Sequence record: NC_027330.1 | Direction: 5' to 3' (one strand) | Length of the DNA stretch: 45,403 nucleotides | Origin: Escherichia phage ECBP5 | Shown here: piece by piece, positions 1 through 45,403 of the stretch | Layout: each line of letters opens with the position of its first letter | Numbering within the stretch: the stretch's first letter is position 1 | Notes under the pieces: model-generated | What the model was told of the DNA's origin: nothing | Databases searched by the model: none | The model's input: the letters and a program-made list of their open reading frames with translations, nothing else | Made by a program: the position numbers and the translations under genes

Positions 1-208
1 AGCAGGGAATTATCTTTAAGGTTTAATGAATCTAATAAGCGCATGGATGCATTGCTAAGTGCAATGAATAGGGCTAACCCTCTATCAGTAGAGTATGAGG
101 AGCTTAGTAAAATGGCTCACAGCGAGTTGCAAACAATGCAAGCTATTAACAACAGCTCATTGCAACAACTAGAAATGCACTGGACAACCTCAGGTGACTT
201 TAGCCACC
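1..208. repeat. Exact duplicate of 45196-45403 (208 bp); wrap-around of a circularly permuted assembly
   Basis: First 208 bases are identical to the last 208 bases; an ORF starting at 45193 continues in frame into 1..234. Confidence 0.9.
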
Positions 209-234
209 TTCCAGCAGTGGGGATTGGGTTCTAA
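1..234 (+). CDS. Early hypothetical protein, 3' portion of the ORF that starts at 45193 (about 78 aa in total)
   Basis: Position 1 is in frame with ATG at 45193; stop TAA at 232-234. Confidence 0.5.
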   Translation, partial: SRELSLRFNESNKRMDALLSAMNRANPLSVEYEELSKMAHSELQTMQAINNSSLQQLEMHWTTSGDFSHLPAVGIGF

Positions 235-374
235 TGGATTACTTAACACGTATTGCAGCAGCAGAAAGCAAGCTGGCTATAGCTAACTTCTTGGGTGATA
301 AGAAGATGAGAGGGGAAGCTATTCAGGCCATTCACAAAGCTAAACTGGAGTATAGAAACTATGTCAAACGTTAG
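234..374 (+). CDS. Small hypothetical protein (46 aa)
   Basis: ATG shares a base with the upstream stop (TAATG) and the ORF overlaps the next start; below the ORF-track size cutoff. Confidence 0.3.
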   Translation: MDYLTRIAAAESKLAIANFLGDKKMRGEAIQAIHKAKLEYRNYVKR

Positions 375-621
375 AGATAGGGCAGCATCTTATCAGACAC
401 TAGAGTCTTTTAATGTGGATAGCAGAAGTTACCCTAGCCGCACGGTTCGTGGTATGTACCAGCAAGAGCAGCAGATTGCTAAAGCTGAGGAGGCTGGCTT
501 GATAGTCACAGCAGCTGATTTACAGCATACTCATAGCTGCGAGTGCTGTGGTGAGAATGAGGCATACCCTGACGGATTATGTGGCAAATGTTGGAATGAG
601 CTTAAGGCTCACAATGAGTAG
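361..621 (+). CDS. Early hypothetical protein, Cys-rich C-terminus (possible zinc-binding)
   Basis: 86-aa ORF ending HSCECCGENEAYPDGLCGKCWNE. Confidence 0.6.
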   Translation: MSNVRDRAASYQTLESFNVDSRSYPSRTVRGMYQQEQQIAKAEEAGLIVTAADLQHTHSCECCGENEAYPDGLCGKCWNELKAHNE

Positions 622-694
622 TTCACTTTAAGCCAGCAGGAGCTTGCTGGCTTATGGGGAGATACCCATAACTAACTAACTTGAGGTTAACAAG

Positions 695-1729
695 ATGCAA
701 AACATTAATGACTCTCTGCTGGCTATCATCAAGGGCTTTGACAAGATGACTGTTAAGGCTGCTTGGACTGAGGTTGATGCGCTGGGTGTAGATGTTAGCT
801 CATTGAATACCAAAACCCGTGAGGGCTTTATTACCTCTCTTGACCAGCTGCGCGTAAGCCTGAATGAGGCAGCTGTAGTTGAGGAGGAAGCTACTCTGAT
901 GTCTGAGCTGGATTGCTTAGAGGGTGAGATTAAGGCTACTATCGCTGATGCTGGTAAGGCTACTTTCCACTTAGGCGAGCTGCTGCTGAAAGCTAAAGAT
1001 GCTCACGAAAGCACACCGGACTTTCTGAAGTGGGTAGATGAGAAGTTTGGAATCAAGAAAGCTTGGGCTTATCGCTTGATGAAAGTGGCTAGCGTATTCC
1101 AAGAGGATGCATGGAAAGCAACTGCTGTTGAGGTGCTGTACACCCTGCAATCCCAAGCCACTGACAGCCAGCTTGAGCAAGCCAGAGAGCTGGCTGAGGC
1201 TGGCAAGCTAAACCGCAAGACTCTCTCCGAGCTGCTGGAACCTGTAGCGCCACCAGTTAAACAAGCTGAGCAGCCAGAGCCACAGAGTAGCCAGAAGCTG
1301 CTGCAACAAGCTGCGGACAGCCTGATTGCAAGCGCTGCTGAGCCACAGGAGGCCGCGCCACAGCTGCCAGAGTCTAGTGCACTAGACAGCAAGCCACAGG
1401 AGGATAAAGAAGACTTGATGGAGCTTGTAAGAGATTTACGTGAGCAACTGGCACTACAGCAGCAGCAGAATGCGGAGCTTATGAAGCAAATCACAGAGGC
1501 TAATAAGCCACGCATAGCGGCTAGTAACGCGCCTATGCTGCCTCAGTTCTCTAGCACTTGCATGTACGCCCGTTTAGGGCTGGCTGCTGAGGATGCAGCA
1601 GATAAGGCTAAGATTCTGGAAGCATTCAAGAGCTTGTGTAAGGCTGGCTATGGCCGCCAGCATGAAGCGTATAGCTTGCTTGATGAAGCTCGCCATAAGC
1701 TCATTCACGCTATGGAGGACGCAGCATGA
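695..1729 (+). CDS. Early hypothetical protein with Q/A/P-rich low-complexity central region
   Basis: 344-aa ORF with GAGG-type RBS upstream; no recognised catalytic motif. Confidence 0.7.
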   Translation: MQNINDSLLAIIKGFDKMTVKAAWTEVDALGVDVSSLNTKTREGFITSLDQLRVSLNEAAVVEEEATLMSELDCLEGEIKATIADAGKATFHLGELLLKAKDAHESTPDFLKWVDEKFGIKKAWAYRLMKVASVFQEDAWKATAVEVLYTLQSQATDSQLEQARELAEAGKLNRKTLSELLEPVAPPVKQAEQPEPQSSQKLLQQAADSLIASAAEPQEAAPQLPESSALDSKPQEDKEDLMELVRDLREQLALQQQQNAELMKQITEANKPRIAASNAPMLPQFSSTCMYARLGLAAEDAADKAKILEAFKSLCKAGYGRQHEAYSLLDEARHKLIHAMEDAA

Positions 1730-1911
1730 TTAACGGGAAACTCTATTTCTCAGAAGTTACTCACTGCTATTATCTGGTTAATGGTGATAGCTACCATTAT
1801 TATGAAACTTTTAGAAATACTCTTTGGCAGAAAAGCATTAATAATGCAGCACTTTTATTCTATTCACGAATAGATTTAAGGTTGTTGGGTAACAACTTCA
1901 GGCTTAAGTAA
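1726..1911 (+). CDS. Small hypothetical protein (61 aa)
   Basis: ATGA start/stop overlap with the upstream gene; AT-rich; weak support. Confidence 0.35.
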   Translation: MINGKLYFSEVTHCYYLVNGDSYHYYETFRNTLWQKSINNAALLFYSRIDLRLLGNNFRLK

Positions 1912-1960
1912 CTACTGGCGGCTAGCGATAGCCGCTATCAACTCTTTATAAGGAAATCAG

Positions 1961-4594
1961 ATGTACACTAGCGATGAGCTTTACCAGAAACAACTTGAGC
2001 TAGAAGGGGAGATGCATGGCTACGGTGTTACTCGCTTTGACCGTAACAACCAACGTGCGATTGATAGCGGTACACCTTCAGACACTGATTGGAACCGCCG
2101 TTTACTTTCTAACTTCATTGAGCCTATGGTGAAGGGTATTAATGCTTATAAGGAGTACTACAAGACTAAAGCTGGACGGCCTACAGTGGCTTTAAAGTAC
2201 ATCCGGCAGGTGCAGCCAGAGCAAGCGGCATACATCGCCATTAAGAACATTCTGGATGTGCTGGGTAGTACAACATTTGATGCTAACTGGCTTGTTACCA
2301 CTATTGGGCGTAGGATTGAAGACCAAGTAAGATTTACTAAGCTTGAGGAGGCTGCACCTAAGTATGTAGGCAAGGTTAAGGATAGCTTAGCTAAGCGCAA
2401 CTCTCTCCAGTATGCACACCAGCATAAGGTACTGGTCGCTACTGAGAAGAAGCTAGCGGAGAATCCAGACCGTGCTCAGCTTGAGCTGCCACGCTGGCAG
2501 GAGTGGGCTGAGGAGGATTGCAAGCACGTTGGTAGCTTGCTGGTCAATATCTTTGAGCAGTGTATTCTGTTTGAGGGTGAGCCAGTAATCCGCAAGGAGG
2601 TGCAGACAGTTCGCAAAGGTACACTGGTCTTCATCAAGCCTACTGAGAAAGTTACCAAGTGGATTCATGAGTTCAGAGAGGCTATTGGCGGGCTTGCTCC
2701 AGCTTACGCACCTTGCGTAGTTCCTCCGCTTGATTGGACTTCCCCATTTACTGGCGGGTTCCATACTGAAGCTGTTAGCAGCACTCTACATCTTGCTAAG
2801 GTTCGCAACAAGCGCCACCTGCGCAAGCTGACTAAAGAGCAGATGCCAGCAGTCTACAAGGCTGTAAATAACTTGCAGAAAGTGCGCTGGCGTATCTCTG
2901 AGCGTGTACTGGCAACCGCTAATACACTAGTGGAGCTGGGCTTGCCTTATGCGCTGCCGTCAAAGGATGAAAGCGACTGGAAAGAAAAGAATCCATGCCC
3001 TGTACCTGAGTACCTGCAAGACCTGCGAGGCGAGCAGCTGAAAGCGGCGCTTACTGCCAGCCAGTGGGAGGCTTTTCAAGAGTGGAAACAACTGGCACGC
3101 CAGAACTACGACGAGGAGAGCGAGCGCGTAGCAAGCTTTAGGGAAGTTGTTCGTACTTTAGGGCAGGCTAACCGCTACGTTGGCTTTGATGCAATCTACT
3201 TTGTGTACACGCTGGACTTTCGCGGGCGTGTCTACTGCCAGAGCAGCCTTGTAAGCCCACAGGGTGGCGACTTGCAGAAAGCCCTCATCAAGTTTGCGGA
3301 TGGTATGAAGCTGGGTGAGCGCGGCGAGTACTGGTTCAAGGTGCATGGCGCTAACGAATGGGGCTGGGATAAGAAGACCTTTGATGAGCGCGTAGCTCTG
3401 GTCAGCGAACCTGAGTTCTGCGAGATGTGCCTAGACATTGCCAGTGACCCAGTGACCTTCAATGACTGGATTAAGGCCGATAAGCCGTGGCAGTTCCTCA
3501 ACTGGTGCTTTGAGTATGCTGACTTCCTGAAGCATGTGCAATCAGCTGGCAACCCACAGGACTTTGTAAGCTATATCCCTTGTGCAATGGATGGTTCTTG
3601 CTCTGGCATCCAGCACTACTCTGCAATGCTGCGCGATACTGTTGGCGGTACTGCTGTTAACTTGGTTAACTCTGACAAGCCTAATGACATCTACGGAGAG
3701 GTCTGCAAGGTGACTATTAAAGAGCTGCAAGCAATTGCTGACGGCTCACAGGTATATGACAGCAAGATTGACCCTGTATTAGCTCAGCAGCTGGCGCAGG
3801 AGTGGCTACGTCTGCAACCAAATCGCAGCCTGACCAAGAAACCTGTTATGACCCTGCCTTACGGCAGCACTCAGTTAACCTGCCGTGAGCATGTTAGCCA
3901 GTGGCTTAAAGATTTGCAGAAGGAGGAGAACAAGCGAGCTAAGGCAGAGTTCAGAGAGCCTATGAAGGTACACGCTTTCGGCGATGCAGACAGCGCTATG
4001 CCGCTAAAGTTTGCTGAGTCTCTTATGACTAGCATTGTTTGGCACTCTATCGGCAAGGTTGTAGTAGCTGCGAGGGCTGGTATGGCTTACATCAAAGCCG
4101 TAACAAGCTCAGTGGCTAAGATGAATATGCCGCTTGAGTGGACTACTCCAACAGGCTTTATTGTCCGTCAGGAGATTTACCAGTTCACAACACGTCAGGT
4201 AAATACTCAGCTGCTGGGTGGAACTAAGTTTGTGGTCAGCACTAAGAGTAAAGATATTGATTATCATCGTATGATTAACTCCTGTGCGCCTAACTTTGTT
4301 CACTCAATGGATGCGAGCCACCTTACACTGGCAACTAACTACTTTGCAGATGCAGGTATTAGCAGCATTGCAGTAATCCATGATAGCTTTGGCACACATG
4401 CAGGAGCCACTGACCTGCTGCGTGAGCGTCTGCGAGCTTCAATGGTAGATATGTACGAACAGCATGACGTTATCACTAACTTCCTTGCTGAAACTGAGGG
4501 CAGACTTATGACAGCTTTTGAGCACATTCGAGTGCCAGAGCGTGGTGAGCTGCAACTTGATAGCATTAATCAATCTACATACGCTTTTGCGTGA
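1961..4594 (+). CDS. Single-subunit DNA-directed RNA polymerase (T7 gene 1 homologue)
   Basis: 877 aa; T7 RNAP-like segments DGSCSGIQHYSAMLRD, APNFVHSMDASHL, HDSFGTHA and C-terminal ...YAFA. Confidence 0.95.
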   Translation: MYTSDELYQKQLELEGEMHGYGVTRFDRNNQRAIDSGTPSDTDWNRRLLSNFIEPMVKGINAYKEYYKTKAGRPTVALKYIRQVQPEQAAYIAIKNILDVLGSTTFDANWLVTTIGRRIEDQVRFTKLEEAAPKYVGKVKDSLAKRNSLQYAHQHKVLVATEKKLAENPDRAQLELPRWQEWAEEDCKHVGSLLVNIFEQCILFEGEPVIRKEVQTVRKGTLVFIKPTEKVTKWIHEFREAIGGLAPAYAPCVVPPLDWTSPFTGGFHTEAVSSTLHLAKVRNKRHLRKLTKEQMPAVYKAVNNLQKVRWRISERVLATANTLVELGLPYALPSKDESDWKEKNPCPVPEYLQDLRGEQLKAALTASQWEAFQEWKQLARQNYDEESERVASFREVVRTLGQANRYVGFDAIYFVYTLDFRGRVYCQSSLVSPQGGDLQKALIKFADGMKLGERGEYWFKVHGANEWGWDKKTFDERVALVSEPEFCEMCLDIASDPVTFNDWIKADKPWQFLNWCFEYADFLKHVQSAGNPQDFVSYIPCAMDGSCSGIQHYSAMLRDTVGGTAVNLVNSDKPNDIYGEVCKVTIKELQAIADGSQVYDSKIDPVLAQQLAQEWLRLQPNRSLTKKPVMTLPYGSTQLTCREHVSQWLKDLQKEENKRAKAEFREPMKVHAFGDADSAMPLKFAESLMTSIVWHSIGKVVVAARAGMAYIKAVTSSVAKMNMPLEWTTPTGFIVRQEIYQFTTRQVNTQLLGGTKFVVSTKSKDIDYHRMINSCAPNFVHSMDASHLTLATNYFADAGISSIAVIHDSFGTHAGATDLLRERLRASMVDMYEQHDVITNFLAETEGRLMTAFEHIRVPERGELQLDSINQSTYAFA

Positions 4595-4603
4595 GGTGAC
4601 AAG

Positions 4604-5008
4604 ATGGAAAACTTTAAAGTAACTGAGCTTGATGATGAATTCATTATTATCCAAGAGTATGCTTGGCAGCGTCCAGAAACTATCACAGTATCTATAACAG
4701 AGACTGATGAAGCTGGTAACACTAAATTGGTCAAAGAGTGGAAAGAGCAGCGCAAGCCAGAGAATAAAGAGCTTCTTGCTGACATCTATATCTTTAATAA
4801 AAGCCAGCTAGATATGATGCGGTGGAATTATCAACTAGGTAACTGTCCTATTACTCAGAAGGGCTTACGTCGCTACTCGCTGGCTTATGGAAGCGGTAAT
4901 AACTGGTTTGGTTGCCCAGCAAGGACAGCTAAGCAGATGCTTAAGAGAGGTGTAGCTATACCTAAAGAGCTGTATGGATTATTCACTCATGTAAATGGAG
5001 CCTACTAA
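4604..5008 (+). CDS. Hypothetical protein (134 aa)
   Basis: ORF with GAGGTGA RBS 6 nt upstream. Confidence 0.6.
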   Translation: MENFKVTELDDEFIIIQEYAWQRPETITVSITETDEAGNTKLVKEWKEQRKPENKELLADIYIFNKSQLDMMRWNYQLGNCPITQKGLRRYSLAYGSGNNWFGCPARTAKQMLKRGVAIPKELYGLFTHVNGAY

Positions 5009-5184
5009 TGGAAGCTTTAATTAAAGGGCAGACCGTGTGGATTCACAGCTACACAGTGGGTCATGGTAACAACATTAAGCTCAAGCAGAGCGTCCACACG
5101 GATAAAGAGAAAGCCGTAGAAGCTTGGCGCTTGTTGGGTGGTTGGTTTAATGAGGCTGTAATTGTTGGAGTTGGTCAACAATGA
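5008..5184 (+). CDS. Small hypothetical protein (58 aa)
   Basis: TAATG overlap with upstream stop and ATGA overlap with downstream start; not in ORF track (<60 aa). Confidence 0.4.
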   Translation: MEALIKGQTVWIHSYTVGHGNNIKLKQSVHTDKEKAVEAWRLLGGWFNEAVIVGVGQQ

Positions 5185-5525
5185 AACTAAGTTATGAAGA
5201 ACTTGAGGCCAAGTGCGCTGCGCTGGCTGCGGAGAATGCGGGGCTGAAGAGTATACAGGAGTGGGCGGTTTCAGGCGTATTTAAATCAGGAGCTAAGGTA
5301 TTCGAGTCAACCAAAGCATCAGGATTTGACACTGACGACTGCCTACATGATGCGGTGCTTGTGATGCTATCTGAGCTGAAAACCCCGGCCACCGACGCTT
5401 TTCTGGCTGAAGTACGGGCGCAGGGTGTGGAGATGTTTGCAAAATATATAGCCCTTTACAATTCCAACTCAGAGCACCATGCGCAATCGTTCGCCGCACA
5501 GCTTCGCAAAGGGGTGCAGTTATGA
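5181..5525 (+). CDS. Hypothetical protein (114 aa)
   Basis: ORF translationally coupled to flanking genes. Confidence 0.6.
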   Translation: MKLSYEELEAKCAALAAENAGLKSIQEWAVSGVFKSGAKVFESTKASGFDTDDCLHDAVLVMLSELKTPATDAFLAEVRAQGVEMFAKYIALYNSNSEHHAQSFAAQLRKGVQL

Positions 5526-5743
5526 AACTTGTATTAGTCCTAGGGCTTGCTGATGGTCGTGTAATTGAGTGGCCTGATGATGCTGCACCTAAGTCTGTTA
5601 AGCCACCTGTCAACCGTGAAGGTGTTACGCAAACTTACAGCCTTGTAGGTTTCGTAGGTAACGAGGCTTACTATATACCTGAGTACACTACAGCAGCTCA
5701 GGCAATCAAACTATTAGTGGGGAGGGTATATGAGGAAGGTTAA
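5522..5743 (+). CDS. Hypothetical protein (73 aa)
   Basis: ATGA overlap with upstream gene. Confidence 0.5.
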   Translation: MKLVLVLGLADGRVIEWPDDAAPKSVKPPVNREGVTQTYSLVGFVGNEAYYIPEYTTAAQAIKLLVGRVYEEG

Positions 5744-5948
5744 TGTTAAGAAAAGTAAAATGAGAGGTACTGGAAATGTTTACCCAGGCCACCTAAGGCC
5801 TGACACCTATGAAAGGTTTACTGTTGAGGCCATGTTTCACCAGTTTATGCAAGAATCAATAGGTGATAAGGTGGAGGTTGTAGCAGTAGTTGAGTACAGA
5901 GATGGCACTGTAGAAACTGTACCATTATCTGCTATTAGCTTTGGGTAA
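5730..5948 (+). CDS. Hypothetical protein (72 aa)
   Basis: GGGAGGG RBS upstream of ATG; followed by a terminator hairpin. Confidence 0.5.
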   Translation: MRKVNVKKSKMRGTGNVYPGHLRPDTYERFTVEAMFHQFMQESIGDKVEVVAVVEYRDGTVETVPLSAISFG

Positions 5949-5954
5949 GTCACA

Positions 5955-5984
5955 GGCAGCTACTTAGGTGGCTGCCTTTTCTTT
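5955..5984 (+). terminator. Rho-independent terminator candidate closing the early/RNAP operon
   Basis: GGCAGC...GCTGCC stem followed by TTTTCTTTT. Confidence 0.5.
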
Positions 5985-5994
5985 TATCTGGCTT

Positions 5995-6078
5995 GTACTA
6001 GTTTGATAGTACAGTTGTTGAGAGTTATTCTCAGTCTAGTATACTAGACTAGACCGAATCGTACTAGTTGGCTAGTAC
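5995..6078. repeat. Cluster of three short palindromes
   Basis: GTACTAGTTTGATAGTAC, AGTCTAGTATACTAGACT and GTACTAGTTGGCTAGTAC in tandem. Confidence 0.7.
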
Positions 6079-6153
6079 AACAGGCGTTCCTACGTGAATA
6101 CTTTAAAATTTTGCGGGCGATTATCCGTCAGAATTTAAAGTTTTCTGAAAATC

Positions 6154-6175
6154 TTTAGGCACTACAATAGGGAGC
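6154..6175 (+). promoter_or_regulatory. Phage-RNAP promoter candidate (consensus copy)
   Basis: TTTAGGCACTACAATAGGGAGC; resembles the T7-class promoter layout (CACTA..ATAGG core, +1 G). Confidence 0.6.
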
Positions 6176-6274
6176 AAGCTAAGTAAGTTAAGTAAGCTAT
6201 AGTAAGCTAACTAAAGCTTAGTAAGCTCCCCTCTTTCCCTCTTTATAGAGGGATATAATATAGTAAGCCTTATC

Positions 6275-6313
6275 AGCCCTCTTGAGTGTAGTAGCTCAGG
6301 AGGGCTTTATTTT
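6275..6313 (+). terminator. Rho-independent terminator candidate
   Basis: 12-bp stem AGCCCTCTTGAG/CTCAGGAGGGCT (one mismatch) followed by TTATTTT. Confidence 0.6.
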
Positions 6314-6331
6314 GTCTAGTACACTAGACTG
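6313..6331. repeat. Palindrome AGTCTAGTACACTAGACT family copy
   Basis: GTCTAGTACACTAGACTGG. Confidence 0.7.
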
Positions 6332-6335
6332 GAGA

Positions 6336-6357
6336 CTTAGGCACTCCAATAGATAAC
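6336..6357 (+). promoter_or_regulatory. Phage-RNAP promoter candidate (variant)
   Basis: CTTAGGCACTCCAATAGATAAC; two substitutions relative to consensus. Confidence 0.45.
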
Positions 6358-6375
6358 TAATCAACGGAGCAGTTT

Positions 6376-6528
6376 ATGCAAACTAGTATTAAGCCAGAGA
6401 AGATGCAGTCTAAGAAGCTACGTAAGCTGAATGAGAAGGAGCAAGAGGAGCTTGCAATCCGTCAGCAGCATAAGGGCAAGCACCATAAGACCCAGCGTGG
6501 CAAGCGCCCTGAGTGGGAGGCTTATTAA
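6376..6528 (+). CDS. Small basic hypothetical protein (50 aa)
   Basis: GGAG RBS upstream; K/R-rich; stop 2 nt before the primase-helicase ATG; not in ORF track. Confidence 0.45.
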   Translation: MQTSIKPEKMQSKKLRKLNEKEQEELAIRQQHKGKHHKTQRGKRPEWEAY

Positions 6529-6530
6529 GT

Positions 6531-8543
6531 ATGTCTATTGTTATGAACCTACCTTGTCCTGCCTGTCAAAAGAATGGTGCAGATAGGCATGGTAAATATT
6601 TGATGGTATTCAGTGACGGAGGAAAACTCTGCTTACATACTCACAACCATGATAACCGTGAGCGCTACTATGAGCCACCAGATGGTAAAGACCCTGTGTT
6701 TGACCGTGAGATTGATGGCAAGGTTCAGTATTCTCCTGAGCAGTTCCGCAAGCTGGAATCAGATGGCAAGCTGAGTGATTCTTTTACTCGTCATCTGGCT
6801 ATGTCTGGTATGAGGATGAAAGACCGCTATGAGATTCTCACTGATGATGAGCGCACAGCTCTGGAGAATGAGTGGCGCATGGACATGGAGTGGTTTGATG
6901 GTCTTTCCTTTAAGTCACTAGCTGACCGTGGCATACACGGACTAATCGCCAAGCTTTATAATGTGCGAGTGGGTCATGATGAGTCTGGTAAAGTCGTCCG
7001 TCACTACTACCCTACTTATGACAGCCAGCTCAATCTGATTGGAGCTAAGTGTCGTACACTGCCTAAAGAATTTATGTTCGGGCATCTTGGTCGTCGCTTT
7101 GGTGATACTGCATTGTTCGGTATTCATACCCAGCAGGCTGTACTTGATAGTGGTACGTTCAAGAAAGGTAAGATGGGTAAGCTGCTGGTAGTTGGCGGTG
7201 AGTGCGATGCGATGGCAGCTCAGCAGATGCTTGTCAAGAGTCTCAATAAGCTTGAGCAGTTCAATGGGCTGAAGTCACTTGATGGCCTGCGTCTGGCTCA
7301 TGTGTGGTCGCCAACTAAAGGCGAGACAGCACTAGAGGAGATAGTAGCTAACCGTGAATACCTCAATCAGTTTGAGGATATTGTATGGGGCTTTGATAAT
7401 GACGATGTAGGCAACAAGCTTAACCTTGACTGCTCCCGCCTGTTCAGACAGAAGTCTAAGTTCTTTAACTACCCAGCTGGGTGCAAGGATGCCAATGACT
7501 GCCTGCTCAAAGGTAGAGAGAAAGAGTTTGTAGATGCATGGTGGCAGCCAGCAGAGGCTAGAGTTAAGGGCAAGCTGCGAGAGGCTGGTCACTACGCTAA
7601 GCGAGCTAAGCAAGCTGTAGAGATGGGCTTGTCATACTTCTGTGAAGCTCTCAACATGATTACATTTGGTATTCGCCTGCGTTACTTGTCTGTGTGGGGT
7701 GCGGGTACTGGTGTTGGTAAGACTGAGATTACTACTCAGCATATTACTAGCCTTATCAAGCAAGGTAAGCCAGTGGTAGCTATCTACCTTGAGAACAGTC
7801 CAGAAGAAGTCCTCAAGATGGTGGCAAGCCAGATGGCTAACAAGGACTTTATGAGTCCACCACTAGGTGAGGATGATGAGTACGATGCATCTAGGGATTA
7901 CACTCAAGAGGAATTAGACGCTACAATAGATGACTTAGTAGCAACTGGCTTGCTTATCATACCGGACCTTGAAGGTAGTAAGGATGTAAACGTAATAATG
8001 GAAGTCCTTGAAGATGCATTAGCATTAGGCTACCAGTATTATGTTATTGATAACCTGACAGCCTTTGAGCACTACGTAGATGGTAAGGTTCAAGTGGGTG
8101 TAGCTGCTATTGATGAGACTATGAAGCGCATCGGTACGTTTAAGGATGAGCATGACGTCAACATTATGCTTCTCACTCACTTAAGTAGACCAGAGAAAGG
8201 CCGTGACCCTCATGAGCTTGGTGGTGAAGTCTATATCACTGACTTACGTGGTGCAGGCTCTATCAGCTTTTGGGCTAATGGTGTATGGGGCATCGAGCGT
8301 AATACACAGGCTGAAGCTATCAGTGACAAGTGTACTACGCTGCTGCGTAACCTCAAGTCTCGTGGTGTAGGCCACAAGGTAGGCTCCACAGTTGTGCTCC
8401 GCAAGGACATTACAACTGGTGAGTTTGAGTACCTTGAAGGTGTTCATGAGCTGCCTCAGGTTGGCAGGAAGAAGAAGGAGAGCAAGCGTGATGCGCAAGC
8501 TCAACGGTTTATTGATGATGCAGATACTGACGGAGAGTTCTAA
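6531..8543 (+). CDS. Bifunctional DNA primase-helicase (T7 gp4-like)
   Basis: N-terminal Cys4 zinc ribbon CPACQ...CLHTHNH, TOPRIM-like acidic motifs, Walker A GAGTGVGKTE, acidic C-terminus ending in Phe (DTDGEF); start set at ATG 6531 (GGGAGG RBS) rather than GTG 6513. Confidence 0.92.
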   Translation: MSIVMNLPCPACQKNGADRHGKYLMVFSDGGKLCLHTHNHDNRERYYEPPDGKDPVFDREIDGKVQYSPEQFRKLESDGKLSDSFTRHLAMSGMRMKDRYEILTDDERTALENEWRMDMEWFDGLSFKSLADRGIHGLIAKLYNVRVGHDESGKVVRHYYPTYDSQLNLIGAKCRTLPKEFMFGHLGRRFGDTALFGIHTQQAVLDSGTFKKGKMGKLLVVGGECDAMAAQQMLVKSLNKLEQFNGLKSLDGLRLAHVWSPTKGETALEEIVANREYLNQFEDIVWGFDNDDVGNKLNLDCSRLFRQKSKFFNYPAGCKDANDCLLKGREKEFVDAWWQPAEARVKGKLREAGHYAKRAKQAVEMGLSYFCEALNMITFGIRLRYLSVWGAGTGVGKTEITTQHITSLIKQGKPVVAIYLENSPEEVLKMVASQMANKDFMSPPLGEDDEYDASRDYTQEELDATIDDLVATGLLIIPDLEGSKDVNVIMEVLEDALALGYQYYVIDNLTAFEHYVDGKVQVGVAAIDETMKRIGTFKDEHDVNIMLLTHLSRPEKGRDPHELGGEVYITDLRGAGSISFWANGVWGIERNTQAEAISDKCTTLLRNLKSRGVGHKVGSTVVLRKDITTGEFEYLEGVHELPQVGRKKKESKRDAQAQRFIDDADTDGEF

Positions 8544-8728
8544 TGATTGACACCCTTATTAAAATGTTCAAATTGGCGAGGGCTAACCCCGATGCCTTCT
8601 GTGATGGCGGTACAGTAGGTGAAAAGTGCTCTGGCATTAGTTGCCATGACTGCCCCTTCTCCTCAACCTCTAATCTTAATGCAACAATTGTTGAGCTTGA
8701 GAAAGCTCAGGAGAAACAAGATGTCTGA
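8543..8728 (+). CDS. Small Cys-rich hypothetical protein (61 aa)
   Basis: TAATG overlap with the helicase stop. Confidence 0.45.
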   Translation: MIDTLIKMFKLARANPDAFCDGGTVGEKCSGISCHDCPFSSTSNLNATIVELEKAQEKQDV

Positions 8729-8966
8729 AGTTAAAATCAGTGTACAAGTTTTCCCTAAACTTGCAGTAGAAGGGGAGGAGCATACTGTTACCCGTGTAGT
8801 TGCAACAGCTGACTGTGGTGATACAGGCTATTCAAGCGAGGAGTACCTTGTAGACCAAGCAGTAGAGAAGCTTGAAGGGTTTAATCGCGAGGATGTTATT
8901 GCAGCAACTAAGCGTGAAATACTGCGCGAGCTGACTGTTATCCTTGTAGCTAACGGAGTGCTATAA
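8721..8966 (+). CDS. Hypothetical protein (81 aa)
   Basis: GGAGAAAC RBS before ATG 8721; the ORF-track start at 8619 would overlap the upstream gene. Confidence 0.5.
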   Translation: MSEVKISVQVFPKLAVEGEEHTVTRVVATADCGDTGYSSEEYLVDQAVEKLEGFNREDVIAATKREILRELTVILVANGVL

Positions 8967-9145
8967 TGAAACGCATCACTGTTAAGAAAGGCGGCTTGTG
9001 GTACTTCATCACCCTGTTCACTCGCTATGGCGAGAAGCTCATGGTTAAGAACGTAACTGATGAGGAAACTGTCAGTCAGTATGGTCTTAGTTATGTAGTA
9101 TCAGAAGTTTACAAGGCACACAACGAGGTAATAGGTAACGTATGA
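8966..9145 (+). CDS. Small hypothetical protein (59 aa)
   Basis: Start/stop overlaps on both sides; not in ORF track. Confidence 0.4.
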   Translation: MKRITVKKGGLWYFITLFTRYGEKLMVKNVTDEETVSQYGLSYVVSEVYKAHNEVIGNV

Positions 9146-9366
9146 AGCCATTCAAAGATGTTGAAGATGGAGAGGTTTTCGTTGTTGATGGTGGTTTTGA
9201 ATTAAAGCGAGTCTCTGAATCCTCTGAGTATAATGCAGTGTTTACTGATTCAACTGATATAGGTGTTAATATCCCCTTTGATGAGACTACTTATACAGTA
9301 GATGAGTTTTCAAAATTACCAAAACCTGAACAGGAGATACTATTTGAAACCAGCAATTCTTACTAA
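9142..9366 (+). CDS. Acidic hypothetical protein (74 aa)
   Basis: ATGA overlap with upstream ORF. Confidence 0.5.
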   Translation: MKPFKDVEDGEVFVVDGGFELKRVSESSEYNAVFTDSTDIGVNIPFDETTYTVDEFSKLPKPEQEILFETSNSY

Positions 9367-9385
9367 CGCTAACGTTGGCCTCAAG

Positions 9386-9541
9386 ATGTCTGACCTTGAG
9401 GCTCGTGCTCGTGCTGGCGACCCTTGGGCGCAGGCTCAGCTGACTAAGCAAGCTATGGGCTTTGCTAACGCCATGCAAGCTGATGTCCGTGAGGGAGCTG
9501 ACATGCAAGACCGCAAGGACTTGCTGCTTATTAATCGATAA
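9386..9541 (+). CDS. Small hypothetical protein; alternative start at 9302
   Basis: In-frame ATGs at 9302 (overlapping upstream gene) and 9386; neither has a strong RBS. Confidence 0.4.
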   Translation: MSDLEARARAGDPWAQAQLTKQAMGFANAMQADVREGADMQDRKDLLLINR

Positions 9542-9578
9542 GCCACTTCGGTGGCTTTAGTATAGTGTACTAGACTGG
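9541..9578 (+). terminator. Hairpin with TTCG loop plus partial palindrome-family copy
   Basis: GCCAC-TTCG-GTGGC followed by TTT, then AGTGTACTAGACTGG. Confidence 0.4.
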
Positions 9579-9585
9579 AGTTAAT

Positions 9586-9855
9586 ATGAAGAAGACTCAT
9601 GTAGAGTTGTGGGCTTTTGGCAGTAATGGTCAGTTAGTTGCAACTGGTCTGGTCACACCAGCTGGTGTTTGCGGCTCTTTGTTTAAGAACTTCCCATGTG
9701 CTTATGGCGAGAGTGCAAGTCCACTAAGTGGTATGATTAAAGTTGATGGGAACTTTGGGTATGGTGTCACTGATAAATCAGAGCTTGAGTGGAAGTTACG
9801 TGCTAAGCGAACCTACCGTGCAGTCCGTTTCCAACGTGTTATTGTAGACTTCTGA
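9586..9855 (+). CDS. Hypothetical protein (89 aa)
   Basis: ORF following an intergenic hairpin. Confidence 0.55.
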   Translation: MKKTHVELWAFGSNGQLVATGLVTPAGVCGSLFKNFPCAYGESASPLSGMIKVDGNFGYGVTDKSELEWKLRAKRTYRAVRFQRVIVDF

Positions 9856-9863
9856 GGTGAATC

Positions 9864-10136
9864 ATGGTTAAAGATACTAGCTGGCAGGCTTACCAAGAAA
9901 TCCTGCGCGGTGGTGTGGCTGTTAAGCAAGCTGAGAAAGTCTTGCAAGTTATTAACTACTTCCCTGAAGGTGTTACCCGTGCTCAGTTGGCTCAGGGTAT
10001 GAACATGCCAATCAACTCAGTTTGTGGTCGTGTCAACGAGCTGCTGAAAGCTGAGGTAATCTATGTGTCAGGTACTGGTAAGTGTCCAGTAACTGGTAGG
10101 ACTGTTGAGATGCTGAAGGTGGTTGAGTATGAGTAA
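9864..10136 (+). CDS. Putative winged-helix DNA-binding protein (90 aa)
   Basis: Helix-turn-helix-like segment VTRAQLAQGMNMPINSVCGRVNELLK followed by a beta-hairpin-like YVSGTGKCPVTGRTVEM; assignment by eye only. Confidence 0.5.
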   Translation: MVKDTSWQAYQEILRGGVAVKQAEKVLQVINYFPEGVTRAQLAQGMNMPINSVCGRVNELLKAEVIYVSGTGKCPVTGRTVEMLKVVEYE

Positions 10137-10815
10137 TATTATCGCAGGCGCTATTGAGCTTGAAGAAGCAAAAGAATCCAAGGCCAAAAGCTTCAGTGTA
10201 GAAGATGTGCTTAAGAAGATTAAGGAGCACACGTTTGGCTGTGTAGTAGCTGGTGGTTATTGTCGTGACGTGTTTCATGGGGTGGCACATAAGGACATTG
10301 ACATCTGCATGTATAACTTCCACCCAAATGATGCTGGCGAGGTTGTCTTAGCTAATATGTTGTGGAAGTGGTTATCAACCAATGTTGCTGCTGAGAACAT
10401 TACAGCAACTAGTGGGGAGGACTATGATGACAAGCGCATACATTTTGTATGGCATCTTCCCTATCACAATGTGGACATCATCTGCTGGAACGCACACTCC
10501 CATACAAAAGTATTAAGTGGCTTTGACTGCAACCTTAATCAGTTCTACTTGCCGTCAACTGTTCCTTACTTTGATGGTGAGTCTGAGTATACACCAGACA
10601 TCAAGGAACACCCTGTATACTTTGGAGATGATTGCCCTGACTTCTTATTATTCCTTAAAGATCTACCCGATGAACGTGTAACTAAGATGGTTCAGAAGCA
10701 TCAGGCATTCTACCCAGCAGCTTGGTGTGGAACACAGGAGCCTGTTGTCTACTTTGATAAGATGCAAGGCTTTCCATGTGGGTTTGATGAAGACTTAGAT
10801 GAGATAGCTTGGTAA
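10123..10815 (+). CDS. Pol-beta-superfamily nucleotidyltransferase, CCA-adding/poly(A) polymerase head-domain type (230 aa)
   Basis: GGYCRDVFHGVAHKDIDI matches the GGxVRD...KDxD signature of the tRNA nucleotidyltransferase/PAP family; downstream FDCNLNQ resembles a degenerate RRDxTIN motif. Confidence 0.6.
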   Translation: MSMSNIIAGAIELEEAKESKAKSFSVEDVLKKIKEHTFGCVVAGGYCRDVFHGVAHKDIDICMYNFHPNDAGEVVLANMLWKWLSTNVAAENITATSGEDYDDKRIHFVWHLPYHNVDIICWNAHSHTKVLSGFDCNLNQFYLPSTVPYFDGESEYTPDIKEHPVYFGDDCPDFLLFLKDLPDERVTKMVQKHQAFYPAAWCGTQEPVVYFDKMQGFPCGFDEDLDEIAW

Positions 10816-10826
10816 CGTGAGGTAAT

Positions 10827-13412
10827 ATGAATAACTTTCCGTCAATGTTTGCCAATAAAGCTGACCGCCCCTCTGGTAAGGGGCGCTTTCTTGTTGGTGA
10901 CCTAGAGGGTGTAGGGCTTGTCAGGGCTATTCGTAAGCCGTCTGACATTCACGTCATCACCCTGCAAGATTACTTTAGCGGTGACTACTGGATTTTCTTC
11001 GACCCTATTGAGAATCGAATCAACCCTAGTGAGCTGCAAATGGAAGGTGAGCAGGATGGCTACATTGAGGATGGTGTTCGTATGCTCATGGAGTCAGAAG
11101 CTTTCTGCTTCCAGAACGGGGTAGGCTTTGACTTGCATGTGTTTGAGAAATGCTTCCCGTGGTTCAAGTATAACTACTTGGAGTCACGAGCAGCTAGACC
11201 ACATGCTGACATCTTCCCGTTTAAGTTTATGGATACCATGCTGGTTAGCCAGCTGACTTATCCAGACCGTCCATTGCCACCACAAGCTTACGCCATCGGA
11301 GCAGGTAATACAGGTCCGCATAGTATTGCAGCTCATGGTATCCGCATGGGTCGCTATAAGCCTGACCATGAGGACTGGTCTACCCTTACTGATGCAATGA
11401 TTCACCGTAACGTGGAAGACGTTGCTATCGGTACTGACATGCTTAAGTGGCTCATGGAGGGTGACTGGGCTGAGCAGAAAGCTCGTGGCCTTAACAAGAC
11501 TACTGGCTGCGGCATCGAGACTGCTTATCAGATGGAGCAGCAAGTAGCGCTCATGATTAGCCGTCAGGAGCAGCGTGGGTTCCGCTTTGATATGGCACAG
11601 GCTTACAAAGACTTCTGTACCATTGATAAGGAGATGGAAGATACAGCAGCTGCTGTTGACCCACTTATCCCACTCAGGCTGGTCACTAAGCCTTATAAGT
11701 TTGCTGACCTTAAATCAAGGTATGATGCACTTCTTAAATCTGGTCTGCTTGAGAATAGTAATCAAGATGATTTAGCTGCTTGGGGTTTATTGAGGCCATG
11801 TGATGTTAAAGACTTCTTCAATGGCATCCATCAGACCATGAAAGCTATGGGCGATGAAGCTCGCATGGGTGACAAGGCTACTATGTGGTCTTTGACAACC
11901 AAGAACGGTGACTACGGCAAGCGCCTGCAAGGTTACTTCCCTGAGATGCGGGGTAACATCAATGATACTCATGACCCTCTTGTAGCTGGTGCATTCACTC
12001 CAATTAGCTTTGAGCATATAGGATTGGGTAACCTTGACTACATCAAAGAGAAGGTGCTGTATCCGCTGGGCTGGCGTGGTGTTAACTTGTCTGACTCTGA
12101 GCAAGAGTGGTATGACGAGCATGGCACAACACGCTATCCGTGGGCTGGTAAGATTGATGATGACTCGCTTGAGCTGTGGAAGAAGAAGCAGGAAGTGCCA
12201 GAGTGGGCGCAGCAGGTTGTTAACTACTACATCTTACGCTCACGTCGCTCAGTTATCCTGAACCGTGGCGACCTTGACCACTTCCTTGAGAAGGGTCAGT
12301 GGCCTAAGCAGAAGAATGGGCGTCATGAATGTCGTGGCCTGCTGGCAGTAGCTTACTGCAAAGAGCATGACATGATGGCTATGGAATACTTTGCTAAGTT
12401 CCGTGAGTGGCCTACATCTGAGGATGAGGACTGGCGTGTACCAGCAGCGGCTTTCAGCATTGGTACTAACACGTTCCGTATGCGTCATCGCTTTGTGGTT
12501 AACATACCTGCTCGTGGGCTGTGGCCTCTGCGTCACCTGTTCATTGCATCCAAGGGTAAGCTTATCTTAGGCTGTGATGGGGCTGGACTTGAGCTGCGTA
12601 TGCTTAGTCACTTTATGAATGACCCTGAGTATCAGGACATCATTCTCACTGGTGACATTCATACACACAACCAGCTCAAAGCAGGCTTGCCTACTCGTGA
12701 TATGGCTAAGACATTCATCTATGCATTCCTGTATGGCTCAGGGATTGATGGCCTAGCTCGCTTGGCTGGCATTAGCTTTAGTGAGATGGAGCAGTGTATT
12801 GCTCGCTTCAAGGCAGAGCTACCTGCACTTGCTAAGCTCATTGAGCGTGTGGAAAATGCTGGTCGCAAGTTCGGATACCTGCAAGCTATTGATGGTAGAT
12901 GGGGTCGTATCCGTCGTAAGAATGGTAAGCCACTGCTGCACACTGCACTTAACGTATTGCTTCAGATGACAGGCTCTCTGGTCATGAAGTATGGTGAGTG
13001 CATCGCTGAGACTCAGATGATTGAGGAAGGAGTTGCATTAGATGATAAAGGCTATCCAGCTTTCGTGGCTAACGTACACGATGAAGTCCAGATGGAAGTC
13101 TCTGAAGATGAAGTTGATGTTATGGACTACACGTTGCCATATACACTTGATGGATTCGAGAATGAGAAGAAAGCTATCAAGGCAGTCTTTGATGTTGAAG
13201 AGAAGCGAGCGCACACAGATGATAGTGGGCGTAAGTGGTCAGCAGCTATCAAGGTTTCTGCTGCTGATGGTACTATCCATTGTCGCAGGTACTATCATCG
13301 AGCTGGTCACATCCTTATGGATGCTTTCGAGGCTGCTGGTGTTAAGTTCAACATGAGATGCCCACTTGCTGGTGAATATAAGATAGGTCGTAACTGGCAC
13401 GATACTCACTAG
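10827..13412 (+). CDS. DNA polymerase, family A, with 3'-5' exonuclease domain
   Basis: Exo I-like VGDLEG; motif A DGAGLELR; motif B RDMAKTFIYAFLYG; motif C VHDE; 861 aa. Confidence 0.93.
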   Translation: MNNFPSMFANKADRPSGKGRFLVGDLEGVGLVRAIRKPSDIHVITLQDYFSGDYWIFFDPIENRINPSELQMEGEQDGYIEDGVRMLMESEAFCFQNGVGFDLHVFEKCFPWFKYNYLESRAARPHADIFPFKFMDTMLVSQLTYPDRPLPPQAYAIGAGNTGPHSIAAHGIRMGRYKPDHEDWSTLTDAMIHRNVEDVAIGTDMLKWLMEGDWAEQKARGLNKTTGCGIETAYQMEQQVALMISRQEQRGFRFDMAQAYKDFCTIDKEMEDTAAAVDPLIPLRLVTKPYKFADLKSRYDALLKSGLLENSNQDDLAAWGLLRPCDVKDFFNGIHQTMKAMGDEARMGDKATMWSLTTKNGDYGKRLQGYFPEMRGNINDTHDPLVAGAFTPISFEHIGLGNLDYIKEKVLYPLGWRGVNLSDSEQEWYDEHGTTRYPWAGKIDDDSLELWKKKQEVPEWAQQVVNYYILRSRRSVILNRGDLDHFLEKGQWPKQKNGRHECRGLLAVAYCKEHDMMAMEYFAKFREWPTSEDEDWRVPAAAFSIGTNTFRMRHRFVVNIPARGLWPLRHLFIASKGKLILGCDGAGLELRMLSHFMNDPEYQDIILTGDIHTHNQLKAGLPTRDMAKTFIYAFLYGSGIDGLARLAGISFSEMEQCIARFKAELPALAKLIERVENAGRKFGYLQAIDGRWGRIRRKNGKPLLHTALNVLLQMTGSLVMKYGECIAETQMIEEGVALDDKGYPAFVANVHDEVQMEVSEDEVDVMDYTLPYTLDGFENEKKAIKAVFDVEEKRAHTDDSGRKWSAAIKVSAADGTIHCRRYYHRAGHILMDAFEAAGVKFNMRCPLAGEYKIGRNWHDTH

Positions 13413-13433
13413 TATTAAGCACTACAATAGGTA
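13413..13433 (+). promoter_or_regulatory. Phage-RNAP promoter candidate
   Basis: TATTAAGCACTACAATAGGTA immediately after the DNAP stop. Confidence 0.5.
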
Positions 13434-13461
13434 TAACAAACTAACTAACCAAGGAGTTATT

Positions 13462-13716
13462 ATGTGGAATATTATCTTTGAAGTATTAGCATTCTTCTTC
13501 TGTACTGTGTGCTTCTACCGTATTGCCAAGTGTTATGGTGATAAATTCAAATCTGCACTAGCTAACATGAAGCGTACTGAAAAACGTGAGCATCGTTATA
13601 ATTTTGCTGATTATCTAGAATTTCGTCAGTATCGTCTTGCTGCTATTTTATTTAAGGTAGCCACTTACGTATGCCTGTACTTTGCCTTGCTTAACTTATC
13701 AGCATTACTTAACTAA
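13462..13716 (+). CDS. Small hydrophobic (membrane?) protein (84 aa)
   Basis: Two hydrophobic segments; followed by hairpin CTCCCTC-TACT-GAGGGAG plus TTT. Confidence 0.5.
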   Translation: MWNIIFEVLAFFFCTVCFYRIAKCYGDKFKSALANMKRTEKREHRYNFADYLEFRQYRLAAILFKVATYVCLYFALLNLSALLN

Positions 13717-13802
13717 CAGTTAGCTCCCTCTACTGAGGGAGTTTGCTAGAGGGCCTAGTGTGGTTCTCTATCAAGCTATCAACTAACGTTAGGAGAAACA
13801 CA

Positions 13803-14567
13803 ATGTCTTTAGATAACTTTGACTTCGGCGCAGACCTAGCAGAAGCGTCTGGTGTCAAACGAGTAAACCCTGAAGTTGGCTTGCACTTTGCTCGTTTGCG
13901 TAGTGTGATTCACTTAGGCTCAATTGCTGCCATGTACCGTGGAAAGCCAAAGCCACCAGTTAACAAGGCTGCTTTCATCTTTGAACTTAAGGGCGACCTT
14001 GATGAGATTGATGACCTGCACCCTGACAACGGTGAGCCATTGTGCATCGGCATCGGGGTTAACCTTACCAAAGGTGACAATGCCAAGCTCACAGAAGTTA
14101 TGGCAGCTCTCATCTCTAAGAAGGAGATGGAGGAAGGTACTGTCAAAGGTATGGATGACCTGATTGGTCGTGTCTGCCAGCTTGACCTGAAGGGCAGTGA
14201 TGCCAAGGGTGATGACGGTAAGCCTAAGTACGTTGACATCAAATCACTCAGCCCTGTGGCTAAGGCATTCGCCGCACAGATTCCTGAGCTGTCAGTAGCT
14301 GGCGTAGGTCACTGCCGCCTGTCTCAGCTGTCTATGGCTGCGATGGATGAGCTGAACGTGTTCCTCGATGTCCAAGAGGGCATCATGAAATCTGAGGAGT
14401 GGAAAGCAGGAACGCACCCAGCAATCGCTCTGGTAGAGGAAATCCGCAAGGAGCGTCCGAACTATGCCAAGGCTGAGAAGAAGTCTGACAAAGGCGCTGA
14501 CGAGCCACAGGGCGAGCAGGAGCCGTCTAAGCCAGCTGAGCAGATGAACACCGATGAGGAGTTCTAG
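13803..14567 (+). CDS. Putative ssDNA-binding protein (T7 gp2.5-like by size and tail); acidic C-terminus ending in Phe
   Basis: AGGAGAAAC RBS before ATG 13803; C-terminus ...EQEPSKPAEQMNTDEEF; N-terminal DNFDFGA motif shared with the exonuclease; SSB call is an inference. Confidence 0.6.
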   Translation: MSLDNFDFGADLAEASGVKRVNPEVGLHFARLRSVIHLGSIAAMYRGKPKPPVNKAAFIFELKGDLDEIDDLHPDNGEPLCIGIGVNLTKGDNAKLTEVMAALISKKEMEEGTVKGMDDLIGRVCQLDLKGSDAKGDDGKPKYVDIKSLSPVAKAFAAQIPELSVAGVGHCRLSQLSMAAMDELNVFLDVQEGIMKSEEWKAGTHPAIALVEEIRKERPNYAKAEKKSDKGADEPQGEQEPSKPAEQMNTDEEF

Positions 14568-14609
14568 TCTAGTACACTAGACTGAAGCCGTACTAGTTAG
14601 CTAGTACGG
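14564..14609. repeat. Two adjacent palindromes (family copies)
   Basis: TCTAGTCTAGTACACTAGACTGA and CCGTACTAGTTAGCTAGTACGG. Confidence 0.7.
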
Positions 14610-14610
14610 T

Positions 14611-14633
14611 ATTAGGCACTACAATAGGAATAG
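14611..14633 (+). promoter_or_regulatory. Phage-RNAP promoter candidate (consensus copy)
   Basis: ATTAGGCACTACAATAGGAATAG. Confidence 0.6.
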
Positions 14634-14750
14634 AATGCTCAACTTATGCATCCCTGTATCTGGCGGTCGCTACAAAGGATACAGGTTGCCTATAGGCTGT
14701 AATGGTGTCCAAAGCCAACGGCTTGGGTGGTGCATAAGCATGAGCATTCT
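14634..14750 (+). other. Structured element between tandem promoters (nested inverted repeats); candidate small RNA or replication origin
   Basis: Outer inverted repeat ATGCTCAACTTATGCA / TGCATAAGCATGAGCAT enclosing hairpins CCTGTATC..GATACAGG and CCAAGCC..GGCTTGG; no ORF. Confidence 0.35.
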
Positions 14751-14755
14751 TAACC

Positions 14756-14779
14756 TATTAAGCACTACAATAGGAATAG
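14756..14779 (+). promoter_or_regulatory. Phage-RNAP promoter candidate
   Basis: CTATTAAGCACTACAATAGGAATAG. Confidence 0.55.
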
Positions 14780-14814
14780 TAGAATAGCCACACCGTGTGT
14801 GCTCCCTTCTCAAC

Positions 14815-14838
14815 CTATTAAGCACTAAATAGATATAG
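14815..14838 (+). promoter_or_regulatory. Promoter-like repeat with 2-bp deletion in the core (possibly weak or inactive)
   Basis: CTATTAAGCACTAAATAGATATAG; about 35-bp duplication of the preceding promoter block. Confidence 0.35.
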
Positions 14839-14875
14839 TGAATATCTCTTTCAAACTTTATGAGGAATTAATATT

Positions 14876-15235
14876 ATGGCATTTGTAATCAAATCTGATG
14901 TATCCAGTCGTATCGTAGCTGGCTCTTTCAAAAAGTCTGAGTTCTTCTATGTAGCTGATGAAGCTACTGGTGAGCTGGTTGGTAAGAAGTCTCACGACAT
15001 TCGTGAAGAAGCTGAACTGGAGCTGGCTGGTCTGGCAGGTCTGGAAGCTGGTCTGGAGTTCGCTAAGGCTCAGTTCCCTAAACTGTCCACTAAAGCTCAG
15101 GTTGGCAAAGCCAACGTAATCTCCGAGTATCTGGCTTGGGAAGCAGCTGGTAAGCCAGTTAAGTCTGTTGAAGAAGCAGACTCTGAAGAAGTACCGGAAG
15201 CTCCAGAAGCTGCCGCAGAAGACGAAACATTCTAA
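14876..15235 (+). CDS. Acidic 119-aa protein with SSB-like acidic C-terminal tail ending in Phe; probably highly expressed
   Basis: Preceded by three promoter-like motifs and followed by a strong terminator; net negative charge; C-terminus EAPEAAAEDETF. Confidence 0.75.
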   Translation: MAFVIKSDVSSRIVAGSFKKSEFFYVADEATGELVGKKSHDIREEAELELAGLAGLEAGLEFAKAQFPKLSTKAQVGKANVISEYLAWEAAGKPVKSVEEADSEEVPEAPEAAAEDETF

Positions 15236-15241
15236 TAAACT

Positions 15242-15279
15242 GCCCCATTGGTCAATTCGACCTTTGGGGCTTATTTTTG
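15242..15279 (+). terminator. Rho-independent terminator
   Basis: GCCCCATTGGTCAATTCGACCTTTGGGGC hairpin followed by TTATTTTTG. Confidence 0.65.
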
Positions 15280-15290
15280 TTGGAGGGTTT

Positions 15291-15413
15291 ATGCCTGTTT
15301 TCAAAAGGGTTTGTATGCTGTGTGGTACAGCGTTTTCTCCGGTTAAGAAAAGTCCATTCCTTTGCATAAGGTGTTACAGGAGTTGTGTTAAAGAGAGGGC
15401 TACTAATGTTTGA
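15291..15413 (+). CDS. Small zinc-ribbon-like protein (40 aa)
   Basis: GGAGGG RBS 5 nt upstream; CxxC...CxxC (CMLCG...CIRCY); stop overlaps the exonuclease start; not in ORF track. Confidence 0.4.
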   Translation: MPVFKRVCMLCGTAFSPVKKSPFLCIRCYRSCVKERATNV

Positions 15414-16491
15414 TAACTTCGACTTTGGGGCTGAGGTAACTGAACGTGTAAGCCCTGTAAAGCTGTGGCCTACTGAGGGTAGTGTGGTTGGCTTAGTAGA
15501 TGCTGACCTGTTGCCATATAACATTGCTTATGGCCTTGACCCGCTGAAGGTATTGCGAGCACAGAACAGAGTAGAGTCAGGTGACTGCTCCAGTATTAGC
15601 GAGACACCAGAGTTTATTGATGCTGCTGAGTCTATGGCTACCCGCATGAACAACTGGCTTGAGGAAGCTGGCTGTGATGCTGCCATTCCATATATGACGA
15701 AATCAGATAGCAACTTCAGGCTTGATGTAGCTTTCTCCAGACCGTACAAAGGTCAGCGTAAGAAGGAGAAGCCACCATTCTTCTATGAGTTGCGTGACTT
15801 CCTTATCAGCCACATGGGTGCTGTGATGTCAGATGGTGAGGAGGCTGATGACCTTATCTCTATGGAGGCTGAGCGTCGCAACAAGCTGCTTGAGGAACAG
15901 GGCATTGTATTAGGCTCACCTACTCATAAAGAGTTCTGTGACTTTGTTATCATCTCATCTGACAAGGATAGCCGCATCACAGCTGGCAGACACTATGACC
16001 CTTATCACATGAAGCTCACCTTTGGTACACCTGTTGGTGAGCTTGAGCCTGTTTATAAAGACGGGAAGATTAAGACTATCAAGGGTAGCGGCTTGCGCTT
16101 CTTTTATGCTCAGCTTCTAATGGGCGACCAGATTGATAATTACACTGGTATCCCTCGCTACAGGTTGCAGAAGGTCTACGAGCTGCTTGGTCAGCTTAAG
16201 ACAGAGCAAGAGCTTTATTATGCTGTACTTGAAGCTTATAAAGATAAGTATGGCAAGGGTATGGTGGTGGAAAACTACCGTGGAACTAAGAAGTTCTATG
16301 ATGACTACATGGATGACTTTGGAGTACCGCCACCTGATTATGAACTTTGGAAAGGCAAGAAAGCTTTCCTCACACCTTATCAGCTGATGGTAGAGCAAGG
16401 GAGACTTGCGTACATGCAGAAGTTTAAGGGTGACATCTGGAGAGCTAATTGCAAGCTTCCATCAGGTGGAGACTTGAGCGCATGGAGTTAA
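15406..16491 (+). CDS. 5'-3' exonuclease (T7 gp6-like, FEN family)
   Basis: VGLVDADLLPY, IISSDKDSRI and GDQIDNYTGIP parallel T7 gp6 segments; start at ATG 15406 (AGAGAGG RBS). Confidence 0.88.
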   Translation: MFDNFDFGAEVTERVSPVKLWPTEGSVVGLVDADLLPYNIAYGLDPLKVLRAQNRVESGDCSSISETPEFIDAAESMATRMNNWLEEAGCDAAIPYMTKSDSNFRLDVAFSRPYKGQRKKEKPPFFYELRDFLISHMGAVMSDGEEADDLISMEAERRNKLLEEQGIVLGSPTHKEFCDFVIISSDKDSRITAGRHYDPYHMKLTFGTPVGELEPVYKDGKIKTIKGSGLRFFYAQLLMGDQIDNYTGIPRYRLQKVYELLGQLKTEQELYYAVLEAYKDKYGKGMVVENYRGTKKFYDDYMDDFGVPPPDYELWKGKKAFLTPYQLMVEQGRLAYMQKFKGDIWRANCKLPSGGDLSAWS

Positions 16492-16889
16492 AGAAAACTA
16501 CTAAAGCTGATTTAGTTTGGATTAAGAAAGAGCTGCTGGAGAAGCAGCGTTACCGTTGCCCTATTACTGGTAGAGACTTACGGACAATGAAGCCAGCTAA
16601 CTTATGTGTTGACCACTGTCACACATCTGGTGTTATTAGAGCTGTGCTGCCAAAGGGTATCAATGGACTTGAAGGAAAGATTAAAACACTGATGCAACGG
16701 TTTGGTGGCTTTGAGGCCACTGATGTAGTAGGACAGGCCAAAGCCTTATATGCACTAGCAGACTTCATCCTTTTACACAGAGTGCCACAGACACCTTATC
16801 TGCATCATACACACCTGTCACCAGCAGAGCAGAGAGCCAAGCGTAATGCTCAGGCTCGTAAGCGGTATGCTTTGAAGAAGAAGGAGTAA
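16482..16889 (+). CDS. Endonuclease VII-like Holliday-junction resolvase
   Basis: CPITG...CVDHCHTSG zinc/His-Me finger motif; GGTGGAG RBS before ATG 16482. Confidence 0.7.
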   Translation: MELKKTTKADLVWIKKELLEKQRYRCPITGRDLRTMKPANLCVDHCHTSGVIRAVLPKGINGLEGKIKTLMQRFGGFEATDVVGQAKALYALADFILLHRVPQTPYLHHTHLSPAEQRAKRNAQARKRYALKKKE

Positions 16890-18013
16890 TGATGACTAAG
16901 ATGACTGAGAAGCAGCTTAAGGAGTGCCTTGTAGCTAAGATGACAACCAGTGAGATTGCTGAGAAGTTTGGCTTATCTCACAGGGCTGTTCAAATTCGCA
17001 AGGCAGCTTTAGCTAAGAAAGGCTACAGCCCTGAGCATGACATGGTGCATCAGGTTCCTGAGGGCTTCTTGCTTAAGGGTCAGTCAACCTTATATGGTAA
17101 GGATGGGGATGTTAAGCTGACTTGGGTTAAGTCATCTATTGACCGTGACAAGCAGCTTGAGCTACTGCGTGAGTTCATTGCTGGCATGGGTGATGACCTT
17201 CCTCGTGAGCTTCCAGTTACCTGTGGTGGTGTAGGTAGTGATGACCTGTTAAACCAGTTCACTATCACTGACTATCACTTAGGTATGCTGGCATGGGATG
17301 AGGAGTCTGGTGACAATTGGGATATGAAGATTGCAACTGACCTAATCCTCAAGTGGTTCCAAGAGGCTATCCGCTGTAGTCCTATGGCTAAGACAGCTGT
17401 GCTGGCTCAGCTTGGTGACTTCTTGCATTGGGATGGGCTGGATGCAGTTACCCCAAGTAGCGGTCATGTACTTGATGCGGACACACGCTTCCAGAAGCTG
17501 GCTCGTGCTGCCATCTACATCACAAGAGCTGTGATTAAGATGCTGCTTGAGAAGCATGAGAAAGTTCATGTTGTCTTTGCAGAGGGTAATCATGATATGG
17601 CTAGCTCAATCTGGATGCGTGAGTTCCTTACAGTGATGTATGAGGATGAACCTCGTATTACCATTGACCAGAGTCCAGACCCTTATTATTGCTATGTGCA
17701 TGGTGATACTACGTTGTTCTACCATCACGGCCATAAGAAGAAGATGGAGCAGTTGTCTGATGTGTTCGCTGCTAAGTTCCGTAGTGAGTGGGGTGCTAGT
17801 AAATATTCCTATGCTCACGTAGGTCACTTGCATCATCACAAAGTGATTGAAAGCCCACTGATGAAGGTAGAGCAGCATCAGACTCTGGCAGCTAAGGATG
17901 CTTATGCAAGCCGTGGTGGTTGGCTTAGCAAGCGAGCTGCTACTGTAATCACTTACCATAAGAAGTTTGGGGAAGTATGTAGGGCTACCATCACACCAGA
18001 GATGGTAAGTTAG
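16889..18013 (+). CDS. Calcineurin-like metallophosphoesterase with N-terminal HTH-like segment
   Basis: Metallophosphoesterase motif series DYH, GDFLHWD, GNHD, HHGH, GHLHHH; N-terminal TSEIAEKFGLSHRAVQIRKAALAKKG. Confidence 0.75.
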   Translation: MMTKMTEKQLKECLVAKMTTSEIAEKFGLSHRAVQIRKAALAKKGYSPEHDMVHQVPEGFLLKGQSTLYGKDGDVKLTWVKSSIDRDKQLELLREFIAGMGDDLPRELPVTCGGVGSDDLLNQFTITDYHLGMLAWDEESGDNWDMKIATDLILKWFQEAIRCSPMAKTAVLAQLGDFLHWDGLDAVTPSSGHVLDADTRFQKLARAAIYITRAVIKMLLEKHEKVHVVFAEGNHDMASSIWMREFLTVMYEDEPRITIDQSPDPYYCYVHGDTTLFYHHGHKKKMEQLSDVFAAKFRSEWGASKYSYAHVGHLHHHKVIESPLMKVEQHQTLAAKDAYASRGGWLSKRAATVITYHKKFGEVCRATITPEMVS

Positions 18014-18029
18014 AAACTACAATAGGACT
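18009..18029 (+). promoter_or_regulatory. Phage-RNAP promoter candidate (variant)
   Basis: GTTAGAAACTACAATAGGACT overlapping the upstream stop codon. Confidence 0.45.
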
Positions 18030-18052
18030 AACAACTTAGGAAACTTACTGTA

Positions 18053-18640
18053 ATGAAAGACACTTATATCTTTGACTTGGATGGTACATTAGCTTGCGGT
18101 AAACACCGCTTGCATCTGCTCCCAACTAAGGATACTGCACACCGTACAGAAGCTTGGGATAGTTTCAATCTTGCTGCTGGTGGTGATTCTCCAATCCTTG
18201 ACAACATCCGACTGATGAATGAATTGTTCCAGTTTGGTAAGCGTATCATCATCCTGTCTGGTCGTTGTGATGTAGCTAAGGCTATTACTGAGAAGTGGCT
18301 GTGGGAACATGGCTGTAACTTCAATCAGCTTATTATGCGCCCAGCAGCTGACCATCGTCGTGATATTGAGTTCAAGGAAGAGAAGCTGCGTGATATTGGC
18401 CTTGAGCGAATTGTAGCTTGCTTTGATGACCTTGAGCATGTTGCCAAGCACATCCGTAGCTTGGGTGTTACTTGTCATCTTGTCACTCACTACGACACTA
18501 ATTGTGTGTCAGTGAGCCAACATGTTCGCTACCCTGAGCCAAAGACTGATGATGATAACTTGTGGGATACAGAGGAAGGTGCAACTTTCAATGAAGGTTA
18601 TAACCAAGCTATTGAAGACACCAAGGAGCTTAATAAATGA
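18053..18640 (+). CDS. HAD-family phosphatase resembling the 3'-phosphatase domain of T4 polynucleotide kinase
   Basis: HAD motif I FDLDGTL; ILSGR, KEEKL and DDLEHV segments parallel the T4 Pnk phosphatase domain. Confidence 0.8.
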   Translation: MKDTYIFDLDGTLACGKHRLHLLPTKDTAHRTEAWDSFNLAAGGDSPILDNIRLMNELFQFGKRIIILSGRCDVAKAITEKWLWEHGCNFNQLIMRPAADHRRDIEFKEEKLRDIGLERIVACFDDLEHVAKHIRSLGVTCHLVTHYDTNCVSVSQHVRYPEPKTDDDNLWDTEEGATFNEGYNQAIEDTKELNK

Positions 18641-19203
18641 TTGTAATTCTTAATGCTCCACCGGCATCTGGTAAAGATACCATTGGAGGAATCTTAGCTG
18701 ACTGGCATGGCTGGAAAGCTCTTAGCTTCAAGAAGCCTATGTTTGACTTAGCTAAGTCTCTACTAGGTGAAGAGAAGTATGCACAGTTCCTTGAGTTGTA
18801 CAATGACCGCAGCACTAAGGACAAGCCTACTAGTCTTTGTGGTGGGCTGTCACCTCGTGACTTCTTCATCCATATCTCTGAGAAGATGTGCAAGCCACTG
18901 TTTGGTGAACAATACTTTGGTGAGCGCTTCCTTGAGCTGGTTAGCAATGAGGTAACTACTGTAGTTACTGATGGCGGCTTCCCTCAGGAAGTTCGTCCAA
19001 TGCTGGATGCAGGTCATAAGGTTGTTATTGTACGCTTGTTCCGCAAGGGCTATGACTTCTCTAATGACTCACGCCGCTACTTAACTGAGCAGGATTTCTC
19101 AGACTTGCCAACCTTCCGTAGCCCTTCATTCCTTGATGTTGAGCTTACAGAGGGTCATCCTTATCGTGCAGCTGATTACATCTTTAATAAGCTAGAGGGT
19201 TAA
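18637..19203 (+). CDS. P-loop nucleotide/polynucleotide kinase (T4 dNMP kinase-like)
   Basis: P-loop NAPPASGKDT resembles T4 gp1 dNMP kinase SGKDT; ATGA overlap with the phosphatase gene. Confidence 0.7.
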   Translation: MIVILNAPPASGKDTIGGILADWHGWKALSFKKPMFDLAKSLLGEEKYAQFLELYNDRSTKDKPTSLCGGLSPRDFFIHISEKMCKPLFGEQYFGERFLELVSNEVTTVVTDGGFPQEVRPMLDAGHKVVIVRLFRKGYDFSNDSRRYLTEQDFSDLPTFRSPSFLDVELTEGHPYRAADYIFNKLEG

Positions 19204-19204
19204 T

Positions 19205-20158
19205 ATGAACGTATTTGAGTTCCTTGGCTACCCAGCTGACCACCGACCTAAGAGCAAGGTTGTGCAGCTGGTTAAGCATTGGGATGAAGTACCTGAAAGC
19301 CGTAAGCAGTATCCGTATTATGCGCAGGTCAAGAAAGACGGTGTGTTTGGTATTGTTGTGGTAACTAAAGATGATGATGGCAACATTGCTGTTTCTGTCT
19401 TCGGTCGCACAGGTGAGCAGCTCAGTAACACTGAGGCAATCTGCTCACGCTTCCTTGAAGGTTACATTGCTGAGGGCATCTACATTGGAGAGGTGCTTAC
19501 TCAATCTCCATGTAGCCTTGAGGAGCTGTCAGGTATCCTCAACCCTAATCGTGTCAATAAGCTGGACATCAATCAGGAAGTTATCAAGTGGAACTTGTAC
19601 ATTGCTCTGCATGATTGCTTAACTGAAAAGATGTTCATAGCTGGCACATCAGCTGGCATCAGCTACCACACACGCCACGCTAGCTTGATGAAGCGTATTG
19701 CAGGTACTGACCTAGAGGAAAGCGCACTACCTTACACAGTCATTCACGATGACAAGCAGAAGGAACAGTTCACTAAAGCTTGCATTGCTGCTGGGGAGGA
19801 GGGTGCAGTCTACAAGCGTCCTGGCTGTGAGTGGGAAGCTGGTCATAAAGGCTGGCATCAGATGAAGGAAGTACGTGAGGTAACGTATGACCTAAAGTGT
19901 GTAGGCTACGAGGAAGGGTCAGGCAAGTACAAAGGAAAGGTCGCTAACCTTATCTTCCAATGGAGAGATGGTGAGTCTATTAAGGCCATGCTTGGTAAGG
20001 GCTATACCCACAAGGATGCTGAAGATATGTTCAATGACCCAAGCTTGTTTATGCATAAGGTCTTCCGTATTCGTGGCCTGCAAGATAGTAGCAAAGGCAA
20101 GATTAGATTACCTAAAGTACAAGAGGAACGTTATGACAAAGTTACCGGAGATTATTAG
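19205..20158 (+). CDS. ATP-dependent DNA ligase
   Basis: Ligase motif I KKDGV, motif IV EGAVYK, motif V WHQMKEV. Confidence 0.9.
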   Translation: MNVFEFLGYPADHRPKSKVVQLVKHWDEVPESRKQYPYYAQVKKDGVFGIVVVTKDDDGNIAVSVFGRTGEQLSNTEAICSRFLEGYIAEGIYIGEVLTQSPCSLEELSGILNPNRVNKLDINQEVIKWNLYIALHDCLTEKMFIAGTSAGISYHTRHASLMKRIAGTDLEESALPYTVIHDDKQKEQFTKACIAAGEEGAVYKRPGCEWEAGHKGWHQMKEVREVTYDLKCVGYEEGSGKYKGKVANLIFQWRDGESIKAMLGKGYTHKDAEDMFNDPSLFMHKVFRIRGLQDSSKGKIRLPKVQEERYDKVTGDY

Positions 20159-20513
20159 TAGACGCTTTAACGTTATTACGGGTAAGGAAGTGCCATTGGG
20201 CTGCATGGATGAGGATTACCCTCGTGCAAGTGGTCGCACAACTGGCATTGCACTACGTGCCATCTCTGACACCATTCTAACTGGTGTACCTGTGTTTGTC
20301 ACAGACCATGATGACTACCCAAGCTGTTATACCGAGCATTCAGCTAAGCTACTTGCTGGTCGTATTCGCGCACTAGCTGAACAGATGAATCTTAATGGCA
20401 TTGAGGTTGAAGCTGTCAGCACACCTCAGCGCAGGTTGAATGGCTCTTATGTATGGGGCGCACAAGTTAGCTTCCATTTGCATCAGGAAGTCACGTATGA
20501 CCTTCGCAAGTAA
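20133..20513 (+). CDS. Hypothetical protein (126 aa)
   Basis: AAGAGGAA RBS before ATG 20133; ORF-track start at 19968 lies inside the ligase gene. Confidence 0.55.
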   Translation: MTKLPEIISRRFNVITGKEVPLGCMDEDYPRASGRTTGIALRAISDTILTGVPVFVTDHDDYPSCYTEHSAKLLAGRIRALAEQMNLNGIEVEAVSTPQRRLNGSYVWGAQVSFHLHQEVTYDLRK

Positions 20514-20673
20514 GCAGCAAGCTATGGAGTTTGCCATCAACACTTTTGTAGATGGTAATCAACTCACATCAGCTGAGCAGGAAGCTGTTCAAGCTGCTGG
20601 TGTTAACATCAAACAGGTAGAGGACTATGTTAGACAAGCACTCGGTTCCAACGAGCCTGAAGGAGAGGATTAG
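20497..20673 (+). CDS. Small hypothetical protein (58 aa)
   Basis: AGGAAG RBS 6 nt before ATG 20497. Confidence 0.4.
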   Translation: MTFASKQQAMEFAINTFVDGNQLTSAEQEAVQAAGVNIKQVEDYVRQALGSNEPEGED

Positions 20674-20857
20674 TGATGATGAGTACCCGAATCCTAAAAA
20701 CCCTACTGCTCTTGATTTACCTACATACTCCTTCTTGGATGACGCACTACGTACCCCGACAACTAACTACCGTTCGGAGATGCATGAGTTCATCCGTAAG
20801 GAAGTCATACAAGAACTACGAGGGATTATCTTCTCATGCCTCAAATTCCGCAAGTAA
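20627..20857 (+). CDS. Hypothetical protein (76 aa)
   Basis: Protein-like composition; overlaps neighbouring ORFs in a different frame. Confidence 0.4.
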   Translation: MLDKHSVPTSLKERISDDEYPNPKNPTALDLPTYSFLDDALRTPTTNYRSEMHEFIRKEVIQELRGIIFSCLKFRK

Positions 20858-21297
20858 GAGATGCAGGCCACCTAGACCTGCTTATACTAGCAAGCCTTGC
20901 TAATGAGTACGCGCAAGAAGTTACTGAGATGAAACAGCATCCGGTGGACGCGAATGTACTCATGCATGGATTGGCAGCTACCATAGGTAATCCAACTGGA
21001 TACCTGAAGGTCTTAACAGTTGATGGTAAAGTGGTAGGTGGCTTTTGGGGTTGCTTAACCCATATGCCTTGGTCAGCAACCTTAGTTGCACAGGACATTA
21101 TCATCTTTGTTAATAAGGACTTCAGGGGCTATGGTAGGCTGCTGATAGATGACTGGCTCAAGTGGGCTAAGTCAGTGGGCGCAAAGGAAGTGTGCCTTAG
21201 CACAGCCTCAGGTATTGCAACAGAAACTACCTGCAAGCTGTTTGAAAGATTAGGATTCCGAAAAGTAGGCTATATGTATTCTAAGGAGGTTACATGA
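20836..21297 (+). CDS. GNAT-family N-acetyltransferase
   Basis: Acetyl-CoA-binding-like segment VNKDFRGYGRLLIDDWLKWAK; 153 aa. Confidence 0.65.
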   Translation: MPQIPQVRDAGHLDLLILASLANEYAQEVTEMKQHPVDANVLMHGLAATIGNPTGYLKVLTVDGKVVGGFWGCLTHMPWSATLVAQDIIIFVNKDFRGYGRLLIDDWLKWAKSVGAKEVCLSTASGIATETTCKLFERLGFRKVGYMYSKEVT

Positions 21298-21500
21298 GCA
21301 TGAGTAAACCTAAGGTTCCAGCATACAACCCGCCAGCTGCTAAGCCTGAGCGTCAGGTTGATGTTGAGCCTGAGGATGTACAGTTGGGTGATGCAGCAAG
21401 TCAAGACCCAACAAAGAAAGGTAAGCGCGCCCTTATGCGCCCTAGTGGTGCTATGAGTGGTGCAAACGCTGGTGGCAGTGGTGCAGGCTTAGCAGTCTAA
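21294..21500 (+). CDS. Small Gly/Ala-rich protein (68 aa), possible virion-associated protein
   Basis: AAGGAGG RBS; sits directly upstream of the portal gene. Confidence 0.5.
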   Translation: MSMSKPKVPAYNPPAAKPERQVDVEPEDVQLGDAASQDPTKKGKRALMRPSGAMSGANAGGSGAGLAV

Positions 21501-21509
21501 GGAGGGCTT

Positions 21510-23102
21510 ATGAGAGGGTATAGCCCTATCATCACTAAGGGTGGTGATGTTCCTTATATGAACAATCGCATGAAGGTTAAGGAAGAATCTGGCAAGCCAA
21601 AGTCAACCCTAGCTGAGCGATATAAAACCCTCTCAGCTAAGAGGGAGACACAGCTTTCACGAGCTAAGATGTATGCAAAGATTACCCTGCCAGCTCTGTT
21701 CACTGAAGACCAGAGTACTGACCAAGGTGATGCATATACTCAGAATAGCTGGCAGAGCTTAGGTGCGCAGGGTGTTAACCATCTGGCTAACAAGTTGGTT
21801 ATGACTTGGTTCCCGCCACAGCGTTCCTTCTTTAAGCTAGAGTTTACAGATGAGGCTAAGCAGGCTCTATACGATACTGGTACAGATGACGTTGAATTAC
21901 TCAGTATCATGGCTAGGGCTGAGAACAAAGCTAGACTTCTGCATGAACAAATCCAAGGACGCATTGCATGGACACAAGCTGCTAAGCATTTAATTGTAGC
22001 TGGCAATGCTATGCTCTATGCACCAGTTAATGACAGTCTTGTATGTTATCCGATGGATAAGTATGTAGTTAAACGTTCAAAGACTGGACGTGTAACTCAG
22101 ATGATTCTGGAGGAAGTTAAGTGCTTGAGTGAGTTCCCTCCAGCTGTTCAGGCTATCATCAAGGCTAAGAGGTTTAACCTTAAGCAAGATGATACTGTTG
22201 AGTTGTACACACAAGCTAAGTGGGATGGTAGTATGTATGTCATCACACAGGAAGCTGTGGATACTACAATAGGGAAGGAATACCGAGTCAAGCCTGAGGA
22301 GTCACCATTCATCGTCCTGACTTGGGAACGTCTGTATGGAGAGGACTATGGTCGTGGCTTAGTAGAATCTTGCTACGGCGACTTATTCACTTACGCTTTC
22401 CTGTCTAAAGCTGTTGCTAAAGGTTGTGCGCTTATGTCAGAGGTTAAATTCCTCGTCAAGCGCGGTTCAGCCACTTCACCAACTGCACATGCTAAAGCCG
22501 AAACAGGTGATTATGTATGGGGAGAGGAGGGTGATGTAAGTGTTGTACAGCTAGAGAAGTATGGTGATTACCAGACAGTCTTATCAGTTCTTGAAACATA
22601 CTCTAAGCGACTAGGTCAGGCATTCCTTCTGGCATCTGCTAACCGCAGGGATGCAGAGCGAGTGACAACCTATGAGCTGCGTATGGATGCAATGGAGCTG
22701 GAGACATCATTAGGTGGAACCTATTCTCAGATTGCTGTATCAGGTCAGCTACCTTATGCTAACCTGTTGCTCCAGCGCTCTGGCTTTAAGCTCCCTGCTA
22801 CTGATGCTGTACCAATCATTATCACAGGTATTGAGGCGCTAGGTAAAGCTGGTGAGCTTGATAAGCTTATGCAGCTGTCAGAGATGATGGCAATCCCTAA
22901 TAGCTGGTCGACAGCTGCACAGGAGCGCATCAAGTGGTCTGACTATATCGCATTCATCGCAGCTAACCTTAACATGGAGACTAGTTGGCTGATGACTGAA
23001 GATGAGTACAACAAGATGAAGCAGGCACAGCAACAGCTAATGCAGCAACAGCAACTTATGGAAGCTGCTGGTAAAGCTGCCCCACAAATGATGAAACAAT
23101 AA
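21510..23102 (+). CDS. Head-tail connector (portal) protein (T7 gp8-like)
   Basis: 530 aa; SWQSLGAQGVNHLANKLVM parallels T7 gp8 PWQAVGARGLNNLASKLML; TAAGGAGGG RBS. Confidence 0.9.
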   Translation: MRGYSPIITKGGDVPYMNNRMKVKEESGKPKSTLAERYKTLSAKRETQLSRAKMYAKITLPALFTEDQSTDQGDAYTQNSWQSLGAQGVNHLANKLVMTWFPPQRSFFKLEFTDEAKQALYDTGTDDVELLSIMARAENKARLLHEQIQGRIAWTQAAKHLIVAGNAMLYAPVNDSLVCYPMDKYVVKRSKTGRVTQMILEEVKCLSEFPPAVQAIIKAKRFNLKQDDTVELYTQAKWDGSMYVITQEAVDTTIGKEYRVKPEESPFIVLTWERLYGEDYGRGLVESCYGDLFTYAFLSKAVAKGCALMSEVKFLVKRGSATSPTAHAKAETGDYVWGEEGDVSVVQLEKYGDYQTVLSVLETYSKRLGQAFLLASANRRDAERVTTYELRMDAMELETSLGGTYSQIAVSGQLPYANLLLQRSGFKLPATDAVPIIITGIEALGKAGELDKLMQLSEMMAIPNSWSTAAQERIKWSDYIAFIAANLNMETSWLMTEDEYNKMKQAQQQLMQQQQLMEAAGKAAPQMMKQ

Positions 23103-23112
23103 GAGGTGTTAA

Positions 23113-23991
23113 ATGAGCTACGAAATCCTTTCAGTTGGCGACCAGCCTGCTAATAACAACGGTACTAATGGCAACCTGTCAACTGCACCAGAAGAGACTC
23201 CAGCTACCCCTGTAGAGGACAGCAACGGTAAGCCTGTAGAGACTACCCAAGCAACCACTGAGACTCAGACAACTGAACAGCCACCTGAACAGACTACTGA
23301 GGAACCTCAGGAGAGTGTGCCTGAATACTTCTTTGGTGAAGACCAAGTTGAGATTGAAGTACCTGAAGATATTGCAGCTGCTTTTGCTGAGAAAGGTATT
23401 GATAGCAATCAGGTACTGTCAGAGCTGTTTGCCAAGGGTGGTAAGTTTGAGCTGACGCCAGAGACTAAAGCTAAGCTCGATGAAGCTTTTGGCAAGCCTC
23501 TGGTAGATGGCTACCTGAACCTCTACCGCCAGCAGAATAAGCTGGCTGTTGACCAGTTTAAGTCTGATGCAGCAGCTCAAGAGAAGCTGCACACTGAGAT
23601 TACTGGTGACTTTAACACGCTGGTAGGCGGAGATGAGGGCTGGTCTGAGCTTGACAAGTGGGCTGCTGAGAACATGAGTGAAGCTGAGCTGGCATCCTTC
23701 AATGCTGTCATGCAGCTGCCGCCAGAAAACTGGAAAGCTCAACGGGCTGTCATTGAGGCCATGCAAATCAAGCGTGGTGCTGTTGTTGAGAAAACTGAGG
23801 GCACTGGCATGGGTGAGCTGATTGGTGATGACGGAGACGCTGGCAAGCGCAATTCTGAGGGATTGCCACAGACCCTGACAATGTCTGAGTTTCAGAGCAT
23901 GATGGGTACAGAGAAGTACCGGAAAGACCCAGCCTACGCTGCCCGTGTTGACGCTATCCGTCGAGCCTCTAAGCAAGCTGGTATTGCTTAA
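23113..23991 (+). CDS. Capsid assembly (scaffolding) protein
   Basis: 292 aa, highly acidic, between portal and capsid genes as in T7 gp9. Confidence 0.7.
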   Translation: MSYEILSVGDQPANNNGTNGNLSTAPEETPATPVEDSNGKPVETTQATTETQTTEQPPEQTTEEPQESVPEYFFGEDQVEIEVPEDIAAAFAEKGIDSNQVLSELFAKGGKFELTPETKAKLDEAFGKPLVDGYLNLYRQQNKLAVDQFKSDAAAQEKLHTEITGDFNTLVGGDEGWSELDKWAAENMSEAELASFNAVMQLPPENWKAQRAVIEAMQIKRGAVVEKTEGTGMGELIGDDGDAGKRNSEGLPQTLTMSEFQSMMGTEKYRKDPAYAARVDAIRRASKQAGIA

Positions 23992-24008
23992 ATTTCAACC
24001 ACTTAATA

Positions 24009-24030
24009 ATTAGGCACTACAATAGGAGAA
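24009..24030 (+). promoter_or_regulatory. Phage-RNAP promoter candidate (consensus copy) driving the capsid gene
   Basis: ATTAGGCACTACAATAGGAGAA. Confidence 0.6.
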
Positions 24031-24091
24031 GCTGAAAGTAGCTTTGTGGGCTAGTGCCTACCTAATAAATTTATAAGGAGACAACTAATAT

Positions 24092-25204
24092 ATGTCTAGC
24101 GTTAACAATCTGGTAAACCCTGCTGTCTCAGTCTCTGGTGAGGTAGATACACTACTCATTGAGAAGTTTGATGGTCAGGTTAAGTTGGCTTATAAAGAGA
24201 TGGTCAACATGATGCGCTACTTCGACCTGAAGGAAGTGGTAGGCACTAACTCCGTTTCTAACAAATACATGGGTACTACCCAAGTTCAGGGCTTAGCTCC
24301 TGGTGCTGATGTTAAAGGTACACAAGTTGAGTTCGACAAAAACCAGCTGGTAATCGACACTGTTGTTATTGCACGTAACAACGTAGGTATTCTTGCTGAC
24401 GTTCAGGATGACATCAATACCAAAGGTAAGCTGGCAGTAGATCAAGTAGAACAGCTGGGTATGATGGAAGACCGTATGCTTATCCAGCAGATTGCCTACG
24501 GTGCTATCAAGAACACCAAGACTAAGCGCACTAAGCCACGTGTTCGTGGTCATGGTTTCTCTGTTGATATTAAAGTCAAAGCAGAAACTATGGAGTACCC
24601 TAATGCTGTTCAGGCATCTCTGGAAGCTGTTCTGGAAGCTATGGTCAAGCAGAACGTGCCTATCCAGAAGATTGCTGCAATCATGGACTGGACGTACTTC
24701 AACACCCTGCGTGATGCAGAGCGTATTGTTAATGCCACCTACACCACTGCTTCTGGTACTACCATTAATGGCTTTGTACTGAAGTCTTACAACCTGCCAA
24801 TCATCCCCACTAACCAGATGCCTAACAAAGACCGTGACCAGCAGGACTTGGATGGCAACACCTCAGCACACCACCTACTGTCTAACGCTAATAACGGCTA
24901 TCGTTATGACGTACTGGACTCTGGTGATGACCGCATGGATAACGTAGTAGCTGTCCTGTTCGGTTCTGAAGGCCTGATGGTTGGTCGTTCAATCTCACTG
25001 CAAGGTAAGATTTGGATGAATGACAACAACAAGACTTGGTACATCGACTCTTGGATGTCTGAGGGTGCTATCCCTGACCGTTGGGAGCATCTTGGTGTCG
25101 TCCGTGTAGTTCCAGATGCATCTGCTTCTGAAGACGTGGCTGTTCGTAAGCGCGCTAACCGTAAGGTTGTTCCTGTCACTACGACTCCACTGGCTACTTC
25201 TTAA
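24092..25204 (+). CDS. Major capsid protein
   Basis: 370 aa; own promoter, TAAGGAG RBS and strong downstream terminator; position equivalent to T7 gene 10; highly biased codon usage. Confidence 0.8.
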   Translation: MSSVNNLVNPAVSVSGEVDTLLIEKFDGQVKLAYKEMVNMMRYFDLKEVVGTNSVSNKYMGTTQVQGLAPGADVKGTQVEFDKNQLVIDTVVIARNNVGILADVQDDINTKGKLAVDQVEQLGMMEDRMLIQQIAYGAIKNTKTKRTKPRVRGHGFSVDIKVKAETMEYPNAVQASLEAVLEAMVKQNVPIQKIAAIMDWTYFNTLRDAERIVNATYTTASGTTINGFVLKSYNLPIIPTNQMPNKDRDQQDLDGNTSAHHLLSNANNGYRYDVLDSGDDRMDNVVAVLFGSEGLMVGRSISLQGKIWMNDNNKTWYIDSWMSEGAIPDRWEHLGVVRVVPDASASEDVAVRKRANRKVVPVTTTPLATS

Positions 25205-25219
25205 TTATAAGTGCCACTT

Positions 25220-25250
25220 TGCCCCGTCCTCTTGGATGGGGCTTATTTTT
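25220..25250 (+). terminator. Rho-independent terminator (T-phi-like, after capsid gene)
   Basis: GCCCCGTCC-TCTT-GGATGGGGC hairpin followed by TTATTTTTG. Confidence 0.7.
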
Positions 25251-25263
25251 GTTAGGAGGCTGA

Positions 25264-25893
25264 ATGCAGCTCTATGTCAATACAAGACTAGATGCAATCA
25301 ACTATGTCCTCAGCTGTATTGGGCTTGCACCAGTTGACTCAGAAGATGATTACAACTTGGATGTTGCTCAAGCTGGTGGGATGGTTGATAAGGTTTCTAG
25401 GACTATTCAAAACAACAAGGGTAGGGGCTATTGGTTTAATCGAGAGGCTAACCACAAGCTTGCTCCAGACCCTGTCACCGGTAATGTGCTGATACCAAAC
25501 AACACGTTAGCTGTCTATCGTTTTGATAACTTCAACAGACCAGCAAAGATTGCTACAAGGGGTCGTGCCCTTTATGACACTGCTACCCACGGATTTGATA
25601 TGCGTGGATTGGCTAACAGTGATGGTTTTATGCACCTGATGCTAGTTACTCAAATAGATTATGGTGACTTGCCACAAACTGCTAAGGATGCCATAGCATC
25701 TCAGGCTGGTATGATGTTTGCTCGTAGTAACGAGATGGACGTTAACCGCATTAAGGTACTGGCTGGTGAAGCCGAGGAAGCTATGTGGGGTCTTGAGTGT
25801 GAGGAAACAACACAGTCTCAGGCTAATGCATTCAAGGATAGCAGGAGCATGGCACAGTTTAACTTTGTTGTTGGTGGGTATAACGATATTTAG
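25264..25893 (+). CDS. Tail tubular protein A (T7 gp11-like)
   Basis: 209 aa; N-terminal AINYVLSCIGLAPVDSEDD parallels T7 gp11 [20 protein letters not shown]. Confidence 0.8.
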   Translation: MQLYVNTRLDAINYVLSCIGLAPVDSEDDYNLDVAQAGGMVDKVSRTIQNNKGRGYWFNREANHKLAPDPVTGNVLIPNNTLAVYRFDNFNRPAKIATRGRALYDTATHGFDMRGLANSDGFMHLMLVTQIDYGDLPQTAKDAIASQAGMMFARSNEMDVNRIKVLAGEAEEAMWGLECEETTQSQANAFKDSRSMAQFNFVVGGYNDI

Positions 25894-25901
25894 GAGGATT
25901 G

Positions 25902-28292
25902 ATGGCCTATGTAACTACCAGCTATGGCAGGCCTATTCAAGGTGTGTCACAGCAACCTGACAGGATTAGGCTAGAGGGGCAATGCACCCTACAAGAGAAC
26001 TACATACCTGACGTGGTTAAGGGTCTTACTAAGAGGCCATCAACCTATCTTGTAGGCAAGATAGCTGACCACGGCATTAGTGCTTTCTCTAAATTCCACT
26101 CATATGATAGAGGTGACGAATCCTACTTCATGTGCATAGAACCTATGACTAACACAGTCAAGGTATTTAACTCTGACGGCGAGCCTCAGGTTGTAAATGG
26201 CACTACTGCTTATGTAGAGATCTCAGAGCCTTGGAAGCAGTTGGATATGCGTACCATAGGTGACTTCACATTCATCACTAACAAGACAGTTCCTGTTATG
26301 ATGTCAAGTGAGAAATCCCCATCTCAGTCAACACTTGGTATTGTCTACTGTCAGTATGCTACCTATGGTAAGACTTACAAGATAATGGCCGATGGAGCTG
26401 TAATTGCTACCTACACCACTAAAGATGGTGGCTCTGCATCTGATATTACAGATGTGGCAACTGATAACGTAGCATTGAAACTTTATAAGCAAATTCATGG
26501 CGACCCAACAGCAAGTCCTGTTATCCCTGCTAACCCTACATATGACGCTGAGTTACACGACAACGTTATCTATGTGACTAAGAGGGATGGTGGTGACTTC
26601 AAACTTACCACTAGTGACTCACAGAAGGGTGAAGACCTAATAGCTGCTAAGGGTTCTGTAAAATCTGTTAACCAGCTACCACCTATTGCACCGAATGGTT
26701 TCGTACTCAGAATCACTGGTGAAGGAAAGTCAACTAAAGATGACTACTGGCTAAAAGCGGAAGTTAGTAACGAATCAAAGATAAGGTGGGTTGAATCAGT
26801 ACAGCCAAATATCCCAATATCTTTCGATGCCACAACTATGCCACATGTGCTTATTCGTGAGTCGATAAGTGGCGGTGTTGCTACATTTACACTGAAGCCA
26901 GCTGATTGGGATAAGAGGGAAGTAGGTGGTGAGGATAGTAATCCAATCCCAAGCTTTATTGATGAGGATAATCCAATACCTATTCAGGCTACAGGGGTCT
27001 TCCAGAACAGGTTGTTCTTTTTATCTGGTGAAGCTTGGATAGCATCAAGGTCTAACCTTTTCTTTAACTTCTGGAGAGAGTCTACTCAGGCTGAGGTCGA
27101 CACTGACCCACTTGATGGTTACGCAGACACTGACAGAGTAAACAACCTATACCAGTATCAGATACTCAATGGTTCACTAGCCATATTTGCTGACCAAGCT
27201 CAGTTTATAATTGACGGCTCCAAGCCAGTTACTAAAGCTAACCTTACCTTGCAGCAGGTCACTGCTTACCCAAACAACATACATGCTCAGCCACAAGCTG
27301 GTGGAGAGAATATCTTCTTTGCTTATGATGCTAGTGGGTTTACTGGTATCCGCGAGTTGTTCACTGATAACTACACAGACACTAAGAAAGCCTACCCAAT
27401 CACTGACTATGTTAGTAAGTATATAGAGGGTCAATGCACACAGCTGCTAGCTTCCTCTAACTTCAACTCTATGATGGTCAGGACAGAGATGAATCCATCT
27501 GTTGTATATGTTTATGATTGGCTATGGCAAGCGGAGCAGAAGGTACAGAGTGCGTGGCATAAGTGGGTGTTTGATGGGGATGTCTTGTTCTTATTCTACC
27601 TGTCAGATTTAATGTACATTGTATACAGTAAGGATAATAAAACTTATGTGGACTACTTACATATGGTTAATGACCCGTCGGATTATGGTCTTGATTATTC
27701 CATTAAGCTAGATCACAAGGTTTCCGTAACTGCTGTATACGATCACGCGCTGAAGAAGTACTCTATACAGCTGCCTTACAGCAGGGGTGATGTTGTACTT
27801 ACAGTTGGTAATGGTGGGTATGAAACCATGCTTGGCTCAGCATTTGTTGCTACTCATGAGGGTAGTGGTGTTTGGTCAACTACTGAAAGAATCTCTGATG
27901 AGAAAGACCTTACAGTAGTTTGTGGAGTTAAGTACAAATCTAGGTACATACCTACGCAGCCTGTTGTTAAGGATGCCCGTGACAGGGTGATAGGTCTTGA
28001 TAGTATCATCATGAGCAACATGTATGTTCATTATGAGCTTTCTGGATTCTTGGAGATGTTAGTAAAACCTAAGCAGGGGCAAGAGCGTGTGTACAGATTC
28101 TTTGGTAGGTGGATGGGTTCTGCTAATAACTTAGTAGGCTCGCCAATATTAGAGAACGGCACATACAGAGCGCCAATTAGGCAGAGGGCAGAAGATCTTC
28201 AGATTACTATACAGTCTGATAGTCACTACCCATTAACCATTCGTGACATAGAAATTGACGGTACATTCCATCAACGTGGACAACGTATATAA
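25902..28292 (+). CDS. Tail tubular protein B (T7 gp12-like)
   Basis: 796 aa; N-terminal GVSQQPDRIR matches T7 gp12 GISQQPD; AGGAGG RBS. Confidence 0.88.
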   Translation: MAYVTTSYGRPIQGVSQQPDRIRLEGQCTLQENYIPDVVKGLTKRPSTYLVGKIADHGISAFSKFHSYDRGDESYFMCIEPMTNTVKVFNSDGEPQVVNGTTAYVEISEPWKQLDMRTIGDFTFITNKTVPVMMSSEKSPSQSTLGIVYCQYATYGKTYKIMADGAVIATYTTKDGGSASDITDVATDNVALKLYKQIHGDPTASPVIPANPTYDAELHDNVIYVTKRDGGDFKLTTSDSQKGEDLIAAKGSVKSVNQLPPIAPNGFVLRITGEGKSTKDDYWLKAEVSNESKIRWVESVQPNIPISFDATTMPHVLIRESISGGVATFTLKPADWDKREVGGEDSNPIPSFIDEDNPIPIQATGVFQNRLFFLSGEAWIASRSNLFFNFWRESTQAEVDTDPLDGYADTDRVNNLYQYQILNGSLAIFADQAQFIIDGSKPVTKANLTLQQVTAYPNNIHAQPQAGGENIFFAYDASGFTGIRELFTDNYTDTKKAYPITDYVSKYIEGQCTQLLASSNFNSMMVRTEMNPSVVYVYDWLWQAEQKVQSAWHKWVFDGDVLFLFYLSDLMYIVYSKDNKTYVDYLHMVNDPSDYGLDYSIKLDHKVSVTAVYDHALKKYSIQLPYSRGDVVLTVGNGGYETMLGSAFVATHEGSGVWSTTERISDEKDLTVVCGVKYKSRYIPTQPVVKDARDRVIGLDSIIMSNMYVHYELSGFLEMLVKPKQGQERVYRFFGRWMGSANNLVGSPILENGTYRAPIRQRAEDLQITIQSDSHYPLTIRDIEIDGTFHQRGQRI

Positions 28293-28301
28293 GGAGGGGC
28301 T

Positions 28302-28907
28302 ATGGCAGTAGCAGCTGGTGTAGGCGCTTGGGCTGCTGCTAACGCTGGTACAATCGCAGCGGTTAGTACAGCAGTAAGTGTTGCCGCCACTGCTGCCAGC
28401 TTTTATCAGCAAAGCCAACAGGCTAAGGCTCAAGAGCAGGCAGCTAAGAAGCAGAATGAGCAGCTGGCACAACAGGCAATCGAGTCATACGATGACCTTA
28501 CACCAGCAGAAATTGATGCTCAGCGCAATGCAGCAGATATGGAGCTTCAGCAAAAGGCAGAAGCTCTGCAAGCTAAGGGTAGGGTTAACGTATTCGCAGC
28601 AGCTTCAGGTACAGCTGGTCAGAGTGTAGATAGTATGCTTTTTAACATTGATGCCATCAAAGCACGTAACACTAATGAGATACTTAGGCAACGTGAGGCT
28701 GGCTTATTCAGCATCAAGCAACAAGCTGAGCAGTCAAGGCAAGGTGCTATCAGTAACATGAGCCGAGAAGCTATTCAGCGCCCATCGTGGGTTGAGGCAG
28801 GTCTTAAGATTGGTACTCAGACGATTAGTGGATTAGCAAACTATGACCAGAAGAATCGTGAGACTTTTAGCAAACAAGAGAAAGCAACAGTAAGGAGTAG
28901 CGTTTAA
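28302..28907 (+). CDS. Internal virion protein (T7 gp14-like)
   Basis: 201 aa, Ala/Gln-rich; first of three co-oriented genes of gp14/15/16-like sizes. Confidence 0.6.
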   Translation: MAVAAGVGAWAAANAGTIAAVSTAVSVAATAASFYQQSQQAKAQEQAAKKQNEQLAQQAIESYDDLTPAEIDAQRNAADMELQQKAEALQAKGRVNVFAAASGTAGQSVDSMLFNIDAIKARNTNEILRQREAGLFSIKQQAEQSRQGAISNMSREAIQRPSWVEAGLKIGTQTISGLANYDQKNRETFSKQEKATVRSSV

Positions 28908-31051
28908 TGGTGCAGCGTACAGAAGTTCAAGGTATGCAGCAGCTAGCAACAGGGCAGGTTAGTAGACCTGCTCAGGTTGTTCGCAGGGCTGTTGGGCCTA
29001 TCGATGATTCCAAGGTAAAGAGTTATGAAACAACTAACCGTATCCTAGGTGCTCTTGGTGATTTTGTAGATGCATCAAGTGAAGCAGCTTATAAGCAAGC
29101 TCAGGTTGATGTAGAGAAGAAGAAGATTAGTGGCATGGCTACCGCAGTCTCTGGTGGCAAACTTGGTGAGGAGGCCACTAAAGCTGAGTTGATGGGGTAT
29201 GACTTAGTTCAGTCTCAGTCTGAGCTGGCAGTGGCTAACGAGGAGTTATCCAAGGCTATAATGGCTCAGCCTGATATGGATGATGAAACCTACTCAAAGA
29301 TGCGGGATGCTAAGTATGGTGAATTGCTAGCTAAGTATCAAGACCGTGACCCTGATGTGTTCAAGGCCATCTCTGTTAAGGCTCAGGAGAGCCAAGGTGT
29401 ACTGTTCAATATCAGAACTAGAGCACAGAAAGAGTACAGAGATTACAAAGCCAAAGAAACCCTTAACTACAATATCAATAGTCAGCTTGATGGAGCTAGG
29501 TCTGTAGAGCAAGGTGTTAACTTAGTCCACCAGTATATGCACCAAGGTATGGCTATGGGCTTGAGTGAGCCAGATATTAAGGACATGCTTTTCCAGAACA
29601 TGAAGCTGACAGCAGCTAACGGTGACAACCGACTGCTTACATTCATGCAGAACATGGACTGGAGTAAGTATGCACCTGATACGCAGCAAGCTCAGAAAAT
29701 CTATAAATCTTATGTGGATGAAGCACAAGCCAAGTATGAAGCTGCTGTACAGAAGCAGAATGTATTTGCTTACGGGGCTATGTATGCTGAGCTAGAGACA
29801 GCTGCTAAGAATGGTACTCCACCAGAGCAGCTTATGCAGATGATGCAAAGTATGCAGGCTAAGGGTCTTAAGTTCACACCTTCAAGTGTGGCTAGCTACT
29901 TAACGATGGGGCAGAACATTAGCAAGTCTGAGGCTGCCTTACGTGGTAATGTGGCTGCATGGCAACAGAATCGTGGTCAGTTTAACCTAGCACAGAATCC
30001 ATTCATCCCTACTGATGATAAGAAGAAGGTGCTAGATGCTGCTGAGTCTGCTGTAATTGAGCAATCACAGAATGTGCCAGATGCGCAGCGTGGTGACTTT
30101 GTTATATCTAACCTTATTCGCCTGTCAGCTCAAGAAGGTATGCCAGTTAAGACTATTGGTACTGCTTTGCAAAGTCTAGCAACACTAGACACCAACGCTA
30201 CAATGACACCGTCTACTCAGCTCTGGACTAAGTACCTTATGGCTGCTGATGACCAGACTATCAGGATGAATGTACCTAGCGAGCAAGACCAAGCATTTCT
30301 GTTTGGGCTGCGTGATGTGCTAGCTAATAACCAAGGACAGGATGGAGACTTGATGCTCAAGACTGCTATCACTCGTGGTCAGCAGGTTAGGGATAATAAA
30401 GTTCCACTGACAACACAGCAGACTAATACTCTCCGTAGTAAGTCACTGTCTAATGTTAAGGACTTTAAAGACCCTACTCAAACCACTTGGTACTTCCGAG
30501 CTGAGAGCCTGCCTACACAGGTTAGGGATTATGTGGCTAATCAGGTTAATGCAAAGGCTAAGAGTCTTTATGCAGTAACTGGTAATACTGACAAAGCTGT
30601 TGAGCTTGCAACTAAGGAGTTCAAGAACAACAACATGATTCTTAGTGGTGGGGTAGTAGCTAACATTGGTGTGAGACAGCTTGCTGGGTTCATCCCTGAA
30701 TTTGCTCAGAAAGGTGACGATGCTGAGATGGTTCAGCGTAGAGCTGTGTCAGCCTTGGACTATAAGCTTGATAATATTATTAAGCAGCAGGCTAAGTCTG
30801 ACGGTATTGATTACAAACGAGAGGATGTGAATGTTATGTTCTCCAACTCTGGTAATACTTATCAGGTTAATGTTGGTGGACTGACAGTTGGCACATACTT
30901 CACAAGCGACTTAAAGAATGACTTCAATGAACAATTCTTTAAGCAGTGGAATGCTGAACAGGATAAACAGCTTGGTATCTCCGAGCGGTTCCGTCAGTTT
31001 GAGGAAACTAAAGACCTTCAACGCAAGGTACAGCAGATAATGCCTAAATAA
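28907..31051 (+). CDS. Internal virion protein (T7 gp15-like)
   Basis: 714 aa; position and size. Confidence 0.65.
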   Translation: MVQRTEVQGMQQLATGQVSRPAQVVRRAVGPIDDSKVKSYETTNRILGALGDFVDASSEAAYKQAQVDVEKKKISGMATAVSGGKLGEEATKAELMGYDLVQSQSELAVANEELSKAIMAQPDMDDETYSKMRDAKYGELLAKYQDRDPDVFKAISVKAQESQGVLFNIRTRAQKEYRDYKAKETLNYNINSQLDGARSVEQGVNLVHQYMHQGMAMGLSEPDIKDMLFQNMKLTAANGDNRLLTFMQNMDWSKYAPDTQQAQKIYKSYVDEAQAKYEAAVQKQNVFAYGAMYAELETAAKNGTPPEQLMQMMQSMQAKGLKFTPSSVASYLTMGQNISKSEAALRGNVAAWQQNRGQFNLAQNPFIPTDDKKKVLDAAESAVIEQSQNVPDAQRGDFVISNLIRLSAQEGMPVKTIGTALQSLATLDTNATMTPSTQLWTKYLMAADDQTIRMNVPSEQDQAFLFGLRDVLANNQGQDGDLMLKTAITRGQQVRDNKVPLTTQQTNTLRSKSLSNVKDFKDPTQTTWYFRAESLPTQVRDYVANQVNAKAKSLYAVTGNTDKAVELATKEFKNNNMILSGGVVANIGVRQLAGFIPEFAQKGDDAEMVQRRAVSALDYKLDNIIKQQAKSDGIDYKREDVNVMFSNSGNTYQVNVGGLTVGTYFTSDLKNDFNEQFFKQWNAEQDKQLGISERFRQFEETKDLQRKVQQIMPK

Positions 31052-31065
31052 GAGAGAGGTGAGTT

Positions 31066-34000
31066 ATGGCAGAGACAAGCGTACCCCAAGAGCAAAGCTT
31101 CGGCGACCTCTTTGGGGCTGCTGCTCGTAATAATTGGATATTACAGCAAAAGCAACAATCAGAGGACTTGATGACTTATGGTACGCCTGTTGAGGGCTAC
31201 AAGCCTAGCTATGAGGATGTCAGCAAGATTACCACTGATTATAAACTAACAGATGAGCAATCTAAGATTATCTCCGGCTCAATGAGTCCTGAGGAGCTAC
31301 AGTACCGAGCCAAGGTATTTAAGGATAATAACGACAGCAAGAAGACGCTTGACAATGCTGGGTGGAAAGGTATGGCAGCTGAGGTACTTAGCTATGCAGC
31401 TGACCCTGTGATGTTGCCAACATATGCACTTAAGACACCTATGGTTGTTGGTCAGATTGCTACAAAGCTTGGATTCCAGTTCTCTAAGACTGCTGTCACT
31501 GGTGCTATTGAAAGGGCTGTTGGTGCAGGTATCGTAGGTGGTGCAACTGGCTTAGGTCAGGAAGCTGTCCTGTCCATGTATGACCCAAATCGTGATGTCA
31601 ATGATGTCGTGTTGGCTGGTATCTCCGGTGTGGTTGGTGGTGCTGCATTCTCCAGCTTGGCTGATGGCGGCGCAGCTATCTTTGAGCGACTAACAGCTAA
31701 GCGTCAGCTTGGTAGGGCTATGGATGAAGCTGTTGAGGCATTTGATTGGGATAACAGCATTAGCCTAGTTAACTCAGCTGACCATGAGCTTACTGGAGCT
31801 TCTATGGGTCGCATCGAGAATACTCAATATGGTAAGTACTTTGACATGCTTCAGGGTGATATACCTGATGAACTAGCTCGTAAGCGTGTCCTTACCGAGG
31901 GTGATGCAATCAACAAAATGATTGATGACCTTACACCAACTGCTGAGGCTCGTATGTCTCGTGGTCAGCGTATGGAAGCAGAAGCACAGATTAAAGCTAC
32001 CTCTCATGATATGGAGATTATCGCACAGAGGCTTGCAGATGTGGAGGCAACTGCTCCAGCTGGTTCGGGTAAGGCGTTATCCAAGGCCAGACAAGATAGG
32101 GCTGCTGAGCTTAGCAGCTTGCGGTCACAACTTGATGACTTACGAGCGCAGGTTGTAACTAAGCAAACAGAGCTTGCCCCTCACGCAACTGGAGAGTATG
32201 CAGAGGCTGTTGGTGACATCAGCAGGCTTAAACAGGGTATCATCCCTGATAGACTTAAAGAACGATACCTCGATTTGATCACACCTGAAGACCCTGCACC
32301 AGCTTTCAATGAGGCTGTTGCTGGATTGCCACCAGTTAAAGATGAACCAGTGGTTCTCCCTGAGCAGGCAGCACAAGAAGCTGCTAAGCCAGTTGAGCAG
32401 CCTGATACCTCAATAGGTGCAGCTGAGGTTAAGGACTCTATCATCTTCCCTGACACGGAGGGTAAGGAGATTAGTGATACTTACGCTAATGTGCTTGGTG
32501 GGTTACAGAAGATTGGTGAGAAGATTCCAGTAACTAAGGTTGCTGGCTCAACTGCCTTGTACACCCGTGTCATGGCTGGTACTAAGGACAACACATTACG
32601 TGGTATTGCATCTTTAGTATTCAATGACCCACACGGTGTCAAGGGTGCTCCGCAGTCTGCCATTGCTTTCTCTGACACAATGCGCACCTCTATTATGCCT
32701 AAGGCATTCTTTATTGAGAATGCAGCTAAGGAGCAGTACCTCAAGCAGCTTGGTGTTAATCCACTATTCCAAGCTGGTAAGTATAATGAGGAGCTTATCA
32801 AGTTTGACCGAAACATTATGCTGCGCATGACAGAGCTTACTGACACTGTTATTGGTGATGCAGATGATGCAATTACCAGAGCTGCAAAGGCTCGTGCTCA
32901 GGCTTATGCTGAATCCCTCAAGCTTATGAAGCGATATGGTGTTCGTGGGTTTGAGAATGTAGAGGAACGTGCAAGCTATACTCCTGTTACCTTTGGCAAG
33001 AACGACATCACATCAGCCCTTGACCAGTTTGGTGAAGATGCAGTACGTGAAGTTCTAGCTCGTGGGTACATGACAGGTAAGATTCCGCTGTCAGATAAGT
33101 CAGCTCGATTGGTGGCAGATAACACACTTGAGCGTTTCTATCGCAAATCAGGCAAGGTAGCAGCTGTTAAGCCTACTGAATCTATCAGTGGTAAGATTGC
33201 TGAGGTTGTCAATGAGCTACGTGAGGGAGGTGTAGCTGATAGTGAAATCAGAACCGTTATTAACATGCTTCAAGATAAGGCTCATGATGAGTCAATCTCC
33301 GCTCGTGCCATGCAATCCTTACACCCTAACTTGGCAGCTGAAACCACTGATGGTCTGCGATTTGTGGACTTGGTGGATTCATCAACAGCTAGTGTGGATA
33401 AGTATGTACGAGATGCAGCAGCTCAGGCCGCCTTTGCCAAGTACGGTATGCGCTCACGCCGTCAGGTGGAGGATACTATCACTGAGGCATTCAAGCGTCA
33501 CCGCCAGCAGCTTACTGAGCTAACTGACAACTACAATCGAGCTAAGGAGAGGTTATCAAAGCTTGACCGTAGCAAGGCATTACCATCTGTGGTATCAGAG
33601 CTTGAGAAGACTATCAAGGACTATGAGCGCTTGGGTGATATTAATAAGTACCGTAAGTTCCTCGATAGCTATGAGGAAGACTTCTTCAACGGTGTCAAGG
33701 TTACTTTTGGTGAACCAGTTGAGCAGGCTAACAGTATTGCTTATGCTGCTAGCTCTACAGGTAAACTTGTTAACCTCATGATGCTTGGCTTCTCTGGTCT
33801 TGCTCAGGTAGCTGACTTGGGTGTTACGATAGCTCGTAGTGGTGTTGGTGCAACACTCAGGAACTTGCCAACTACCTTGTATCATGGTGTACGCTCCTTA
33901 TTGCCATCTGCACGTTACTTTGAAACCAATAATCAGTTAAACAACATGGCTGAGATATTTGGTACTGTAAGTCATCAAGACTACCTGTTTGGTCACAAGA

Positions 34001-34929
34001 TGATGAAGGGTGCTGAGTATGGCGATGCAGTTATTGGACAGGTGTCTAGGGCTGATAAGGTACTGGACAACATCGGATGGCTGCAAAGCACTATGTCCTT
34101 CCTCCGACCTATGCAGGGTATGATTGATGAGCTATCTGCTCGTAGCATCATGACCAACATAGTTGACCTGTCTAAGAATGGGATGTTCACTGGTAAGGTT
34201 CGCAAGAGCTTCCTTGAGCTTGGTAAGATGTCTGAGGATTCACTTGATTCCAGTATGACTCACATTAAGTCTCAGATGGGTTCTGGTAAGGACATCTTTG
34301 AAGCTATCCGCACACTTGACCCTAAGCTGCGTGATGAGCTTGGTACAGCTATTCGTACCATCCACACATTCAACATTGGCCGCTCTTACTATGGGGAGCT
34401 TCCAGCATTTACTAACCAATCGCTTGGTAAGATTTTCATGAAGCTTCAGTCATTCGCACTGGTAGCTTATGAGAAATCTATTCAGCGTGGTTTCCGTAAT
34501 GACCAAGCTGGATTAGTTGCAGCAACTGCTTGGTCAGCTGGATTAGCCTACTTGTGGTCTGAGGTGGATGTCCGTGCTCAGTCACTCAAGCAACCTGAGG
34601 CTAAGCGTGATGAGTACGTTCGTAAGCGCCTTGAGGATGAGATGGCTTATACAGTTGCCGGACGTATGTCTCAGCTTGCTGTACTCAGCACACTTGCTCA
34701 GGTCATGAACGTAGCTAACCCATATCAAGACAGTGTGCTCAAGCCTTTCGGTGAGTACCGTGGTGTTGCAGCAGGTGGTGCTATTGGCAAGGTTGGTCAG
34801 GCAGCAGCAGCTGGCACACGGCTTGCAACAGACCAGTCAGTAGACCCTGATGCTGATATGTATAAAGTCTATGGAGCTGTACCACTATTGAACACTGCAA
34901 TAGGTATGGCAATCCTCAACACATTATAG
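31066..34929 (+). CDS. Internal virion protein (T7 gp16-like), apparently without N-terminal transglycosylase domain
   Basis: 1287 aa; position and size; no ES...GLxQ motif seen at the N-terminus. Confidence 0.7.
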   Translation: MAETSVPQEQSFGDLFGAAARNNWILQQKQQSEDLMTYGTPVEGYKPSYEDVSKITTDYKLTDEQSKIISGSMSPEELQYRAKVFKDNNDSKKTLDNAGWKGMAAEVLSYAADPVMLPTYALKTPMVVGQIATKLGFQFSKTAVTGAIERAVGAGIVGGATGLGQEAVLSMYDPNRDVNDVVLAGISGVVGGAAFSSLADGGAAIFERLTAKRQLGRAMDEAVEAFDWDNSISLVNSADHELTGASMGRIENTQYGKYFDMLQGDIPDELARKRVLTEGDAINKMIDDLTPTAEARMSRGQRMEAEAQIKATSHDMEIIAQRLADVEATAPAGSGKALSKARQDRAAELSSLRSQLDDLRAQVVTKQTELAPHATGEYAEAVGDISRLKQGIIPDRLKERYLDLITPEDPAPAFNEAVAGLPPVKDEPVVLPEQAAQEAAKPVEQPDTSIGAAEVKDSIIFPDTEGKEISDTYANVLGGLQKIGEKIPVTKVAGSTALYTRVMAGTKDNTLRGIASLVFNDPHGVKGAPQSAIAFSDTMRTSIMPKAFFIENAAKEQYLKQLGVNPLFQAGKYNEELIKFDRNIMLRMTELTDTVIGDADDAITRAAKARAQAYAESLKLMKRYGVRGFENVEERASYTPVTFGKNDITSALDQFGEDAVREVLARGYMTGKIPLSDKSARLVADNTLERFYRKSGKVAAVKPTESISGKIAEVVNELREGGVADSEIRTVINMLQDKAHDESISARAMQSLHPNLAAETTDGLRFVDLVDSSTASVDKYVRDAAAQAAFAKYGMRSRRQVEDTITEAFKRHRQQLTELTDNYNRAKERLSKLDRSKALPSVVSELEKTIKDYERLGDINKYRKFLDSYEEDFFNGVKVTFGEPVEQANSIAYAASSTGKLVNLMMLGFSGLAQVADLGVTIARSGVGATLRNLPTTLYHGVRSLLPSARYFETNNQLNNMAEIFGTVSHQDYLFGHKMMKGAEYGDAVIGQVSRADKVLDNIGWLQSTMSFLRPMQGMIDELSARSIMTNIVDLSKNGMFTGKVRKSFLELGKMSEDSLDSSMTHIKSQMGSGKDIFEAIRTLDPKLRDELGTAIRTIHTFNIGRSYYGELPAFTNQSLGKIFMKLQSFALVAYEKSIQRGFRNDQAGLVAATAWSAGLAYLWSEVDVRAQSLKQPEAKRDEYVRKRLEDEMAYTVAGRMSQLAVLSTLAQVMNVANPYQDSVLKPFGEYRGVAAGGAIGKVGQAAAAGTRLATDQSVDPDADMYKVYGAVPLLNTAIGMAILNTL

Positions 34930-34936
34930 GAGGCGT

Positions 34937-35857
34937 ATGAACTTCTCTTTTACTCGTGATACTGGTGACGGAGTTAAGACAGTATTCACAATGTCCTTTG
35001 CAGGACAGGATGAGGGCTATTTGAATGCCTCTAATATTCACGTACTTGTTAATGGTGTAGAGGTTCCATTTACCATTAACCCAACTGACCCTAATAAGGT
35101 ATACCTATCAACTGCCCCAGCTAATGGGGCTGATGTCCTTATCAGGCGTATCATGCCTAAGAACGTGCCTTACTCTGACTTCAAGAACGGAAACCCATTT
35201 AGTCAGGATACGCTGAACTATACCCAGCTACAGCAGTTGTATGTGACACAAGAGCTACTTGATGGTTTCCTTCCAGATGGCTTCTACTTTAAGCAAGATG
35301 TCAACATGGGTGGTTATAACATCAAGAACTTGGGTGATGCTGTAGACCCTGATGATGCAGTTAAGAAAGAGGTAACTGATGATTTGGGTAATAGGGTAAG
35401 CTCTCTAGAAGATAATCTTACTGATACCTCGTTAACTACCGTTCCTTGGCGGTTTGTTGCAACTGGTGGAGAGATTACAATATCACCTCCTTACTCTTTC
35501 ACAAATGCCCTTCTCTACATCAATGGCGTTACACAGACCATAGGTGCAGATTATGCATACACAGTATCTGGTAATCAGCTACATCTACCTGAGCCACTAA
35601 GAGCTGGAGATGAGGTGTTTGTTATCATTGGAACCAACATACAGCCGCCTAGTGATTTAATCTCCTATGATGGGGCTATTATTGCATATGCGAGTATGGT
35701 GACTGGTGTACCTGTTCAGCAGGTCTATATACCTGTTGTTGGCCTCACCGTAAGTAACGCACTGGTTTTTATTGATAATGGCGTTATTCATACCCTTAAT
35801 GCACCTGCTAGCGGGGTTATCACTTCCATAGCTTGGCCTGATATTGTTATATCATAG
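34937..35857 (+). CDS. Tail fibre / adaptor protein with T7 gp17 N-terminal-like domain
   Basis: 306 aa; N-terminal segment pattern resembles the T7 gp17 tail-attachment domain. Confidence 0.7.
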   Translation: MNFSFTRDTGDGVKTVFTMSFAGQDEGYLNASNIHVLVNGVEVPFTINPTDPNKVYLSTAPANGADVLIRRIMPKNVPYSDFKNGNPFSQDTLNYTQLQQLYVTQELLDGFLPDGFYFKQDVNMGGYNIKNLGDAVDPDDAVKKEVTDDLGNRVSSLEDNLTDTSLTTVPWRFVATGGEITISPPYSFTNALLYINGVTQTIGADYAYTVSGNQLHLPEPLRAGDEVFVIIGTNIQPPSDLISYDGAIIAYASMVTGVPVQQVYIPVVGLTVSNALVFIDNGVIHTLNAPASGVITSIAWPDIVIS

Positions 35858-35865
35858 GAGGTAAC

Positions 35866-36099
35866 TTGATTCATGAGAAAGTAGGTGAGGTTGCAGCTGA
35901 AGCATTTAAGGCCACACCACCAACTGTTGTTGTTGGCCTGAACATCTTAGGTTACTCAATCTCTGAGTGGGTTCAGGTAGCTACACTTATCTATATCTTC
36001 TTACAGATGCATGTGCTAGCTATTAAGAATATAAGTTCATATAAATCCATGTGGGATTATGTTAAGGAGGTTATTCGTGGCAAGCGTAAGCAAGAGTAA
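35866..36099 (+). CDS. Class II holin (T7 gp17.5-like)
   Basis: 77 aa; TTG start after AGGAGG; hydrophobic SISEWVQVATLIYIFLQ resembles T7 gp17.5 SLNEWFYVAAIAYTVVQ; basic C-terminus. Confidence 0.6.
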   Translation: MIHEKVGEVAAEAFKATPPTVVVGLNILGYSISEWVQVATLIYIFLQMHVLAIKNISSYKSMWDYVKEVIRGKRKQE

Positions 36100-36403
36100 T
36101 AAGAATTCAGCCACAGAGGATGATGTAGGCCTTATCCATAAGCTTGTTACTAAGGTCATCACTAAGAAGCTTGAGAAGTGGTTAGAGCTTATTGAGCAGG
36201 GTGGTGACGTAGATTTAGTTGTGGATATGAAACAGCTCAAGTCTGCCATCGACTGGTGTGACAAGAATGGCATTGTATGTGCTGACCCAGCTGAGCAGAG
36301 TGACAATGAGCTTGGTGATAAACTGTCTGAGATTCGTAAAGCTCAACACGCTCGTGGTGTTGTCGTTCCATTCAAAGAGGATGAGGAGGGTTATGGTACA
36401 TGA
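36077..36403 (+). CDS. Terminase small subunit (T7 gp18-like)
   Basis: GTG start 6 nt after AAGGAGG; about 108 aa; directly upstream of and overlapping the large terminase gene. Confidence 0.6.
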   Translation: MASVSKSNKNSATEDDVGLIHKLVTKVITKKLEKWLELIEQGGDVDLVVDMKQLKSAIDWCDKNGIVCADPAEQSDNELGDKLSEIRKAQHARGVVVPFKEDEEGYGT

Positions 36404-38250
36404 GGCGTGTTAACAGGAACGACAAGAAAGCACAGCTAGAAATGTGGGAGGAGCTTGAAGCGATACAGAAAGCTTTTCCATTTACTGTGCAAGGCTTGTG
36501 GCTGTTTGCCTCACTTGTGCTTGAGAAGACTATTGTAGGCTCTCCTCACCTTAATCGCACACAGAAAGACATTCTTAGCTTCCTGCTTAACGGCGGGAAG
36601 TATATAGGCATACAGGCAAGCCGTGGTATGACCAAGACAGTTATGGCAGCTATCCTATGCTGCTTCTGTCTTATCCACATGCCACACTATCGTATCATTG
36701 TATTCTCACAGAACGGTAAGCGAGCTAAAGAGATTGCAGGCTGGGTAGTTAAAATCTTCTATGCTATAGACATCCTTGAGGTATTGCAGCCAGATACCTA
36801 TGCTGGCGACCGTTCATCCATTGAAGCTTTTGATATTCATTGGTGCTTCCGTGGTGCTGATAAGTCACCATCTGTCACCTGCTATTCTATCGAGTCAGGT
36901 GCGCAGGGTGCTCGTGCTGACCTTATCCTTGCTGATGATATTGAGTCGCTACAAAACTCCCGTACAGCTCAGAGCCGTGAGTGGCTGCTTGAGCAGTCAT
37001 TAGAGTTTGAGTCGATTAACCAGTATGGTCGTATCATCTATCTAGGTACACCTCAGGGTGTTGAGTCTATCTACAACACGCTTCCAGCTCGTGGCTACGT
37101 TATGCGTATCTGGCCTGGCCGTTATCCAACAGCTGAGCAGCTTGAGTTCTATGGCAATGCTCTGGCTCCATTATTCCGTAAGGATATTGAAGCTGACCCA
37201 AGCTTGCAAAGCGGTGGTGGGCTTGATGGTACTATGGGCAAGCCAACAACACCTGCTATGTATGATGAGGAGTTGTTGCAAGAGAAGGAGATGAGGCAAG
37301 GTCTTGCTAAGTTCATGTTGCAGTTCATGGTTCACACAGGTATGTCTGACCGTGACCGCTTCAAGCTTAAGCTAGAGAATCTGGTACTAATGAACTTCAA
37401 TGCCATGCAAGGTGCGGTTATGCCTGTGTGGAACAGTGACCAACGTAGCATGTGGCAAGCTGCCCCTCGCTTTGGTACACGTCCACAAGACAGGTTCTAC
37501 TTTGCTATGCAGCAGCCATATATCATGCGTGACTTTGACCTAACTGTTATGTTCATTGACCCAGCTGGTGGTGGCTCCCGCTCACAGGATGAGATGGGTT
37601 ATGCGATAACCAAGCTACTCGGTACTTATGTCTACATCTATGATGTTGATGGTGTCAAGGGTGGGTATGAACAATCAGAGCTGATGAAGCTTGTACAAGC
37701 TGCTAAGGATGCTAAGGTCAACGTTTGCTATGTTGAAAAGAACTATGGTAACGGTGCTCACTTTGCAATGCTTAAGCCACTGTTTGAGAAGTTTTACCCA
37801 GAGTGTAGGCTTGAGGAAATTAACTCAACAGGTCAGAAGGAACTACGTATCATCGATACACTAGAACCACTGCTGGGTCAGCATCGCTTGGTAGTATCAC
37901 AGACAGCTGTTATGAAGGACTACAACAGCATTCAGAAGTACCCAGCAGAGGTCAAGATGACTTACAGCTGCTTCTACCAACTTGCTCACATAACGAGCGA
38001 CCGTGGGGCGCTGAGGCACGATGACCGCTTAGACGCACTGGCTGGGGCTGTGGCGCAGATTGTCAACTACATCGACTATGACCAAGAGAAGGCCGAGAAA
38101 GACCGACAGGCGGAGGCTGACAAGCATTTCTTTGAGGTTATGGCTAACCCTAATGGTTTCGTCCACACGATGATGCACGGTGGTGATTTTATGAGCTATG
38201 TTGAGCAGCAAAACACCGGAGCCAACGCACTCAAGAAATACTTTAATTAA
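36400..38250 (+). CDS. Terminase large subunit (T7 gp19-like)
   Basis: 616 aa; position after holin/small subunit; ATPase-like LILADDIESL segment. Confidence 0.8.
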   Translation: MRRVNRNDKKAQLEMWEELEAIQKAFPFTVQGLWLFASLVLEKTIVGSPHLNRTQKDILSFLLNGGKYIGIQASRGMTKTVMAAILCCFCLIHMPHYRIIVFSQNGKRAKEIAGWVVKIFYAIDILEVLQPDTYAGDRSSIEAFDIHWCFRGADKSPSVTCYSIESGAQGARADLILADDIESLQNSRTAQSREWLLEQSLEFESINQYGRIIYLGTPQGVESIYNTLPARGYVMRIWPGRYPTAEQLEFYGNALAPLFRKDIEADPSLQSGGGLDGTMGKPTTPAMYDEELLQEKEMRQGLAKFMLQFMVHTGMSDRDRFKLKLENLVLMNFNAMQGAVMPVWNSDQRSMWQAAPRFGTRPQDRFYFAMQQPYIMRDFDLTVMFIDPAGGGSRSQDEMGYAITKLLGTYVYIYDVDGVKGGYEQSELMKLVQAAKDAKVNVCYVEKNYGNGAHFAMLKPLFEKFYPECRLEEINSTGQKELRIIDTLEPLLGQHRLVVSQTAVMKDYNSIQKYPAEVKMTYSCFYQLAHITSDRGALRHDDRLDALAGAVAQIVNYIDYDQEKAEKDRQAEADKHFFEVMANPNGFVHTMMHGGDFMSYVEQQNTGANALKKYFN

Positions 38251-38283
38251 TGGCAATAATCCCTTAGTTTTCATAACTTTGGG

Positions 38284-38305
38284 ATTAGGCACTACAATAG
38301 GAGAA
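38284..38305 (+). promoter_or_regulatory. Phage-RNAP promoter candidate (consensus copy)
   Basis: ATTAGGCACTACAATAGGAGAA followed by AGTAAG-repeat leader. Confidence 0.6.
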
Positions 38306-38422
38306 AGCTAAAGTAAGTACAGTAAGTAAACAGTAGCTATAAATAGCTATAGTAAGCTTTAGTTAGCCTAAGTAGTAACCTACTTATTGTCTTATTATAT
38401 TCTTTATAAGGAGAGCTATTAG

Positions 38423-39034
38423 ATGGCTACATATACCACCAGCATACTTAAGCTTATAAAAGGCTCTTTGTCTTCTGGTAAACTGCCTAAGGCTAACTCA
38501 CAAGGTGACTTAGTTGACTCTAAGTTAACTGATGATGGCACAAAGCTTGCTTACAATGGTAATGAAGTAACAGACTCTCGCACACAGCGTAAAAAGACTG
38601 AGGTCTATTACACTGGTGTTTCTGTTACTCTCACTGCGGGTACTCAGTACAATTTAGTAAACCTGTTAAAAGCTCTTACAGCAAACTCAGGTACACTTGC
38701 ACCATTCTTTGACACTACATCCAACAAACTCAAGGTTATTAATGATAATGCTAGTTGCATGTTCAAACTTAACCTAGTAGGCAACTGGGCGAACGCATCA
38801 TCAGATAGGAGTCTTCAGGTTGACTTTGTAGGAACAAACGGCAACAGGTTAGTTGCTAACAGGTCTTCAGCTACCACAGCTGATTCATTAACACTATCTA
38901 CTTTCTTATCTGTTGATAAGAATGGTAACTTAGCAACAAATGGCAGCACTGTTAACTTAACAGCTGTTGGTATCAACTTCACAATTACATCTGCGCTTCT
39001 TATTGCTGAGCAGGTAACTAAAGAATCTTTCTAA
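38423..39034 (+). CDS. Hypothetical late protein, Ser/Thr/Asn-rich (203 aa)
   Basis: AAGGAGAG RBS; own promoter upstream. Confidence 0.6.
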   Translation: MATYTTSILKLIKGSLSSGKLPKANSQGDLVDSKLTDDGTKLAYNGNEVTDSRTQRKKTEVYYTGVSVTLTAGTQYNLVNLLKALTANSGTLAPFFDTTSNKLKVINDNASCMFKLNLVGNWANASSDRSLQVDFVGTNGNRLVANRSSATTADSLTLSTFLSVDKNGNLATNGSTVNLTAVGINFTITSALLIAEQVTKESF

Positions 39035-39046
39035 GGAGATTAACAT

Positions 39047-39325
39047 ATGCCACGTAATATTACTGGTGATTCACCTAAGTCTGTACAAACTCAGTCCGTA
39101 TCTATGCTGCCAGTGGCTATTGTCACTCAGGCAAACTTGGCTAGCGCAGCTCACCCTATCAACGATACTACCAAGTCTGGCAAGCAAGTTGGTGGTCTGG
39201 TCTACGTTAAGCTGACTACTGGTGGTAATGTCTGCATCGCAATTGCTCAGGGTTCTGGCGCTACTGATAAGTGGCTGGTACTTGGCATGGATGCTGCTGG
39301 CTTCATTGAAGTAACACCAGCTTAA
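39047..39325 (+). CDS. Hypothetical protein (92 aa)
   Basis: AAGGAGA RBS. Confidence 0.55.
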   Translation: MPRNITGDSPKSVQTQSVSMLPVAIVTQANLASAAHPINDTTKSGKQVGGLVYVKLTTGGNVCIAIAQGSGATDKWLVLGMDAAGFIEVTPA

Positions 39326-39335
39326 TAAGGTTGGT

Positions 39336-39356
39336 CAGTCTAGTACGCTAGACTGG
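39336..39356. repeat. Palindrome family copy, terminator-like
   Basis: CAGTCTAGTACGCTAGACTGG followed by CCTCTTTCT. Confidence 0.6.
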
Positions 39357-39368
39357 CCTCTTTCTACT

Positions 39369-39926
39369 ATGAATACATTACTAATGCTACTTGCGTTAAT
39401 AAATCCTGTTCAGAAGTTAGAGCAAGATTTATCAAAGCACATAGAAATTTATACACACCAAGGAGGTTCCGAGTTGAATCGCAGTCAATTCCAGCGCTAT
39501 ATATTGCGCCCTACCCTTGAGAAGCTTGGTCTATACTCGCCACAAGCTGAGCGCTTGCTGACTATGATTGTAGCCCATGAATCTCTCAAGGGTCATTATA
39601 TTGTACAGACCACAGGGCAGGCTAAAGGCTTGTACCAGATGGAGAATGCAACACACGATGATGTGCTGCGTTGGGTTCACAATAACCGTCCTGAGCTTTA
39701 CCGTGAGATTGTAGAAATGGGTGATGGTCAGCCGTCAGCAGTTAAGATGATTACTGACTTAGACTATGCAACCGCTATGGCTCGCGCGTTCTTCCTCCGC
39801 TTTCCTGAGCCGTTGCCGACAGGCAACGACGAGGAGCTTGCAGCATACGCTAAGAAGCGCTGGAACACTCACTTAGGTAAGGCCACTCCTGACGACTACT
39901 TGAAGGCTTATCAGTCTTGGAAGTAA
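39369..39926 (+). CDS. Lytic transglycosylase-like protein (putative endolysin)
   Basis: AHESLKG...GQAKGLYQME fits the ES...GLxQ transglycosylase signature (compare T7 gp16 N-terminus TESRF...GPLGMMQF); short N-terminal hydrophobic stretch. Confidence 0.7.
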   Translation: MNTLLMLLALINPVQKLEQDLSKHIEIYTHQGGSELNRSQFQRYILRPTLEKLGLYSPQAERLLTMIVAHESLKGHYIVQTTGQAKGLYQMENATHDDVLRWVHNNRPELYREIVEMGDGQPSAVKMITDLDYATAMARAFFLRFPEPLPTGNDEELAAYAKKRWNTHLGKATPDDYLKAYQSWK

Positions 39927-40038
39927 GTTGCAGCAGCTGGTGTCAGCTTAAGTGGCAGGAGGCAGTTGAGTCAGGTGATGACTTAGCTGCCAGTGACTAT
40001 CTAAAGCTCTATGAGCTTTGGAGTAGCAGAGGTATGTA

Positions 40039-40353
40039 ATGAGTACAAGCAATATACCTAGCTTAGGTGGCTTCACTCCTATTGAGTCTCTTGTAAAAGG
40101 CGGTAGTGCTAAAGACATCTTCAATCCAATGAACATCTGGAATGATGGTGCAGGTGTATTACAGAAGCCATCGTCCTTGTTTACCAAGGAGACTATTACT
40201 GGAACAGGTAAGGACACTGAGAAGTCTCGTACTAAAGCTCAGGAAGAGGAAGATAGTGCTGCTGCTAAGCAAAGCTCTAGGGATGCTAACAAGTGGCTCA
40301 ACTGGACACCTAGTAGAAGTAGCACTAATACTAAAACTGGTTTATCTATTTAG
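40039..40353 (+). CDS. Hypothetical protein (104 aa)
   Basis: ORF with internal acidic patch. Confidence 0.5.
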   Translation: MSTSNIPSLGGFTPIESLVKGGSAKDIFNPMNIWNDGAGVLQKPSSLFTKETITGTGKDTEKSRTKAQEEEDSAAAKQSSRDANKWLNWTPSRSSTNTKTGLSI

Positions 40354-40361
40354 GAGTAATC

Positions 40362-40511
40362 ATGGGTAAGATTTTTAAGAATAAGAAAGTAGTAGCAGCT
40401 GCTGTTACCTTAGTTCTTGTCATCTTGGGTACAGCCCTAGGGACTGACTTGGGTGCAGATACTGCAAATAGCGTTACTGACCTTATCTGCACTATTGTAA
40501 GCTGTCAGTAA
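40362..40511 (+). CDS. Small membrane protein (49 aa)
   Basis: TAGGAG RBS; single hydrophobic helix VVAAAVTLVLVILGTALG; not in ORF track. Confidence 0.4.
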   Translation: MGKIFKNKKVVAAAVTLVLVILGTALGTDLGADTANSVTDLICTIVSCQ

Positions 40512-40720
40512 TGATTAAAGCTCTCCTTGAAGTTCTGGCAATCCTGCTCCGAGCTATTGAAAGGAAGCAAGTAAAAGAGGAGCAGCAAGATGCGCAAGCT
40601 GAAGCTGATCGTATTAGCACCAATCCTACTGAGTGGTTTAATGATCACTTCAGGGTGCGTACAGAGTCCAGCAAGACAGATGCCAGTAAAGCCAGCCCTG
40701 ACAACAGTCACACAAGTTGA
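40511..40720 (+). CDS. Putative i-spanin (Rz-like)
   Basis: N-terminal hydrophobic segment followed by charged helix; overlaps o-spanin candidate in another frame. Confidence 0.5.
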   Translation: MIKALLEVLAILLRAIERKQVKEEQQDAQAEADRISTNPTEWFNDHFRVRTESSKTDASKASPDNSHTS

Positions 40721-40799
40721 TGGTCAGATGTGCATGGATTTACAAGATGCAACTAAGTTGGGTTTGTACATACTAGGCCTTGAGCGCGGCTATCAGTAG
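40590..40799 (+). CDS. Putative o-spanin lipoprotein (Rz1-like)
   Basis: Signal peptide with lipobox-like LMITSGC, Pro-rich mature part; starts inside the i-spanin ORF in the +1 frame. Confidence 0.55.
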   Translation: MRKLKLIVLAPILLSGLMITSGCVQSPARQMPVKPALTTVTQVDGQMCMDLQDATKLGLYILGLERGYQ

Positions 40800-40855
40800 C
40801 CGCCTTATTACTCATAGCTATTCACAGTGAGTGGCTAGCAGTAATAGGAGATAAC

Positions 40856-42484
40856 ATGGCTAAACTTACAAGAGTAACGGACGCATTTGTGTACGTTAAG
40901 TCTAAATTAGCTGGAGCAATCCAGCGACTGTTAGAAGACAAGATGACTGACACTCTATCCATTAAGGATTTTGGTGCAGTCGGAGATGGTGTGCATGATG
41001 ACACAGATGCAATCATTGCAGCCTTCGCAGCTGCTAAGAACAAGTTTGGGGTCATTGCACCCTCAGGCCGTTATCGTGTAACCAGAGAGATTCCAGTCGA
41101 TTATGCACTGGTACTTATCGGGGAAGGTGGGAATGGCTTTAAGGGTACAAACTCAAGCCACAATCCATCGCCTCACTTTGGCACTACCTTTGTAAGTGAC
41201 ATGGCTAGTGGATACGTGTTCAATATCTCACCTGCTGCTTTCCAGTTTGGTCTTACCTTGCGTGACTTCTCTATCGAGCGTAACGAGTCATTAGGTATCA
41301 ACAATGCACGAGGTATGAGACTACATAATGTAGGGTGGACTGGTATCGTAGACAACGTGTGTATTGATGGCTTCTGGGAACATGGCTTGGTTATTGGTTA
41401 TATCCAAGATACACACTTCCGAGGCTGTACGGTATTACGTTGTGGTAATGAAGATGTGCCTAGTATTGAGATTGTTAATGACTCAAACTACGTATACTTC
41501 TTAAACTGCCATATCGAGTATTCTCCGTTCCTGTTCAAGAATACTGGCAATGCTTGGGAAGTTCACTTCACAAATAACCACTTTGAAGTTGCACAGTACG
41601 GCTCTAGCTCTGGTCTGCCTACCTTGAAGTATAAGCAAGCTCCGCTACAGCTTGGTGGTGGCAACATGGTTACTTTCAATACTTGTACAATTGTACCAGT
41701 ATCTGATGAGTATCTTCAGACTGCCCTTGGCATACCGTTTGACTCTTTACCATATTTCATTACTGGCTCGGGTTCATTCGTCAAGTTCATCAACTGCTCT
41801 GGTATTGCGCCAGAAGGTTCTGTCAGCTACATGTACCTAACAGGTACTGGTAATAAGGTACTTGGTGGCACATGGAAAGACATGACACCTAGGCGCCCTA
41901 GTATTGTCCTTGAAGATGGTGACATTGCTAATAACACATTAGCTATCCGTGTAGCTGCTGATGAGACAAAGCTGTACGGTGTCTTAGTCAATACTCGTGG
42001 CAAGATTACTGATAACTTGTTAACTGCATCAGGTACAGCGTCTACTACACGCAGAACTACTGGCATCCTTGTTGGATGTAGCCCTAGTGCGCCATTAGGA
42101 GCTGTTCAAGTTAGTGGTAACACTTATGACCTTGGTAATAGACCTAACCGCTATGTCTACCATCGTATTCAGATCAGTGGTCATGATGGAGGCTGCTCTT
42201 ACTTTGAGGGTATTAATGCCGCATTGTTTGACTTGGACTATGAGCTTTATAACCCTGCTGCAAACTTTGCTATGTGGAATACAACCTCATGGCAAGTGAC
42301 CAGTCAGGTCAATATGAATCCAGGACGTGTAGTAATGTTCCACGCAGGTGCAATAGCTGGATTTATTAATTACAGTGCATATGTAAAGAATGCTACGTTT
42401 AATAACCTTGCAGTAGAAGCTGGTGCATCTATTATGTACAAAGGCATCTCTGACGGTGAAGCAAGGATGTTCCAAGTTAAGTAA
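40856..42484 (+). CDS. Tailspike with pectate-lyase-like beta-helix domain (putative polysaccharide depolymerase)
   Basis: IKDFGAVGDGVHDDTDAIIAAF is a pectate-lyase-type beta-helix N-cap signature; 542 aa. Confidence 0.85.
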   Translation: MAKLTRVTDAFVYVKSKLAGAIQRLLEDKMTDTLSIKDFGAVGDGVHDDTDAIIAAFAAAKNKFGVIAPSGRYRVTREIPVDYALVLIGEGGNGFKGTNSSHNPSPHFGTTFVSDMASGYVFNISPAAFQFGLTLRDFSIERNESLGINNARGMRLHNVGWTGIVDNVCIDGFWEHGLVIGYIQDTHFRGCTVLRCGNEDVPSIEIVNDSNYVYFLNCHIEYSPFLFKNTGNAWEVHFTNNHFEVAQYGSSSGLPTLKYKQAPLQLGGGNMVTFNTCTIVPVSDEYLQTALGIPFDSLPYFITGSGSFVKFINCSGIAPEGSVSYMYLTGTGNKVLGGTWKDMTPRRPSIVLEDGDIANNTLAIRVAADETKLYGVLVNTRGKITDNLLTASGTASTTRRTTGILVGCSPSAPLGAVQVSGNTYDLGNRPNRYVYHRIQISGHDGGCSYFEGINAALFDLDYELYNPAANFAMWNTTSWQVTSQVNMNPGRVVMFHAGAIAGFINYSAYVKNATFNNLAVEAGASIMYKGISDGEARMFQVK

Positions 42485-42567
42485 TAAGTATTAATACTTA
42501 TTGAATCGTAACCAATTGGCAGCTTGCTAGGTAGTTATAGTAAGCTGCTGTTAACTGGAGTAAAGTT

Positions 42568-42696
42568 ATGTTATCTAATCAAGAGTTATTAGAAAAGTTT
42601 GATGAACTTATGTCACATCTCAATAGTGAAGACAACAGTATGGCTGAGGAGTTCAGAATTAATCTAGAGGAAGTATTAGAGTATCTTGTAAGCTAG
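42568..42696 (+). CDS. Small acidic hypothetical protein (42 aa)
   Basis: GGAG RBS 8 nt upstream; helical acidic peptide; weak support. Confidence 0.3.
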   Translation: MLSNQELLEKFDELMSHLNSEDNSMAEEFRINLEEVLEYLVS

Positions 42697-42873
42697 CTAG
42701 GTAGCCATTAGTGGTTACTGTAAGCTGGCCTTGAAACTTAAAATAGGGTGGACAGTTACAGCAGTTCCCGCCGCCGCCAGCTTCAGCTTTCCCCCATCGG
42801 GGTGGCTGCTGGCAACCTCTTAGGCCGCAGGCAGTTAGAGGGGGGGTGGGTAGGCTGGCTAGGTAGCTGGCAG

Positions 42874-43033
42874 TAGACCGACTGGTCTAGCGTAAGTCAT
42901 TGATGTTGTATCAGCTAACGAGTACATGAGAGCGCTGTACGTGAATACTTGCTGGCTCAAGCTGGCTGTGGCTCACAGAATTCTCCAGAGTGCGCTATAC
43001 ATATCAATGACTTACGTTAGACCGACTGGTCTA
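42874..43033. repeat. Two direct copies of 16-bp near-palindrome TAGACCGACTGGTCTA flanking an inverted repeat CGTAAGTCATTGAT / ATCAATGACTTACG
   Basis: Copies at 42874-42889 and 43018-43033; inverted repeat arms at 42891-42904 and 43003-43016. Confidence 0.75.
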
Positions 43034-43486
43034 CTAGTGGCTGGTCAGGCAGCTGCTGTGAGCTGGCTAGGTGGCTTACGGATAGCCGATTGTGAGCAGC
43101 CAGTGAGCCGCTGTGGGCTTCAGCTCCGCTGTGGCTACGGTTGGCTTGCCAGTGGCTTGAGGCGCTCTGTGAGCTGCTGAGGGCTGTGGCTTGCTGTACT
43201 CGTGTGCTAGTACGCTGCTGTGTGTATCTGTCTTTAGTCTGATGGGCTACTGTCTTTAGTTTGCTGCACCACTGGTAGCTTATTGGGTAGCTCATAGGTA
43301 GCTTACAAGGCTCACAGCTTGCTGGTACTACTGAGGGCTTACTAGGTAGCTTGCTATCACTGACTAGGTAGCTGCTGTTAGTTCACTAGGTAGCTAGCTA
43401 TGGCTTACTAGGTAGTTACTAGGTGGATTGATGTAAGCTTACTCAAGCTCTCTCTTAGTGCATCATTCGATGCACAATATAAGAAG

Positions 43487-43510
43487 AATAAGACACTACA
43501 ATAAGAATAG
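43487..43510 (+). promoter_or_regulatory. Phage-RNAP promoter-like motif (variant) near presumed left end
   Basis: AATAAGACACTACAATAAGAATAG. Confidence 0.4.
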
Positions 43511-43588
43511 AGTACGCCTTGCCAACAGCTCTCATGAGCTATCTAGGTGGCTTACTATCACTTACATCCAACTAACTAGGAGGCTTAC

Positions 43589-43687
43589 ATGAGCCTAGAT
43601 ATGCTGTACACACTAGTAGTCTGCTTTCTCATTAACTTGTTTGTACACTTCATAGCATTTAGCTTGCTAGAGGTATTGGCTGGGTAG
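43589..43687 (+). CDS. Small hydrophobic peptide (32 aa)
   Basis: TAGGAGG RBS 7 nt upstream of ATG; single hydrophobic helix; weak support. Confidence 0.25.
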   Translation: MSLDMLYTLVVCFLINLFVHFIAFSLLEVLAG

Positions 43688-43693
43688 CTTGAG

Positions 43694-43712
43694 TCAGTCT
43701 AGTACACTAGAT
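43694..43712. repeat. Palindrome family copy
   Basis: CAGTCTAGTACACTAGATT. Confidence 0.6.
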
Positions 43713-43745
43713 TAAGCTAATGTGAGCTACATCACTAAAATAGTG

Positions 43746-43774
43746 TTGACTAGGTAGCTCACTGCCTGTATAGT
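43746..43774 (+). promoter_or_regulatory. Host sigma70-type early promoter candidate
   Basis: TTGACT, 17-bp spacer, TATAGT; downstream TACTTACA resembles the T7 A1 start region. Confidence 0.45.
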
Positions 43775-44031
43775 TACTTACATCAAGACGACACAGCAAC
43801 AAGTTATCTTGATAGTGGCTCTAGTAGCTACTTGCTCTTTAACAATATGATGATTAGAAGCTTAGGCTGTACGGGTATTACTTCTCCTCAATCCGTCGCA
43901 AGACATCAGTGAGAGGCTAGCAGGAAGCGCTAGGGCAATAGAAAGTGACCTTATGCAGTGCTGCTAATCATCAAGCTCTTTAACAATCTGGAATCTACCT
44001 GATAGGCTTACTACAACAAAGGTGAACTATC

Positions 44032-44277
44032 ATGGCTATGAACAAAGTTAAATCTCCATTCGTCAAGATACTGCGTAAGGCTGGCTACTCAGTTAAGGAA
44101 GCAATGAACATCACGCTAGATGCTCAATACAACTTTCATAACACCAGACGCTGCTCAAGCAAGCACTTTAATCACTTGGCTAAGAATGGCAGGGTTGGTT
44201 GTATGTTCCAGTGGGATAACACCCCTGAGGGAGTACAATACTGGAATTATGTGCAGTCTGCGCTTAACAATAGTTAG
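44032..44277 (+). CDS. Early hypothetical protein (81 aa)
   Basis: AAAGGTGA RBS; basic protein. Confidence 0.6.
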   Translation: MAMNKVKSPFVKILRKAGYSVKEAMNITLDAQYNFHNTRRCSSKHFNHLAKNGRVGCMFQWDNTPEGVQYWNYVQSALNNS

Positions 44278-44661
44278 TAATAGATAGCTGCTGGCACTAG
44301 CCAGCCTATCAGGTAGATTCTGGAAGGATAGGAAGTTGAATAGAGCTGATGAAAGCTCTTGTGACCGCTCAAGCGGTGCTAATTAACCTAAGAATGCTCA
44401 GCTAGTGCGAGTCACACCAGAAAGGTGCTGAGCAGCTTATTAAGGTGAGCTTGATAGACTAACCACAACCAATAGGTAGCTATCATGATTTACATCCCAC
44501 TTAAGACTTACATACTGGCTATAACTTACACTGCTGTTGTGATTACAACAGCTTGTTTAGTGCTGATGTACGCTGACAGGTACATGTAACAAGGCTAGCC
44601 AGCAGCTGCTGGCAGTCTATCAAGCTTACTTTCAACTGATAGAACAACTGGAGATACAAAG

Positions 44662-44937
44662 ATGCAAACAGTGACTACTAAATACCTGCCAGCTACTAAC
44701 ACTCGTGGGGCACGCATCAAAGTCTCAAGCTGGTTAGGTAATAAAACCTTTAGCTATGACTATGCAGCCAGCTGTGCTCATGAAGCAGCTTTTAATGAGT
44801 GGTTAAAAGAGCAGAATGAAAGAATTGCTTTTGAGTGCCACTCAAATAATCTGAAAGCTAAGGCTGGCGGTTGGTTCAAGCTTGTAGCTAAAGGCAGCTT
44901 GCCGGATGGCAACGGTTACGGGTTTATTGTTAAGTAG
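44662..44937 (+). CDS. Early hypothetical protein (91 aa)
   Basis: GGAGA RBS. Confidence 0.6.
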   Translation: MQTVTTKYLPATNTRGARIKVSSWLGNKTFSYDYAASCAHEAAFNEWLKEQNERIAFECHSNNLKAKAGGWFKLVAKGSLPDGNGYGFIVK

Positions 44938-45002
44938 CAAACTAGCAGCCATTAGCTTACAGTGGCTGCAATGATTGTTACTAACTAACTGAGGTTACAA
45001 TT

Positions 45003-45191
45003 ATGACTTACTTACTTATAGCCGCTTGCGGGTGGCTGATGTTTATCTACAAAGTACGCCGTGACTTTAAGAAGGCTCACGAACGCTACAACATAGTTAA
45101 GCGTGGTGATAATTGGGTTGTGAGAGATAGTAAAGGCCGCTTTGTTACTATCACAGATAACTACTGGAACATTTGCAAGCTGGGAGCATGA
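45003..45191 (+). CDS. Early hypothetical protein with N-terminal hydrophobic segment (62 aa)
   Basis: GAGGT RBS; LLIAACGWLMFIY. Confidence 0.55.
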   Translation: MTYLLIAACGWLMFIYKVRRDFKKAHERYNIVKRGDNWVVRDSKGRFVTITDNYWNICKLGA

Positions 45192-45192
45192 T

Positions 45193-45403
45193 ATGAGCAG
45201 GGAATTATCTTTAAGGTTTAATGAATCTAATAAGCGCATGGATGCATTGCTAAGTGCAATGAATAGGGCTAACCCTCTATCAGTAGAGTATGAGGAGCTT
45301 AGTAAAATGGCTCACAGCGAGTTGCAAACAATGCAAGCTATTAACAACAGCTCATTGCAACAACTAGAAATGCACTGGACAACCTCAGGTGACTTTAGCC
45401 ACC
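45193..45403 (+). CDS. Early hypothetical protein, 5' portion (continues at 1..234 across the wrap-around)
   Basis: ATG at 45193 one base after the upstream stop; open to the window end. Confidence 0.5.
   Translation, partial: MSRELSLRFNESNKRMDALLSAMNRANPLSVEYEELSKMAHSELQTMQAINNSSLQQLEMHWTTSGDFSH
45196..45403. repeat. Exact duplicate of 1-208
   Basis: Identical to window start. Confidence 0.9.

Follow-up and report, generated by a model that had tools for sequence, protein, structure and literature searches.

Predicted phage-specific promoters with a consensus of their own in Escherichia phage ECBP5

The DNA analysed here, called the window below, is a stretch of 45,403 nucleotides from Escherichia phage ECBP5 (NC_027330.1). 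It carries the gene of a single-subunit RNA polymerase (RNAP) within an early gene block of roughly 7.9 kb, which runs from 43,510 to 6,150 across the wrap of the record and contains no site of the motif described here. The polymerase is homologous to T7 RNAP structures over its full length (1.8e-115). It is 99.0-99.4% identical among PP99, MR4, JSF38, Roth32, RCIP0053/0089 and Z1, and public assemblies contain 185 members of its 90%-identity cluster. The RNAP and a tail protein encoded in the window match ECBP5 accessions exactly. The features of the window are collected in Table 1.

Table 1. RNA polymerase gene, predicted promoters (P1 to P11, coordinates from -17 to +6) and terminator-like elements in the window
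Feature	-17 to -1	+1 to +6	Coordinates	Strand	Remarks
RNAP gene, 877 aa			1961..4594	+	Pfam RNA_pol 2.5e-92, RPOL_N 3.4e-23; exact match to YP_009146377.1
Terminator-like hairpin and T-run			5954..5987	+	end of the early, RNAP-containing gene block
P1	CTTTAGGCACTACAATA	GGGAGC	6153..6175	+	first after the early region; present in MR4, JSF38, Roth32 and Edwardsiella phage
Strong terminator-like hairpin (13 pairs) and T-run			6275..6316	+	between P1 and P2
P2	ACTTAGGCACTCCAATA	GATAAC	6335..6357	+	identical in five relatives, kept in Edwardsiella phage
P3	AATTAGACGCTACAATA	GATGAC	7912..7934	+	found by PWM; inside primase/helicase gene, like T7 phi4c
P4	TATTAAGCACTACAATA	GGTATA	13413..13435	+	directly 3' of DNA polymerase stop codon; conserved
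P5	TATTAGGCACTACAATA	GGAATA	14610..14632	+	core equals the 17-mer consensus exactly; conserved
P6	TATTAAGCACTACAATA	GGAATA	14756..14778	+	motif in all relatives, upstream DNA unrelated
P7	AGTTAGAAACTACAATA	GGACTA	18008..18030	+	overlaps stop codon of gene 16889-18013; before kinase and ligase genes
P8	AATTAGGCACTACAATA	GGAGAA	24008..24030	+	consensus; T7 class III-like; 67 nt 5' of major capsid gene
Terminator-like hairpin and T-run			25221..25252	+	directly 3' of major capsid gene; position of T7 Tphi
P9 (doubtful)	TATTGAACACTGCAATA	GGTATG	34886..34908	+	weak, PWM 18.4 bits; inside end of internal-virion-protein gene
P10	GATTAGGCACTACAATA	GGAGAA	38283..38305	+	consensus; T7 class III-like; 3' of large terminase gene
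P11	AATAAGACACTACAATA	AGAATA	43487..43509	+	variant, A at +1; non-coding, upstream of early genes

Exact k-mer counting over the window, used as an unbiased motif check, gave ACTACAATA as the commonest and most over-represented 9-mer, with 10 copies, all on the + strand. The 17-mer TAGGCACTACAATAGGA occurs exactly three times (14613, 24011 and 38286; 0.00 expected). With up to three mismatches it is found at nine sites (6156, 6338, 13416, 14613, 14759, 18011, 24011, 38286 and 43490), all on the + strand, against a shuffle expectation of 0.18; a count of nine was attained by no shuffle. The PWM scan added a tenth site at 7915 (TTAGACGCTACAATAGAT, 4 mismatches) within the primase/helicase ORF, together with a weak match at 34889, counted as the eleventh, and a very weak one at 22258. 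All 13 PWM matches scoring at least 8 bits lie on the + strand, i.e. the gene strand. A preliminary description of this DNA had proposed a family of ten sites and suggested a PWM scan as a check. The family is real, nine members being found at up to three mismatches and the one at 7915 by the scan. The four perfect copies claimed there exist for the 16-mer TAGGCACTACAATAGG, i.e. the 17-mer minus its last A, but not for the 17-mer itself, because the site at 6156 ends in GGG and not in GGA. The sites had been located correctly, except that their positions were given 2 nt upstream of the 17-mer start because a (T)T prefix was included.

Conservation across the ten sites forms a single contiguous block, with the information concentrated between -15 and +2; the bases at -15, -13, -8, -7, -5, -4, -3, -2 and -1 are invariant. 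Nine of the 11 predicted starts fall in non-coding DNA, which makes up 9.8% of the window (P = 3.8e-8), and seven sites lie 24-123 nt 5' of gene starts.

The placement of the sites on the map is, overall, like that in T7 and SP6. P2 is found 24 nt 5' of a 50-aa ORF and the primase/helicase gene, P6 lies 103 nt 5' of an acidic 119-aa ORF (pI 4.5), and P10 precedes the tail-needle, lysis and tailspike genes. From P1 a leader of about 145 nt without an ORF would be transcribed, up to the terminator at 6275-6306, and P5 would drive a structured 134-nt interval, also without an ORF. The weak site P9 is situated in coding sequence, 34 nt 5' of the tail-fibre/adaptor gene, and its counterpart in the Edwardsiella phage reads CAATGGG, i.e. 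the ATAG core is broken. We note that not all 11 sites need be active: P9 is coding and lacks conservation in Edwardsiella phages, and the +1 base of P11 is A.

In the PP99 record the equivalent of P11 is at position 461, in non-coding DNA 5' of the first annotated gene of that phage. P11 is also matched by a site of the phage's own type at 653 in Nufs112, the termini of which have been determined, just inside the 410-bp terminal repeat. By analogy of position, P11 would be a left-region site resembling T7 phiOL and not a right-terminus site. The map in the preliminary description holds for the sites 5' of primase/helicase, the acidic ORF and the capsid gene and for those 3' of DNA polymerase and the large terminase gene. 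Its placement of a site near the terminus does not hold; the record is permuted, and the ends of the window overlap artefactually by 208 bp. Further likenesses to T7 are the site internal to primase/helicase (phi4c), the left non-coding site (phiOL), the terminator after the capsid gene (Tphi) and the tandem promoters just 3' of the RNAP gene. The sites also recall T7 classes II and III, with variants at replication genes and exact consensus copies at virion genes, these classes being assigned by sequence alone.

Conserved hairpin modules are seen directly 5' of P2 and P5 and about 80-120 nt 5' of P1. ARAGORN found no tRNA genes near the promoters, and Rfam gave no known RNA family there at the gathering score; around P1 and P5-P6 nothing was significant at E up to 1.

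The consensus of the family, an element of about 23 bp, is AATTAGGCACTACAATA from -17 to -1, followed by GGAATA up to +6. Aligned from -17 to +6, it is identical to the classical SP6, T7, T3 and K11 promoters at 13-16 of 23 positions (T7, 13; K11, 16). Identity with all four is found at -15 to -13, -6, -5 and -3 to +1. The shared positions are thus the A/T-rich stretch from -17 to -13, AC at -6/-5, ATA and the G at +1, with the exception of A for T at -4. At -10 to -7 and at -4 none of the four has the base of the consensus. No match to the SP6, T7, T3 or K11 consensus was found in the window on either strand, even at 5 mismatches, so by sequence the sites fall outside the SP6 class (ATTTAGGTGACACTATAGAAG).

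SP6 promoters (Zindervirus SP6; ATTTAGGTGACACTATAGAAG) are nevertheless alike in architecture and length, with TTAGG at -15 to -11, AC at -6/-5 and ATA followed by G at -3 to +1. We found 11 consensus-type sites in SP6, a number similar to that in ECBP5, on a similar genome map, and the two polymerases are homologous (46% identity, as compared to 35% for T7). The SP6 consensus differs at -16, at -10 to -7 (TGAC where ECBP5 has CACT), at -4 (T where ECBP5 has A) and at four positions in +2 to +6; ECBP5 starts with GGA and SP6 with GAA. The preliminary description was right in calling the consensus unlike those of T7, T3 and SP6, but the differing block is -10 to -7 plus -4, and not -12 to -8, because TTAGG at -15 to -11 is common to SP6.

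Six related phages keep the motif sites at syntenic positions, also where the flanking DNA shows no relationship. Scans of PP99, MR4, JSF38 and Roth32 gave the same motif at syntenic places; in PP99 there were 9 strong and 2 weak syntenic positions, with no counterpart of P1 above the threshold of that scan. At P5/P6 a 20-nt motif is kept in every relative within otherwise unrelated DNA, which suggests selection on the motif itself. The RNAPs of Klebsiella phage 6939, Pantoea phage Nufs112 and Aeromonas phage Tola are 63-68% identical to that of ECBP5. The promoters of these phages have in common with ECBP5 ACAATAG (-6 to +1, with A at -4), an upstream ATTA and the map positions. In contrast, their -12 to -7 blocks read AGTTAC (6939), ACCCTC (Nufs112) and GGTTGC (Tola) where ECBP5 has GGCACT, and their polymerases differ in the specificity loop, with R at the 746-equivalent position where ECBP5 has Q. 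In Nufs112 the T3-like ACCCTC occurs together with Asp at the position equivalent to T3 D749. The gene position of P3 is occupied in 6939 (16676) and Nufs112 (11507) by a site of their own consensus, i.e. the internal primase/helicase site varies in step with the consensus of each phage. Identical loops go with an identical consensus (PP99 and ECBP5), and diverged loops go with other -12 to -7 blocks (6939, Nufs112, Tola, phiA318, uligo, SP6 and T7). The specificity region and the loop thus change together at the level of clades.

The specificity loop of ECBP5, TTRQVNTQLLGGTKFVVSTK, is unlike the SP6 loop at most positions, and three aligners place Q746, N748, K756 and V758 at the T7-equivalent positions. 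In T7 RNAP, R746 contacts the -7 base pair, and a three-residue recognition code (748/756/758) has been derived for T7-like enzymes. The base at -7 is T in ECBP5 and C in T7, T3, K11 and SP6; the base at -4 is A in ECBP5 and T in the other four. It is conceivable, if rather doubtful, that the ECBP5/PP99/Edwardsiella-phage lineage switched specificity at -7 (T for C) and -4 (A for T), partly via Gln in place of the Arg equivalent to T7 R746. If true, the lineage would possess a natural orthogonal pair of polymerase and promoter, with a recognition logic outside the 748/756/758 code, which could be transplanted for synthetic biology. The pairing of Gln746 with T-7 and Arg746 with C-7 held in the 10 RNAP/promoter pairs first examined. 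As a general rule it was rejected, as it failed in a wider test that covered 80 IMG/VR loci. The exceptions are Vibrio phages VEN and Vc1 (Gln with C-7), L023 (Arg with T-7), L024 (Arg with G-7), and L028 (Val) and L052 (Glu), both with G-7. We keep the Gln746/T-7 pairing solely as a within-clade hypothesis.

The motif family very probably represents the promoters of the phage's own T7/SP6-type single-subunit RNAP (1961-4594), as judged from sequence comparison. As expected of T7/SP6-type promoters, there is a cognate RNAP, an element of about 20-23 bp present about ten times per genome, homology to known promoters and a consistent orientation and placement. The main claim of the preliminary description, i.e. 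a phage-specific promoter family with a consensus of its own, is borne out by the cognate RNAP, the alignment to SP6, T7, T3 and K11, the synteny and the clade-wise co-change of the loop. Host RNA polymerase would transcribe the early block, the RNAP gene included, and the newly made phage RNAP would then bind the element and initiate at the G after ATA, the presumed +1. By analogy with T7 structures, the A/T-rich region at -17 to -13 would be read by the N-terminal AT-rich loop and the -12 to -7 block by the specificity loop (residues about 743-760), and AATA at -4 to -1 would be melted. In T7, the specificity loop reads a region that includes -10 to -7 (PMC11880802). The variant sites P2-P7 may serve DNA-metabolism genes, like T7 class II, and the exact-consensus sites P8 and P10, with their GGAGAA starts, may serve virion and lysis genes, like class III.

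The motif contains TACAAT, one mismatch from TATAAT, and the sites could in principle be host sigma-70 promoters with this hexamer as the -10 element. A simple scan did find TTCATA-17-TACAAT at 38270-38298 (P10) and ATCACA-17-TACAAT at 22242-22270. However, even a lenient -35 partner is present at only one of the ten main sites (P10, 9/12), and sigma-70-like matches are region-wide at or below the shuffle expectation. What is conserved is the single block -15 to +2, and the DNA at the place expected for a -35 element is variable; this block aligns with SP6, T7 and K11 promoters, and it varies clade by clade with the phage RNAP and not with the host. The sigma-70 reading of TACAAT was rejected, as the -35/-10 arrangement at 16-18 bp spacing is not a feature of the family, and we regard it as barely credible. 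It is also very unlikely that the repeats are mainly recombination boundaries of gene cassettes, replication-origin elements or RNA-processing signals with promoter activity secondary or absent. The P5-P6 interval does carry unrelated inserts in each relative between conserved motifs, no ORF directly follows P1 or P5, and hairpin modules are conserved near P1, P2 and P5. Moreover, P1 and P2 follow the RNAP gene, as does the primary origin of T7 (phi1.1A/B). But such roles do not conflict with promoter activity, on which they depend in T7; the short distances of seven sites to gene starts and the direct homology to characterised single-subunit RNAP promoters speak against them as the main function.

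A different reservation concerns specificity alone: the promoters may be real and yet be read equally well by SP6/K11-type polymerases, the difference in consensus being drift. TTAGG is the same as in SP6 and 16 of 23 positions are as in K11. We consider this improbable, as the bases from -10 to -7 are all unlike the four classical promoters, with little or no variation at -10, -8 and -7 in the ten sites, the ECBP5 loop departs from that of SP6 at most positions, and no SP6/K11-type site is present within 5 mismatches. The preferred reading remains that of promoters for the phage's own enzyme.

The family is correct but already known, and the published entries are predictions; the finding is ordinary because the ECBP5 promoter consensus is already in the literature. 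A PHIRE promoter set that includes ECBP5 is reportedly that of Zhao et al. 2017. The table of a 2024 review lists the ECBP5 RNAP (YP_009146377.1) with the promoter TAGGCACTACAATA and credits 'Xu et al. 2020' (PMC11617373); this 14-mer is the core of the motif described here. For the sister phage PP99, 10 predicted phage-specific promoters and a consensus logo were published (PMC6989608). The published Gajwadongvirus set (ECBP5, PP99) is thus the same object, likewise as predictions, to which coordinates, comparative evidence and the loop comparison are added here. A genome-mining study from 2025 obtained no promoters in ECBP5 with its pipeline; there the earlier PHIRE predictions for this phage score low on a T7-like PSSM, and such low-scoring predictions were regarded as likely false positives (PMC11880802). 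In contrast, the comparative evidence presented here favours genuine sites.

The ECBP5 RNAP already figures in a list of alternative enzymes for in vitro transcription, and therefore the finding opens no new question. Judged from the sequences, the enzyme and TAGGCACTACAATAGG are a candidate pair for orthogonal transcription. In practical terms the gain is modest, namely a map with coordinates for 10-11 promoters and 3-4 terminators of phages of the ECBP5 type.

The 17-mer TAGGCACTACAATAGGA occurs in three exact copies in the window, at 14613, 24011 and 38286 (0.00 in shuffles), and nine sites, all on the + strand, match it with ≤3 mismatches, versus 0.18 expected and with no shuffle containing nine. 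A PWM scan, the check proposed in the preliminary description, was trained on these nine sites, with hits counted at ≥8 bits; it added a tenth site, with four mismatches, within the primase/helicase ORF. Two further matches are weak (an eleventh site, at 34889) or very weak (22258). The 13 matches at ≥8 bits lie without exception on the + strand. In a model-free k-mer count, ACTACAATA is the commonest 9-mer of the window (10 copies, 10/10 on the + strand). Across the ten sites the consensus (-17 to +6) reads AATTAGGCACTACAATAGGAATA; positions -15, -13, -8, -7, -5, -4, -3, -2 and -1 are invariant. The sites described earlier hold as a set, but their coordinates lie 2 bases too far upstream because a (T)T prefix was counted in, and the four sites called perfect are so for the 16-mer but not for the 17-mer, since the site at 6156 ends in GGG.

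The start +1 was set at the G following ATA, from alignment with the SP6 and T7 promoters. Nine of the 11 predicted starts fall outside the ORF set, in 9.8% of the genome (binomial P = 3.8e-8), and seven sit 24-123 nt 5' of a start codon. No motif site was found in the early block of ~7.9 kb that carries the RNA polymerase (RNAP) gene. P8 and P10 share every base between -14 and +6 and both start with GGAGAA, the replication-region sites being variants of the consensus; by sequence alone, this fits the class III versus class II split of T7.

Predicted promoters (+ strand) and neighbouring features of the window
Feature	Position	Location	Basis
P1	6156	between early block and primase/helicase	≤3 mismatches
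P2	6338	between early block and primase/helicase	≤3 mismatches
P3	7915	inside primase/helicase	PWM
P4	13416	adjoins DNA polymerase stop codon	≤3 mismatches
P5	14613	ahead of 119-aa acidic protein	≤3 mismatches
P6	14759	ahead of 119-aa acidic protein	≤3 mismatches
P7	18011	overlaps stop codon ahead of kinase and ligase genes	≤3 mismatches
P8	24011	67 nt 5' of capsid gene	≤3 mismatches
P9 (doubtful)	34889		PWM, weak
P10	38286	after terminase gene	≤3 mismatches
P11	43490	left non-coding region; PP99 position 461, 5' of first PP99 gene	≤3 mismatches
RNAP	1961-4594		Pfam
Primase/helicase	6531-8543		Pfam
DNA polymerase	10827-13412		Pfam
Portal	21510-23102		Pfam
Capsid gene	24092-25204		synteny with PP99
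Tail-fibre adaptor	34937-35857		Pfam
Large terminase	36400-38250		Pfam
Tail needle knob	38423-39034		Pfam
Tailspike	40856-42484		Pfam
119-aa protein, pI 4.5	14876-15235		
Terminator-like hairpin + T-run	5954-5977	after early block	
Terminator-like hairpin + T-run	6275-6306	between P1 and P2	
Terminator-like hairpin + T-run	25221-25242	after capsid gene	
Terminator-like hairpin + T-run		after ORF 39047-39325	
ORF-less leader, ~145 nt	6170-6316	3' of P1	
ORF-less interval, 134 nt	14627-14760	P5-P6, directly 3' of consensus phage promoter	
Hairpin pair GTCTAGTAYACTAGAC + GTACTAGTTRGCTAGTAC	6034-6079, 6314-6333, 14567-14609, 39333-39358, 43699	directly 5' of P2 and P5, ~80-120 nt 5' of P1, two other intergenic regions	
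Identical ends, 208 bp	1-208, 45196-45403	begins inside ORF (ATG ~45193)	

Several features near the promoters were also seen. The tandem P1/P2 right after the RNAP gene recalls the primary replication origin of T7 (phi1.1A/B and an A/T-rich region); the PP99 scan gave no P1 counterpart. The P1 leader carries AAGTAAG(C/T)T-type repeats at 9-nt spacing and is ended by a 13-bp terminator hairpin just 5' of P2. Similar GTAAGCT arrays lie 3' of P1 in phage Roth32 and the Edwardsiella phage, and AGTAAG repeats lie 3' of P10. Other tandem arrays were found in a distant relative just 3' of the RNAP gene (at least 10 copies of the 15-nt AACTCAGGCAACTG[CG]; IMGVR_UViG_3300045988_117133, locus L071, 12820-12970) and in the replication-gene region of an SP6-like phage (~7 copies of the 16-nt AGGTTATAAGGCTGTG; IMGVR_UViG_641201069_000001, locus L030, 13562-13670). 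The latter has a TATA-like core and is the commonest repeat of its locus; a PHIRE-type search could mistake such a repeat for a promoter. The recurring hairpins, possible sites of RNase III-type processing or signals for the polymerase to pause or terminate, have analogues (GTCTCACA..TGTGAGAC or GTTTCACAG..GTGAAAC) at similar positions in Pseudomonas phage uligo and Vibrio phages VEN and Vc1. The P5-P6 interval folds into a three-way junction (-57.7 kcal/mol, z = -5.7 versus shuffles); it holds no tRNA, has no Rfam match and matched none of 50,697 phage records by blastn. In each relative the insert here is another one, unrelated to the rest, and the spot resembles a swap site for small RNA cassettes with promoters on its flanks. 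The 119-aa protein has no Pfam match; its strongly acidic C-terminal tail with Phe last (…EEADSEEVPEAPEAAAEDETF) recalls T7 gp2.5, the single-stranded DNA-binding protein that contacts DNA polymerase and helicase through such a tail.

At the DNA level, the window shares 91-94% identity with Pectobacterium phage PP99, phage MR4 (both classed as Gajwadongvirus, Autographiviridae), JSF38 and Klebsiella phages Roth32, RCIP0053/0089 and Z1. By exact-sequence look-up, its RNAP and its tail protein match Escherichia phage ECBP5 proteins exactly (AID17660.1/YP_009146377.1 and AID17711.1, respectively). The PP99 record ends correspond to ~42,920 and ~43,040, so the window is permuted relative to that record; the 208-bp end repeat looks like a circular-assembly overlap, not a physical terminal repeat, and the unique length would therefore be 45,195 bp. 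The RNAP protein is 99.0-99.4% identical among phages attributed to Escherichia, Pectobacterium, Klebsiella, 'Pseudomonas' and 'Vibrio' hosts, although DNA identity across the rest of their genomes is only 89-94%. Polymerase and promoters are the most conserved module; the tailspikes vary.

The motif occurs at syntenic positions in PP99, MR4, JSF38, Roth32 and Edwardsiella phage DT115P1 (~80% DNA identity). When the six genomes are compared side by side, none is related to another in the P5-P6 interval (in Roth32 it holds an annotated tRNA-Ser), so that the 3' flank of P5 and the 5' flank of P6 differ everywhere, and yet the 20-nt motifs are kept. This comparison is the strongest evidence of selection on the motif itself. 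P9 is doubtful as a promoter, since it is coding and its ATAG core is lost in the Edwardsiella phage. P3 is also coding; nevertheless, the sites at the same place in the primase/helicase of Klebsiella phage 6939 and Pantoea phage Nufs112 fit their own, different consensus, a finding that speaks for P3 as a genuine internal promoter comparable to T7 phi4c.

ECBP5 was reportedly among the 46 genomes of the earlier PHIRE promoter set of Zhao et al. 2017. For PP99, PHIRE/phiSITE gave 10 predicted phage-specific promoters, published with positions and a consensus logo (PMC6989608), and the table of alternative phage RNAPs in a 2024 review lists 'Escherichia phage ECBP5 - TAGGCACTACAATA - 877 aa - YP_009146377.1' (PMC11617373). 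A 2025 study found no promoters in ECBP5 with its own pipeline; it reported that the PHIRE predictions for ECBP5 score low on a T7-like PSSM, and deemed such low scorers likely false positives (PMC11880802). Given the comparative evidence, we argue that the ECBP5 sites are probably genuine and merely beyond the reach of a T7-trained model. We found no experimental test of them in the literature. The motif family is confirmed as an observation, and its reading as phage-specific promoters is backed by all computable evidence; it is the ordinary predicted promoter set of a published phage, tabulated before.

The ten-site consensus agrees with SP6 and T7 at 13/23 positions each, with T3 at 14/23 and with K11 at 16/23, and none of these four consensus sequences occurs in the window at ≤5 mismatches. 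The distinct specificity region proposed at -12 to -8 is upheld in substance; its extent is -10 to -7 plus -4, as only these positions mismatch all four classical promoters. SP6 shares TTAGG at -15 to -11 with the window consensus. Consensus promoters of the neighbouring clades, derived by k-mer discovery, are aATAAAGTTACACAATAGA for 6939 (RNAP 68% identical to that of the window), ATTAACCCTCACAATAGA for Nufs112 (67%) and ATTAAGGTTGCACAATAGA for Tola (63%); those of phiA318 (50%), uligo (50%) and SP6 (46%) are AATTAAGTTGCCCTATAGA, TTTAAGTTGCATTATAGA and ATTTAGGTGACACTATAGAA. The block varying among clades is -12 to -7.

In T7, it is the specificity loop of the RNAP that reads positions -12 to -7. 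The hydrogen-bonding residues of the T7 enzyme are R746, N748, R756 and Q758 (PMC11880802). ECBP5 RNAP has Gln, Asn and Lys at the equivalents of 746, 748 and 756 (MAFFT, L-INS-i and HMMER against PDB T7 RNAP). The first ten RNAP/promoter pairs all had T at -7 where residue 746 is Gln and C where it is Arg. This rule was checked on 80 RNAP loci from IMG/VR, where the 746-equivalent is R in 62 and Q in 10, the remainder having other residues. As a general rule it is ruled out by VEN and Vc1 (Gln, C at -7) and by loci L023 (Arg, T), L024 (Arg, G), L028 (Val, G) and L052 (Glu, G), in agreement with a published remark that SP6/K1E-like enzymes depart from the T7 rules; we keep the pairing solely as a within-clade hypothesis. 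The specificity loop as a whole is the same in PP99 as in ECBP5 and different in all other clades, and in Nufs112 a T3-like ACCCTC occurs alongside Asp at the equivalent of T3 D749. Specificity loop and promoter change together at the level of the clade.

Follow-up and report, generated by a model that had tools for sequence, protein, structure and literature searches.

A promoter-bracketed RNA slot and a probable high-output transcription unit for an SP6 gp20-family protein in Escherichia phage ECBP5

Results

Organization of the locus

We describe here a compact locus in the genome of Escherichia phage ECBP5 (NC_027330.1; the window is the whole stretch of 45,403 nucleotides that was analysed, and all features below lie on the + strand). 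From 5' to 3' it comprises two stem-loops, a promoter (P1), a slot holding a 130-nt RNA, a second promoter (P2), a short spacer, a third promoter (P3), a leader, an open reading frame encoding 119 residues, and a terminator. The individual signals that a sequence-only reading had reported are all present: three copies of the phage promoter motif, one with a core deletion, begin at 14611, 14757, and 14817 and span 222 bp; the two upstream palindromes are predicted stem-loops (jointly -24.6 kcal/mol, z -4.9); and the single small gene (14876-15235) is followed by a strong rho-independent terminator. The further claim that only the capsid gene rivals this density of signals does not hold, as the region 5940-6340, just 3' of the putative RNA polymerase gene (ORF 1961-4594), is about as rich, with two promoters, two terminators, and recurrences of the same palindromes.

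Stem-loop 1 (14565-14584; AGTCTAGT/ACTAGACT) overlaps the stop codon of the preceding gp18-like gene, whose 255-aa SSB-like product has an OB fold assigned by structure search only, sequence comparison with T7 gp2.5 giving no signal. Compensatory changes are seen in three of its seven pairs across 12 relatives, with 93% of cells paired, and its sequence recurs at 6316-6331, immediately 5' of the promoter at 6336. Stem-loop 2 (14587-14610), a palindrome of the form CCGTACTAG-TTAG-CTAGTACGG that abuts P1, is near-invariant among relatives (six of nine pairs show no variation at all), and its core GTACTAGnnnnCTAGTAC is found exactly at 6061 and with one mismatch at both 5995 and 43196.

At the other end of the unit, the 5' leader (14832-14875) is AT-rich, with a GC fraction of 0.23 compared with 0.46 for the genome, and carries a Shine-Dalgarno sequence (GAGGA, 14862-14866); it is conserved in relatives. 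The intrinsic-type terminator (15242-15282) consists of a hairpin at 15242-15270 followed by the U-run CUUAUUUUUGUU (-20.2 kcal/mol, z -4.7). It ranks second among hairpin-plus-U-run sites on the + strand, is one of the three strongest in the genome, and shares the ending GGGGCTTATTTTTGTT with the terminator at 25244 that follows the putative capsid gene.

Three promoter copies and their origin

The promoter motif ATTARGCACTACAATAG occurs 12 times in the window at three or fewer mismatches, compared with 0.37 occurrences expected, and the copies at 14611-14627 and 14757-14773 are perfect. P1 (14611-14627) is identical to the promoters at 24009 and 38284 over the 17-nt motif, through +1, and also at +2; by analogy with SP6 promoters we take +1 to be G14627. 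P1 has no open reading frame of its own.

The other two copies differ from what is found in relatives. P2 (14757-14773) is a chimera when compared with the P2 of relatives, its left half matching theirs (ACCT-ATTAAGCAC...) and its initial transcribed sequence being that of P1 (GGAATAG). P3 (14817-14832), the ancestral gene-proximal promoter, has a 1-nt core deletion and reads CACTA-AATAG where relatives have CACTACAATAGATATAG. The intervening spacer (14774-14816), which contains a weak hairpin (-7.3 kcal/mol, z -0.55) and ends in ACCT, is missing from all relatives, whose promoters number only two. Because the middle promoter is a P2/P1 chimera, the third copy came from inter-promoter recombination, in which the gene-proximal promoter was duplicated through an exchange inside the promoter core that yielded the chimeric P2, the second spacer, and P3. 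The description of three promoters feeding one gene does not match this layout: P1 first transcribes the 130-nt element, each of the 18 relatives inspected has two promoters with an RNA slot between them, and the third copy is a recombination product beside a damaged copy. The "extra" promoters are there because the slot that they bracket, which holds non-coding RNA, changes fast.

A stable 130-nt RNA between P1 and P2

The slot in ECBP5 (14627-14756) encodes a non-coding RNA predicted to fold into a 20-bp closing duplex with a branched cap (-57.7 kcal/mol, z -5.98), and none of 200 shuffled sequences is as stable. The duplex pairs 14632-14641 with 14741-14750 and 14643-14652 with 14729-14738, so that two 10-bp helices are separated by a 1x2 internal loop, with pair probabilities of 0.93-1.0. 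In structural terms this resembles a T7-type RNase III site, being a duplex of about two turns with an internal loop, situated in an intercistronic leader. There is neither a terminator nor a defined 3' end of the RNA before P2.

The element has no recognizable relatives in the collections searched. Rfam searches of 2 kb and of 321 nt (E <= 10) gave noise and no family match; RF00005 has no match at E <= 10 over the 321 nt, and ARAGORN calls no tRNA in the window. Searches with blastn turned up no related sequence among phages, plasmids, or the genomes of E. coli, exact 26-mers and 20-mers of the element were absent from the viral and genome contigs scanned, and a blastn-short comparison with the window and every fetched locus gave matches at chance level only. 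A 50-aa open reading frame at 14635-14787 was rejected on inspection, having a poor ribosome-binding site and a start inside the closing duplex, and running through P2. The segment UUGCCUAUAGGCUG has an 8-mer in common with a type I-F CRISPR repeat; mimicry of that repeat was also rejected, as only three good stem pairs are present and an 8-mer match has a probability of about 0.1-0.3 of arising by chance.

Unrelated contents of the slot in relatives

Exactly two promoters surround the slot in each of the 18 relatives inspected, and ACCT precedes P2 in 11 of them (12 of 19 loci with the window included). The contents are non-homologous between lineages and include anticodon-less tRNA-like elements, short hairpins, a 67-aa open reading frame, and next to nothing; between close relatives the flanking DNA is about 95% identical and the insert unrelated. 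The slot is 20 nt long in L014 and L016 and holds the open reading frame in L015, and the RNA is therefore dispensable for expression of the gene. Most inserts in relatives are not unusually stable, with z from -0.5 to -2.6 and one at +1.6.

Three of the inserts (Roth32, L006, and L012) score 35.3-40.2 bits against RF00005, whose gathering threshold is 29 bits; a fourth (L017) scores 23.6 bits against that threshold, and a fifth (L009) is predicted to form a cloverleaf with a 7-nt T-loop. In inserts of the Roth32 type the acceptor, D, and T arms are retained, and an extended stem capped by a GAAA tetraloop stands where the anticodon loop would be, the 13-nt insert at the anticodon site consisting of CCA/UGG plus the tetraloop. 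Between Roth32 and L012 one T-stem pair changes from C-G to A-U, and an A1.G72 mismatch becomes A1-U72. The tRNA-like elements terminate in A-CC. Since no 7-nt anticodon loop is present in these inserts and ARAGORN rejects them, they are tRNA-like rather than decoding tRNAs, and the label "tRNA-Ser" that annotation pipelines give them is almost certainly wrong. At this site SP6, PP1, and PYH-2 each have one promoter only.

The 119-residue protein

The product of the gene at 14876-15235 belongs to the SP6 gp20 / phrog_4429 family (E 1.2e-42, residues 3-119 matching profile positions 2-121 of 121), which is annotated as hypothetical protein and is found by tblastn in 182 phage records, SP6 gp20 and K1E gp18 among them. 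As in the family, the gene lies between the gp18-like and 5'-3' exonuclease genes with its own promoter and terminator, and the exonuclease-gene neighbourhood is kept even for a divergent homolog. When a profile was run against 1.84 billion cluster representatives to look for remote homologs, only 34 clusters were recovered, nearly all of small, similar-sized proteins, with two long matches that look like repeat artefacts. The protein has no match in Pfam (above threshold) or NCBIfam.

Residues 1-96 are confidently predicted to form a domain with a beta-hairpin and three helices, which is not an OB fold and for which a fold search gave no convincing match. The remainder is an acidic tail ending in phenylalanine, with predicted disorder (pLDDT below 50 at residues 107-117), so that the domain has a net charge of -1 and residues 97-119 a net charge of -10. 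The protein is net acidic overall, as the earlier reading had it, although its body is near-neutral and the excess of negative charge lies in the tail alone. With the domain essentially uncharged and the negative excess confined to a disordered segment, DNA mimicry is not supported, and the charge pattern, judged from net charges, is not Ocr-like. The proposed equivalence to T7 gp5.5 and gp5.9 proves to be positional only, the hhalign probability being about 0.1% each for gp5.5, gp5.7, and gp5.9.

The C-terminal residue is phenylalanine in 32 of 33 aligned family members and tyrosine in the other, preceded by a variable acidic linker, and a terminal aromatic residue is missing in three distant members. 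Exactly three of the 56 ECBP5 open reading frames have acidic endings with a final phenylalanine, and these are the three that had been singled out: the primase-helicase (DTDGEF), the gp18-like protein (TDEEF), and the 119-residue protein (EDETF). The SP6 primase-helicase has no such tail (it ends in ENTQEFNG), and with the three distant family members also departing from it, the three-tail pattern is not universal. The tail of the 119-residue protein nevertheless has the structural attributes of an SSB-type tail in being disordered and acidic with a conserved aromatic end.

The gene also has the highest codon adaptation index of the 56 open reading frames (0.670; the putative capsid gene reaches 0.512 and the median is 0.30), and SP6 gp20 likewise ranks first in SP6 (0.625 compared with 0.503 for the capsid gene), these values being calculated with an E. 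coli weight table that may not be that of the host. Codon adaptation and the conserved tail end both support the view of an abundant protein with an SSB-type tail.

Discussion

The arrangement of the signals, together with the top codon adaptation in both ECBP5 and SP6 and the promoter-to-terminator design, makes it very probable that this locus is built for high expression, as had been suggested from its promoters and terminator. The best overall explanation, which we put forward tentatively and with slightly more doubt than conviction, is that ECBP5, a Gajwadongvirus-like member of the T7 supergroup, has here a dedicated high-output transcription unit for its SP6 gp20-family gene.

The favored account has several parts that need not stand together. 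The slot RNA would act as cis punctuation for processing or stabilization, by way of an RNase III-type duplex in ECBP5 and RNase P/Z-type tRNA-like elements in relatives, and would keep the gp18-like message apart from the gp20-like one and set the ends of both, much as T7 RNase III sites do after promoters; many T7 promoters are followed by such sites. The upstream stem-loops would shield the 3' end of the upstream mRNA. That the RNA works in cis on processing is plausible, though we would not call it probable. The protein would be produced in stoichiometric and very large quantities at the stage of DNA metabolism, and its conserved acidic tail would dock on a partner to which the gp18-like SSB and the primase-helicase also attach by their tails. 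The acidic Phe-ended tails of T7 gp2.5 and gp4 bind DNA polymerase, and the phage DNA polymerase would most likely be the shared partner here, making the protein an accessory to the replisome or to recombination; we regard this tail-docking role as somewhat unlikely on present evidence.

The SP6 gp20 / K1E gp18 genes share the pre-exonuclease position, dedicated promoter, directly following terminator, top codon adaptation, and acidic Phe-ended tail (SEEEEF); SP6 differs in having one promoter with the gp19 open reading frame upstream, whereas the ECBP5 clade has two promoters (three in ECBP5) around a non-coding RNA slot. The tails of T7 gp2.5 and gp4 and of E. coli SSB are similarly disordered acidic segments with aromatic ends, although the body of the 119-residue protein is a beta-hairpin with three helices rather than an OB fold, and its polymerase binding is putative. 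In T7, promoters are followed by RNase III sites (phi1.1A/phi1.1B-R1.1 and phi6.5-R6.5), and a phi10...Tphi unit is also present. The ECBP5 locus has comparable tandem promoters and a long irregular leader duplex, and it too runs from promoter to terminator for a product that is very abundant, but its structured element sits between the promoters, is putatively cleaved, and is wholly unlike those of close relatives, being tRNA-like in several of them. The PeSL of T4 are mobile regulatory cassettes, promoter and stem-loop repeats that mediate modular shuffling, and here too repeated promoter/stem-loop modules surround variable inserts, with one junction visibly recombinant; the differences are that the ECBP5 promoters are of the phage-RNA-polymerase type in a T7-like phage, and that most of the inserts are non-coding RNAs, not open reading frames.

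Several other explanations bear on the protein and on the tandem promoters. In T7, too, the interval from the DNA polymerase gene to the exonuclease gene encodes small proteins, namely gp5.5 (DUF2675), gp5.7, and gp5.9; gp5.5 is abundant and binds H-NS and tRNA, and gp5.9 inhibits RecBCD. This gene position might suggest a host-takeover inhibitor in ECBP5, either a functional counterpart of gp5.5 or gp5.9 that titrates a host factor through its abundance, or an imitation of the C-terminus of host SSB, competing with SSB for its enzyme partners. Extreme codon adaptation would suit the titration of an abundant target, and the tail resembles the acidic, Phe-terminated end of E. coli SSB. However, the protein has no detectable sequence relation to gp5.5, gp5.7, or gp5.9 and no Pfam or NCBIfam match, its folded domain is not acidic and at a net charge of -1 its surface is therefore not DNA-like in charge, and inhibition of RecBCD should not require out-expression of the capsid protein; we consider takeover unlikely. 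It is more doubtful still that the locus is a replication origin, with P1 transcripts or ACC(A)-ended tRNA-like transcripts priming DNA synthesis. The T7 primary origin consists of the tandem promoters phi1.1A and phi1.1B followed by an AT-rich region, and both T7 RNA-polymerase transcripts and ACCA-ended tRNAs are able to prime T7 DNA synthesis. The same sequence arrangement is found here, with tandem promoters kept in 18 of 18 relatives even at 20-nt spacing, a P1 that serves no open reading frame, a leader of half the genomic GC content, ACCT before P2 in 11 of the 18, and tRNA-like elements ending in A-CC. These features are non-specific, though, and fit 5940-6340 equally or better, as that region has two promoters, repeats, and AT-rich stretches at the T7-origin-equivalent position; SP6, PP1, and PYH-2 manage with a single promoter, and the AT-rich stretch can also be explained as a ribosome-binding leader.

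Two further explanations concern the slot itself. If its RNAs were trans-acting products that evolve fast in an arms race, perhaps as sponges or decoys that occupy host enzymes targeting tRNA or double-stranded RNA, this could account for the dedicated consensus promoter, the extreme stability of the ECBP5 RNA (z -6), the rapid turnover of unrelated inserts within flanks about 95% identical, and the retention of acceptor, D, and T arms in tRNA-like elements lacking an anticodon loop. The absence of a terminator or defined 3' end upstream of P2, the nearly empty slot of some relatives, and the lack of a match to any known RNA family, with only a weak CRISPR-repeat likeness, render such products decidedly unlikely. 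The converse proposal is that promoter copies are recombination hot spots, and that neither the inserts nor the third promoter amount to more than functionless passenger DNA, only one promoter mattering for expression. The chimeric P2 is a direct record of inter-promoter recombination, the inserts are non-homologous, of varying length, and at times an open reading frame or absent, and P3 is decaying through its 1-nt deletion. Yet passenger DNA would be expected neither to reach a fold of z -6, closed by a perfect duplex of 20 bp, nor to preserve the T arms of tRNA-like elements, in which a compensatory change is seen, and every relative inspected keeps the two-promoter layout, so we doubt that the arrangement is a neutral by-product.

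One variant combines RNA and protein, with the slot as a launch pad for fast-evolving, trans-acting small RNAs and the gp20-family protein as their RNA- or tRNA-binding partner, which we judge improbable. The RNAs of such a system could be decoys for nucleases that act on tRNA or double-stranded RNA, or ACC(A)-ended primers. A parallel can be drawn with the T7 gp5.5-tRNA-H-NS complex, without homology.

A dedicated unit for a gp20-family protein, with its RNA acting in cis, is the account that we prefer. Literature searches on Gajwadongvirus, SP6 gp20, and tRNA-like elements of the Autographiviridae, which did not take in the two SP6 genome papers, returned nothing on the gene or the slot, and we found in that literature no earlier description of a promoter-bracketed RNA slot in SP6-like or Gajwadongvirus phages. 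The most codon-optimised gene in both phages tested (ECBP5 and SP6), exceeding even the capsid gene, belongs to a family of hypothetical proteins, and Phe119 of its SSB-type tail offers a concrete, testable handle on its partners. The slot could show how T7-like phages punctuate or stabilize their messages without the RNase III sites of T7, or it could represent a new class of phage small RNAs.

Results

A scan of the ECBP5 genome with the phage-promoter motif ATTARGCACTACAATAG, allowing three or fewer mismatches, gives 12 sites where 0.37 would be expected, and on the + strand ahead of the gene for the 119-aa protein (14876-15235) there are perfect copies at 14611 (P1) and 14757 (P2) and a third copy at 14817 (P3) that lacks one core base (CACTA-AATAG). 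By analogy with what is generally known of the SP6 promoter, transcription presumably starts at the final G of the motif. The two palindromes that precede the promoters are adjacent predicted stem-loops (14565-14584 and 14587-14610; jointly -24.6 kcal/mol, z -4.9), and the gene is followed by a terminator, a + strand hairpin at 15242-15270 with a U-run behind it (-20.2 kcal/mol, z -4.7), which ranks second on that strand in a genome-wide scan and ends in GGGGCTTATTTTTGTT, as does the one that follows the putative capsid gene. The sequence-only reading, which had described two palindromes, three promoter copies (one core-deleted) and a strong rho-independent terminator, is accurate in these respects, but it missed a structured RNA slot between the promoters. 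This segment, which spans the P1 start up to the following promoter (14627-14756), has a folding energy of -57.7 kcal/mol (z -5.98; 0 of 200 shuffles as stable) and is closed by two 10-bp helices with a 1x2 internal loop between them and pair probabilities of 0.93-1.0. Neither Rfam nor tRNA searches gave a match for it, and no relatives of it were found in any sequence collection searched.

Exactly two promoters are present in each of 18 related loci, a consensus-like upstream promoter (ATTAGGCACTACAATAGGA) and a downstream promoter (ATTAAGCACTACAATAGATA), and the content between them varies from lineage to lineage. The insert mostly starts directly after the promoter's initial transcribed sequence, and ACCT stands at its end in 11 of the 18 relatives and also in the window. 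Inserts labelled "tRNA-Ser" in GenBank (L001 2353-2430; L019 1153-1230) are rejected by ARAGORN and have no 7-nt anticodon loop, so an annotation pipeline has probably mislabelled a tRNA-like element; this element cannot decode, because an extended stem with a GAAA tetraloop at its tip forms the anticodon arm. The L017 insert scores 23.6 bits against the Rfam tRNA model, canonical T arms are present in the inserts of L009 (which folds as a cloverleaf) and Nufs112, and other hairpins occupy the slot in JSF38, PP99, DT115P1, MR4, Tola and KL01. The slot is only 20 nt long in L014 and L016, and in L015 it is occupied by a 67-aa ORF that has a ribosome-binding site of its own. Pectobacterium phage PP1 and Klebsiella phage PYH-2 have a non-coding stretch of ~250-300 nt 5' of the homologous gene's single promoter (L031 366-640; L032 410-640), conserved in part between the two phages and without an Rfam match. 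We also note that in relatives the DNA polymerase gene is interrupted or followed by sequences that match group I introns at scores close to or under the Rfam threshold (L009 234-877; L004 489-1132; L001 278-490) and are accompanied by HNH endonuclease ORFs; the polymerase gene of the window is apparently uninterrupted.

In its left flank and at -12, P2 matches the relatives' downstream promoter (ACCT-ATTAAGCAC), and it continues into the initial transcribed sequence of P1 (GGAATAG); P3 retains the ancestral GATATAG start and has lost one core base. This is the arrangement expected from unequal recombination within the shared promoter core, which would also add a second short insert (14774-14816). 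The triple promoter is thus a recent rearrangement specific to this lineage rather than an ancestral arrangement for raising output; it may make up for the damage to the proximal promoter.

Across 12 relatives, pairing in stem-loop 1 (14565-14584) is kept by compensatory changes at three of seven pairs, and the sequence of stem-loop 2 (14587-14610) is nearly invariant. The core palindrome of stem-loop 2 is also found at 5995, 6061 and 43196, and stem-loop 1 at 6316. Because copies recur directly 5' of phage promoters, both here and in the 5.9-6.4 kb region, the stem-loops are a reusable module that is not unique to the 119-aa gene. A second signal-dense region (5940-6340) has, in order, a terminator (~5955-5990), further copies of the palindromes seen at 14.6 kb (5995, 6044-6078), a consensus-like promoter (6154), a ~147-nt transcript 3' of it with GTAAGCT repeats and no obvious ORF (folding from +1, z -3.1), the genome's strongest terminator (~6275-6316), the stem-loop 1 repeat (6316-6331) and a last promoter (6336). 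It could be either a promoter-to-terminator small RNA or a replication origin, and its position is equivalent to that of the T7 origin. Near the right end, dense CTAGGTAGCT-like direct repeats (43200-43440) lie 5' of a promoter-like site at 43488.

The 119-aa protein is a member of phrog_4429 (E 1.2e-42), and its family is present in 182 phage records, with homologs, including SP6 gp20 and K1E gp18, that are all annotated as hypothetical; only 34 clusters were retrieved when 1.84 billion cluster representatives were searched with a profile. AlphaFold predicts a confident domain (residues 1-96; a long beta-hairpin and three helices; block pLDDT 82-90 over residues 1-90, lower from about residue 91) and a disordered tail, and no meaningful match was found among solved or viral structures. 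In 33 aligned homologs Lys38, Phe62, Lys73, Lys78 and Trp88 are invariant and Lys96 nearly so, the linker is variable, and the chain ends in Phe in 32 members and in Tyr in one. An acidic stretch with a C-terminal Phe occurs in exactly three of 56 ORFs, the primase-helicase, the SSB-like 255-aa protein and the 119-aa protein, the same three to which such tails had been attributed from sequence; this strict count leaves out a 228-aa ORF just 5' of the DNA polymerase gene (10129-10815), which ends EDLDEIAW, a weaker acidic-aromatic tail. The 5'-3' exonuclease shares its N-terminal peptide (MFDNFDFGAEVTE, 15406-15450) with the 255-aa OB-fold protein (MSLDNFDFGADLAE, 13803-13850), and this may be a docking motif.

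With E. coli weights, codon adaptation of the 119-aa gene (0.670) is the highest of the 56 ORFs (putative capsid gene 0.512, median 0.30). High abundance appears to be a trait of the gp20 family, since SP6 gp20 also ranks first (0.625, followed by gp18 at 0.515 and the capsid protein at 0.503) and is served by a dedicated promoter and a strong terminator immediately 3' of it.

Discussion

We propose a cis-acting role for the RNA insert in RNA processing or stabilisation, with the window insert forming an RNase III-type duplex and the tRNA-like inserts of relatives providing a natural RNase P/Z substrate; T7, in which RNase III sites follow promoters, offers a parallel. Alternatively, the inserts could be trans-acting decoy RNAs, or passenger DNA of neutral effect carried at a recombination hot spot. 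A comparison of Roth32 with L012 shows one T-stem pair that goes from C-G to A-U and a terminal A.G mismatch that becomes A-U, which argues for selection on the RNA structure of the tRNA-like insert. A transcription-primed replication origin, as in T7, is a further alternative for the locus.

The 119-aa protein would be a very abundant replication or recombination accessory that docks via its SSB-type tail, with host-factor titration as the alternative. The suggestion that it is a DNA mimic is contradicted by its charge distribution (domain net -1, tail net -10), and the comparison drawn with T7 gp5.5 and gp5.9 reduces to likeness in position, as it does for gp5.7. Its gene family is known and uncharacterised. 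The literature searched appears to contain no description of a hypervariable RNA slot that is flanked by promoters and carries tRNA-like elements lacking an anticodon; such a slot represents a variation on known phage design principles.

Follow-up and report, generated by a model that had tools for sequence, protein, structure and literature searches.

A conserved N-terminal peptide shared by a predicted single-stranded DNA-binding protein and the FEN-family exonuclease of phage ECBP5: a candidate docking motif in SP6-like phages

Introduction

FEN nucleases commonly bind sliding clamps, as FEN1 does with PCNA and as T4 RNase H does with gp45 through its N-terminus. Polymerase and nuclease are coupled by fusion in Pol I and, in the systems with PCNA or gp45, through PIP peptides. 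The consensus for binding to the bacterial clamp is QL[SD]LF or QLxLxL.

[quoted passage not shown] In phage T7, gp2.5 specifically stimulates gp6, and the nature of the contacts that gp6 makes with gp2.5 and with gp5 is a question raised in the T7 literature itself (PMC4124056). A further group, the predicted SSBs of the DUF669 or N4 type, combines a divergent OB fold with an acidic tail, each being the sole SSB in its genome (Kazlauskas et al. 2016).

Here we describe a peptide found at the N-termini of two proteins of Escherichia phage ECBP5, a predicted SSB and a FEN-family exonuclease. The window analyzed was the whole 45,403-nucleotide stretch of sequence record NC_027330.1. A literature search on the motif strings, and on studies of the SSB or replisome in the SP6 group, brought up no relevant work, and a docking tag carried by an SSB and an exonuclease looks like an undescribed arrangement.

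Results

A predicted SSB and a FEN-family exonuclease

Table 1. Positions of the two genes and their terminal features in the ECBP5 window
Feature	Coordinates	Strand	Remarks
OB-fold ssDNA-binding protein gene (predicted SSB), 254 aa	13803..14567	+	PHROG 862, 'unknown function'
SSB N-terminal module, residues 4-26	13812..13880	+	DNFDFGADLAE (DNFDFG 13812-13829; core FDFGA 13818-13832), Gly/Ala/Ser-rich linker, VKRVNPEVG leading into OB strand 1
SSB acidic disordered C-terminal tail, residues 226-254	14478..14564	+	ends ...NTDEEF; pLDDT <50
FEN-family 5'-3' exonuclease gene, 361 aa	15406..16491	+	PHROG 107 'exonuclease', E 3e-62
Exonuclease N-terminal module, residues 3-25	15412..15480	+	DNFDFGAEVTE (DNFDFG 15412-15429; core FDFGA 15418-15432), linker, VKLWPTEG leading into first FEN strand VVGLVDAD

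The 254-aa protein is the orthologue of SP6 gp18 and K1E gp16; its reading frame opens with an ATG that has AGGAG 8 nt upstream, and its N-terminus reads MSLDNFDFGADLAEA.... A sequence-only reading of this locus had called the protein SSB-like, a label that fits its fold and family features, whereas homology to T7 gp2.5 was found neither by sequence nor by profile. The predicted structure has an OB-fold core. No sequence link to a solved structure was found, and the nearest solved structure is that of PrgE (PDB 8S4S), at 13% sequence identity. Foldseek matched BFVD models named DUF669 (E 3.5e-6 to 5e-5) but Pfam DUF669 did not match; Pfam gave no match for the ECBP5 protein or for 10 distant members of its family. 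The description of the DUF669/N4-type family fits the protein, which may be a member. Two circumstantial observations concern an SSB role: (i) the gene lies between the polymerase and exonuclease genes, and (ii) no second SSB candidate was seen among the listed ORFs, a minority of which were scanned against any SSB model. The C-terminal tail is acidic and carries an aromatic or hydrophobic tip, with E252, E253, and F254 conserved in the alignment of 32 homologues; it resembles the T7 gp2.5 tail ...EDGDF, and distant family members end in DDDIPF, DEVPF, or DEIPF. We assign the 254-aa protein to an uncharacterized phage family of predicted OB-fold SSBs. This PHROG 862/SP6 gp18 family is a widespread 'hypothetical protein' (1272 representative clusters) whose terminal peptides are exchanged in modular fashion, the tails being EEF, DDDIPF, or LAALGL and the N-terminal arm FDFG.

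The 361-aa protein is the orthologue of SP6 gp21 and is distantly related to T7 gp6 (BLASTP E 0.004). A program-made ORF list starts it at GTG 15385; the ATG at 15406, preceded by a GAGG-type site and giving the N-terminus MFDNFDFGAEVTER..., is the start used by all orthologues. The protein itself had no Pfam match at E <= 0.01, and its homologues carry PF01367/PF02739. When the fusion model described below was searched with Foldseek, it matched E. coli ExoIX (3zda, E 4.7e-7), T4 RNase H (2ihn, E 3e-6), and the T5 D15 FEN (5hmm, E 2.5e-5), the overall range for these three enzymes being E 5e-7 to 1e-4. The core, modeled with pLDDT >90, has the FEN fold (PIN-like plus H3TH). Acidic residues D32, D34, E146, D148, D149, D186, D188, D241, and D244 are invariant in 28 exonuclease sequences, and we take them, from knowledge of the family rather than by superposition, to form the two FEN metal sites. 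The protein is thus a FEN-family nuclease, for which sequence and model predict 5'-3' exonuclease or flap endonuclease activity.

The two proteins share an N-terminal module

Reading of both ORFs confirmed that the DNFDFGA motif, first noticed in the sequence-only reading, is common to the two N-termini (MSLDNFDFGADL in the SSB and MFDNFDFGAEV in the exonuclease). These are its sole two copies: a six-frame reading of the ECBP5 genome has no third DNFDFG, FDFG, or [DE]NF[DE]F. The whole genomes of SP6, Vc1, and phi-A318 likewise contain the motif twice each, always on the SSB and the exonuclease. An earlier statement that T7 gp6 has no such N-terminal extension proved inaccurate, as the first strand of gp6 is preceded by a leader of 20 residues (MALLDLKQFYELREGCDDKG), though one that lacks the motif.

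The similarity is longer than had first been noticed, keeping the same register as far as residues 22-26, where both proteins have a P-x-x-G turn. The module spans about 25-30 residues, with the consensus F-D-[FY]-G-[AG]-[DE]-h-[AS]-E, a linker, and a [KR]-h-[WN]-P-x-x-G turn into the first strand. Profile-profile alignment of the SSB and exonuclease N-termini by hhalign gave a probability of 97% and E 4e-11 over 33 gapless columns; with the FDFGA core removed, a residual match persisted in the same register (E 3e-4 to 7e-4). Among the first 20 residues of the 58 window proteins, the longest exact word in common had seven letters, a length never reached in 300 composition-matched random sets, of which three reached six. 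These data show that the N-termini of the SSB and the exonuclease, whose folds are unrelated, are homologous over a single module some 25-30 residues long.

The peptide is conserved across SP6-like phages

Among the exonuclease matches listed, 117 of 120 homologues, down to 35% identity, have F-x-[FYML]-G, and the other three are N-terminally truncated; F5, G8, W21, and G25 are invariant in this N-terminus. In 32 SSB homologues (33-85% identity), F6, D7, and G9 do not vary, and A10 is almost invariant. Alignment with orthologues, the check proposed by the sequence-only reading, found the motif retained in relatives, clearly contrary to the absence or lack of conservation that this reading had named as refuting. 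It extends through the Molineuxvirinae, the Colwellvirinae, and Gajwadongvirus, and was present on both proteins in all 19 examined genomes having either copy. This pairing was read from GenBank phage records and metagenome contigs; a scan of IMG/VR with the SSB alignment yielded only four loci. In phiKMV, phiKMV-like phages, Palo, and T7, the motif is on neither protein, and reading of the N-termini of phiKMV gp21/gp22 and of the Palo proteins revealed no other motif in common.

Across homologues, the motif begins 2-18 residues past the initiating Met. It forms an island of conservation, with F, D, and G invariant amid variable flanks, in a segment predicted to be disordered; the residue ahead of the first Phe may be N, D, E, S, G, C, T, H, or I. 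Taken together, the alignments show a peptide conserved throughout the SP6-like Autographiviridae and, as the codon comparison below indicates, kept by selection on the protein.

The variants of the motif are distributed by phage group: YGG is found in all Colwellvirinae on Vibrio, Pseudomonas, Aeromonas, and Marinomonas, and [FY]GA in Gajwadong-like phages on Enterobacterales and on Ralstonia. That the classes track phage lineage and not host argues against a receptor that is a host hub protein, for example the beta sliding clamp. Such a receptor has a precedent in the N-terminal clamp-binding peptide of a phage FEN, T4 RNase H; further, no phage clamp was recognized among the 16 replication-module proteins scanned, and the ECBP5 peptide bears what we regard as a loose resemblance to hydrophobic-acidic clamp peptides. 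However, the motif does not fit QL[SD]LF or QLxLxL, having no conserved Gln and a Gly/Ala at the last hydrophobic position, and we know of no need of an SSB for the clamp. A PIP box, Qxx[LIM]xx[FY][FY], is also missing from both N-termini. We therefore consider a host receptor quite unlikely.

The two copies change in parallel

At position 5 of the motif, the SSB and exonuclease copies read A/A in Molineuxvirinae and Gajwadongvirus and G/G in five Colwellvirinae; two further loci have V/I (L019) and V/T (L021). In locus L028 the second aromatic is gone from both proteins (T/A), and in L024 both have a two-residue insertion ahead of the Gly (FNYNSGLE/FDVFQGLD). By permutation, this within-genome covariation is significant across the 19 pairs (p <= 5e-5) and across 13 lineage representatives (p = 3.5e-4), although the independent parallel events are few, about five.

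Similarity of the underlying DNA had also been pointed out; the strings quoted were correct, and 19 of 23 bases are identical in ECBP5. This identity is what one would expect from a nucleotide-level feature such as an initiation or operator element, or from recent gene conversion of the 5' ends. Yet all four differences are synonymous third-position changes, the motif begins a variable number of codons past the ATG, as noted above, and Rfam gave no match in 14500-15450. In addition, codons at the residues in common were identical in 35 of 76 cases across 12 genomes, against 35.6 expected from codon usage, indicating that selection acts on the protein and that the duplication is ancient rather than recent. 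On the codon analysis and the Rfam scan, we rejected the RNA-level and gene-conversion readings. Chance, with an expectation well below 1%, is excluded by conservation in more than 150 homologues; any explanation of these three kinds is extremely improbable. The window contains no tRNA, though one is annotated in the homologous region of a relative.

Because about 25-30 residues are homologous, duplication of a gene 5' end, one of two explanations suggested in the sequence-only reading, is probably correct as the origin of the module: long ago, the 5' end of one of the two genes was probably duplicated or transferred onto the other.

Structure prediction and action in cis

In AlphaFold models, pLDDT is <50 for residues 1-16 of the SSB (disordered to residue 19, with strand 1 starting at residue 26) and for residues 1-12 of the exonuclease, whereas the cores of both proteins are modeled with confidence. 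The SSB therefore has a disordered N-terminal arm immediately before its OB core, as a cooperativity arm would, and the motif has properties of a short linear motif: a conserved island within disorder, whose functional position does not depend on an exact distance to the chain end. In the SSB monomer model the arm was not docked in cis. An exonuclease-SSB fusion (pTM 0.54) docked neither N-terminal peptide nor the SSB C-terminal tail, and both N-terminal peptides stayed at pLDDT <50; this is a weak negative, obtained with 28-39 sequences and protein alone in a single chain, and read from pLDDT and pTM only. The full-length fused rows of its alignment comprised 12 pairs from sequenced loci, 8 pairs from contigs of identical length, and 8 rank-matched pseudo-pairs. 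When fused and single-protein rows were aligned together with MAFFT, SSB-only rows were pulled onto the exonuclease N-terminus by the common motif.

These models bear on whether the peptide has a partner in common at all. The arm might instead act in cis, as an ssDNA mimic or gate on the DNA-binding surface of its own protein, or in stability or turnover, with a single 5'-end duplication simply inherited. SSB acidic tails do occupy their own OB groove (T7 gp2.5, E. coli SSB), both ECBP5 proteins are predicted to bind ssDNA or flaps, the homologous residues include the P-x-x-G turn, which in each protein belongs to the folded core, and the fusion model showed no docking in trans. Conversely, the arm was undocked in cis too, with pLDDT <50 in both contexts; an OB fold and a FEN fold, each with a surface of its own, would both have to retain the identical peptide; and it is difficult to account for parallel but non-identical substitutions, together with the common two-residue insertion, unless a single constraint acts on both proteins. 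We judge action in cis to be unlikely.

A trans-acting docking motif with a partner in common is, in our assessment, the probable function of the peptide. Disorder, the conservation island, the variable distance from Met, and covariation are all predicted by a common, co-evolving docking site. The docking proposal of the sequence-only reading is supported to that extent; the fusion model docked neither peptide.

Candidate receptors

One candidate is the 119-aa acidic protein encoded between the two genes. We rejected it, since locus L019 keeps both motifs but has no such protein in its replication module.

The phage DNA polymerase or primase-helicase is a more serious possibility, in which the SSB and the flap exonuclease would be clients of the enzyme that finishes Okazaki fragments. 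SP6-type polymerase and primase-helicase genes are present in all examined motif genomes, including L019, L025, and L028; phiKMV-like phages lack the motif and have a polymerase too divergent to match; and the peptides stayed undocked on SSB or exonuclease in the AlphaFold models. The N-terminal peptide of T4 RNase H, moreover, binds the clamp of the polymerase. The peptide is also acidic-aromatic, like the C-terminal tails of T7 gp2.5 and gp4, which bind basic patches of the DNA polymerase (PMC4124056). Set against this, T7-like acidic C-terminal tails are already present on the ECBP5 helicase, SSB, and 119-aa protein; if by analogy they serve the polymerase, a second peptide would need a second site. 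Other clients, ligase and endonuclease VII, lack the motif, and phylogeny confounds the co-occurrence. We consider this receptor a tentative possibility, nearly as likely as the one that we favor.

That favored receptor, itself put forward tentatively, is the core of the SSB. The occurrence of the motif on no other replication protein suits the SSB better than it suits a general replisome hub. Precedents from other systems also speak for it: the tail of PrgE, the nearest solved structure, binds the neighboring monomer on DNA; the T4 gp32 peptide gives cooperativity, and its loss exposes high affinity for the FEN; and T7 gp2.5 specifically stimulates gp6. Several points weigh against this choice: (i) the peptide is acidic, whereas the gp32 cooperativity arm is basic and that of PrgE polar; (ii) the polymerase or helicase could equally well receive an acidic-aromatic peptide in a basic patch, as with the T7 C-terminal tails; (iii) any other co-evolving phage receptor would also give covariation; (iv) the polymerase and primase-helicase accompany the motif in every examined genome; and (v) AlphaFold docked the arm neither in the fusion nor in the SSB monomer, the weak negative noted above.

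Discussion

Both copies of the peptide would be accommodated by a single binding site that co-evolves with them on a phage protein. With the SSB core as receptor, the SSB arm may grip the neighboring SSB while coating ssDNA, in the manner of the PrgE and T4 gp32 N-terminal arms. The exonuclease, bearing a copy of the arm, would dock on SSB-coated DNA where an SSB tract ends and an acceptor site is left free, and would thereby be placed beside the 5' end to be trimmed in Okazaki-fragment maturation or recombination. We suggest, as a speculative model, that the exonuclease mimics the SSB self-association arm: SSBs would form a head-to-tail chain via F-D-F-G, and the exonuclease would fill the last, unoccupied acceptor site at the ss/ds junction, adjoining a 5' end that belongs to a resected end or to the preceding Okazaki fragment. 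If this model is correct, many clamp-less phages of the T7 supergroup would use polarity-reading recruitment by peptide mimicry in place of a sliding-clamp toolbelt. If the polymerase or helicase is the receptor instead, the peptide would provide polymerase-nuclease coupling for a clamp-less replisome.

The peptide bears on how clamp-less T7-type replisomes bring a flap exonuclease to the lagging strand. A large sister group, which includes SP6, K1E/K1-5, Era103, Colwellvirinae of Vibrio and Pseudomonas, and Gajwadong-like phages of Klebsiella and Pectobacterium, offers a handle on it, a 9-residue peptide on exactly the SSB and the exonuclease. The PHROG 862/SP6 gp18 'hypothetical protein' family also gains a model-based functional assignment, as OB-fold SSBs. 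Several such phages are in therapy work (Klebsiella, E. coli K1, Erwinia), giving their replication contacts practical value.

Comparison with known systems

In T7, the acidic C-terminal tails of gp2.5 and gp4 have one common docking site on the DNA polymerase. The ECBP5 motif is similar in being a short, disordered, acidic peptide with an aromatic, carried by two proteins of a clamp-less T7-type replisome; the essential aromatic and the docking are T7 features. It differs in being N-terminal and internal, with no free carboxylate and a fixed F-D-[FY]-G core, and in pairing the SSB with the exonuclease rather than the helicase. It also coexists with a T7-like tail system, the ECBP5 helicase ending in ...DADTDGEF alongside the SSB tail listed in Table 1.

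T4 offers a second likeness, in that the N-terminal B-domain of gp32 controls self-association and the N-terminal PIP-like peptide of RNase H, a FEN, is a docking motif. The two T4 peptides are unrelated, however, the gp32 arm being basic and the RNase H peptide binding the gp45 clamp, whereas those of ECBP5 are acidic and of one sequence, and the scan of 16 replication-module proteins turned up no clamp.

The PrgE protein of plasmid pCF10 is an OB-fold protein that oligomerizes on DNA through an N-terminal tail binding the neighboring monomer. The tail contacts of PrgE are polar and lack F-D-F-G, and no nuclease is known to copy its tail; oligomerization of the ECBP5 SSB is only proposed.

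Finally, hub-client systems built on the SSB tip DDDIPF, or on the PIP box and QL[SD]LF, likewise use one short motif on DNA-metabolism proteins that meet at one site. Unlike them, the ECBP5 motif fits neither consensus and has two clients only, one of which is the SSB itself.

A shared N-terminal peptide confined to two proteins

The sequence-only reading had noted that a 254-aa SSB-like protein and the 5'-3' exonuclease share DNFDFGA at their N-termini. Both proteins read as claimed (see table), and a six-frame search of the window found no third copy of DNFDFG. When the N-terminal 20 residues of the 58 proteins in the window are compared, this 7-mer is the longest exact word in common, whereas in composition-matched random sets (n=300) the longest common word never exceeded 6.

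The orthologue alignment proposed in that reading bore out the motif's conservation. In SSB homologues (n=32, 33-85% identity) F6, D7, and G9 are invariant, among only 18 invariant columns, with A10 nearly so; F-x-[FYML]-G lies 2-12 residues from the start in 117 of 120 exonuclease homologues (among the matches listed, down to 35% identity), the other three being truncated sequences. The motif occurs in Molineuxvirinae (SP6, K1E, Era103, ZK1, POP72), Colwellvirinae (Vc1, phi-A318, Achelous, CB5A, MJG), and Gajwadongvirus and its metagenomic relatives, and in each of four complete genomes (the window phage, SP6, Vc1, and phi-A318) its only carriers are the SSB and the exonuclease. Neither protein carries it in phiKMV (gp21, gp22), Rhizobium phage Palo, or T7. 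The suggestion that T7 gp6 has no N-terminal extension was inaccurate, because a 20-residue leader (MALLDLKQFYELREGCDDKG) precedes its first strand, but the motif is indeed absent there.

Identity of the two proteins

The exonuclease matches PHROG 107 (E 3e-62) and, weakly, T7 gp6 (E 0.004); Foldseek pairs its predicted structure with E. coli ExoIX, T4 RNase H, and T5 D15 flap endonuclease (E 5e-7 to 1e-4), and its acidic residues are invariant in 28 relatives. Judged by sequence and model, it belongs to the FEN family of nucleases. The 254-aa protein has no Pfam match and falls in PHROG 862, labelled 'unknown function'. Its AlphaFold model, built from a 39-sequence alignment, has a core (residues 20-225) at pLDDT about 90 and disordered ends (1-16 and 226-254). 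No sequence link was found to any PDB chain or to T7 gp2.5, and membership of the gp2.5 family was rejected on an hhalign probability of only 0.15%. Foldseek against viral models returned uncharacterised phage proteins, some named DUF669, a family predicted to be a divergent OB-fold SSB (Kazlauskas et al., PMC4889955). We accept the protein as a putative SSB on the basis of its predicted fold, tail, and genomic position. Its orthologues include SP6 gp18 and K1E gp16, and the listed GenBank records annotate the proteins as 'hypothetical'.

An exhaustive profile search extended the SSB family to 1272 representative clusters, whose end peptides vary (e.g., in the distant members P0183, P0213, P0220, P0232, P0255, P0259, and others, and at 932-1660 of metagenome contig L024). 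In many distant members the C-terminus is DDDIPF, DEVPF, or DEIPF, the bacterial (host) SSB tip; phiKMV-like members end in ..LAALGL and have a helix-like ..EDQTE.. N-terminus in place of the FDFG arm; SP6-like members end in EEF or EEY. From these sequences, the end peptides behave as if they were exchangeable modules.

Extent and origin of the similarity

Compared profile to profile, the N-termini of the two families (39 SSB and 45 exonuclease sequences) match over 33 gapless columns (probability 97%, E 4e-11). Because both alignments had been anchored on the motif, the comparison was repeated without the F-D-F-G-A core; a weaker match persisted with its register unchanged, covering P-x-x-G and the first strand (E 3e-4 to 7e-4). 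The shared module thus reads F-D-[FY]-G-[AG]-[DE]-h-[AS]-E, followed after 5-7 variable positions by [KR]-h-[WN]-P-x-x-G, and runs into strand 1 of the OB fold in the SSB and of the FEN fold in the exonuclease. One homologous leader on two unrelated cores is the trace expected if a gene 5' end was duplicated or transferred long ago, so that the duplication proposed earlier fits in kind. It does not fit as a recent event: where both proteins have the same residue, codons are identical in 35 of 76 cases, against 35.6 expected from codon usage (12 genomes), which argues that any duplication or transfer is not recent. An RNA-level explanation was removed by the four differences between the two DNA copies in the window, all synonymous, by codon identity at expectation, and by an empty Rfam scan.

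Covariation of the two peptides

We paired the N-termini from 19 genomes (GenBank records and metagenome contigs L019, L021, L022, L024, and L026-L028). At the residue after Gly-4 of the motif (position 5), SSB and exonuclease are A/A in Molineuxvirinae and Gajwadong-like phages, G/G in all five Colwellvirinae, V/I in L019, and V/T in L021; the second aromatic is replaced by T/A in L028, and L024 has a two-residue insertion before Gly in both (FNYNSGLE/FDVFQGLD). Mean BLOSUM62 similarity of the 10-mers is higher within (29.8) than across (23.9) genomes, with permutation p <= 5e-5 across the 19 pairs and 3.5e-4 when 13 lineage representatives are used. The paired changes are to similar, non-identical residues, which argues for a common constraint and disfavours gene conversion between the two 5' ends.

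The motif classes track phage lineage rather than host: YGG is common to Colwellvirinae on four host genera, and [FY]GA to a Ralstonia phage and enterobacterial phages. On these sequences, this pattern points to a phage-encoded receptor.

Disorder and candidate receptors

The SSB monomer model places the motif in a segment (residues 1-16) with pLDDT < 50. A fusion, exonuclease-(GGGGS)8-SSB, was predicted with AlphaFold from 28 fused rows (pTM = 0.54); the exonuclease core exceeded pLDDT 90, while exonuclease residues 1-12, SSB residues 1-19, and the SSB C-tail stayed below 50. In both models, therefore, the peptide is predicted to be a floppy arm, unpacked on its own core. Neither peptide docked on the other protein, a weak negative given shallow alignments, no DNA, and no multimer model. 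During alignment, MAFFT placed stand-alone SSB sequences on the exonuclease N-terminus of fused sequences, using the shared motif as anchor, so care is needed when these families are aligned or clustered automatically.

The peptide that the SSB and the flap exonuclease alone have in common is conserved, co-evolving, and disordered. These properties fit the common docking partner proposed earlier; we regard a shared trans-acting partner as probable, the peptide being a docking motif that would fit one site. A purely cis-acting role seems improbable. For the receptor, we tentatively prefer the SSB core, because (i) PrgE, the nearest solved structure to the SSB, chains monomers on DNA via its N-terminal tail (PMC11137577), (ii) the T4 gp32 N-terminal peptide confers cooperativity, and its deletion exposes tight binding by RNase H, a FEN that itself docks through an N-terminal peptide (PMC3012046), (iii) T7 gp2.5 specifically stimulates gp6 (PMC4124056), and (iv) confinement of the motif to SSB and nuclease is natural for an SSB receptor and odd for a general hub. 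The phage polymerase or helicase is nearly as likely a receptor. Counting against the SSB core are the acidic-aromatic character of the peptide, which resembles polymerase-binding T7 C-terminal tails, the constant co-occurrence of phage polymerase and primase-helicase with the motif, and the undocked fusion model. Least probable is a host protein: the host clamp in particular is unlikely, since the motif fails clamp and PIP consensus patterns and follows phage lineage. The acidic 119-aa protein, whose gene lies between those of the SSB and the exonuclease, was excluded as an obligatory receptor, L019 having a replication module that lacks it and keeps both motifs.

Other features of the genome and replication module

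Features of the shared peptide and the surrounding replication module
Feature	Position	Strand	Remarks
254-aa ORF (SSB)	13803-14567	+	N-terminus MSLDNFDFGADLAEA
361-aa ORF (exonuclease)	15406-16491	+	N-terminus MFDNFDFGAEVTER
DNFDFG copies	13812-13829, 15412-15429
Primase-helicase tail ..DADTDGEF	8517-8540 (ORF 6531-8543)		acidic run, terminal aromatic
228-aa nucleotidyltransferase-like protein tail ..DEDLDEIAW	10789-10812 (ORF 10129-10815)		acidic run, terminal aromatic
SSB tail ..NTDEEF	14541-14564 (ORF 13803-14567)		acidic run, terminal aromatic
119-aa protein tail ..AEDETF	15209-15232 (ORF 14876-15235)		acidic run, terminal aromatic
119-aa protein	14876-15235	+	PHROG 4429, unknown function; SP6 gp20 orthologue
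84-aa hydrophobic ORF	13462-13716	+	PHROG 38394, unknown function; between SSB and DNA polymerase genes, the latter at 10827-13412
TTA[AG]GCACTACAATAG 16-mers	6155, 6337, 13415, 14612, 14758, 24010, 38285	+

The window spans an entire podophage genome (~45.2 kb). Bases 1-208 recur exactly at 45196-45403 (208 bases identical), either as a direct terminal repeat or as an overlap left by assembling a circular or permuted genome. Over the region tested, identity to the window is 95% for Vibrio phage JSF38 and for two Klebsiella phages (Roth32 and vB_Kp_Z1), and 86% for Pectobacterium phage PP99 (Autographiviridae, genus Gajwadongvirus). In Roth32 (PQ657801.1), a tRNA-Ser is annotated within 21113-24553, homologous to 13000-17000 of the window at 96% identity; since ARAGORN found no tRNA anywhere in the window, Roth32 probably carries an insertion there.

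The TTA[AG] 16-mer occurs seven times on the + strand, against 0.19 expected by chance, and its copies are most likely phage RNA-polymerase promoters. Two lie in the 308 bp that separate the SSB gene from the 119-aa gene; the SSB and exonuclease are therefore probably in different transcription units. The 84-aa ORF directly follows another such site, and its predicted product looks like a small membrane protein amid the replication module. The 119-aa gene is kept in most relatives; its product, with a small N-terminal part that looks folded and an acidic tail (..EDETF), is absent from L019 and is shortened in L026 and L027, where the terminal aromatic is missing. The tails of the SSB and 119-aa protein co-vary (MJG ..ATY/..AAY, ZK1 ..AEY/..EEY, Achelous ..EFGE/..FEG).

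Comparison with known systems

We found no description in the searchable literature of the motif, its N-terminal position, the SSB-FEN pairing, or the carrier OB-fold SSB family. The four acidic-aromatic C-termini make up another set of peptides common to several proteins, comparable to the tails of T7 gp2.5 (..EDGDF) and gp4 (..NDTDF). Docking peptides common to several proteins follow a known principle, exemplified by the T7 acidic tails, the SSB C-terminal tip, and PIP boxes.

Follow-up and report, generated by a model that had tools for sequence, protein, structure and literature searches.

Between two tandem promoters in the replication gene cluster of Escherichia phage ECBP5 lies a short element rich in inverted repeats, for which the initial annotation offered two roles: a highly transcribed structured RNA, or a replication origin. 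Which of these roles fits the element, and is its structure more than a chance fold? The window, by which we mean the whole stretch of DNA analysed (45,403 nucleotides), is in essence a full phage genome of the Gajwadongvirus-like type (Autographiviridae), in which the genes follow the SP6-type order and all lie on the + strand. Its first 25 kb display 91-94% identity, over 80-89%, to Vibrio phage JSF38, Pectobacterium phage PP99 and the Klebsiella phages Roth32, RCIP0053, RCIP0089 and vB_Kp_Z1.

Genomic context and phage promoters

The locus is preceded by the genes for DNA polymerase and for an SSB-like protein, and followed by those for an exonuclease and endonuclease VII (coordinates of the individual features are collected in Table 1). 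The gene directly upstream, a member of phrog_862, probably encodes a gp2.5-like SSB; its match to the NCBIfam model 'rep_init_NGO0469' is below threshold (50 bits against a cutoff of 75). The double hairpin between this gene and the first promoter (fold z = -3.8) is kept in all Gajwadongvirus-like relatives, and the complete module occurs a second time at 6034-6079, while its first hairpin motif has about seven occurrences in the window against 0.02 expected.

A 20-nt motif, ATTARNCACTANAATAGRNA, is found ten times in the genome, always on the + strand, where 0.05 copies are expected by chance. The copies are mostly intergenic, with matches at 7913 and 34887 located within mechanical ORFs. 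By analogy with SP6 and T7 promoters, we infer that the motif is the promoter of the phage RNA polymerase, with transcription starting at the G that follows ACAATA. Two copies, P1 and P2, form the direct repeat D2 and enclose the element, which thus lies, as originally described, between tandem promoters and directly after a consensus one. P2 is a hybrid, with an upstream half like the P2 of the relatives (TATTAAGCAC) and an initially transcribed half of the P1 type (GGAATAG); the copy that corresponds to the P2 of the relatives (GATATAG) is P3, which may be weakened by the 1-nt deletion in its core. Between P2 and P3 a short second cassette (c2) is found, whose ends (AGAAT...TTCTCAACC) are similar to those of the main element, c1 (AGAATGCTCA...ATTCTTAACC), and make up the direct repeat D1 (95%). 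The promoter array is directly followed by an AT-rich stretch that overlaps the ribosome binding site and start of the next gene. Signals of the host type were looked for around the element: no intrinsic terminator was found, and sigma-70-like sites numbered one, against 1.0 expected from shuffles. Leader hairpins closed at the 5' end are common in the ECBP5 genome, one example being the transcript from the promoter at 6154, which opens with a 61-nt hairpin (GGGAGC...GCUCCC) closed from +1.

Table 1. Features of the inter-promoter locus and its surroundings (coordinates in the window).
Feature	Coordinates	Strand	Basis or remarks
Upstream gene, 254 aa from ATG	13803..14567	+	phrog_862; acidic tail ...NTDEEF
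Double hairpin, GTCTAGTACACTAGAC then CCGTACTAGTTAGCTAGTACGG	14567..14609	+	abuts P1, directly 3' of the stop codon of the SSB-like gene
Promoter P1, TATTAGGCACTACAATAGGAATAG	14610..14633	+	motif; putative +1 at G14627 by SP6-type promoter analogy
Structured RNA domain, cassette c1 (predicted)	14627..14755	+	129 nt, from +1 of P1 to the CC just 5' of P2
Closing helix, 5' arm (predicted)	14632..14652	+	terminal-duplex test z = -5.96; predicted pair list
Hairpin H2 (predicted)	14653..14685	+	8-bp perfect stem CCUGUAUC/GAUACAGG with apical extension; z = -3.3 alone
Hairpin H3 (tentative)	14688..14728	+	six G-U pairs; z only -1.4 alone
Closing helix, 3' arm (predicted)	14729..14750	+	predicted pair list
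Promoter P2, TATTAAGCACTACAATAGGAATAG	14756..14779	+	motif; putative +1 at G14773
Short second cassette c2	14780..14815	+	CACAC/GUGUG mini-hairpin; fold z = -0.8
Promoter copy P3, TATTAAGCACTA-AATAGATATAG	14816..14838	+	orthologous to P2 in the relatives; core lacks 1 nt
AT-rich stretch	14826..14895		GC 0.229; rank 1, most AT-rich 70 bp in the genome
Downstream gene, 119 aa	14876..15235	+	phrog_4429; acidic C-terminus ...EDETF; first gene behind P1, P2 and P3

Predicted structure of the element

The outer inverted repeat (I1) reported for the element is present, with ATGCTCAACTTATGCA at 14635-14650 and TGCATAAGCATGAGCAT at 14731-14747, and so is the first internal hairpin, whose arms are CCTGTATC (14653-14660) and GATACAGG (14678-14685). 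The second internal hairpin had been described as CCAAGCC opposite GGCTTGG; the GGCTTGG arm exists (14720-14726), but the 5' arm at 14709-14716 reads CCAAAGCC, and the pairing of the two is obtained with DNA parameters only and is absent from the RNA minimum free energy fold, in which this part of the element pairs otherwise.

RNA folding, which had been suggested as a check, strongly singles out the element. The + strand RNA of 14625-14760 is predicted to fold at -60 kcal/mol, compared with -35.7 +/- 3.6 for dinucleotide shuffles (z = -6.81), and none of the 200 shuffles reaches this stability. After correction for GC content, the element ranks first among 3019 overlapping 130-nt windows covering the genome. 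The - strand also folds well (z = -5.97). For c1 the predicted energy ranges from -57.7 to -60 kcal/mol, with pair probabilities that are mostly at least 0.9. In the predicted fold the first two nucleotides of the transcript pair with the CC preceding P2 (G14627-C14755 and G14628-C14754), and the closing helix consists of 10 bp (14632-14641/14741-14750), a 1x2 internal loop and a further 10 bp (14643-14652/14729-14738), with predicted pair probabilities of 0.93-1.0. An A-U/U-G step is located in this helix at 14650-14651. Above it, H2 and H3 are carried on a predicted three-way junction.

The closing helix and H2 are also predicted to form in single-stranded DNA (z = -4.7 with DNA parameters). 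The interior is structured by itself (z = -2.85 once the closing helix is removed), and its energy amounts to -28.6 kcal/mol on the + strand against -21.0 kcal/mol on the - strand. This difference is due to eight G-U pairs, six of which make H3 specific to the + strand RNA, so that a structure acting at the RNA level fits better than one acting at the DNA level.

Searches for homologues and known families

Searches at several levels, made to obtain homologues for the suggested covariation analysis, returned no copy of the element outside the window. Only promoter-sized matches were obtained by blastn against 50,697 phage records, no copy was found by the same method in 72,556 plasmids and 5,426 E. 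coli genomes, and no exact 20- to 34-mers of the element occurred in IMG/VR. A gapped pattern describing the stem gave five matches in one genome each of 100,044 species, all of them chance matches without extended similarity. When the flanking proteins and the conserved upstream hairpin were used as queries, four to five IMG/VR contigs and one metagenome contig were recovered, and the element was present in none of them. Across the collections searched, the element is therefore an orphan at the level of sequence.

Several known classes were considered and rejected. ARAGORN predicts no tRNA or tmRNA genes in the window, and the Rfam tRNA model gives no match around the element even at E <= 10; no family of Rfam 15 (riboswitch, ribozyme, sRNA or antitoxin RNA) is matched at the gathering thresholds anywhere in the window. 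Relaxing the cutoff to E <= 10 within 14400-15000 yields a single match, to an unrelated S15 leader (14816-14917, E = 1.2), in the region of the ribosome binding site of the next gene. A miniature inverted-repeat mobile element would agree with the terminal inverted repeats, yet the element is single-copy in the window and found nowhere else in the collections searched, and no flanking target-site duplication was detected apart from the promoters themselves. In the literature found that names Gajwadongvirus, the promoters, the origins and the region of the element are not discussed, and among publications on tRNA-like sequences or on tRNA nucleotidyltransferases in Autographiviridae (the latter together with Pectobacterium) no description of the slot between the promoters was found.

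The element had also been described as devoid of an ORF. A mechanical ORF of 50 aa does exist on the + strand (14635-14787), with its ATG 9 nt past +1, and a second one, of 51 aa, on the - strand (14670-14825), so that a small protein could formally be encoded here. The 50-aa product, however, has no homologue among 5.8 billion proteins, a search that also served to catch related elements through spurious gene calls; its ORF lacks a Shine-Dalgarno sequence, runs through P2 and has its start codon buried in the closing helix, and an equivalent ORF is absent from the relatives. We consider a coding function exceedingly improbable.

A hypervariable slot in related phages

Alignments between the window and its relatives break exactly at the element. 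The homologous intergenic region was extracted from 19 further loci, and almost all of these display the same architecture of P1, insert and P2, with inserts of 30-120 nt. When all cassettes were aligned in search of hidden homology, only the promoter flanks could be aligned. Comparison of six relatives with the window gave 83-97% identity for the 220-nt flanks, but for the cassettes an identity equal to that of shuffled sequences.

What the cassettes have in common is how they are closed. In nearly every relative, the first nucleotides after the promoter are predicted to pair with the last ones before P2. A test in which the terminal 18-nt arms are compared with shuffled arms was applied to 14 cassettes from Gajwadongvirus-like and more distant relatives, each located between two promoter copies; single p values go down to 0.001, and the Fisher-combined p is about 2e-13, a generous figure since some of the 14 cassettes are mutually related. 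Stem-closed inserts are found in this slot for at least 13 cassettes other than that of ECBP5. Most of their closing stems are only 5-9 bp long, and their overall fold is modest (z from -2.7 to +1.2), which rules out a uniformly high stability across the slot: only the terminal stem is consistently significant. The common denominator of the slot is a closed RNA domain between two promoters.

Two cassettes are shared between phages. Klebsiella phage RCIP0089 and Pectobacterium phage PP99 have the same insert, and their closing stems differ by a single, fully compensated pair (G-C to U-A). Another insert carries the annotation tRNA-Ser and is shared by vB_Kp_Z1, Roth32, RCIP0053 and two metagenomic contigs; it scores 35.3 bits against the Rfam tRNA model (threshold 29), which it covers in full, but a stretch of 13 nt takes the place of the 7-nt anticodon loop and ARAGORN rejects it. 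At the homologous position of SP6 and of Aeromonas phage AerP_220 there is a single promoter and no insert, which eliminates SP6 as a precedent for the slot and indicates that the slot is a derived and dispensable trait of the ECBP5 lineage.

The window itself bears a trace of how cassettes may be exchanged. Two of them, c1 and c2, are stacked here, and the promoter that separates them is the P2/P1 hybrid described above. The simplest account would be an unequal crossing-over within the 23-bp promoter cores of two phages that carried different cassettes, whereby c1 and c2 became stacked; the promoter repeats would then behave as portable recombination sites. Such a rapid turnover is not a general property of modules of this kind, since in T7 relatives of about 90% identity the R1.1 site between the tandem promoters can still be aligned.

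A candidate replication origin module

Replication of T7 starts at phi1.1A/phi1.1B, and secondary origins such as phiOR and phi6.5 can be used as well (PMC8373140). In T7 these two promoters start at 5848 and 5923, and the 58 nt from the +1 of phi1.1A form a hairpin that extends to just before phi1.1B (z = -3.2). This hairpin is the classical R1.1 RNase III substrate. The record of Yersinia phage R carries the corresponding annotations in the order phi1.1A, 'R1.1; RNase III cleavage site', phi1.1B and 'rep_origin; primary origin', the last of which extends into gene 1.1. The window shows the same succession: P1, a domain of hairpins from +1 onwards, P2 (with P3), and an AT-rich stretch overlapping the start of a small gene. 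As a control, the statistic for AT-rich 70-bp stretches was applied to T7, where the stretches downstream of phiOL, phi6.5, phi1.1B and phiOR take ranks 1, 2, 3 and 5.

The T7-like layout together with the top-ranking AT-rich stretch makes the idea of an origin reasonable for the locus, and by analogy with T7 we regard P1-P2-P3 and 14826-14895 as the strongest candidate that the ECBP5 genome offers for a promoter-primed origin. The origin proposed in the initial annotation therefore suits the surroundings of the element better than the element itself, whose bases occupy the position of R1.1 rather than that of rep_origin and have a GC content of 47-52%.

It is conceivable that the element nevertheless takes part in initiation, acting as a DNA structure or within the primer RNA of a T7-type promoter-primed start, and its location in the replication gene cluster, in an array whose signature (three tandem promoters followed by the most AT-rich 70 bp) also picks out the known T7 origins, would agree with this, as would the closing helix and H2 that single-stranded DNA could adopt. 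We nevertheless judge it very unlikely. The slot of the relatives contains unrelated sequence or nothing at all, H3 depends on G-U pairs that are impossible on the opposite strand, and GC skew is uniformly positive across the window, with no inflection at the element; the arms of the inverted repeat are 76 nt apart, at which distance a ready extrusion of a cruciform would not be expected.

Proposed function and alternative explanations

The reading that we tentatively prefer, at somewhat less than an even chance, is that c1 is a cis-acting RNA processing and stability cassette of the RNase III type, located inside the candidate primary-origin module and swapped at the promoter repeats. The + strand RNA of c1 would be made by the phage RNA polymerase, either from P1 itself or by read-through of transcription begun upstream (a promoter is located at 13414). 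Its first two bases would pair with the CC before P2, and its next 21 and last 22 nt would form a 20-bp helix of two turns. Host RNase III could then cut this RNA, separating the SSB message from the downstream leader and leaving protective stem-loops behind, while in transcripts from P1 the fold would bury the 5' end. The cassette would thus act in cis on RNA and not as origin DNA, and relatives would exchange the insert by recombining at the 23-bp promoter repeats.

Several properties of the element agree with such a role. The RNAs cut by E. coli RNase III typically comprise about two turns of helix, short helices that stack coaxially can replace a continuous one, internal loops confine cutting to one strand, and the 3' hairpin that remains protects the upstream RNA (PMC1540722). 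Against the length taken from that work, about 20-22 bp of quasi-continuous double helix, the predicted helix of 10 + 10 bp is adequate, and the element lies in the putative transcript of the coding strand, in an intergenic position beside phage promoters, as an R site does. The two 10-bp halves with their 1x2 loop, predicted to stack under H2, fit such substrates, and it is on this structural model that a processing signal is proposed. The alternative put forward in the initial annotation, a highly transcribed structured RNA, is supported as far as computation allows by the start at the +1 of P1, the exceptional fold and the stem-closed inserts of the slot, with transcription itself deduced from the promoter. 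RNase III cleavage cannot, however, be what the cassettes of the slot have in common: at 5-9 bp most closing stems of the relatives are too short for this enzyme, and the tRNA shape of one cassette would direct it to RNase P instead. So fast a turnover would moreover be unexpected for a simple processing site, given that R1.1 stays alignable among T7 relatives, and the dispensability of the insert in SP6 and AerP_220 also counts against a processing cassette.

The same turnover speaks for a small RNA acting in trans. The slot would in that case be an expression site, in which a strong P1 drives a host-specific RNA and P2 restarts the message, the RNA being cut out by way of its closing stem and serving as a decoy or inhibitor of an RNA-targeting defence, or as a substrate for RNA enzymes that the phage itself encodes. 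Complete replacement of cassettes between flanks that are 83-97% identical, quite unlike the behaviour of R1.1, is the pattern of an arms-race locus; stable RNAs that are excised typically have their 5' and 3' ends paired, and the interior of c1 is structured independently of its closing helix. One relative's cassette resembles a tRNA that lacks a normal anticodon loop, and the phage encodes the head of a CCA-adding-type nucleotidyltransferase (GGYCRD...DIDI, phrog_1614, with a weak match to the NCBIfam CCA-transferase model), a PNKP-like phosphatase, an adjacent P-loop kinase-like protein (dNMP kinase according to PHROG) and an ATP-dependent ligase. Phage genes for tRNA nucleotidyltransferases of such a type have been described (PMC9145550, PMC8472413); a sequence search of the ECBP5 protein against solved structures gave no meaningful match. 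Fast turnover, a tRNA-shaped cassette and the phage RNA enzymes together make a trans-acting or decoy RNA a serious alternative, although on balance we hold it to be rather unlikely: c1 shows no likeness to a known antitoxin, CRISPR repeat, tRNA or sRNA, nor to sequences from plasmids or E. coli, neither a terminator nor a defined 3' end was detected, and the cassettes do not track the host genus, as RCIP0089 of Klebsiella and PP99 of Pectobacterium share one, while in some relatives the insert is only 30-36 nt long or absent. That the element is instead a recombination scar without function, junk between promoter repeats whose stem arose from an inverted duplication and has no selected role, appears still less probable, and decidedly unlikely. 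The orphan sequence, the hybrid P2 and stacked cassettes as signs of recent rearrangement, the young appearance of near-perfect arms of 16-17 nt, and the absence of an insert from SP6 and AerP_220 would all suit a scar. Against it stand the recurrence of terminal stems in independent, unalignable cassettes, including one compensatory change, and the interior hairpins, which give structure beyond an inverted repeat; a neutral insert would also be expected to be lost soon by deletion between the 23-bp promoter repeats.

A broader and more speculative proposal, which we think unlikely, concerns the slot as a whole. SP6-type phages (Gajwadongvirus, Tolavirus-like phages and their relatives) might possess a hypervariable site for non-coding RNA cassettes, at which promoter copies serve as integron-like sites for swapping and stacking, a strong promoter drives a stem-closed RNA, a second one restarts the mRNA, and the cargoes are host-specific. 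That promoter copies act as swap sites is supported by P2, with its hybrid make-up, and by the stacking of two cassettes in the window. Cargoes of such a site may include the 129-nt RNA with a three-way junction described here and the tRNA-shaped RNA of the Klebsiella phages, which has no usable anticodon loop, and they may serve as decoys for RNA-targeting defences or as partners of the CCA-adding-type enzyme, the PNKP-like phosphatase and the ligase.

The slot matters in several ways. If c1 is an R1.1-type site in an origin-type module, the locus is a testable candidate for the primary origin of SP6-like phages, which is unmapped, and the arrangement of promoter, hairpin, promoter and AT-rich stretch would have arisen outside the T7 subfamily. 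Less expected is the wholesale replacement of the insert between phages that are about 93% identical, with the terminal stem kept and with one of the inserts tRNA-shaped, in phages with a CCA-adding-type enzyme. This turnover points either to a rule for 5' leaders according to which any closed structure will do, or to small phage RNAs that are shuffled under host-driven selection, and both readings bear on the engineering of expression and replication modules of the T7 and SP6 types. On its own, the orphan element amounts to one unsupported fold; a concrete new pattern is seen in the hypervariable slot between the promoters, with its stem-closed inserts.

Comparison with known systems

The closest known system is the phi1.1A/phi1.1B module of T7, and by analogy c1 may be seen as a variant of its R1.1 site that lacks homology to it, is larger and is rapidly exchanged. 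Each extends from the +1 of one tandem promoter to just short of the next, each comprises about two turns of interrupted helix (predicted in the case of c1), and each has a replication or transcription gene on its 5' side and an AT-rich leader on its 3' side. The two have no sequence similarity, however, and c1, with 129 nt and a three-way junction, differs from the single hairpin of about 58 nt in T7. Furthermore, the slot of c1 holds unrelated inserts in relatives of 93% identity, whereas R1.1 is alignable at 90%. The likeness extends to the primary origin of T7, in that tandem promoters are followed in both genomes by a top-ranking AT-rich stretch over the start of the next small gene. In the window, though, the module is not syntenic with the T7 origin, as the genes ahead of it are those for DNA polymerase and the SSB-like protein and not that for RNA polymerase, it is a candidate origin only, and the bases flagged initially are the insert between the promoters rather than the AT-rich region.

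Two further systems resemble c1 in the way the RNA is closed. The tRNA-like cassette of Klebsiella phages vB_Kp_Z1, Roth32 and RCIP0053 shares with it the slot, the flanking promoters, a stem joining the 5' and 3' ends, and the termination in N-CC just 5' of P2; c1 nevertheless has no cloverleaf, T-loop or tRNA score, and the two sequences cannot be aligned. In bacterial rRNA precursors, 16S and 23S rRNA are bracketed by stems at which RNase III excises them. There too a long helix of flanking sequence surrounds a structured cargo, and in c1 a double-strand cut would likewise release the interior, but the cargo of c1 measures only about 76 nt and the likeness is one of analogy alone.

Promoter copies and insertions at the slot

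The intergenic slot between the gene encoding the SSB-like protein and that encoding the 119-aa protein bears marks of rearrangement. Of the phage-RNAP promoter copies located there, P2 and P3 lie within 14756-14838. P2 is chimeric, its upstream half being P2-type and its transcribed half P1-type, while the core of P3 reads ACTAAATAG versus the usual ACTACAATAG, a deletion of one nucleotide. The chimeric P2 and the deletion in the P3 core are together taken as evidence of unequal crossover at the promoter repeats, and possibly of a promoter that has been inactivated.

In several relatives, the cassette inserted between the promoter copies is annotated as 'tRNA-Ser'. This cassette scores 35.3 bits, above the Rfam tRNA threshold, and was rejected as a tRNA by ARAGORN. 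Its anticodon loop is replaced by 13 nt with a GAAA-closed mini-stem as the cap, and its 3' end reads A-CC-U, with promoter P2 immediately adjacent. The ECBP5 genome encodes a set of RNA-repair-like genes, which may be connected with these tRNA-like cassettes. The set comprises a nucleotidyltransferase of 230 aa with a CCA-adding-type head (GGxxRD...DxD; phrog_1614), a PNKP-type phosphatase, adjoined by a P-loop kinase-like protein that PHROGs classifies as a dNMP kinase (phrog_139), and an ATP-dependent ligase.

The slot lies in a hotspot of homing-type insertions, and these might add to the turnover of sequence nearby. The HNH gene downstream of the slot is variably present: at the position that it occupies in Klebsiella phage vB_Kp_Z1, phage RCIP0089 carries an unannotated gene of equal length, 474 nt (from 1089 in its extracted locus L005, cut at the locus end), and no HNH gene was found in the slot neighbourhood of ECBP5 or Roth32.

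Coordinates of features in ECBP5 and in extracted loci of its relatives (L-numbers)
Feature	Sequence	Position	Remark
GTCTAGTACACTAGAC hairpin copies	ECBP5	1372, 6034, 6314, 9560(-), 14567, 39338, 43697	only 9560 marked (-)
Double hairpin module	ECBP5	6034-6079, 14567-14608	GTCTAGTACACTAGAC then CGTACTAGTTRGCTAGTAC
'tRNA-Ser' annotated at homologous slot	L001 (vB_Kp_Z1)	1734-1811	same cassette in L002, L003, L009, L018
HNH endonuclease gene	L001 (vB_Kp_Z1)	2289-2762	one gene downstream of slot
HNH gene	L022 (Nufs112)	1-245	just upstream of SSB-like gene
RNA-repair-like gene set	ECBP5	10123-10815, 18053-18640, 18637-19203, 19205-20158	
Further strongly structured intergenic regions	ECBP5	42766-43150, 39925-40040	

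Recurrent hairpins and structured leaders

The 16-nt hairpin motif GTCTAGTACACTAGAC is present in about seven copies versus 0.02 expected, two of which have a second hairpin, CGTACTAGTTRGCTAGTAC, after them. This double module, which is retained in relatives, has a phage promoter downstream in both cases. The motif may cause phage-RNAP to terminate or pause, stabilise 3' ends, or bind a protein.

Structured RNA is also predicted elsewhere. Downstream of the promoter at 6154 (region 6154-6315), a 61-nt hairpin rich in AGUAAG repeats and closed at the inferred transcription start is followed by a second hairpin and then by a terminator-like 13-bp stem with a U-run (z = -5.6, folding stability against shuffled sequence); this arrangement would yield a short transcript of approximately 140 nt. 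The leader of the promoter at 38284 (38284-38370) is likewise AGUAAG-rich, and the 70-bp stretch that ranks second in the genome for AT content lies there. One of the two further structured regions has an unusually high GC content of 0.62-0.65 versus a genome average of about 0.46, and the other holds two hairpins with perfect stems, 13 bp and 10 bp long (z = -4.0). Separately, a stretch of 62 bp (5379-5440) is matched at 95% identity by the eaE genes of Salmonella and Escherichia phages related to P22, an otherwise unrelated phage group.

Motifs of the flanking proteins

The SSB-like protein (13803-14567) and the exonuclease (15406-16491) have in common the N-terminal motif DNFDFGA(D/E), which may serve both as a docking peptide. 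At the C-terminus, the SSB-like protein reads ...NTDEEF and the 119-aa protein (14876-15235) ...AEDETF; both tails are acidic and finish with an aromatic residue, like that of T7 gp2.5.

Follow-up and report, generated by a model that had tools for sequence, protein, structure and literature searches.

Two probable Tφ-type terminators with a conserved 3′ end follow the gp20-family and capsid genes of the SP6-like Escherichia phage ECBP5

In the paradigm provided by phage T7, gene 10 is followed by the terminator Tφ and genes 11 and 12 are expressed by read-through, and T7 is not known to have more than one class I terminator recognised by its own polymerase. The T7 genome sequence (NC_001604) continues past the hairpin as TTTTTTG-CTGAA-AGGAGG-AACTAT-ATG, with the ATG being that of gene 11; the G that follows the U-run carries the annotation of Tφ. 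A local phage promoter together with a strong terminator immediately 3′ of the major capsid gene is found in both T7 and LUZ100 (PMC10134795). For SP6 and the SP6-like phage UAB_Phi78, rho-independent terminators have been described at matching positions, namely after gp8, after two genes of unknown function and after the capsid gene gp32 (PMC4837284).

The stretch of DNA analysed here (hereafter the window; 45,403 bp) is the whole linear genome of Escherichia phage ECBP5, with 208-bp direct terminal repeats at its ends. All long ORFs of the window lie on the + strand, and their order is that of phage SP6, that is, the order of an SP6-like member of the Autographiviridae. The closest relatives in GenBank are the Gajwadongvirus-type Autographiviridae PP99, JSF38, MR4, Roth32, RCIP0053 and vB_Kp_Z1, and an 877-aa ORF of the window (1961-4594) occupies the slot of the RNA polymerase gene annotated in these relatives. 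A family of promoter-like repeats is represented by 8-10 copies, with the exact consensus ATTAGGCACTACAATAGGA being present at 14611, 24009 and 38284. The first of these, assigned as a promoter of the phage RNA polymerase (RNAP) at 14611-14629 (+ strand), forms a tandem pair with a second copy, ATTAAGCACTACAATAGGA, at 14757-14775 (+ strand); the pair precedes a gene encoding an acidic 119-aa protein, and both copies are kept in relatives. The exact-consensus promoter at 24009-24027 (+ strand) is located 5′ of the capsid gene. Short tandem or dispersed repeats are present directly 3′ of the promoters at 38284 and 43488, namely at 38284-38380 (TAGCTATAGTAAGCT...) and at 43325-43575 (CTTACTAGGTAGCT, 4-6 copies), and their composition is like that of a repeat-rich leader at 6171-6230.

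The 119-aa gene (14876-15235, + strand) belongs to the SP6 gp20 family (phrog_4429). Its product has a pI of 4.52, contains 24 Asp and Glu as compared with 13 Lys and Arg residues, and possesses a disordered acidic tail ending in Phe. A disordered acidic C-terminal tail is conserved in the family, with the last residue being aromatic (F or Y) in 34/37 distinct homologs, and the tail of the 119-aa protein is like the C-terminal tails of SSB proteins. The core is predicted to consist of a β-hairpin and three helices (pLDDT 76) without an OB fold, and this predicted core had no convincing neighbour in the PDB. A terminator hairpin, GCCCCATTGGTCAATTCGACCTTTGGGGC (15242-15270, + strand; -19.0 kcal/mol for the hairpin only), begins 6 nt past the TAA of the gene and is co-oriented with it; relatives keep this hairpin, with a varying loop. 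Directly 3′ of the stem follow the U-tract and a G, TTATTTTTG (15271-15279, + strand), and then, at 15282-15293 (+ strand), the SD GGAGG (15282-15286) and the ATG (15291-15293) of the next ORF. We refer to this element as site 1; its 3′ part, the string TGGGGCTTATTTTTGTTGGAGGGTTTATG at 15265-15293, is as originally quoted. The ATG opens a 40-aa ORF with a CxxC...CxxC pattern (15291-15413, + strand), which lies between the module and the gene of a 5′-3′ exonuclease (15406-16491, + strand; true start MFDNFDFGAE) and is carried by an insert of ~115 nt found in ECBP5 alone among the relatives compared. In PP99, JSF38, Roth32 and an Edwardsiella phage, the ATG of site 1 is the start of the exonuclease gene itself. 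Site 1 is a hotspot at which the cargo genes differ among relatives.

Site 2 is located behind the gene of the major capsid protein (24092-25204, + strand), which exhibits 96-99% identity to annotated major capsid proteins. Its hairpin, GCCCCGTCCTCTTGGATGGGGC (25221-25242, + strand; -18.3 kcal/mol, likewise for the hairpin only), begins 16 nt past the TAA of the capsid gene, is co-oriented with the gene, and passes directly into a U-tract and G identical to those of site 1 (25243-25251, + strand). At 25254-25266 (+ strand) there follow the SD AGGAGG (25254-25259) and the ATG (25264-25266) of the gene for tail tubular protein A (25264-25893, + strand). The 3′ part of site 2, the string TGGGGCTTATTTTTGTTAGGAGGCTGAATG, extends over 25237-25266, with the start originally given (25236) being off by one base.

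Site 2 and Tφ of T7 are alike in that (i) a GC-rich hairpin and a U-run ending in G are placed after a promoter-bearing capsid gene, and (ii) within about 17 nt there follow an AGGAGG and the start codon of the tail tubular protein A gene. By position, site 2 thus corresponds to Tφ. When the sequences are compared by eye, however, only the C-run/G-run arms and the U-run with its G are alike, which makes this an analogy and not a demonstrable homology. Moreover, the site-2 hairpin is, with 9 bp, shorter than the long stem of Tφ, the U-tract of ECBP5 is interrupted (TTATTTTTG) in comparison with the TTTTTTG of T7, and ECBP5 has two terminators of this class besides site 2. With SP6 and UAB_Phi78, ECBP5 shares the placement of terminators after both the capsid gene and the gp20-family gene. 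In the SP6 type, site 1 is followed by a small gene whose RBS (TTGGAGAATAAATTATG) is weak, and in the Molineuxvirinae proper (SP6, PP1, phD2B and Erwinia S2) the tails of sites 1 and 2 are 3-8 edits apart, whereas in the ECBP5 clade the exonuclease slot lies directly next to site 1 and the tail is common to both sites; hence, the shared tail is clade-specific and not universal. The ECBP5 sites also resemble bacterial intrinsic terminators in combining a GC-clamped hairpin, a 3′ U-tract and an upstream A-rich stretch. Unlike the bacterial elements, each of them forms a short high-expression unit together with a phage promoter, and they are probably read mainly by the single-subunit phage RNAP.

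The hallmarks of class I, or rho-independent, terminators are present at both sites, i.e., a GC-rich stem-loop, a 3′ U-tract and a position after a stop codon, and the original prediction that terminator-like elements follow the 119-aa and capsid genes is thus confirmed. The 60-64-nt contexts of sites 1 and 2 have folding z-scores of -2.6 and -2.2, respectively. A pattern scanner for terminators returned site 2 as its best match and missed site 1 because the hairpin of the latter has an internal loop. The class II signal of T7 RNAP, ATCTGTT, occurs in five copies in the window, none of them at or near either site, and a search of the whole window against Rfam at the gathering threshold yielded 0 matches. 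We consider it probable that ECBP5 possesses three intrinsic terminators of the Tφ type (class I), that two of these, sites 1 and 2, each close a promoter-product-terminator unit, and that their foot and tail are under purifying selection while their SD is a generic one. The first unit would comprise the promoters at 14611 and 14757, the 119-aa gene and the terminator at 15242, and the second unit the promoter at 24009, the capsid gene and the terminator at 25221. The exact-consensus promoters at 14611 and 24009 suggest that both genes are strongly expressed. Most transcripts would then stop near the G after the U-tract, that is, at ~15279 and ~25251, with the release point near G15279 being proposed by analogy to T7, where the annotation of Tφ is on the G that follows U6. 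The terminated products would be abundant, hairpin-protected monocistronic mRNAs for the 119-aa and capsid proteins. Since the SD begins 3 nt past the end of the U-tract, only read-through transcripts would carry the RBS of the next gene, and the 40-aa ORF and exonuclease on the one hand, and tail tubular protein A on the other, might be made from read-through at a lower, fixed ratio. Such a logic of partial termination appears plausible at both sites.

It had further been claimed that the two terminators share a nearly identical 3′ half and a downstream RBS. The first part of this claim is fully borne out: the exact 17-mer TGGGGCTTATTTTTGTT, which at either site consists of the 3′ foot of the stem and the U-tract, was found nowhere in the window but at 15265 and 25237, even with up to 3 mismatches allowed, the chance expectation being 0.12 and the number of dinucleotide shuffles with at least two matches being 0/100. 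The second part holds for GGAGG and the ATG. Past the 17-mer, sites 1 and 2 have only (A)GGAGG and ATG in common, the spacers between SD and ATG being GTTT at site 1 and CTGA at site 2 with a 1-nt indel between the sites. Furthermore, 9 ORFs of at least 40 codons in the window open with GGAGG-N3-9-ATG, most of them being structural genes with TAAGGAGG-N4-5-ATG, and of the occurrences of GGAGG, 47 are on the + and 5 on the - strand. The likeness of the two RBSs therefore reflects the ordinary strong SD of this phage.

About 80 SP6-like loci (79) were gathered with a 10-sequence alignment of the portal protein, a search with a single portal protein having reached close relatives only. A strong hairpin terminator is present 3′ of the capsid gene in nearly all of these loci in which the capsid gene was found, and a terminator is present 3′ of the gp20-family gene in most loci in which that gene was found, with site-1 hairpins occurring in fewer loci than site-2 hairpins. 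The post-capsid hairpins of the relatives have folding energies of -13 to -30 kcal/mol and differ in the sequences of stem and loop; across the loci, the usual shape is (A)TGCCC-stem-GGGY-TnTTTTG, usually followed directly by (A)GGAGG-N4-5-ATG. Structure rather than sequence is thus kept among the terminators of relatives, to judge from their predicted hairpins and sequences. The presence of terminators at both slots across SP6-like loci implies that the sites are ancient and syntenic, and not mobile. Within the genus and in the Edwardsiella phage, both modules are kept almost base for base, with only the loop of site 1 varying. In VL73, KL01, Reminis and Nufs112, which have 60-68% identity in the 119-aa protein and about 70% in the capsid protein, the stems and loops are wholly different at both sites, while each site has kept GGGCTTATTTTTGTT with (A/G)GGAGG after it. 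Conservation of GGGCTTATTTTTGTT across genera in which stems and loops differ identifies it as a conserved lineage consensus, and not as the trace of a recent duplication or a mobile cassette. To judge from these comparisons, the lineage consensus of the terminator end is GCCC...GGGC-TTATTTTTGTT, held at both positions across several genera by purifying selection.

The original prediction also invoked a mobile or recombining cassette. Recombination in a restricted sense, that is, an active homogenisation of the 3′ half and RBS repeat between the two sites by gene conversion, is a possibility to which we assign limited weight, and its support comes from outside the genus of ECBP5. In KL01, Tola and AerP_220, the nearest neighbour of a module is the paralog within the same genome. 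Tola and AerP_220 belong to one genus, and their site-1 hairpins are identical between the two phages, as are their site-2 hairpins; the tails at both sites read TTTATTTTG (TTTATTTTGCAGGAGG) in Tola and TTATTTTTG (TTATTTTTGCAGGAGG) in AerP_220, so that the same TA/AT swap is seen twice against a background of 86-87% identity over the surrounding 180 nt. We estimate that the same two-base change would arise at the second site, if independent and neutral, with a probability of about (0.13/3)^2, or ~0.002. In KL01 and Reminis, the two sites are identical over 30 nt that begin with GAGGGC and extend past the SD and the spacer TTTG to the end of the ATG; this identity covers a spacer that is weakly constrained, orthologous SD-ATG spacers varying freely in other phages. 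In the Molineuxvirinae proper, the lower stems are sometimes identical within a genome, Erwinia S2, with GCCCTACT, and a Pm5460-like contig, with GCCCTGTC, being examples. For the related genera, the simplest reading would be that occasional short-patch gene conversion is superimposed on purifying selection. In the ECBP5 genus, however, sites 1 and 2 are 4 edits apart in the RBS and spacer and each module is identical or closest to its ortholog, with site 1 of the window being equal to site 1 of the Edwardsiella phage. Since the 17-mer is invariant clade-wide, conservation alone suffices to account for ECBP5. In addition, the identical blocks are merely 17-30 nt in length, and the hairpin interiors, which are unrelated between sites 1 and 2, stay site-specific and are never homogenised in the genomes compared, whereas a simple conversion tract would predict otherwise. 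Hence, the proposal of a recombining element is supported by the co-variation of tail and RBS within the genomes of Tola and AerP_220 and of KL01 and Reminis, but not by the site-specific modules of the ECBP5 genus. It is somewhat more speculative still to suggest that SP6-like terminators in general evolve in concert, such that a block of 20-30 nt comprising foot, U-tract, SD and ATG is copied time and again between the sites by short-patch conversion while the interiors drift, and that this block is also a preferred landing pad, with small ORFs, a methylase and homing endonucleases inserting directly behind the RBS or ATG already in place.

The third of the class I terminators, GCCCTCTTGAG...CTCAGGAGGGC with the tail TTTATTTTG (6276-6314, + strand), consists of a hairpin and U-tract with no RBS after it and is located in a non-coding region behind the promoter P6154; the Edwardsiella relative has all three terminators, as ECBP5 does. 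The tail of the third terminator differs from that of sites 1 and 2, which indicates that either form is acceptable to the polymerase; the exact identity of sites 1 and 2 can therefore not be put down wholly to selection on the polymerase signal. The use of other tails by the third terminator and by related clades shows that an exact identity over 17 nt is not forced, and this weighs against pure convergence, according to which unrelated terminators independently reached the same ending of GC clamp and U-tract and the same optimal SD. We deem such an origin unlikely, even though endings of this type do recur: exact copies of GGGCTTATTTTTGTT, a 15-mer, number at least 120 in IMG/VR, and in 55 of the 120 matches listed the 15-mer is at the foot of a strong hairpin. 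These 55 are mostly GCCCC...GGGGC hairpins, and mostly on contigs without a homolog of the 119-aa protein, the capsid protein, the exonuclease or tail tubular protein A. GGGCTTATTTTTGTT is thus, in many unrelated viral contigs, a generic and convergently recurring terminator ending, and GGAGG-N-ATG is for its part common in the window. Lineage-specific variants of the tail at both sites would, however, be unexpected under independent origin. In relatives of ECBP5, GGGCTTATTTTTGTT accounts for 11 matches among those listed, every one at the two syntenic positions, and the 21-mer GGGCTTATTTTTGTTRGGAGG, which represents the module with its RBS and cannot match site 1, was found in only 4 IMG/VR contigs, all at the site between the capsid and tail tubular protein A genes of close relatives. 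Within the ECBP5 lineage, the GGGCTTATTTTTGTT ending is, as far as sequence comparison can tell, an inherited and selected consensus.

We regard it as very unlikely that the shared 3′ end is the site of a trans-acting factor, such as a 3′-end binder like Hfq or a phage protein, or that an outer helix sequestering the SD provides coupling. Both terminated mRNAs would end in ...GGGGCUUAUUUUUG, as is compatible with a common factor, but no candidate was identified and the window is, as stated, devoid of Rfam matches. With respect to the helix, bases 15279-15285 of site 1, including the SD, are predicted to pair with 15230-15236, i.e., with the codons for Phe and termination at the end of the 119-aa gene; in a 156-nt read-through context, six positions have a pairing probability of 0.98-1.0 and the seventh, 15285, one of 0.56. 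At site 2, the predicted pairing of the SD is diffuse (P 0.3-0.6) with scattered partners, and the outer helix of site 1 was not seen outside the genus and showed no covariation when VL73, KL01, Reminis and Nufs112 were compared. SD sequestration as a general coupling device was rejected, being strong at site 1 only and not conserved beyond the genus. Of the coupling to re-initiation of translation proposed in the original prediction, there is left a thermodynamic hint from the predicted fold at site 1 and none at site 2. Finally, a terminator-RBS unit that reached its places after two genes by transposition or horizontal insertion, as two near-identical copies 10 kb apart and the differing cargo genes of the site-1 hotspot might suggest, is most improbable and already largely refuted, considering that all relatives carry both elements at the same two syntenic positions only, that related genomes contain no copies at non-syntenic positions but only those after the gp20 homolog and the capsid gene, and that, where terminal inverted repeats, target-site duplications and many copies were looked for, there are 2 copies of the 17-mer and the terminator stem as the sole inverted repeat.

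The region around the third terminator exhibits features of its own. Within 6154-6360, the promoter P6154 precedes a predicted transcript of 144 nt that is AT-rich, devoid of ORFs and rich in TAAGTAAGCT-type repeats, and that ends at the third terminator (MFE -56.9 kcal/mol, z -5.3). A palindrome and a promoter-like site at 6336 come after the terminator, just 5′ of the primase/helicase region. The primary replication origin of T7 consists of a promoter and an AT-rich stretch, and the arrangement of the P6154 leader may be said to resemble it by analogy. The perfect palindrome GTCTAGTACACTAGAC is present in five copies (6030-6054, 6310-6334, 9556-9580, 14563-14587 and 39334-39358), which adjoin promoters or terminators, and it could possibly be a processing site or a protein-binding site. 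An analogous palindrome, GTCTCACATGTGAGAC, flanks the capsid terminators in the distant SP6-like contigs L150, L153, L154, L155, L216 and L219.

Taken as Tφ-type terminators, sites 1 and 2 add two cases to a well-known kind of element and do not imply a new mechanism. The hint of concerted evolution and the insertion hotspot behind one of the terminators constitute modest evolutionary curiosities. The consensus GCCC-stem-GGGC-TTATTTTTG can be used for annotating the terminators of related phages, or as a short part for synthetic biology. The comparison across loci shows the Tφ arrangement, that is, capsid gene, terminator and SD of tail tubular protein A, to be by all appearances ancestral across the T7 and SP6 supergroup. 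For ECBP5 itself, the analysis suggests a transcription map of three promoter-to-terminator units, along with the likely 3′ ends of what would be its two most abundant mRNAs.

Follow-up and report, generated by a model that had tools for sequence, protein, structure and literature searches.

The metallophosphoesterase, the HAD phosphatase and the kinase encoded next to one another in this phage form a genuinely linked three-enzyme unit, which is the new point of this analysis. On balance, the sequence data favor reading the block that contains them as the distal DNA-metabolism ("class II") block of an SP6/T7-like podophage, which would serve host-DNA scavenging and replication, rather than as a dedicated RNA-repair cassette. 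The window, i.e., the whole stretch of 45,403 nt that was analyzed (Escherichia phage ECBP5, NC_027330.1), is a complete Gajwadongvirus-like Autographiviridae genome with terminal repeats of 208 nt. Its nearest phages are the Gajwadongvirus members MR4, Roth32, and PP99 (~91-94% identity), in whose records the block is already annotated. The following features were identified:

14611-14634 and 14757-14780, + strand: two strong copies of the promoter-like 24-mer (repeat family), upstream of the nuclease genes
~15406..16491, + strand: 5'-3' exonuclease (T7 gp6/FEN-like); phrog_107 "exonuclease," 2.1e-62
16482..16889, + strand: endonuclease VII, junction-resolving nuclease; Pfam PF02945; phrog_423, 4.5e-35
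16889..18013, + strand: HTH-metallophosphoesterase, 374 aa; phrog_704, 6.9e-145
18009..18032, + strand: phage-RNA-polymerase promoter-like element GTTAGAAACTACAATAGGACTAAC, a member of the 24-mer family, in the metallophosphoesterase-HAD gap
18053..18640, + strand: stand-alone T4-Pnk-type HAD 3'-phosphatase domain, 195 aa, ending in an acidic tail; Pfam HAD_PNKP; phrog_415, 5e-59
18637..19203, + strand: T4-gp1-like P-loop nucleotide kinase, 188 aa; phrog_139, 3.5e-41
19205..20158, + strand: minimal ATP-dependent DNA ligase (nucleotidyltransferase and OB domains), with K43 in KKDG and motif VI RYDK at the C terminus

The five ORFs between 16482 and 20158 are co-oriented on the + strand, where the first-pass annotation had placed them, with DNA polymerase/SSB-like genes on one side of the block and the portal gene on the other. 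The T7-gp6-type exonuclease belongs to the same block: it lies directly upstream, its last 10 nt overlap the beginning of the endonuclease VII gene, and its counterparts in PP99 and Roth32 are labeled "exonuclease." The longest ORF for this exonuclease begins at GTG 15385. The endonuclease VII start is an ATG within a TTG ORF at 16449, and the resulting length equals that of PP99 orf27. The tight coupling of all five genes that had been proposed was borne out for most neighbors, since the overlap is 1 nt for endonuclease VII and metallophosphoesterase and 4 nt for HAD and kinase, and a single nucleotide separates kinase from ligase, but not for metallophosphoesterase and HAD, whose 39-nt interval is the sole loose spacing in the block. 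This gap carries the promoter-like element, so that translational coupling does not run unbroken through the five genes. A repeat search found 8 copies of the 24-mer ATTAGGCACTACAATAGGAATAGA, including that at 18009-18032, with an invariant core, ACTACAATA. PP99 and Roth32 have the identical sequence at the equivalent site, and in Proteus phage Pm5460 a promoter is annotated at the corresponding position. The element at 18009-18032 is a candidate promoter, and the copies at 14611-14780 are putative phage promoters.

The enzyme families had been named correctly, as Pfam and PHROG profile matches well past chance indicate, and all motifs cited previously (DYH, GDFLHWD, GNHD, HHGH, GHLHHH, FDLDGTL, PPASGKDT, KKDG, EGAVYK, and WHQMK) are present in the translations. 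Endonuclease VII matched PF02945 at 1e-7 (32.1 bits; cutoff, 23.6), and the HAD protein matched HAD_PNKP at 2.5e-15 (57.3 bits; cutoff, 27.6). Further profile matches of the latter were to Pnkp1 (3.5e-14) and T4 Pnk (1.7e-10 and 4e-9). Its alignment with residues 163 to 300 of T4 Pnk showed 29% identity, with D8/D10, S69/R71, D104, K108, and D125/D126 aligning with D165/D167, S211/R213, D254, K258, and D277/D278, respectively. The proposed likeness to the T4 Pnk 3'-phosphatase domain is therefore genuine, with every catalytic residue kept. By sequence, this protein is the sole true end-healing family member among the five, and its gene is absent from close relatives.

The metallophosphoesterase consists of an N-terminal helix-turn-helix (approximately residues 1 to 45), a beta-rich linker, and an Mre11/SbcD-like binuclear phosphoesterase domain with the motifs D128-x-H130, G176-D177-xx-H180, G233-N-H-D236, H279-H282, and G312-H-x-H315. 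It matched Pfam Metallophos at 0.0035 only, under the family cutoff. The Mre11/SbcD nucleases are its closest clade, and the suggested resemblance to the bacterial Pnkp phosphoesterase, a 2',3'-cyclic phosphodiesterase module of the lambda-phosphatase type, did not hold. Similarly, the kinase turned out to be T4-gp1/dNMP-kinase-like instead of T4 Pnk-type, and none of the loci scanned contained a kinase domain of the Pnk type. Its sequence suggests that it is probably a dNMP kinase; the Pfam DNMK model did not recognize the window protein and reached only 5 of its 31 homologs. The subfamily lacks the Arg of the gp1 D-x-R motif, the window protein having DGGF, so that its acceptor may differ from that of gp1.

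The ligase matched DNA_ligase_A_M (1.2e-7) and DNA_ligase_OB_2 (8e-6) in Pfam, with no further ligase-related family up to an E value of 10, and phrog_114 at 5.8e-61. Its PDB matches were ATP-dependent DNA ligases without exception (best, 9fzx; 2.2e-8), and its NCBIfam matches were DNA-ligase models, plus one weak purB match (E value, 0.077). An RNA-ligase or Pnkp-ligase signal was not detected in this ORF even at E values of ≤10, and the idea that it seals RNA in a repair pathway is thus disfavored. A DNA-ligase homolog shares the locus with the kinase, in both orders, in 26 of the 80 kinase-anchored loci, which could reflect a functional link. Only certain lineages have the two genes side by side; the ligase gene of phage Lolek sits between those for the helicase and DNA polymerase.

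Of 41 metallophosphoesterase-HAD gene pairs, 40 are direct neighbors in this order, as are 41 of 72 HAD-kinase pairs. The order metallophosphoesterase-HAD-kinase recurs in Autographiviridae and Drexlerviridae; in a Drexlerviridae phage, the trio is contiguous, with no ligase gene within the 8.5-kb stretch shown. In another lineage, HAD and kinase are fused (P0376 and P0411) through a conserved linker, and a metallophosphoesterase homolog (50% identity) is encoded directly downstream of P0376. This conserved adjacency in two phage families, together with the fusion beside a metallophosphoesterase gene, establishes the evolutionary linkage of the trio. What the analysis demonstrates is the assignment of families and folds, the conservation of catalytic residues, the synteny, and the fusion. 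The earlier grouping of kinase, phosphatase, and phosphoesterase stands in this respect but does not extend to the ligase and endonuclease VII, which adjoin the trio only through general genome layout.

In the class II reading, we infer substrates, reaction order, and physiological role, and the individual roles are predicted from homology. The gp6-like exonuclease and endonuclease VII would act in DNA processing and resolution and probably also in host DNA breakdown, as in T7, and the HTH-metallophosphoesterase would be an Mre11/SbcD-like nuclease acting on DNA. The Pnk-type HAD protein would strip 3'-phosphates from DNA ends or nucleotides, restoring 3'-OH ends for exonucleases, polymerase, and ligase. 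The gp1-like kinase may convert released 5'-dNMPs into dNDPs that feed phage DNA synthesis, while the ligase may close Okazaki fragments and nicks. Nucleotide salvage plus a replication ligase, which the first-pass annotation had held as its alternative, is the better fit for the kinase and ligase. The position of the ligase just upstream of structural genes is an SP6-type feature (PMC9145550), and the T4 Pnkp phosphatase also accepts the mononucleotide 3'-TMP (PMC3592404).

Against the class II reading, a Pnk-type 3'-phosphatase fused to or paired with a kinase is a hallmark of end-healing enzymes such as T4 Pnk and mammalian PNKP, which favors polynucleotide action, and a 3'-phosphatase is not obviously needed for simple dNMP salvage. 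The divergence of the kinase from gp1 and from the DNMK model, and the ligase homologs in kinase-anchored loci, also count against it. The trio could be a split polynucleotide kinase-phosphatase, with the kinase acting on 5'-OH DNA ends, HAD on 3'-phosphates, the metallophosphoesterase trimming blocked ends, and the phage DNA ligase sealing the break, by which phage DNA cut by host nucleases or broken in replication or recombination would be mended. The fully preserved T4 Pnk phosphatase site of HAD, the phosphatase-then-kinase fusions, the retention of the trio across phage families, the ligase homologs near the kinase, the promoter-like element just 5' of HAD-kinase-ligase, and the departure of the kinase from gp1 at D-x-R are all consistent with this idea. 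We consider DNA end healing unlikely, if the strongest of the alternatives.

Slightly less probable still is the absence of any functional coupling, with five independent DNA/nucleotide enzymes brought together by the grouping of such genes in podophages. Solitary metallophosphoesterase genes account for 57 of 80 loci and solitary HAD genes for 22 of 78, the kinase is spread over 1535 phage records of diverse types, the ligase shifts position, and near relatives have lost HAD. This reading holds for the ligase and for endonuclease VII; it does not hold for the trio, with its nearly invariant metallophosphoesterase-HAD adjacency, its order shared by two families, and its linker-conserved fusion.

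RNA or tRNA repair against PrrC/RloC-type anticodon nucleases, in the style of T4 Pnk plus Rnl1 or bacterial Pnkp/Hen1, is very improbable, although the first-pass annotation had raised it. The founding member of the HAD family heals tRNA ends (PMC3592404), the HAD protein, whose catalytic site is intact, has its best PDB relative in Pnkp1 of a bacterial RNA-repair complex, a tRNA-Ser gene lies nearby in Roth32, and a nucleotidyltransferase at 10123-10815 has a CCA-adding-like GG..RD..DxD motif, but the ligase and metallophosphoesterase are of other types, a Pnk-type 5'-kinase was not found, HAD is lost in close relatives, no tRNA gene was found in the window, and the PP99 whole-genome annotation has no RNA ligase, Pnk, or Hen1-like methyltransferase among its entries.

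From Mre11/SbcD and stand-alone metallophosphoesterase nucleases (P. putida MPE, PDB 6nvo), the window protein differs by its unique N-terminal HTH and beta linker, and the PP99 genome annotation contains no Rad50/SbcC partner. T4 gp1 dNMP kinase (PDB 1dek) shares only 12-13% identity with the window kinase and has a long insertion and D-T-R, whereas the latter has no insertion and DGGF. Clostridium thermocellum Pnkp and Capnocytophaga Pnkp1-Rnl-Hen1 similarly combine a kinase, a metallophosphoesterase and/or HAD, and a ligase, but the window proteins are separate, with a kinase of another subfamily, an Mre11/SbcD-clade metallophosphoesterase, an OB-containing DNA ligase, and no Hen1. The likeness to T4 Pnk (PseT) is homology across the whole phosphatase domain; T4 Pnk owns a Pnk-type kinase domain, whereas the window kinase is a separate gp1-family gene that follows the phosphatase instead of preceding it, and an RNA ligase partner is missing. 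The phosphatase-then-kinase domain order of mammalian PNKP is that of the phage genes and of the P0376 and P0411 fusions. In phage T7, the ligase (gp1.3) and nucleotide kinase (gp1.7) are grouped, and gp3 and gp6 serve to recycle host DNA. The T7 class II genes (gp1.3, gp1.7, gp3 endonuclease I, and gp6) have the same genome position and logic, ahead of the structural genes, and the gp6 exonuclease has its like in the window (phrog_107). In the window, endonuclease I is replaced by endonuclease VII and the gp1.7-type kinase by a P-loop gp1-type enzyme, and, unlike T7, the window has both an HTH-metallophosphoesterase and a Pnk-type phosphatase.

The evidence points to an ordinary DNA-metabolism block, annotated already in near-identical genomes, rather than to the broken-end repair toolkit, possibly directed against anticodon nucleases, that the first-pass annotation had proposed for this region. 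Five adjacent genes are co-oriented on the + strand in the ORF list, as that annotation had described; every motif string that it quoted was found in the translations, and profile searches backed each enzyme family that it named. A gp6-like exonuclease gene lies directly upstream and overlaps the start of the endonuclease VII gene.

Genes of the block and the gene directly upstream
~15406-16491: gp6-like 5'-3' exonuclease (phrog_107, 2e-62)
16482-16889, + strand: endonuclease VII (Pfam PF02945, 32.1 bits versus a cutoff of 23.6; phrog_423, 4.5e-35)
16889-18013, + strand: metallophosphoesterase, 374 aa (phrog_704 "DNA repair exonuclease", 6.9e-145)
18053-18640, + strand: HAD phosphatase, 195 aa (HAD_PNKP, 57.3 bits versus a cutoff of 27.6)
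18637-19203, + strand: P-loop kinase, 188 aa (phrog_139 "dNMP kinase", 3.5e-41)
19205-20158, + strand: ligase, 317 aa (Pfam DNA_ligase_A_M and DNA_ligase_OB_2)

Perfect 208-nt direct repeats at both ends (1-208 = 45196-45403) show the window to be an entire linear podophage genome. In the close relative PP99, the same genes are labeled exonuclease, endonuclease VII, DNA repair exonuclease, polynucleotide kinase, dNMP kinase, and DNA ligase, and the block is located between DNA polymerase/SSB-like genes on one side and the portal gene on the other. Since PP99 annotates these genes, the gene content was already known at the annotation level, and literature searches on the cluster returned annotation-level mentions only. 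Further upstream, 13743-14567 (+ strand) encodes a phrog_862 protein of unknown function without a Pfam match, and its acidic C-terminal tail (...NTDEEF) recalls that of the T7 single-strand-binding protein gp2.5.

On sequence grounds, the HAD protein is a true T4 Pnk-type phosphatase (PF25109) and a predicted 3'-phosphatase. BLASTP aligned it with the whole phosphatase domain of T4 Pnk (residues 163-300; 29% identity, E = 1e-5), pairing D8/D10 with D165/D167, S69/R71 with S211/R213, D104 with D254, K108 with K258, and D125/D126 with D277/D278, and T12 completes the DxDxT motif with D8/D10. The catalytic residues of T4 Pnk, whose roles have been described, are D165/D167 (DxDxT), S211, K258, and D278, and its phosphatase also accepts the mononucleotide 3'-TMP as a substrate (PMC3592404). 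Most of the HAD catalytic residues are invariant in a 25-sequence alignment, D8 being at least 90% conserved and S69 commonly Thr. The corresponding 25-sequence profile had significant matches solely to polynucleotide kinase-phosphatases (Pnkp1, 3.5e-14; T4 Pnk, 1.7e-10 and 4.3e-9). The best 120 homologs are all stand-alone phosphatases of 141 to 201 aa, so that the label "polynucleotide kinase," frequent in GenBank, misnames them.

Sequence searches and the predicted fold indicate that the kinase is gp1-like, a putative dNMP kinase, and not Pnk-like. Its fold and its homology to the dNMP kinase gp1 of T4 (structure 1dek) are established, and Pnk kinases are not its nearest relatives by either sequence or fold. 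The best Foldseek match of the AF2 model (pLDDT 96.4) was 1dek (E = 6.6e-6, TM 0.63-0.65); polynucleotide kinases ranked far below it, namely, the Trl1 kinase (9.6 and 9.2) and mammalian PNKP (8.8), and T4 Pnk was absent from the top 60 matches. A single-sequence search of the PDB gave no match. The kinase profile produced many P-loop-only matches there, T4 Pnk included, and its sole full-length alignment was to 1dek (profile 6-144 versus chain residues 2-196). T4 gp1 directly matched four kinase-family ORFs (E = 6.5e-9 to 5.5e-7), and jackhmmer seeded with gp1 recovered 122 of the 122 kinase-family ORFs in our locus set; seeded with the T4 Pnk kinase domain, the search recovered 0 of 122. As hhalign aligned only 44 columns of the profile with T4 gp1 (70% probability), the assignment is based on hmmsearch, jackhmmer, and fold searches. 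The Pfam family DNMK (PF21448) matched 5 of 31 kinase homologs (best, 2.5e-6) and did not match the window protein, for which the Pfam search gave no match to any family.

In an alignment of these 31 sequences, N6, G12-K13-D14-T15, R74, E82, K86, D112, G114, E118, and G138 are invariant and D144-S145-R146 nearly so. The signatures in common with gp1 are the SGKDT P-loop, D112...E118, and R-x-G138...D144-S145. The essential Pnk kinase residues D35 (general base) and R38 (contacting the acceptor phosphate) lie about 20 residues past the P-loop Lys (PMC2831316); in the 31-sequence alignment, neither Asp nor Arg is invariant there, and the conserved segment is SFKxPM instead. The D-T-R of gp1 (D-x-R motif) is replaced in this subfamily by D-G-G-F, so that Arg becomes Gly, and the acceptor specificity may thus differ from that of gp1. 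Genetic work in P. putida showed that a gp1-like dNMP kinase provides thymidylate kinase activity there (PMC10653934).

The ligase, as judged from its domains, is a minimal ATP-dependent DNA ligase composed of a nucleotidyltransferase and an OB domain. DNA_ligase_A_M matched residues 25-221 (32.1 bits versus a cutoff of 26.2) and DNA_ligase_OB_2 residues 237-309 (E = 8e-6; 26.2 bits, slightly below the cutoff of 28), and these were the only ligase-related Pfam families at E ≤ 10. The nucleotidyltransferase motifs K43-K-D-G, EGAVYK, and WHQMK align to the ligase 9fzx, and the C-terminal RYDK lines up with RLDK, motif VI of that enzyme. All PDB ligase matches are ATP-dependent DNA ligases (9fzx, 2.2e-8; 6rar, 1.5e-6; T7 ligase, weakly), with no RNA ligase up to E = 1, and the NCBIfam matches are DNA-ligase models, bar one weak match to purB (E = 0.077). 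Some GenBank records label homologs as "PNKP adenylyltransferase." This label was not reproduced here, and a Pnkp-type ligase domain was rejected, as there was no Pfam PNKP_ligase or RNA-ligase match at E ≤ 10.

The metallophosphoesterase is Mre11/SbcD-like. It has an N-terminal helix-turn-helix, possesses the motifs and fold of Mre11/SbcD phosphoesterases, and falls outside the lambda-phosphatase/PPP clade, unlike the bacterial Pnkp module. Pfam Metallophos scored 18.2 bits, below its cutoff, and neither the single sequence nor a 31-sequence profile identified a solved relative among PDB sequences, the fold search being the sole informative PDB comparison. No Rad50/SbcC partner is listed for PP99, a 91%-identical genome annotated in full, and the ORF lists for 1-22500 of the window contain no unassigned ORF of Rad50/SbcC size. 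The family comprises more than 5894 homologs, the best 120 listed all being at least 55% identical, and 76 columns are invariant in the 31-sequence alignment; the rest of the block seems to be far less constrained than this protein. The helix-turn-helix metallophosphoesterase is 50 to 60% identical across phage contigs (L006-L085) with otherwise unrecognizable neighbors.

Linkage among these genes was assessed at viral loci, at which neighboring genes were scored by iterative HMM searches.

Co-occurrence of the block genes at viral loci (number of loci with each gene)
Metallophosphoesterase-anchored, n = 80: HAD 13, kinase 12, ligase 3, exonuclease 8, endonuclease VII 8
Kinase-anchored, n = 80: HAD 35, metallophosphoesterase 9, ligase 26 (both orders), exonuclease 12, endonuclease VII 10
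HAD-anchored, n = 78: kinase 29, metallophosphoesterase 19, ligase 10, exonuclease 25, endonuclease VII 25

Given these counts, and the 57 of 80 metallophosphoesterase-anchored loci at which other window genes were undetected, the five-gene set is not a fixed module. However, a neighborhood conserved across phage families, together with the fusion of two of the proteins, provides good evidence of joint action by the metallophosphoesterase, HAD phosphatase, and kinase. Where both genes occur, the metallophosphoesterase gene directly neighbors the HAD gene in 40 of 41 pairs; for the HAD and kinase genes, this is true of 41 of 72 pairs, the others being separated by 0.6 to 3.3 kb. In a Drexlerviridae (T1-like) Klebsiella phage, the three genes form an unbroken run, and the 8.5-kb stretch shown contains no ligase gene; in Aeromonas phage Lolek, the trio genes lie together ahead of the RNA polymerase gene, the ligase being encoded between helicase and DNA polymerase. 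Losses are seen in close relatives: Edwardsiella phage WCT72P1 and Proteus phage Pm5460 each possess a metallophosphoesterase, the kinase, and the ligase without the HAD phosphatase. When the kinase profile was searched exhaustively, it returned 12,271 cluster representatives, and the family also occurs in 1,535 phage records. Two of the top 150 matches are fusion proteins, P0376 (403 aa) and P0411 (461 aa), both with an N-terminal HAD_PNKP domain, a C-terminal gp1-like kinase, and a conserved linker motif (AAG..M.K.G.F.GPELHG). P0376 is present on three contigs, and on a 60.7-kb phage-like contig (L248 5001-7500), it is followed immediately by a metallophosphoesterase homolog (50% identity, E = 1e-144). 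The locus and fusion searches yielded no comparable linkage evidence for endonuclease VII or the ligase.

Eight copies of a promoter-like 24-mer of the phage RNA polymerase type, ATTAGGCACTACAATAGGAATAGA, with an invariant core ACTACAATA, are present in the window.

Promoter-like elements and palindromic repeats
6154, 13414, 14611, 14757, 18009, 24009, 38284, 43488, + strand: promoter-like 24-mers (repeat search)
22252: variant of the promoter-like 24-mer
6030-6054, 6310-6334, 9556-9580, 14563-14587, 39334-39358: palindromic 21-25-mer, GTCTAGTACACTAGACTGGAG (five copies)

Within the 39-nt metallophosphoesterase-HAD gap lies a weaker variant, the copy at 18009, whose sequence is the same in PP99 and Roth32. 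As it lies upstream of the HAD gene, the HAD, kinase, and ligase genes may receive additional transcription of their own. The palindromic copies may serve as terminators or as a site for protein binding. A sigma-70 promoter scan was discarded, since the 4 matches were below the 10.7 expected from shuffled sequence, and terminator-like matches fell mostly within genes. Near the right end of the genome, 43325-43572 contains a cluster of CTAGGTAGCT-type direct repeats of about 22 nt (families D3 and D4).

An ARAGORN scan found zero tRNA genes in the whole window, so that one potential connection with tRNA biology falls away. In Roth32, a tRNA-Ser is annotated (locus L002 1452-1529), flanked by the SSB-like gene and by the gene that precedes the exonuclease; the matching window region, 14590-14870, has two promoter-like copies instead. 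Just upstream of the DNA polymerase gene, 10123-10815 (+ strand) encodes a 230-aa "nucleotidyltransferase" (phrog_1614, 3e-48) that had no match in Pfam or PDB sequence searches. Its motif VAGGYCRD...KDIDI resembles the GGxxRD...DxD head motif of class II CCA-adding enzymes and poly(A) polymerases. If tRNA 3' ends were its substrate, this would be the sole RNA-repair-like gene of the genome.

On balance, homology, fold, and synteny make it probable that this is an ordinary podophage DNA-metabolism block. The gp6-like exonuclease, endonuclease VII, and Mre11-like metallophosphoesterase would act on intermediates of replication and recombination and break down host DNA; the Pnk-type phosphatase would remove 3'-phosphates from ends or nucleotides, allowing degradation and priming to continue; the gp1-like kinase would convert 5'-dNMPs to dNDPs; and the DNA ligase would serve in replication. 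The main rival, which we consider unlikely, sees in the trio a split DNA end-healing enzyme whose gp1-fold kinase acts on 5'-OH polynucleotides; the change in the D-x-R motif and the fusion of phosphatase to kinase keep this reading in play. It is distinctly doubtful that the trio is an unrecognized, widespread phage end-healing machine in which a dNMP-kinase-fold enzyme was recruited as a 5'-OH polynucleotide kinase and the ligase reseals the cuts. If so, such an enzyme would have displaced the Pnk kinase domain, with the trio split here and fused in some lineages, and the ligase would enable the phage to rejoin DNA (or RNA) cleaved by host defense nucleases leaving 3'-P/5'-OH ends. That the genes are neighbors by pure coincidence is quite improbable for the block as a whole; this holds for endonuclease VII and the ligase but is contradicted for the trio. 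RNA or tRNA repair is very improbable, as there is no RNA ligase, Pnk-type kinase, or cyclic-phosphodiesterase-type phosphoesterase.

No functional study of the trio was found in the literature. Two roles are at stake for it, namely, feeding dNTP synthesis from degraded host DNA and healing broken ends. The trio crosses phage family boundaries and also exists fused. Deciding between salvage and end healing would reveal what a very common gene set does. It would also correct a widespread misannotation, of stand-alone phosphatases as "polynucleotide kinase" and of DNA ligases as "PNKP adenylyltransferase."

As to known systems, the repair-toolkit proposal had the enzyme families right, and a real functional link joins three of the genes, but its analogy with Pnkp and T4 Pnk-Rnl breaks down for the kinase, for the ligase, and for the clade of the phosphoesterase. 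Bacterial Pnkp is partnered by the methyltransferase Hen1, and the whole-genome annotation of PP99 contains no methyltransferase. The DNA-metabolism reading has a precedent in T7, in which host DNA is recycled by gp3 and gp6, with the gp1.7 kinase and the gp1.3 ligase. In a separate group of contigs (L133-L136, L143, L146, L149, L152, L153, L155, L157, L159, L160, L163, L164, and L167), devoid of HAD and metallophosphoesterase genes, a DNA-ligase homolog is located upstream of the gp1-like kinase, either adjacent or 1.3 to 3.9 kb away, echoing the gp1.3/gp1.7 arrangement of T7.
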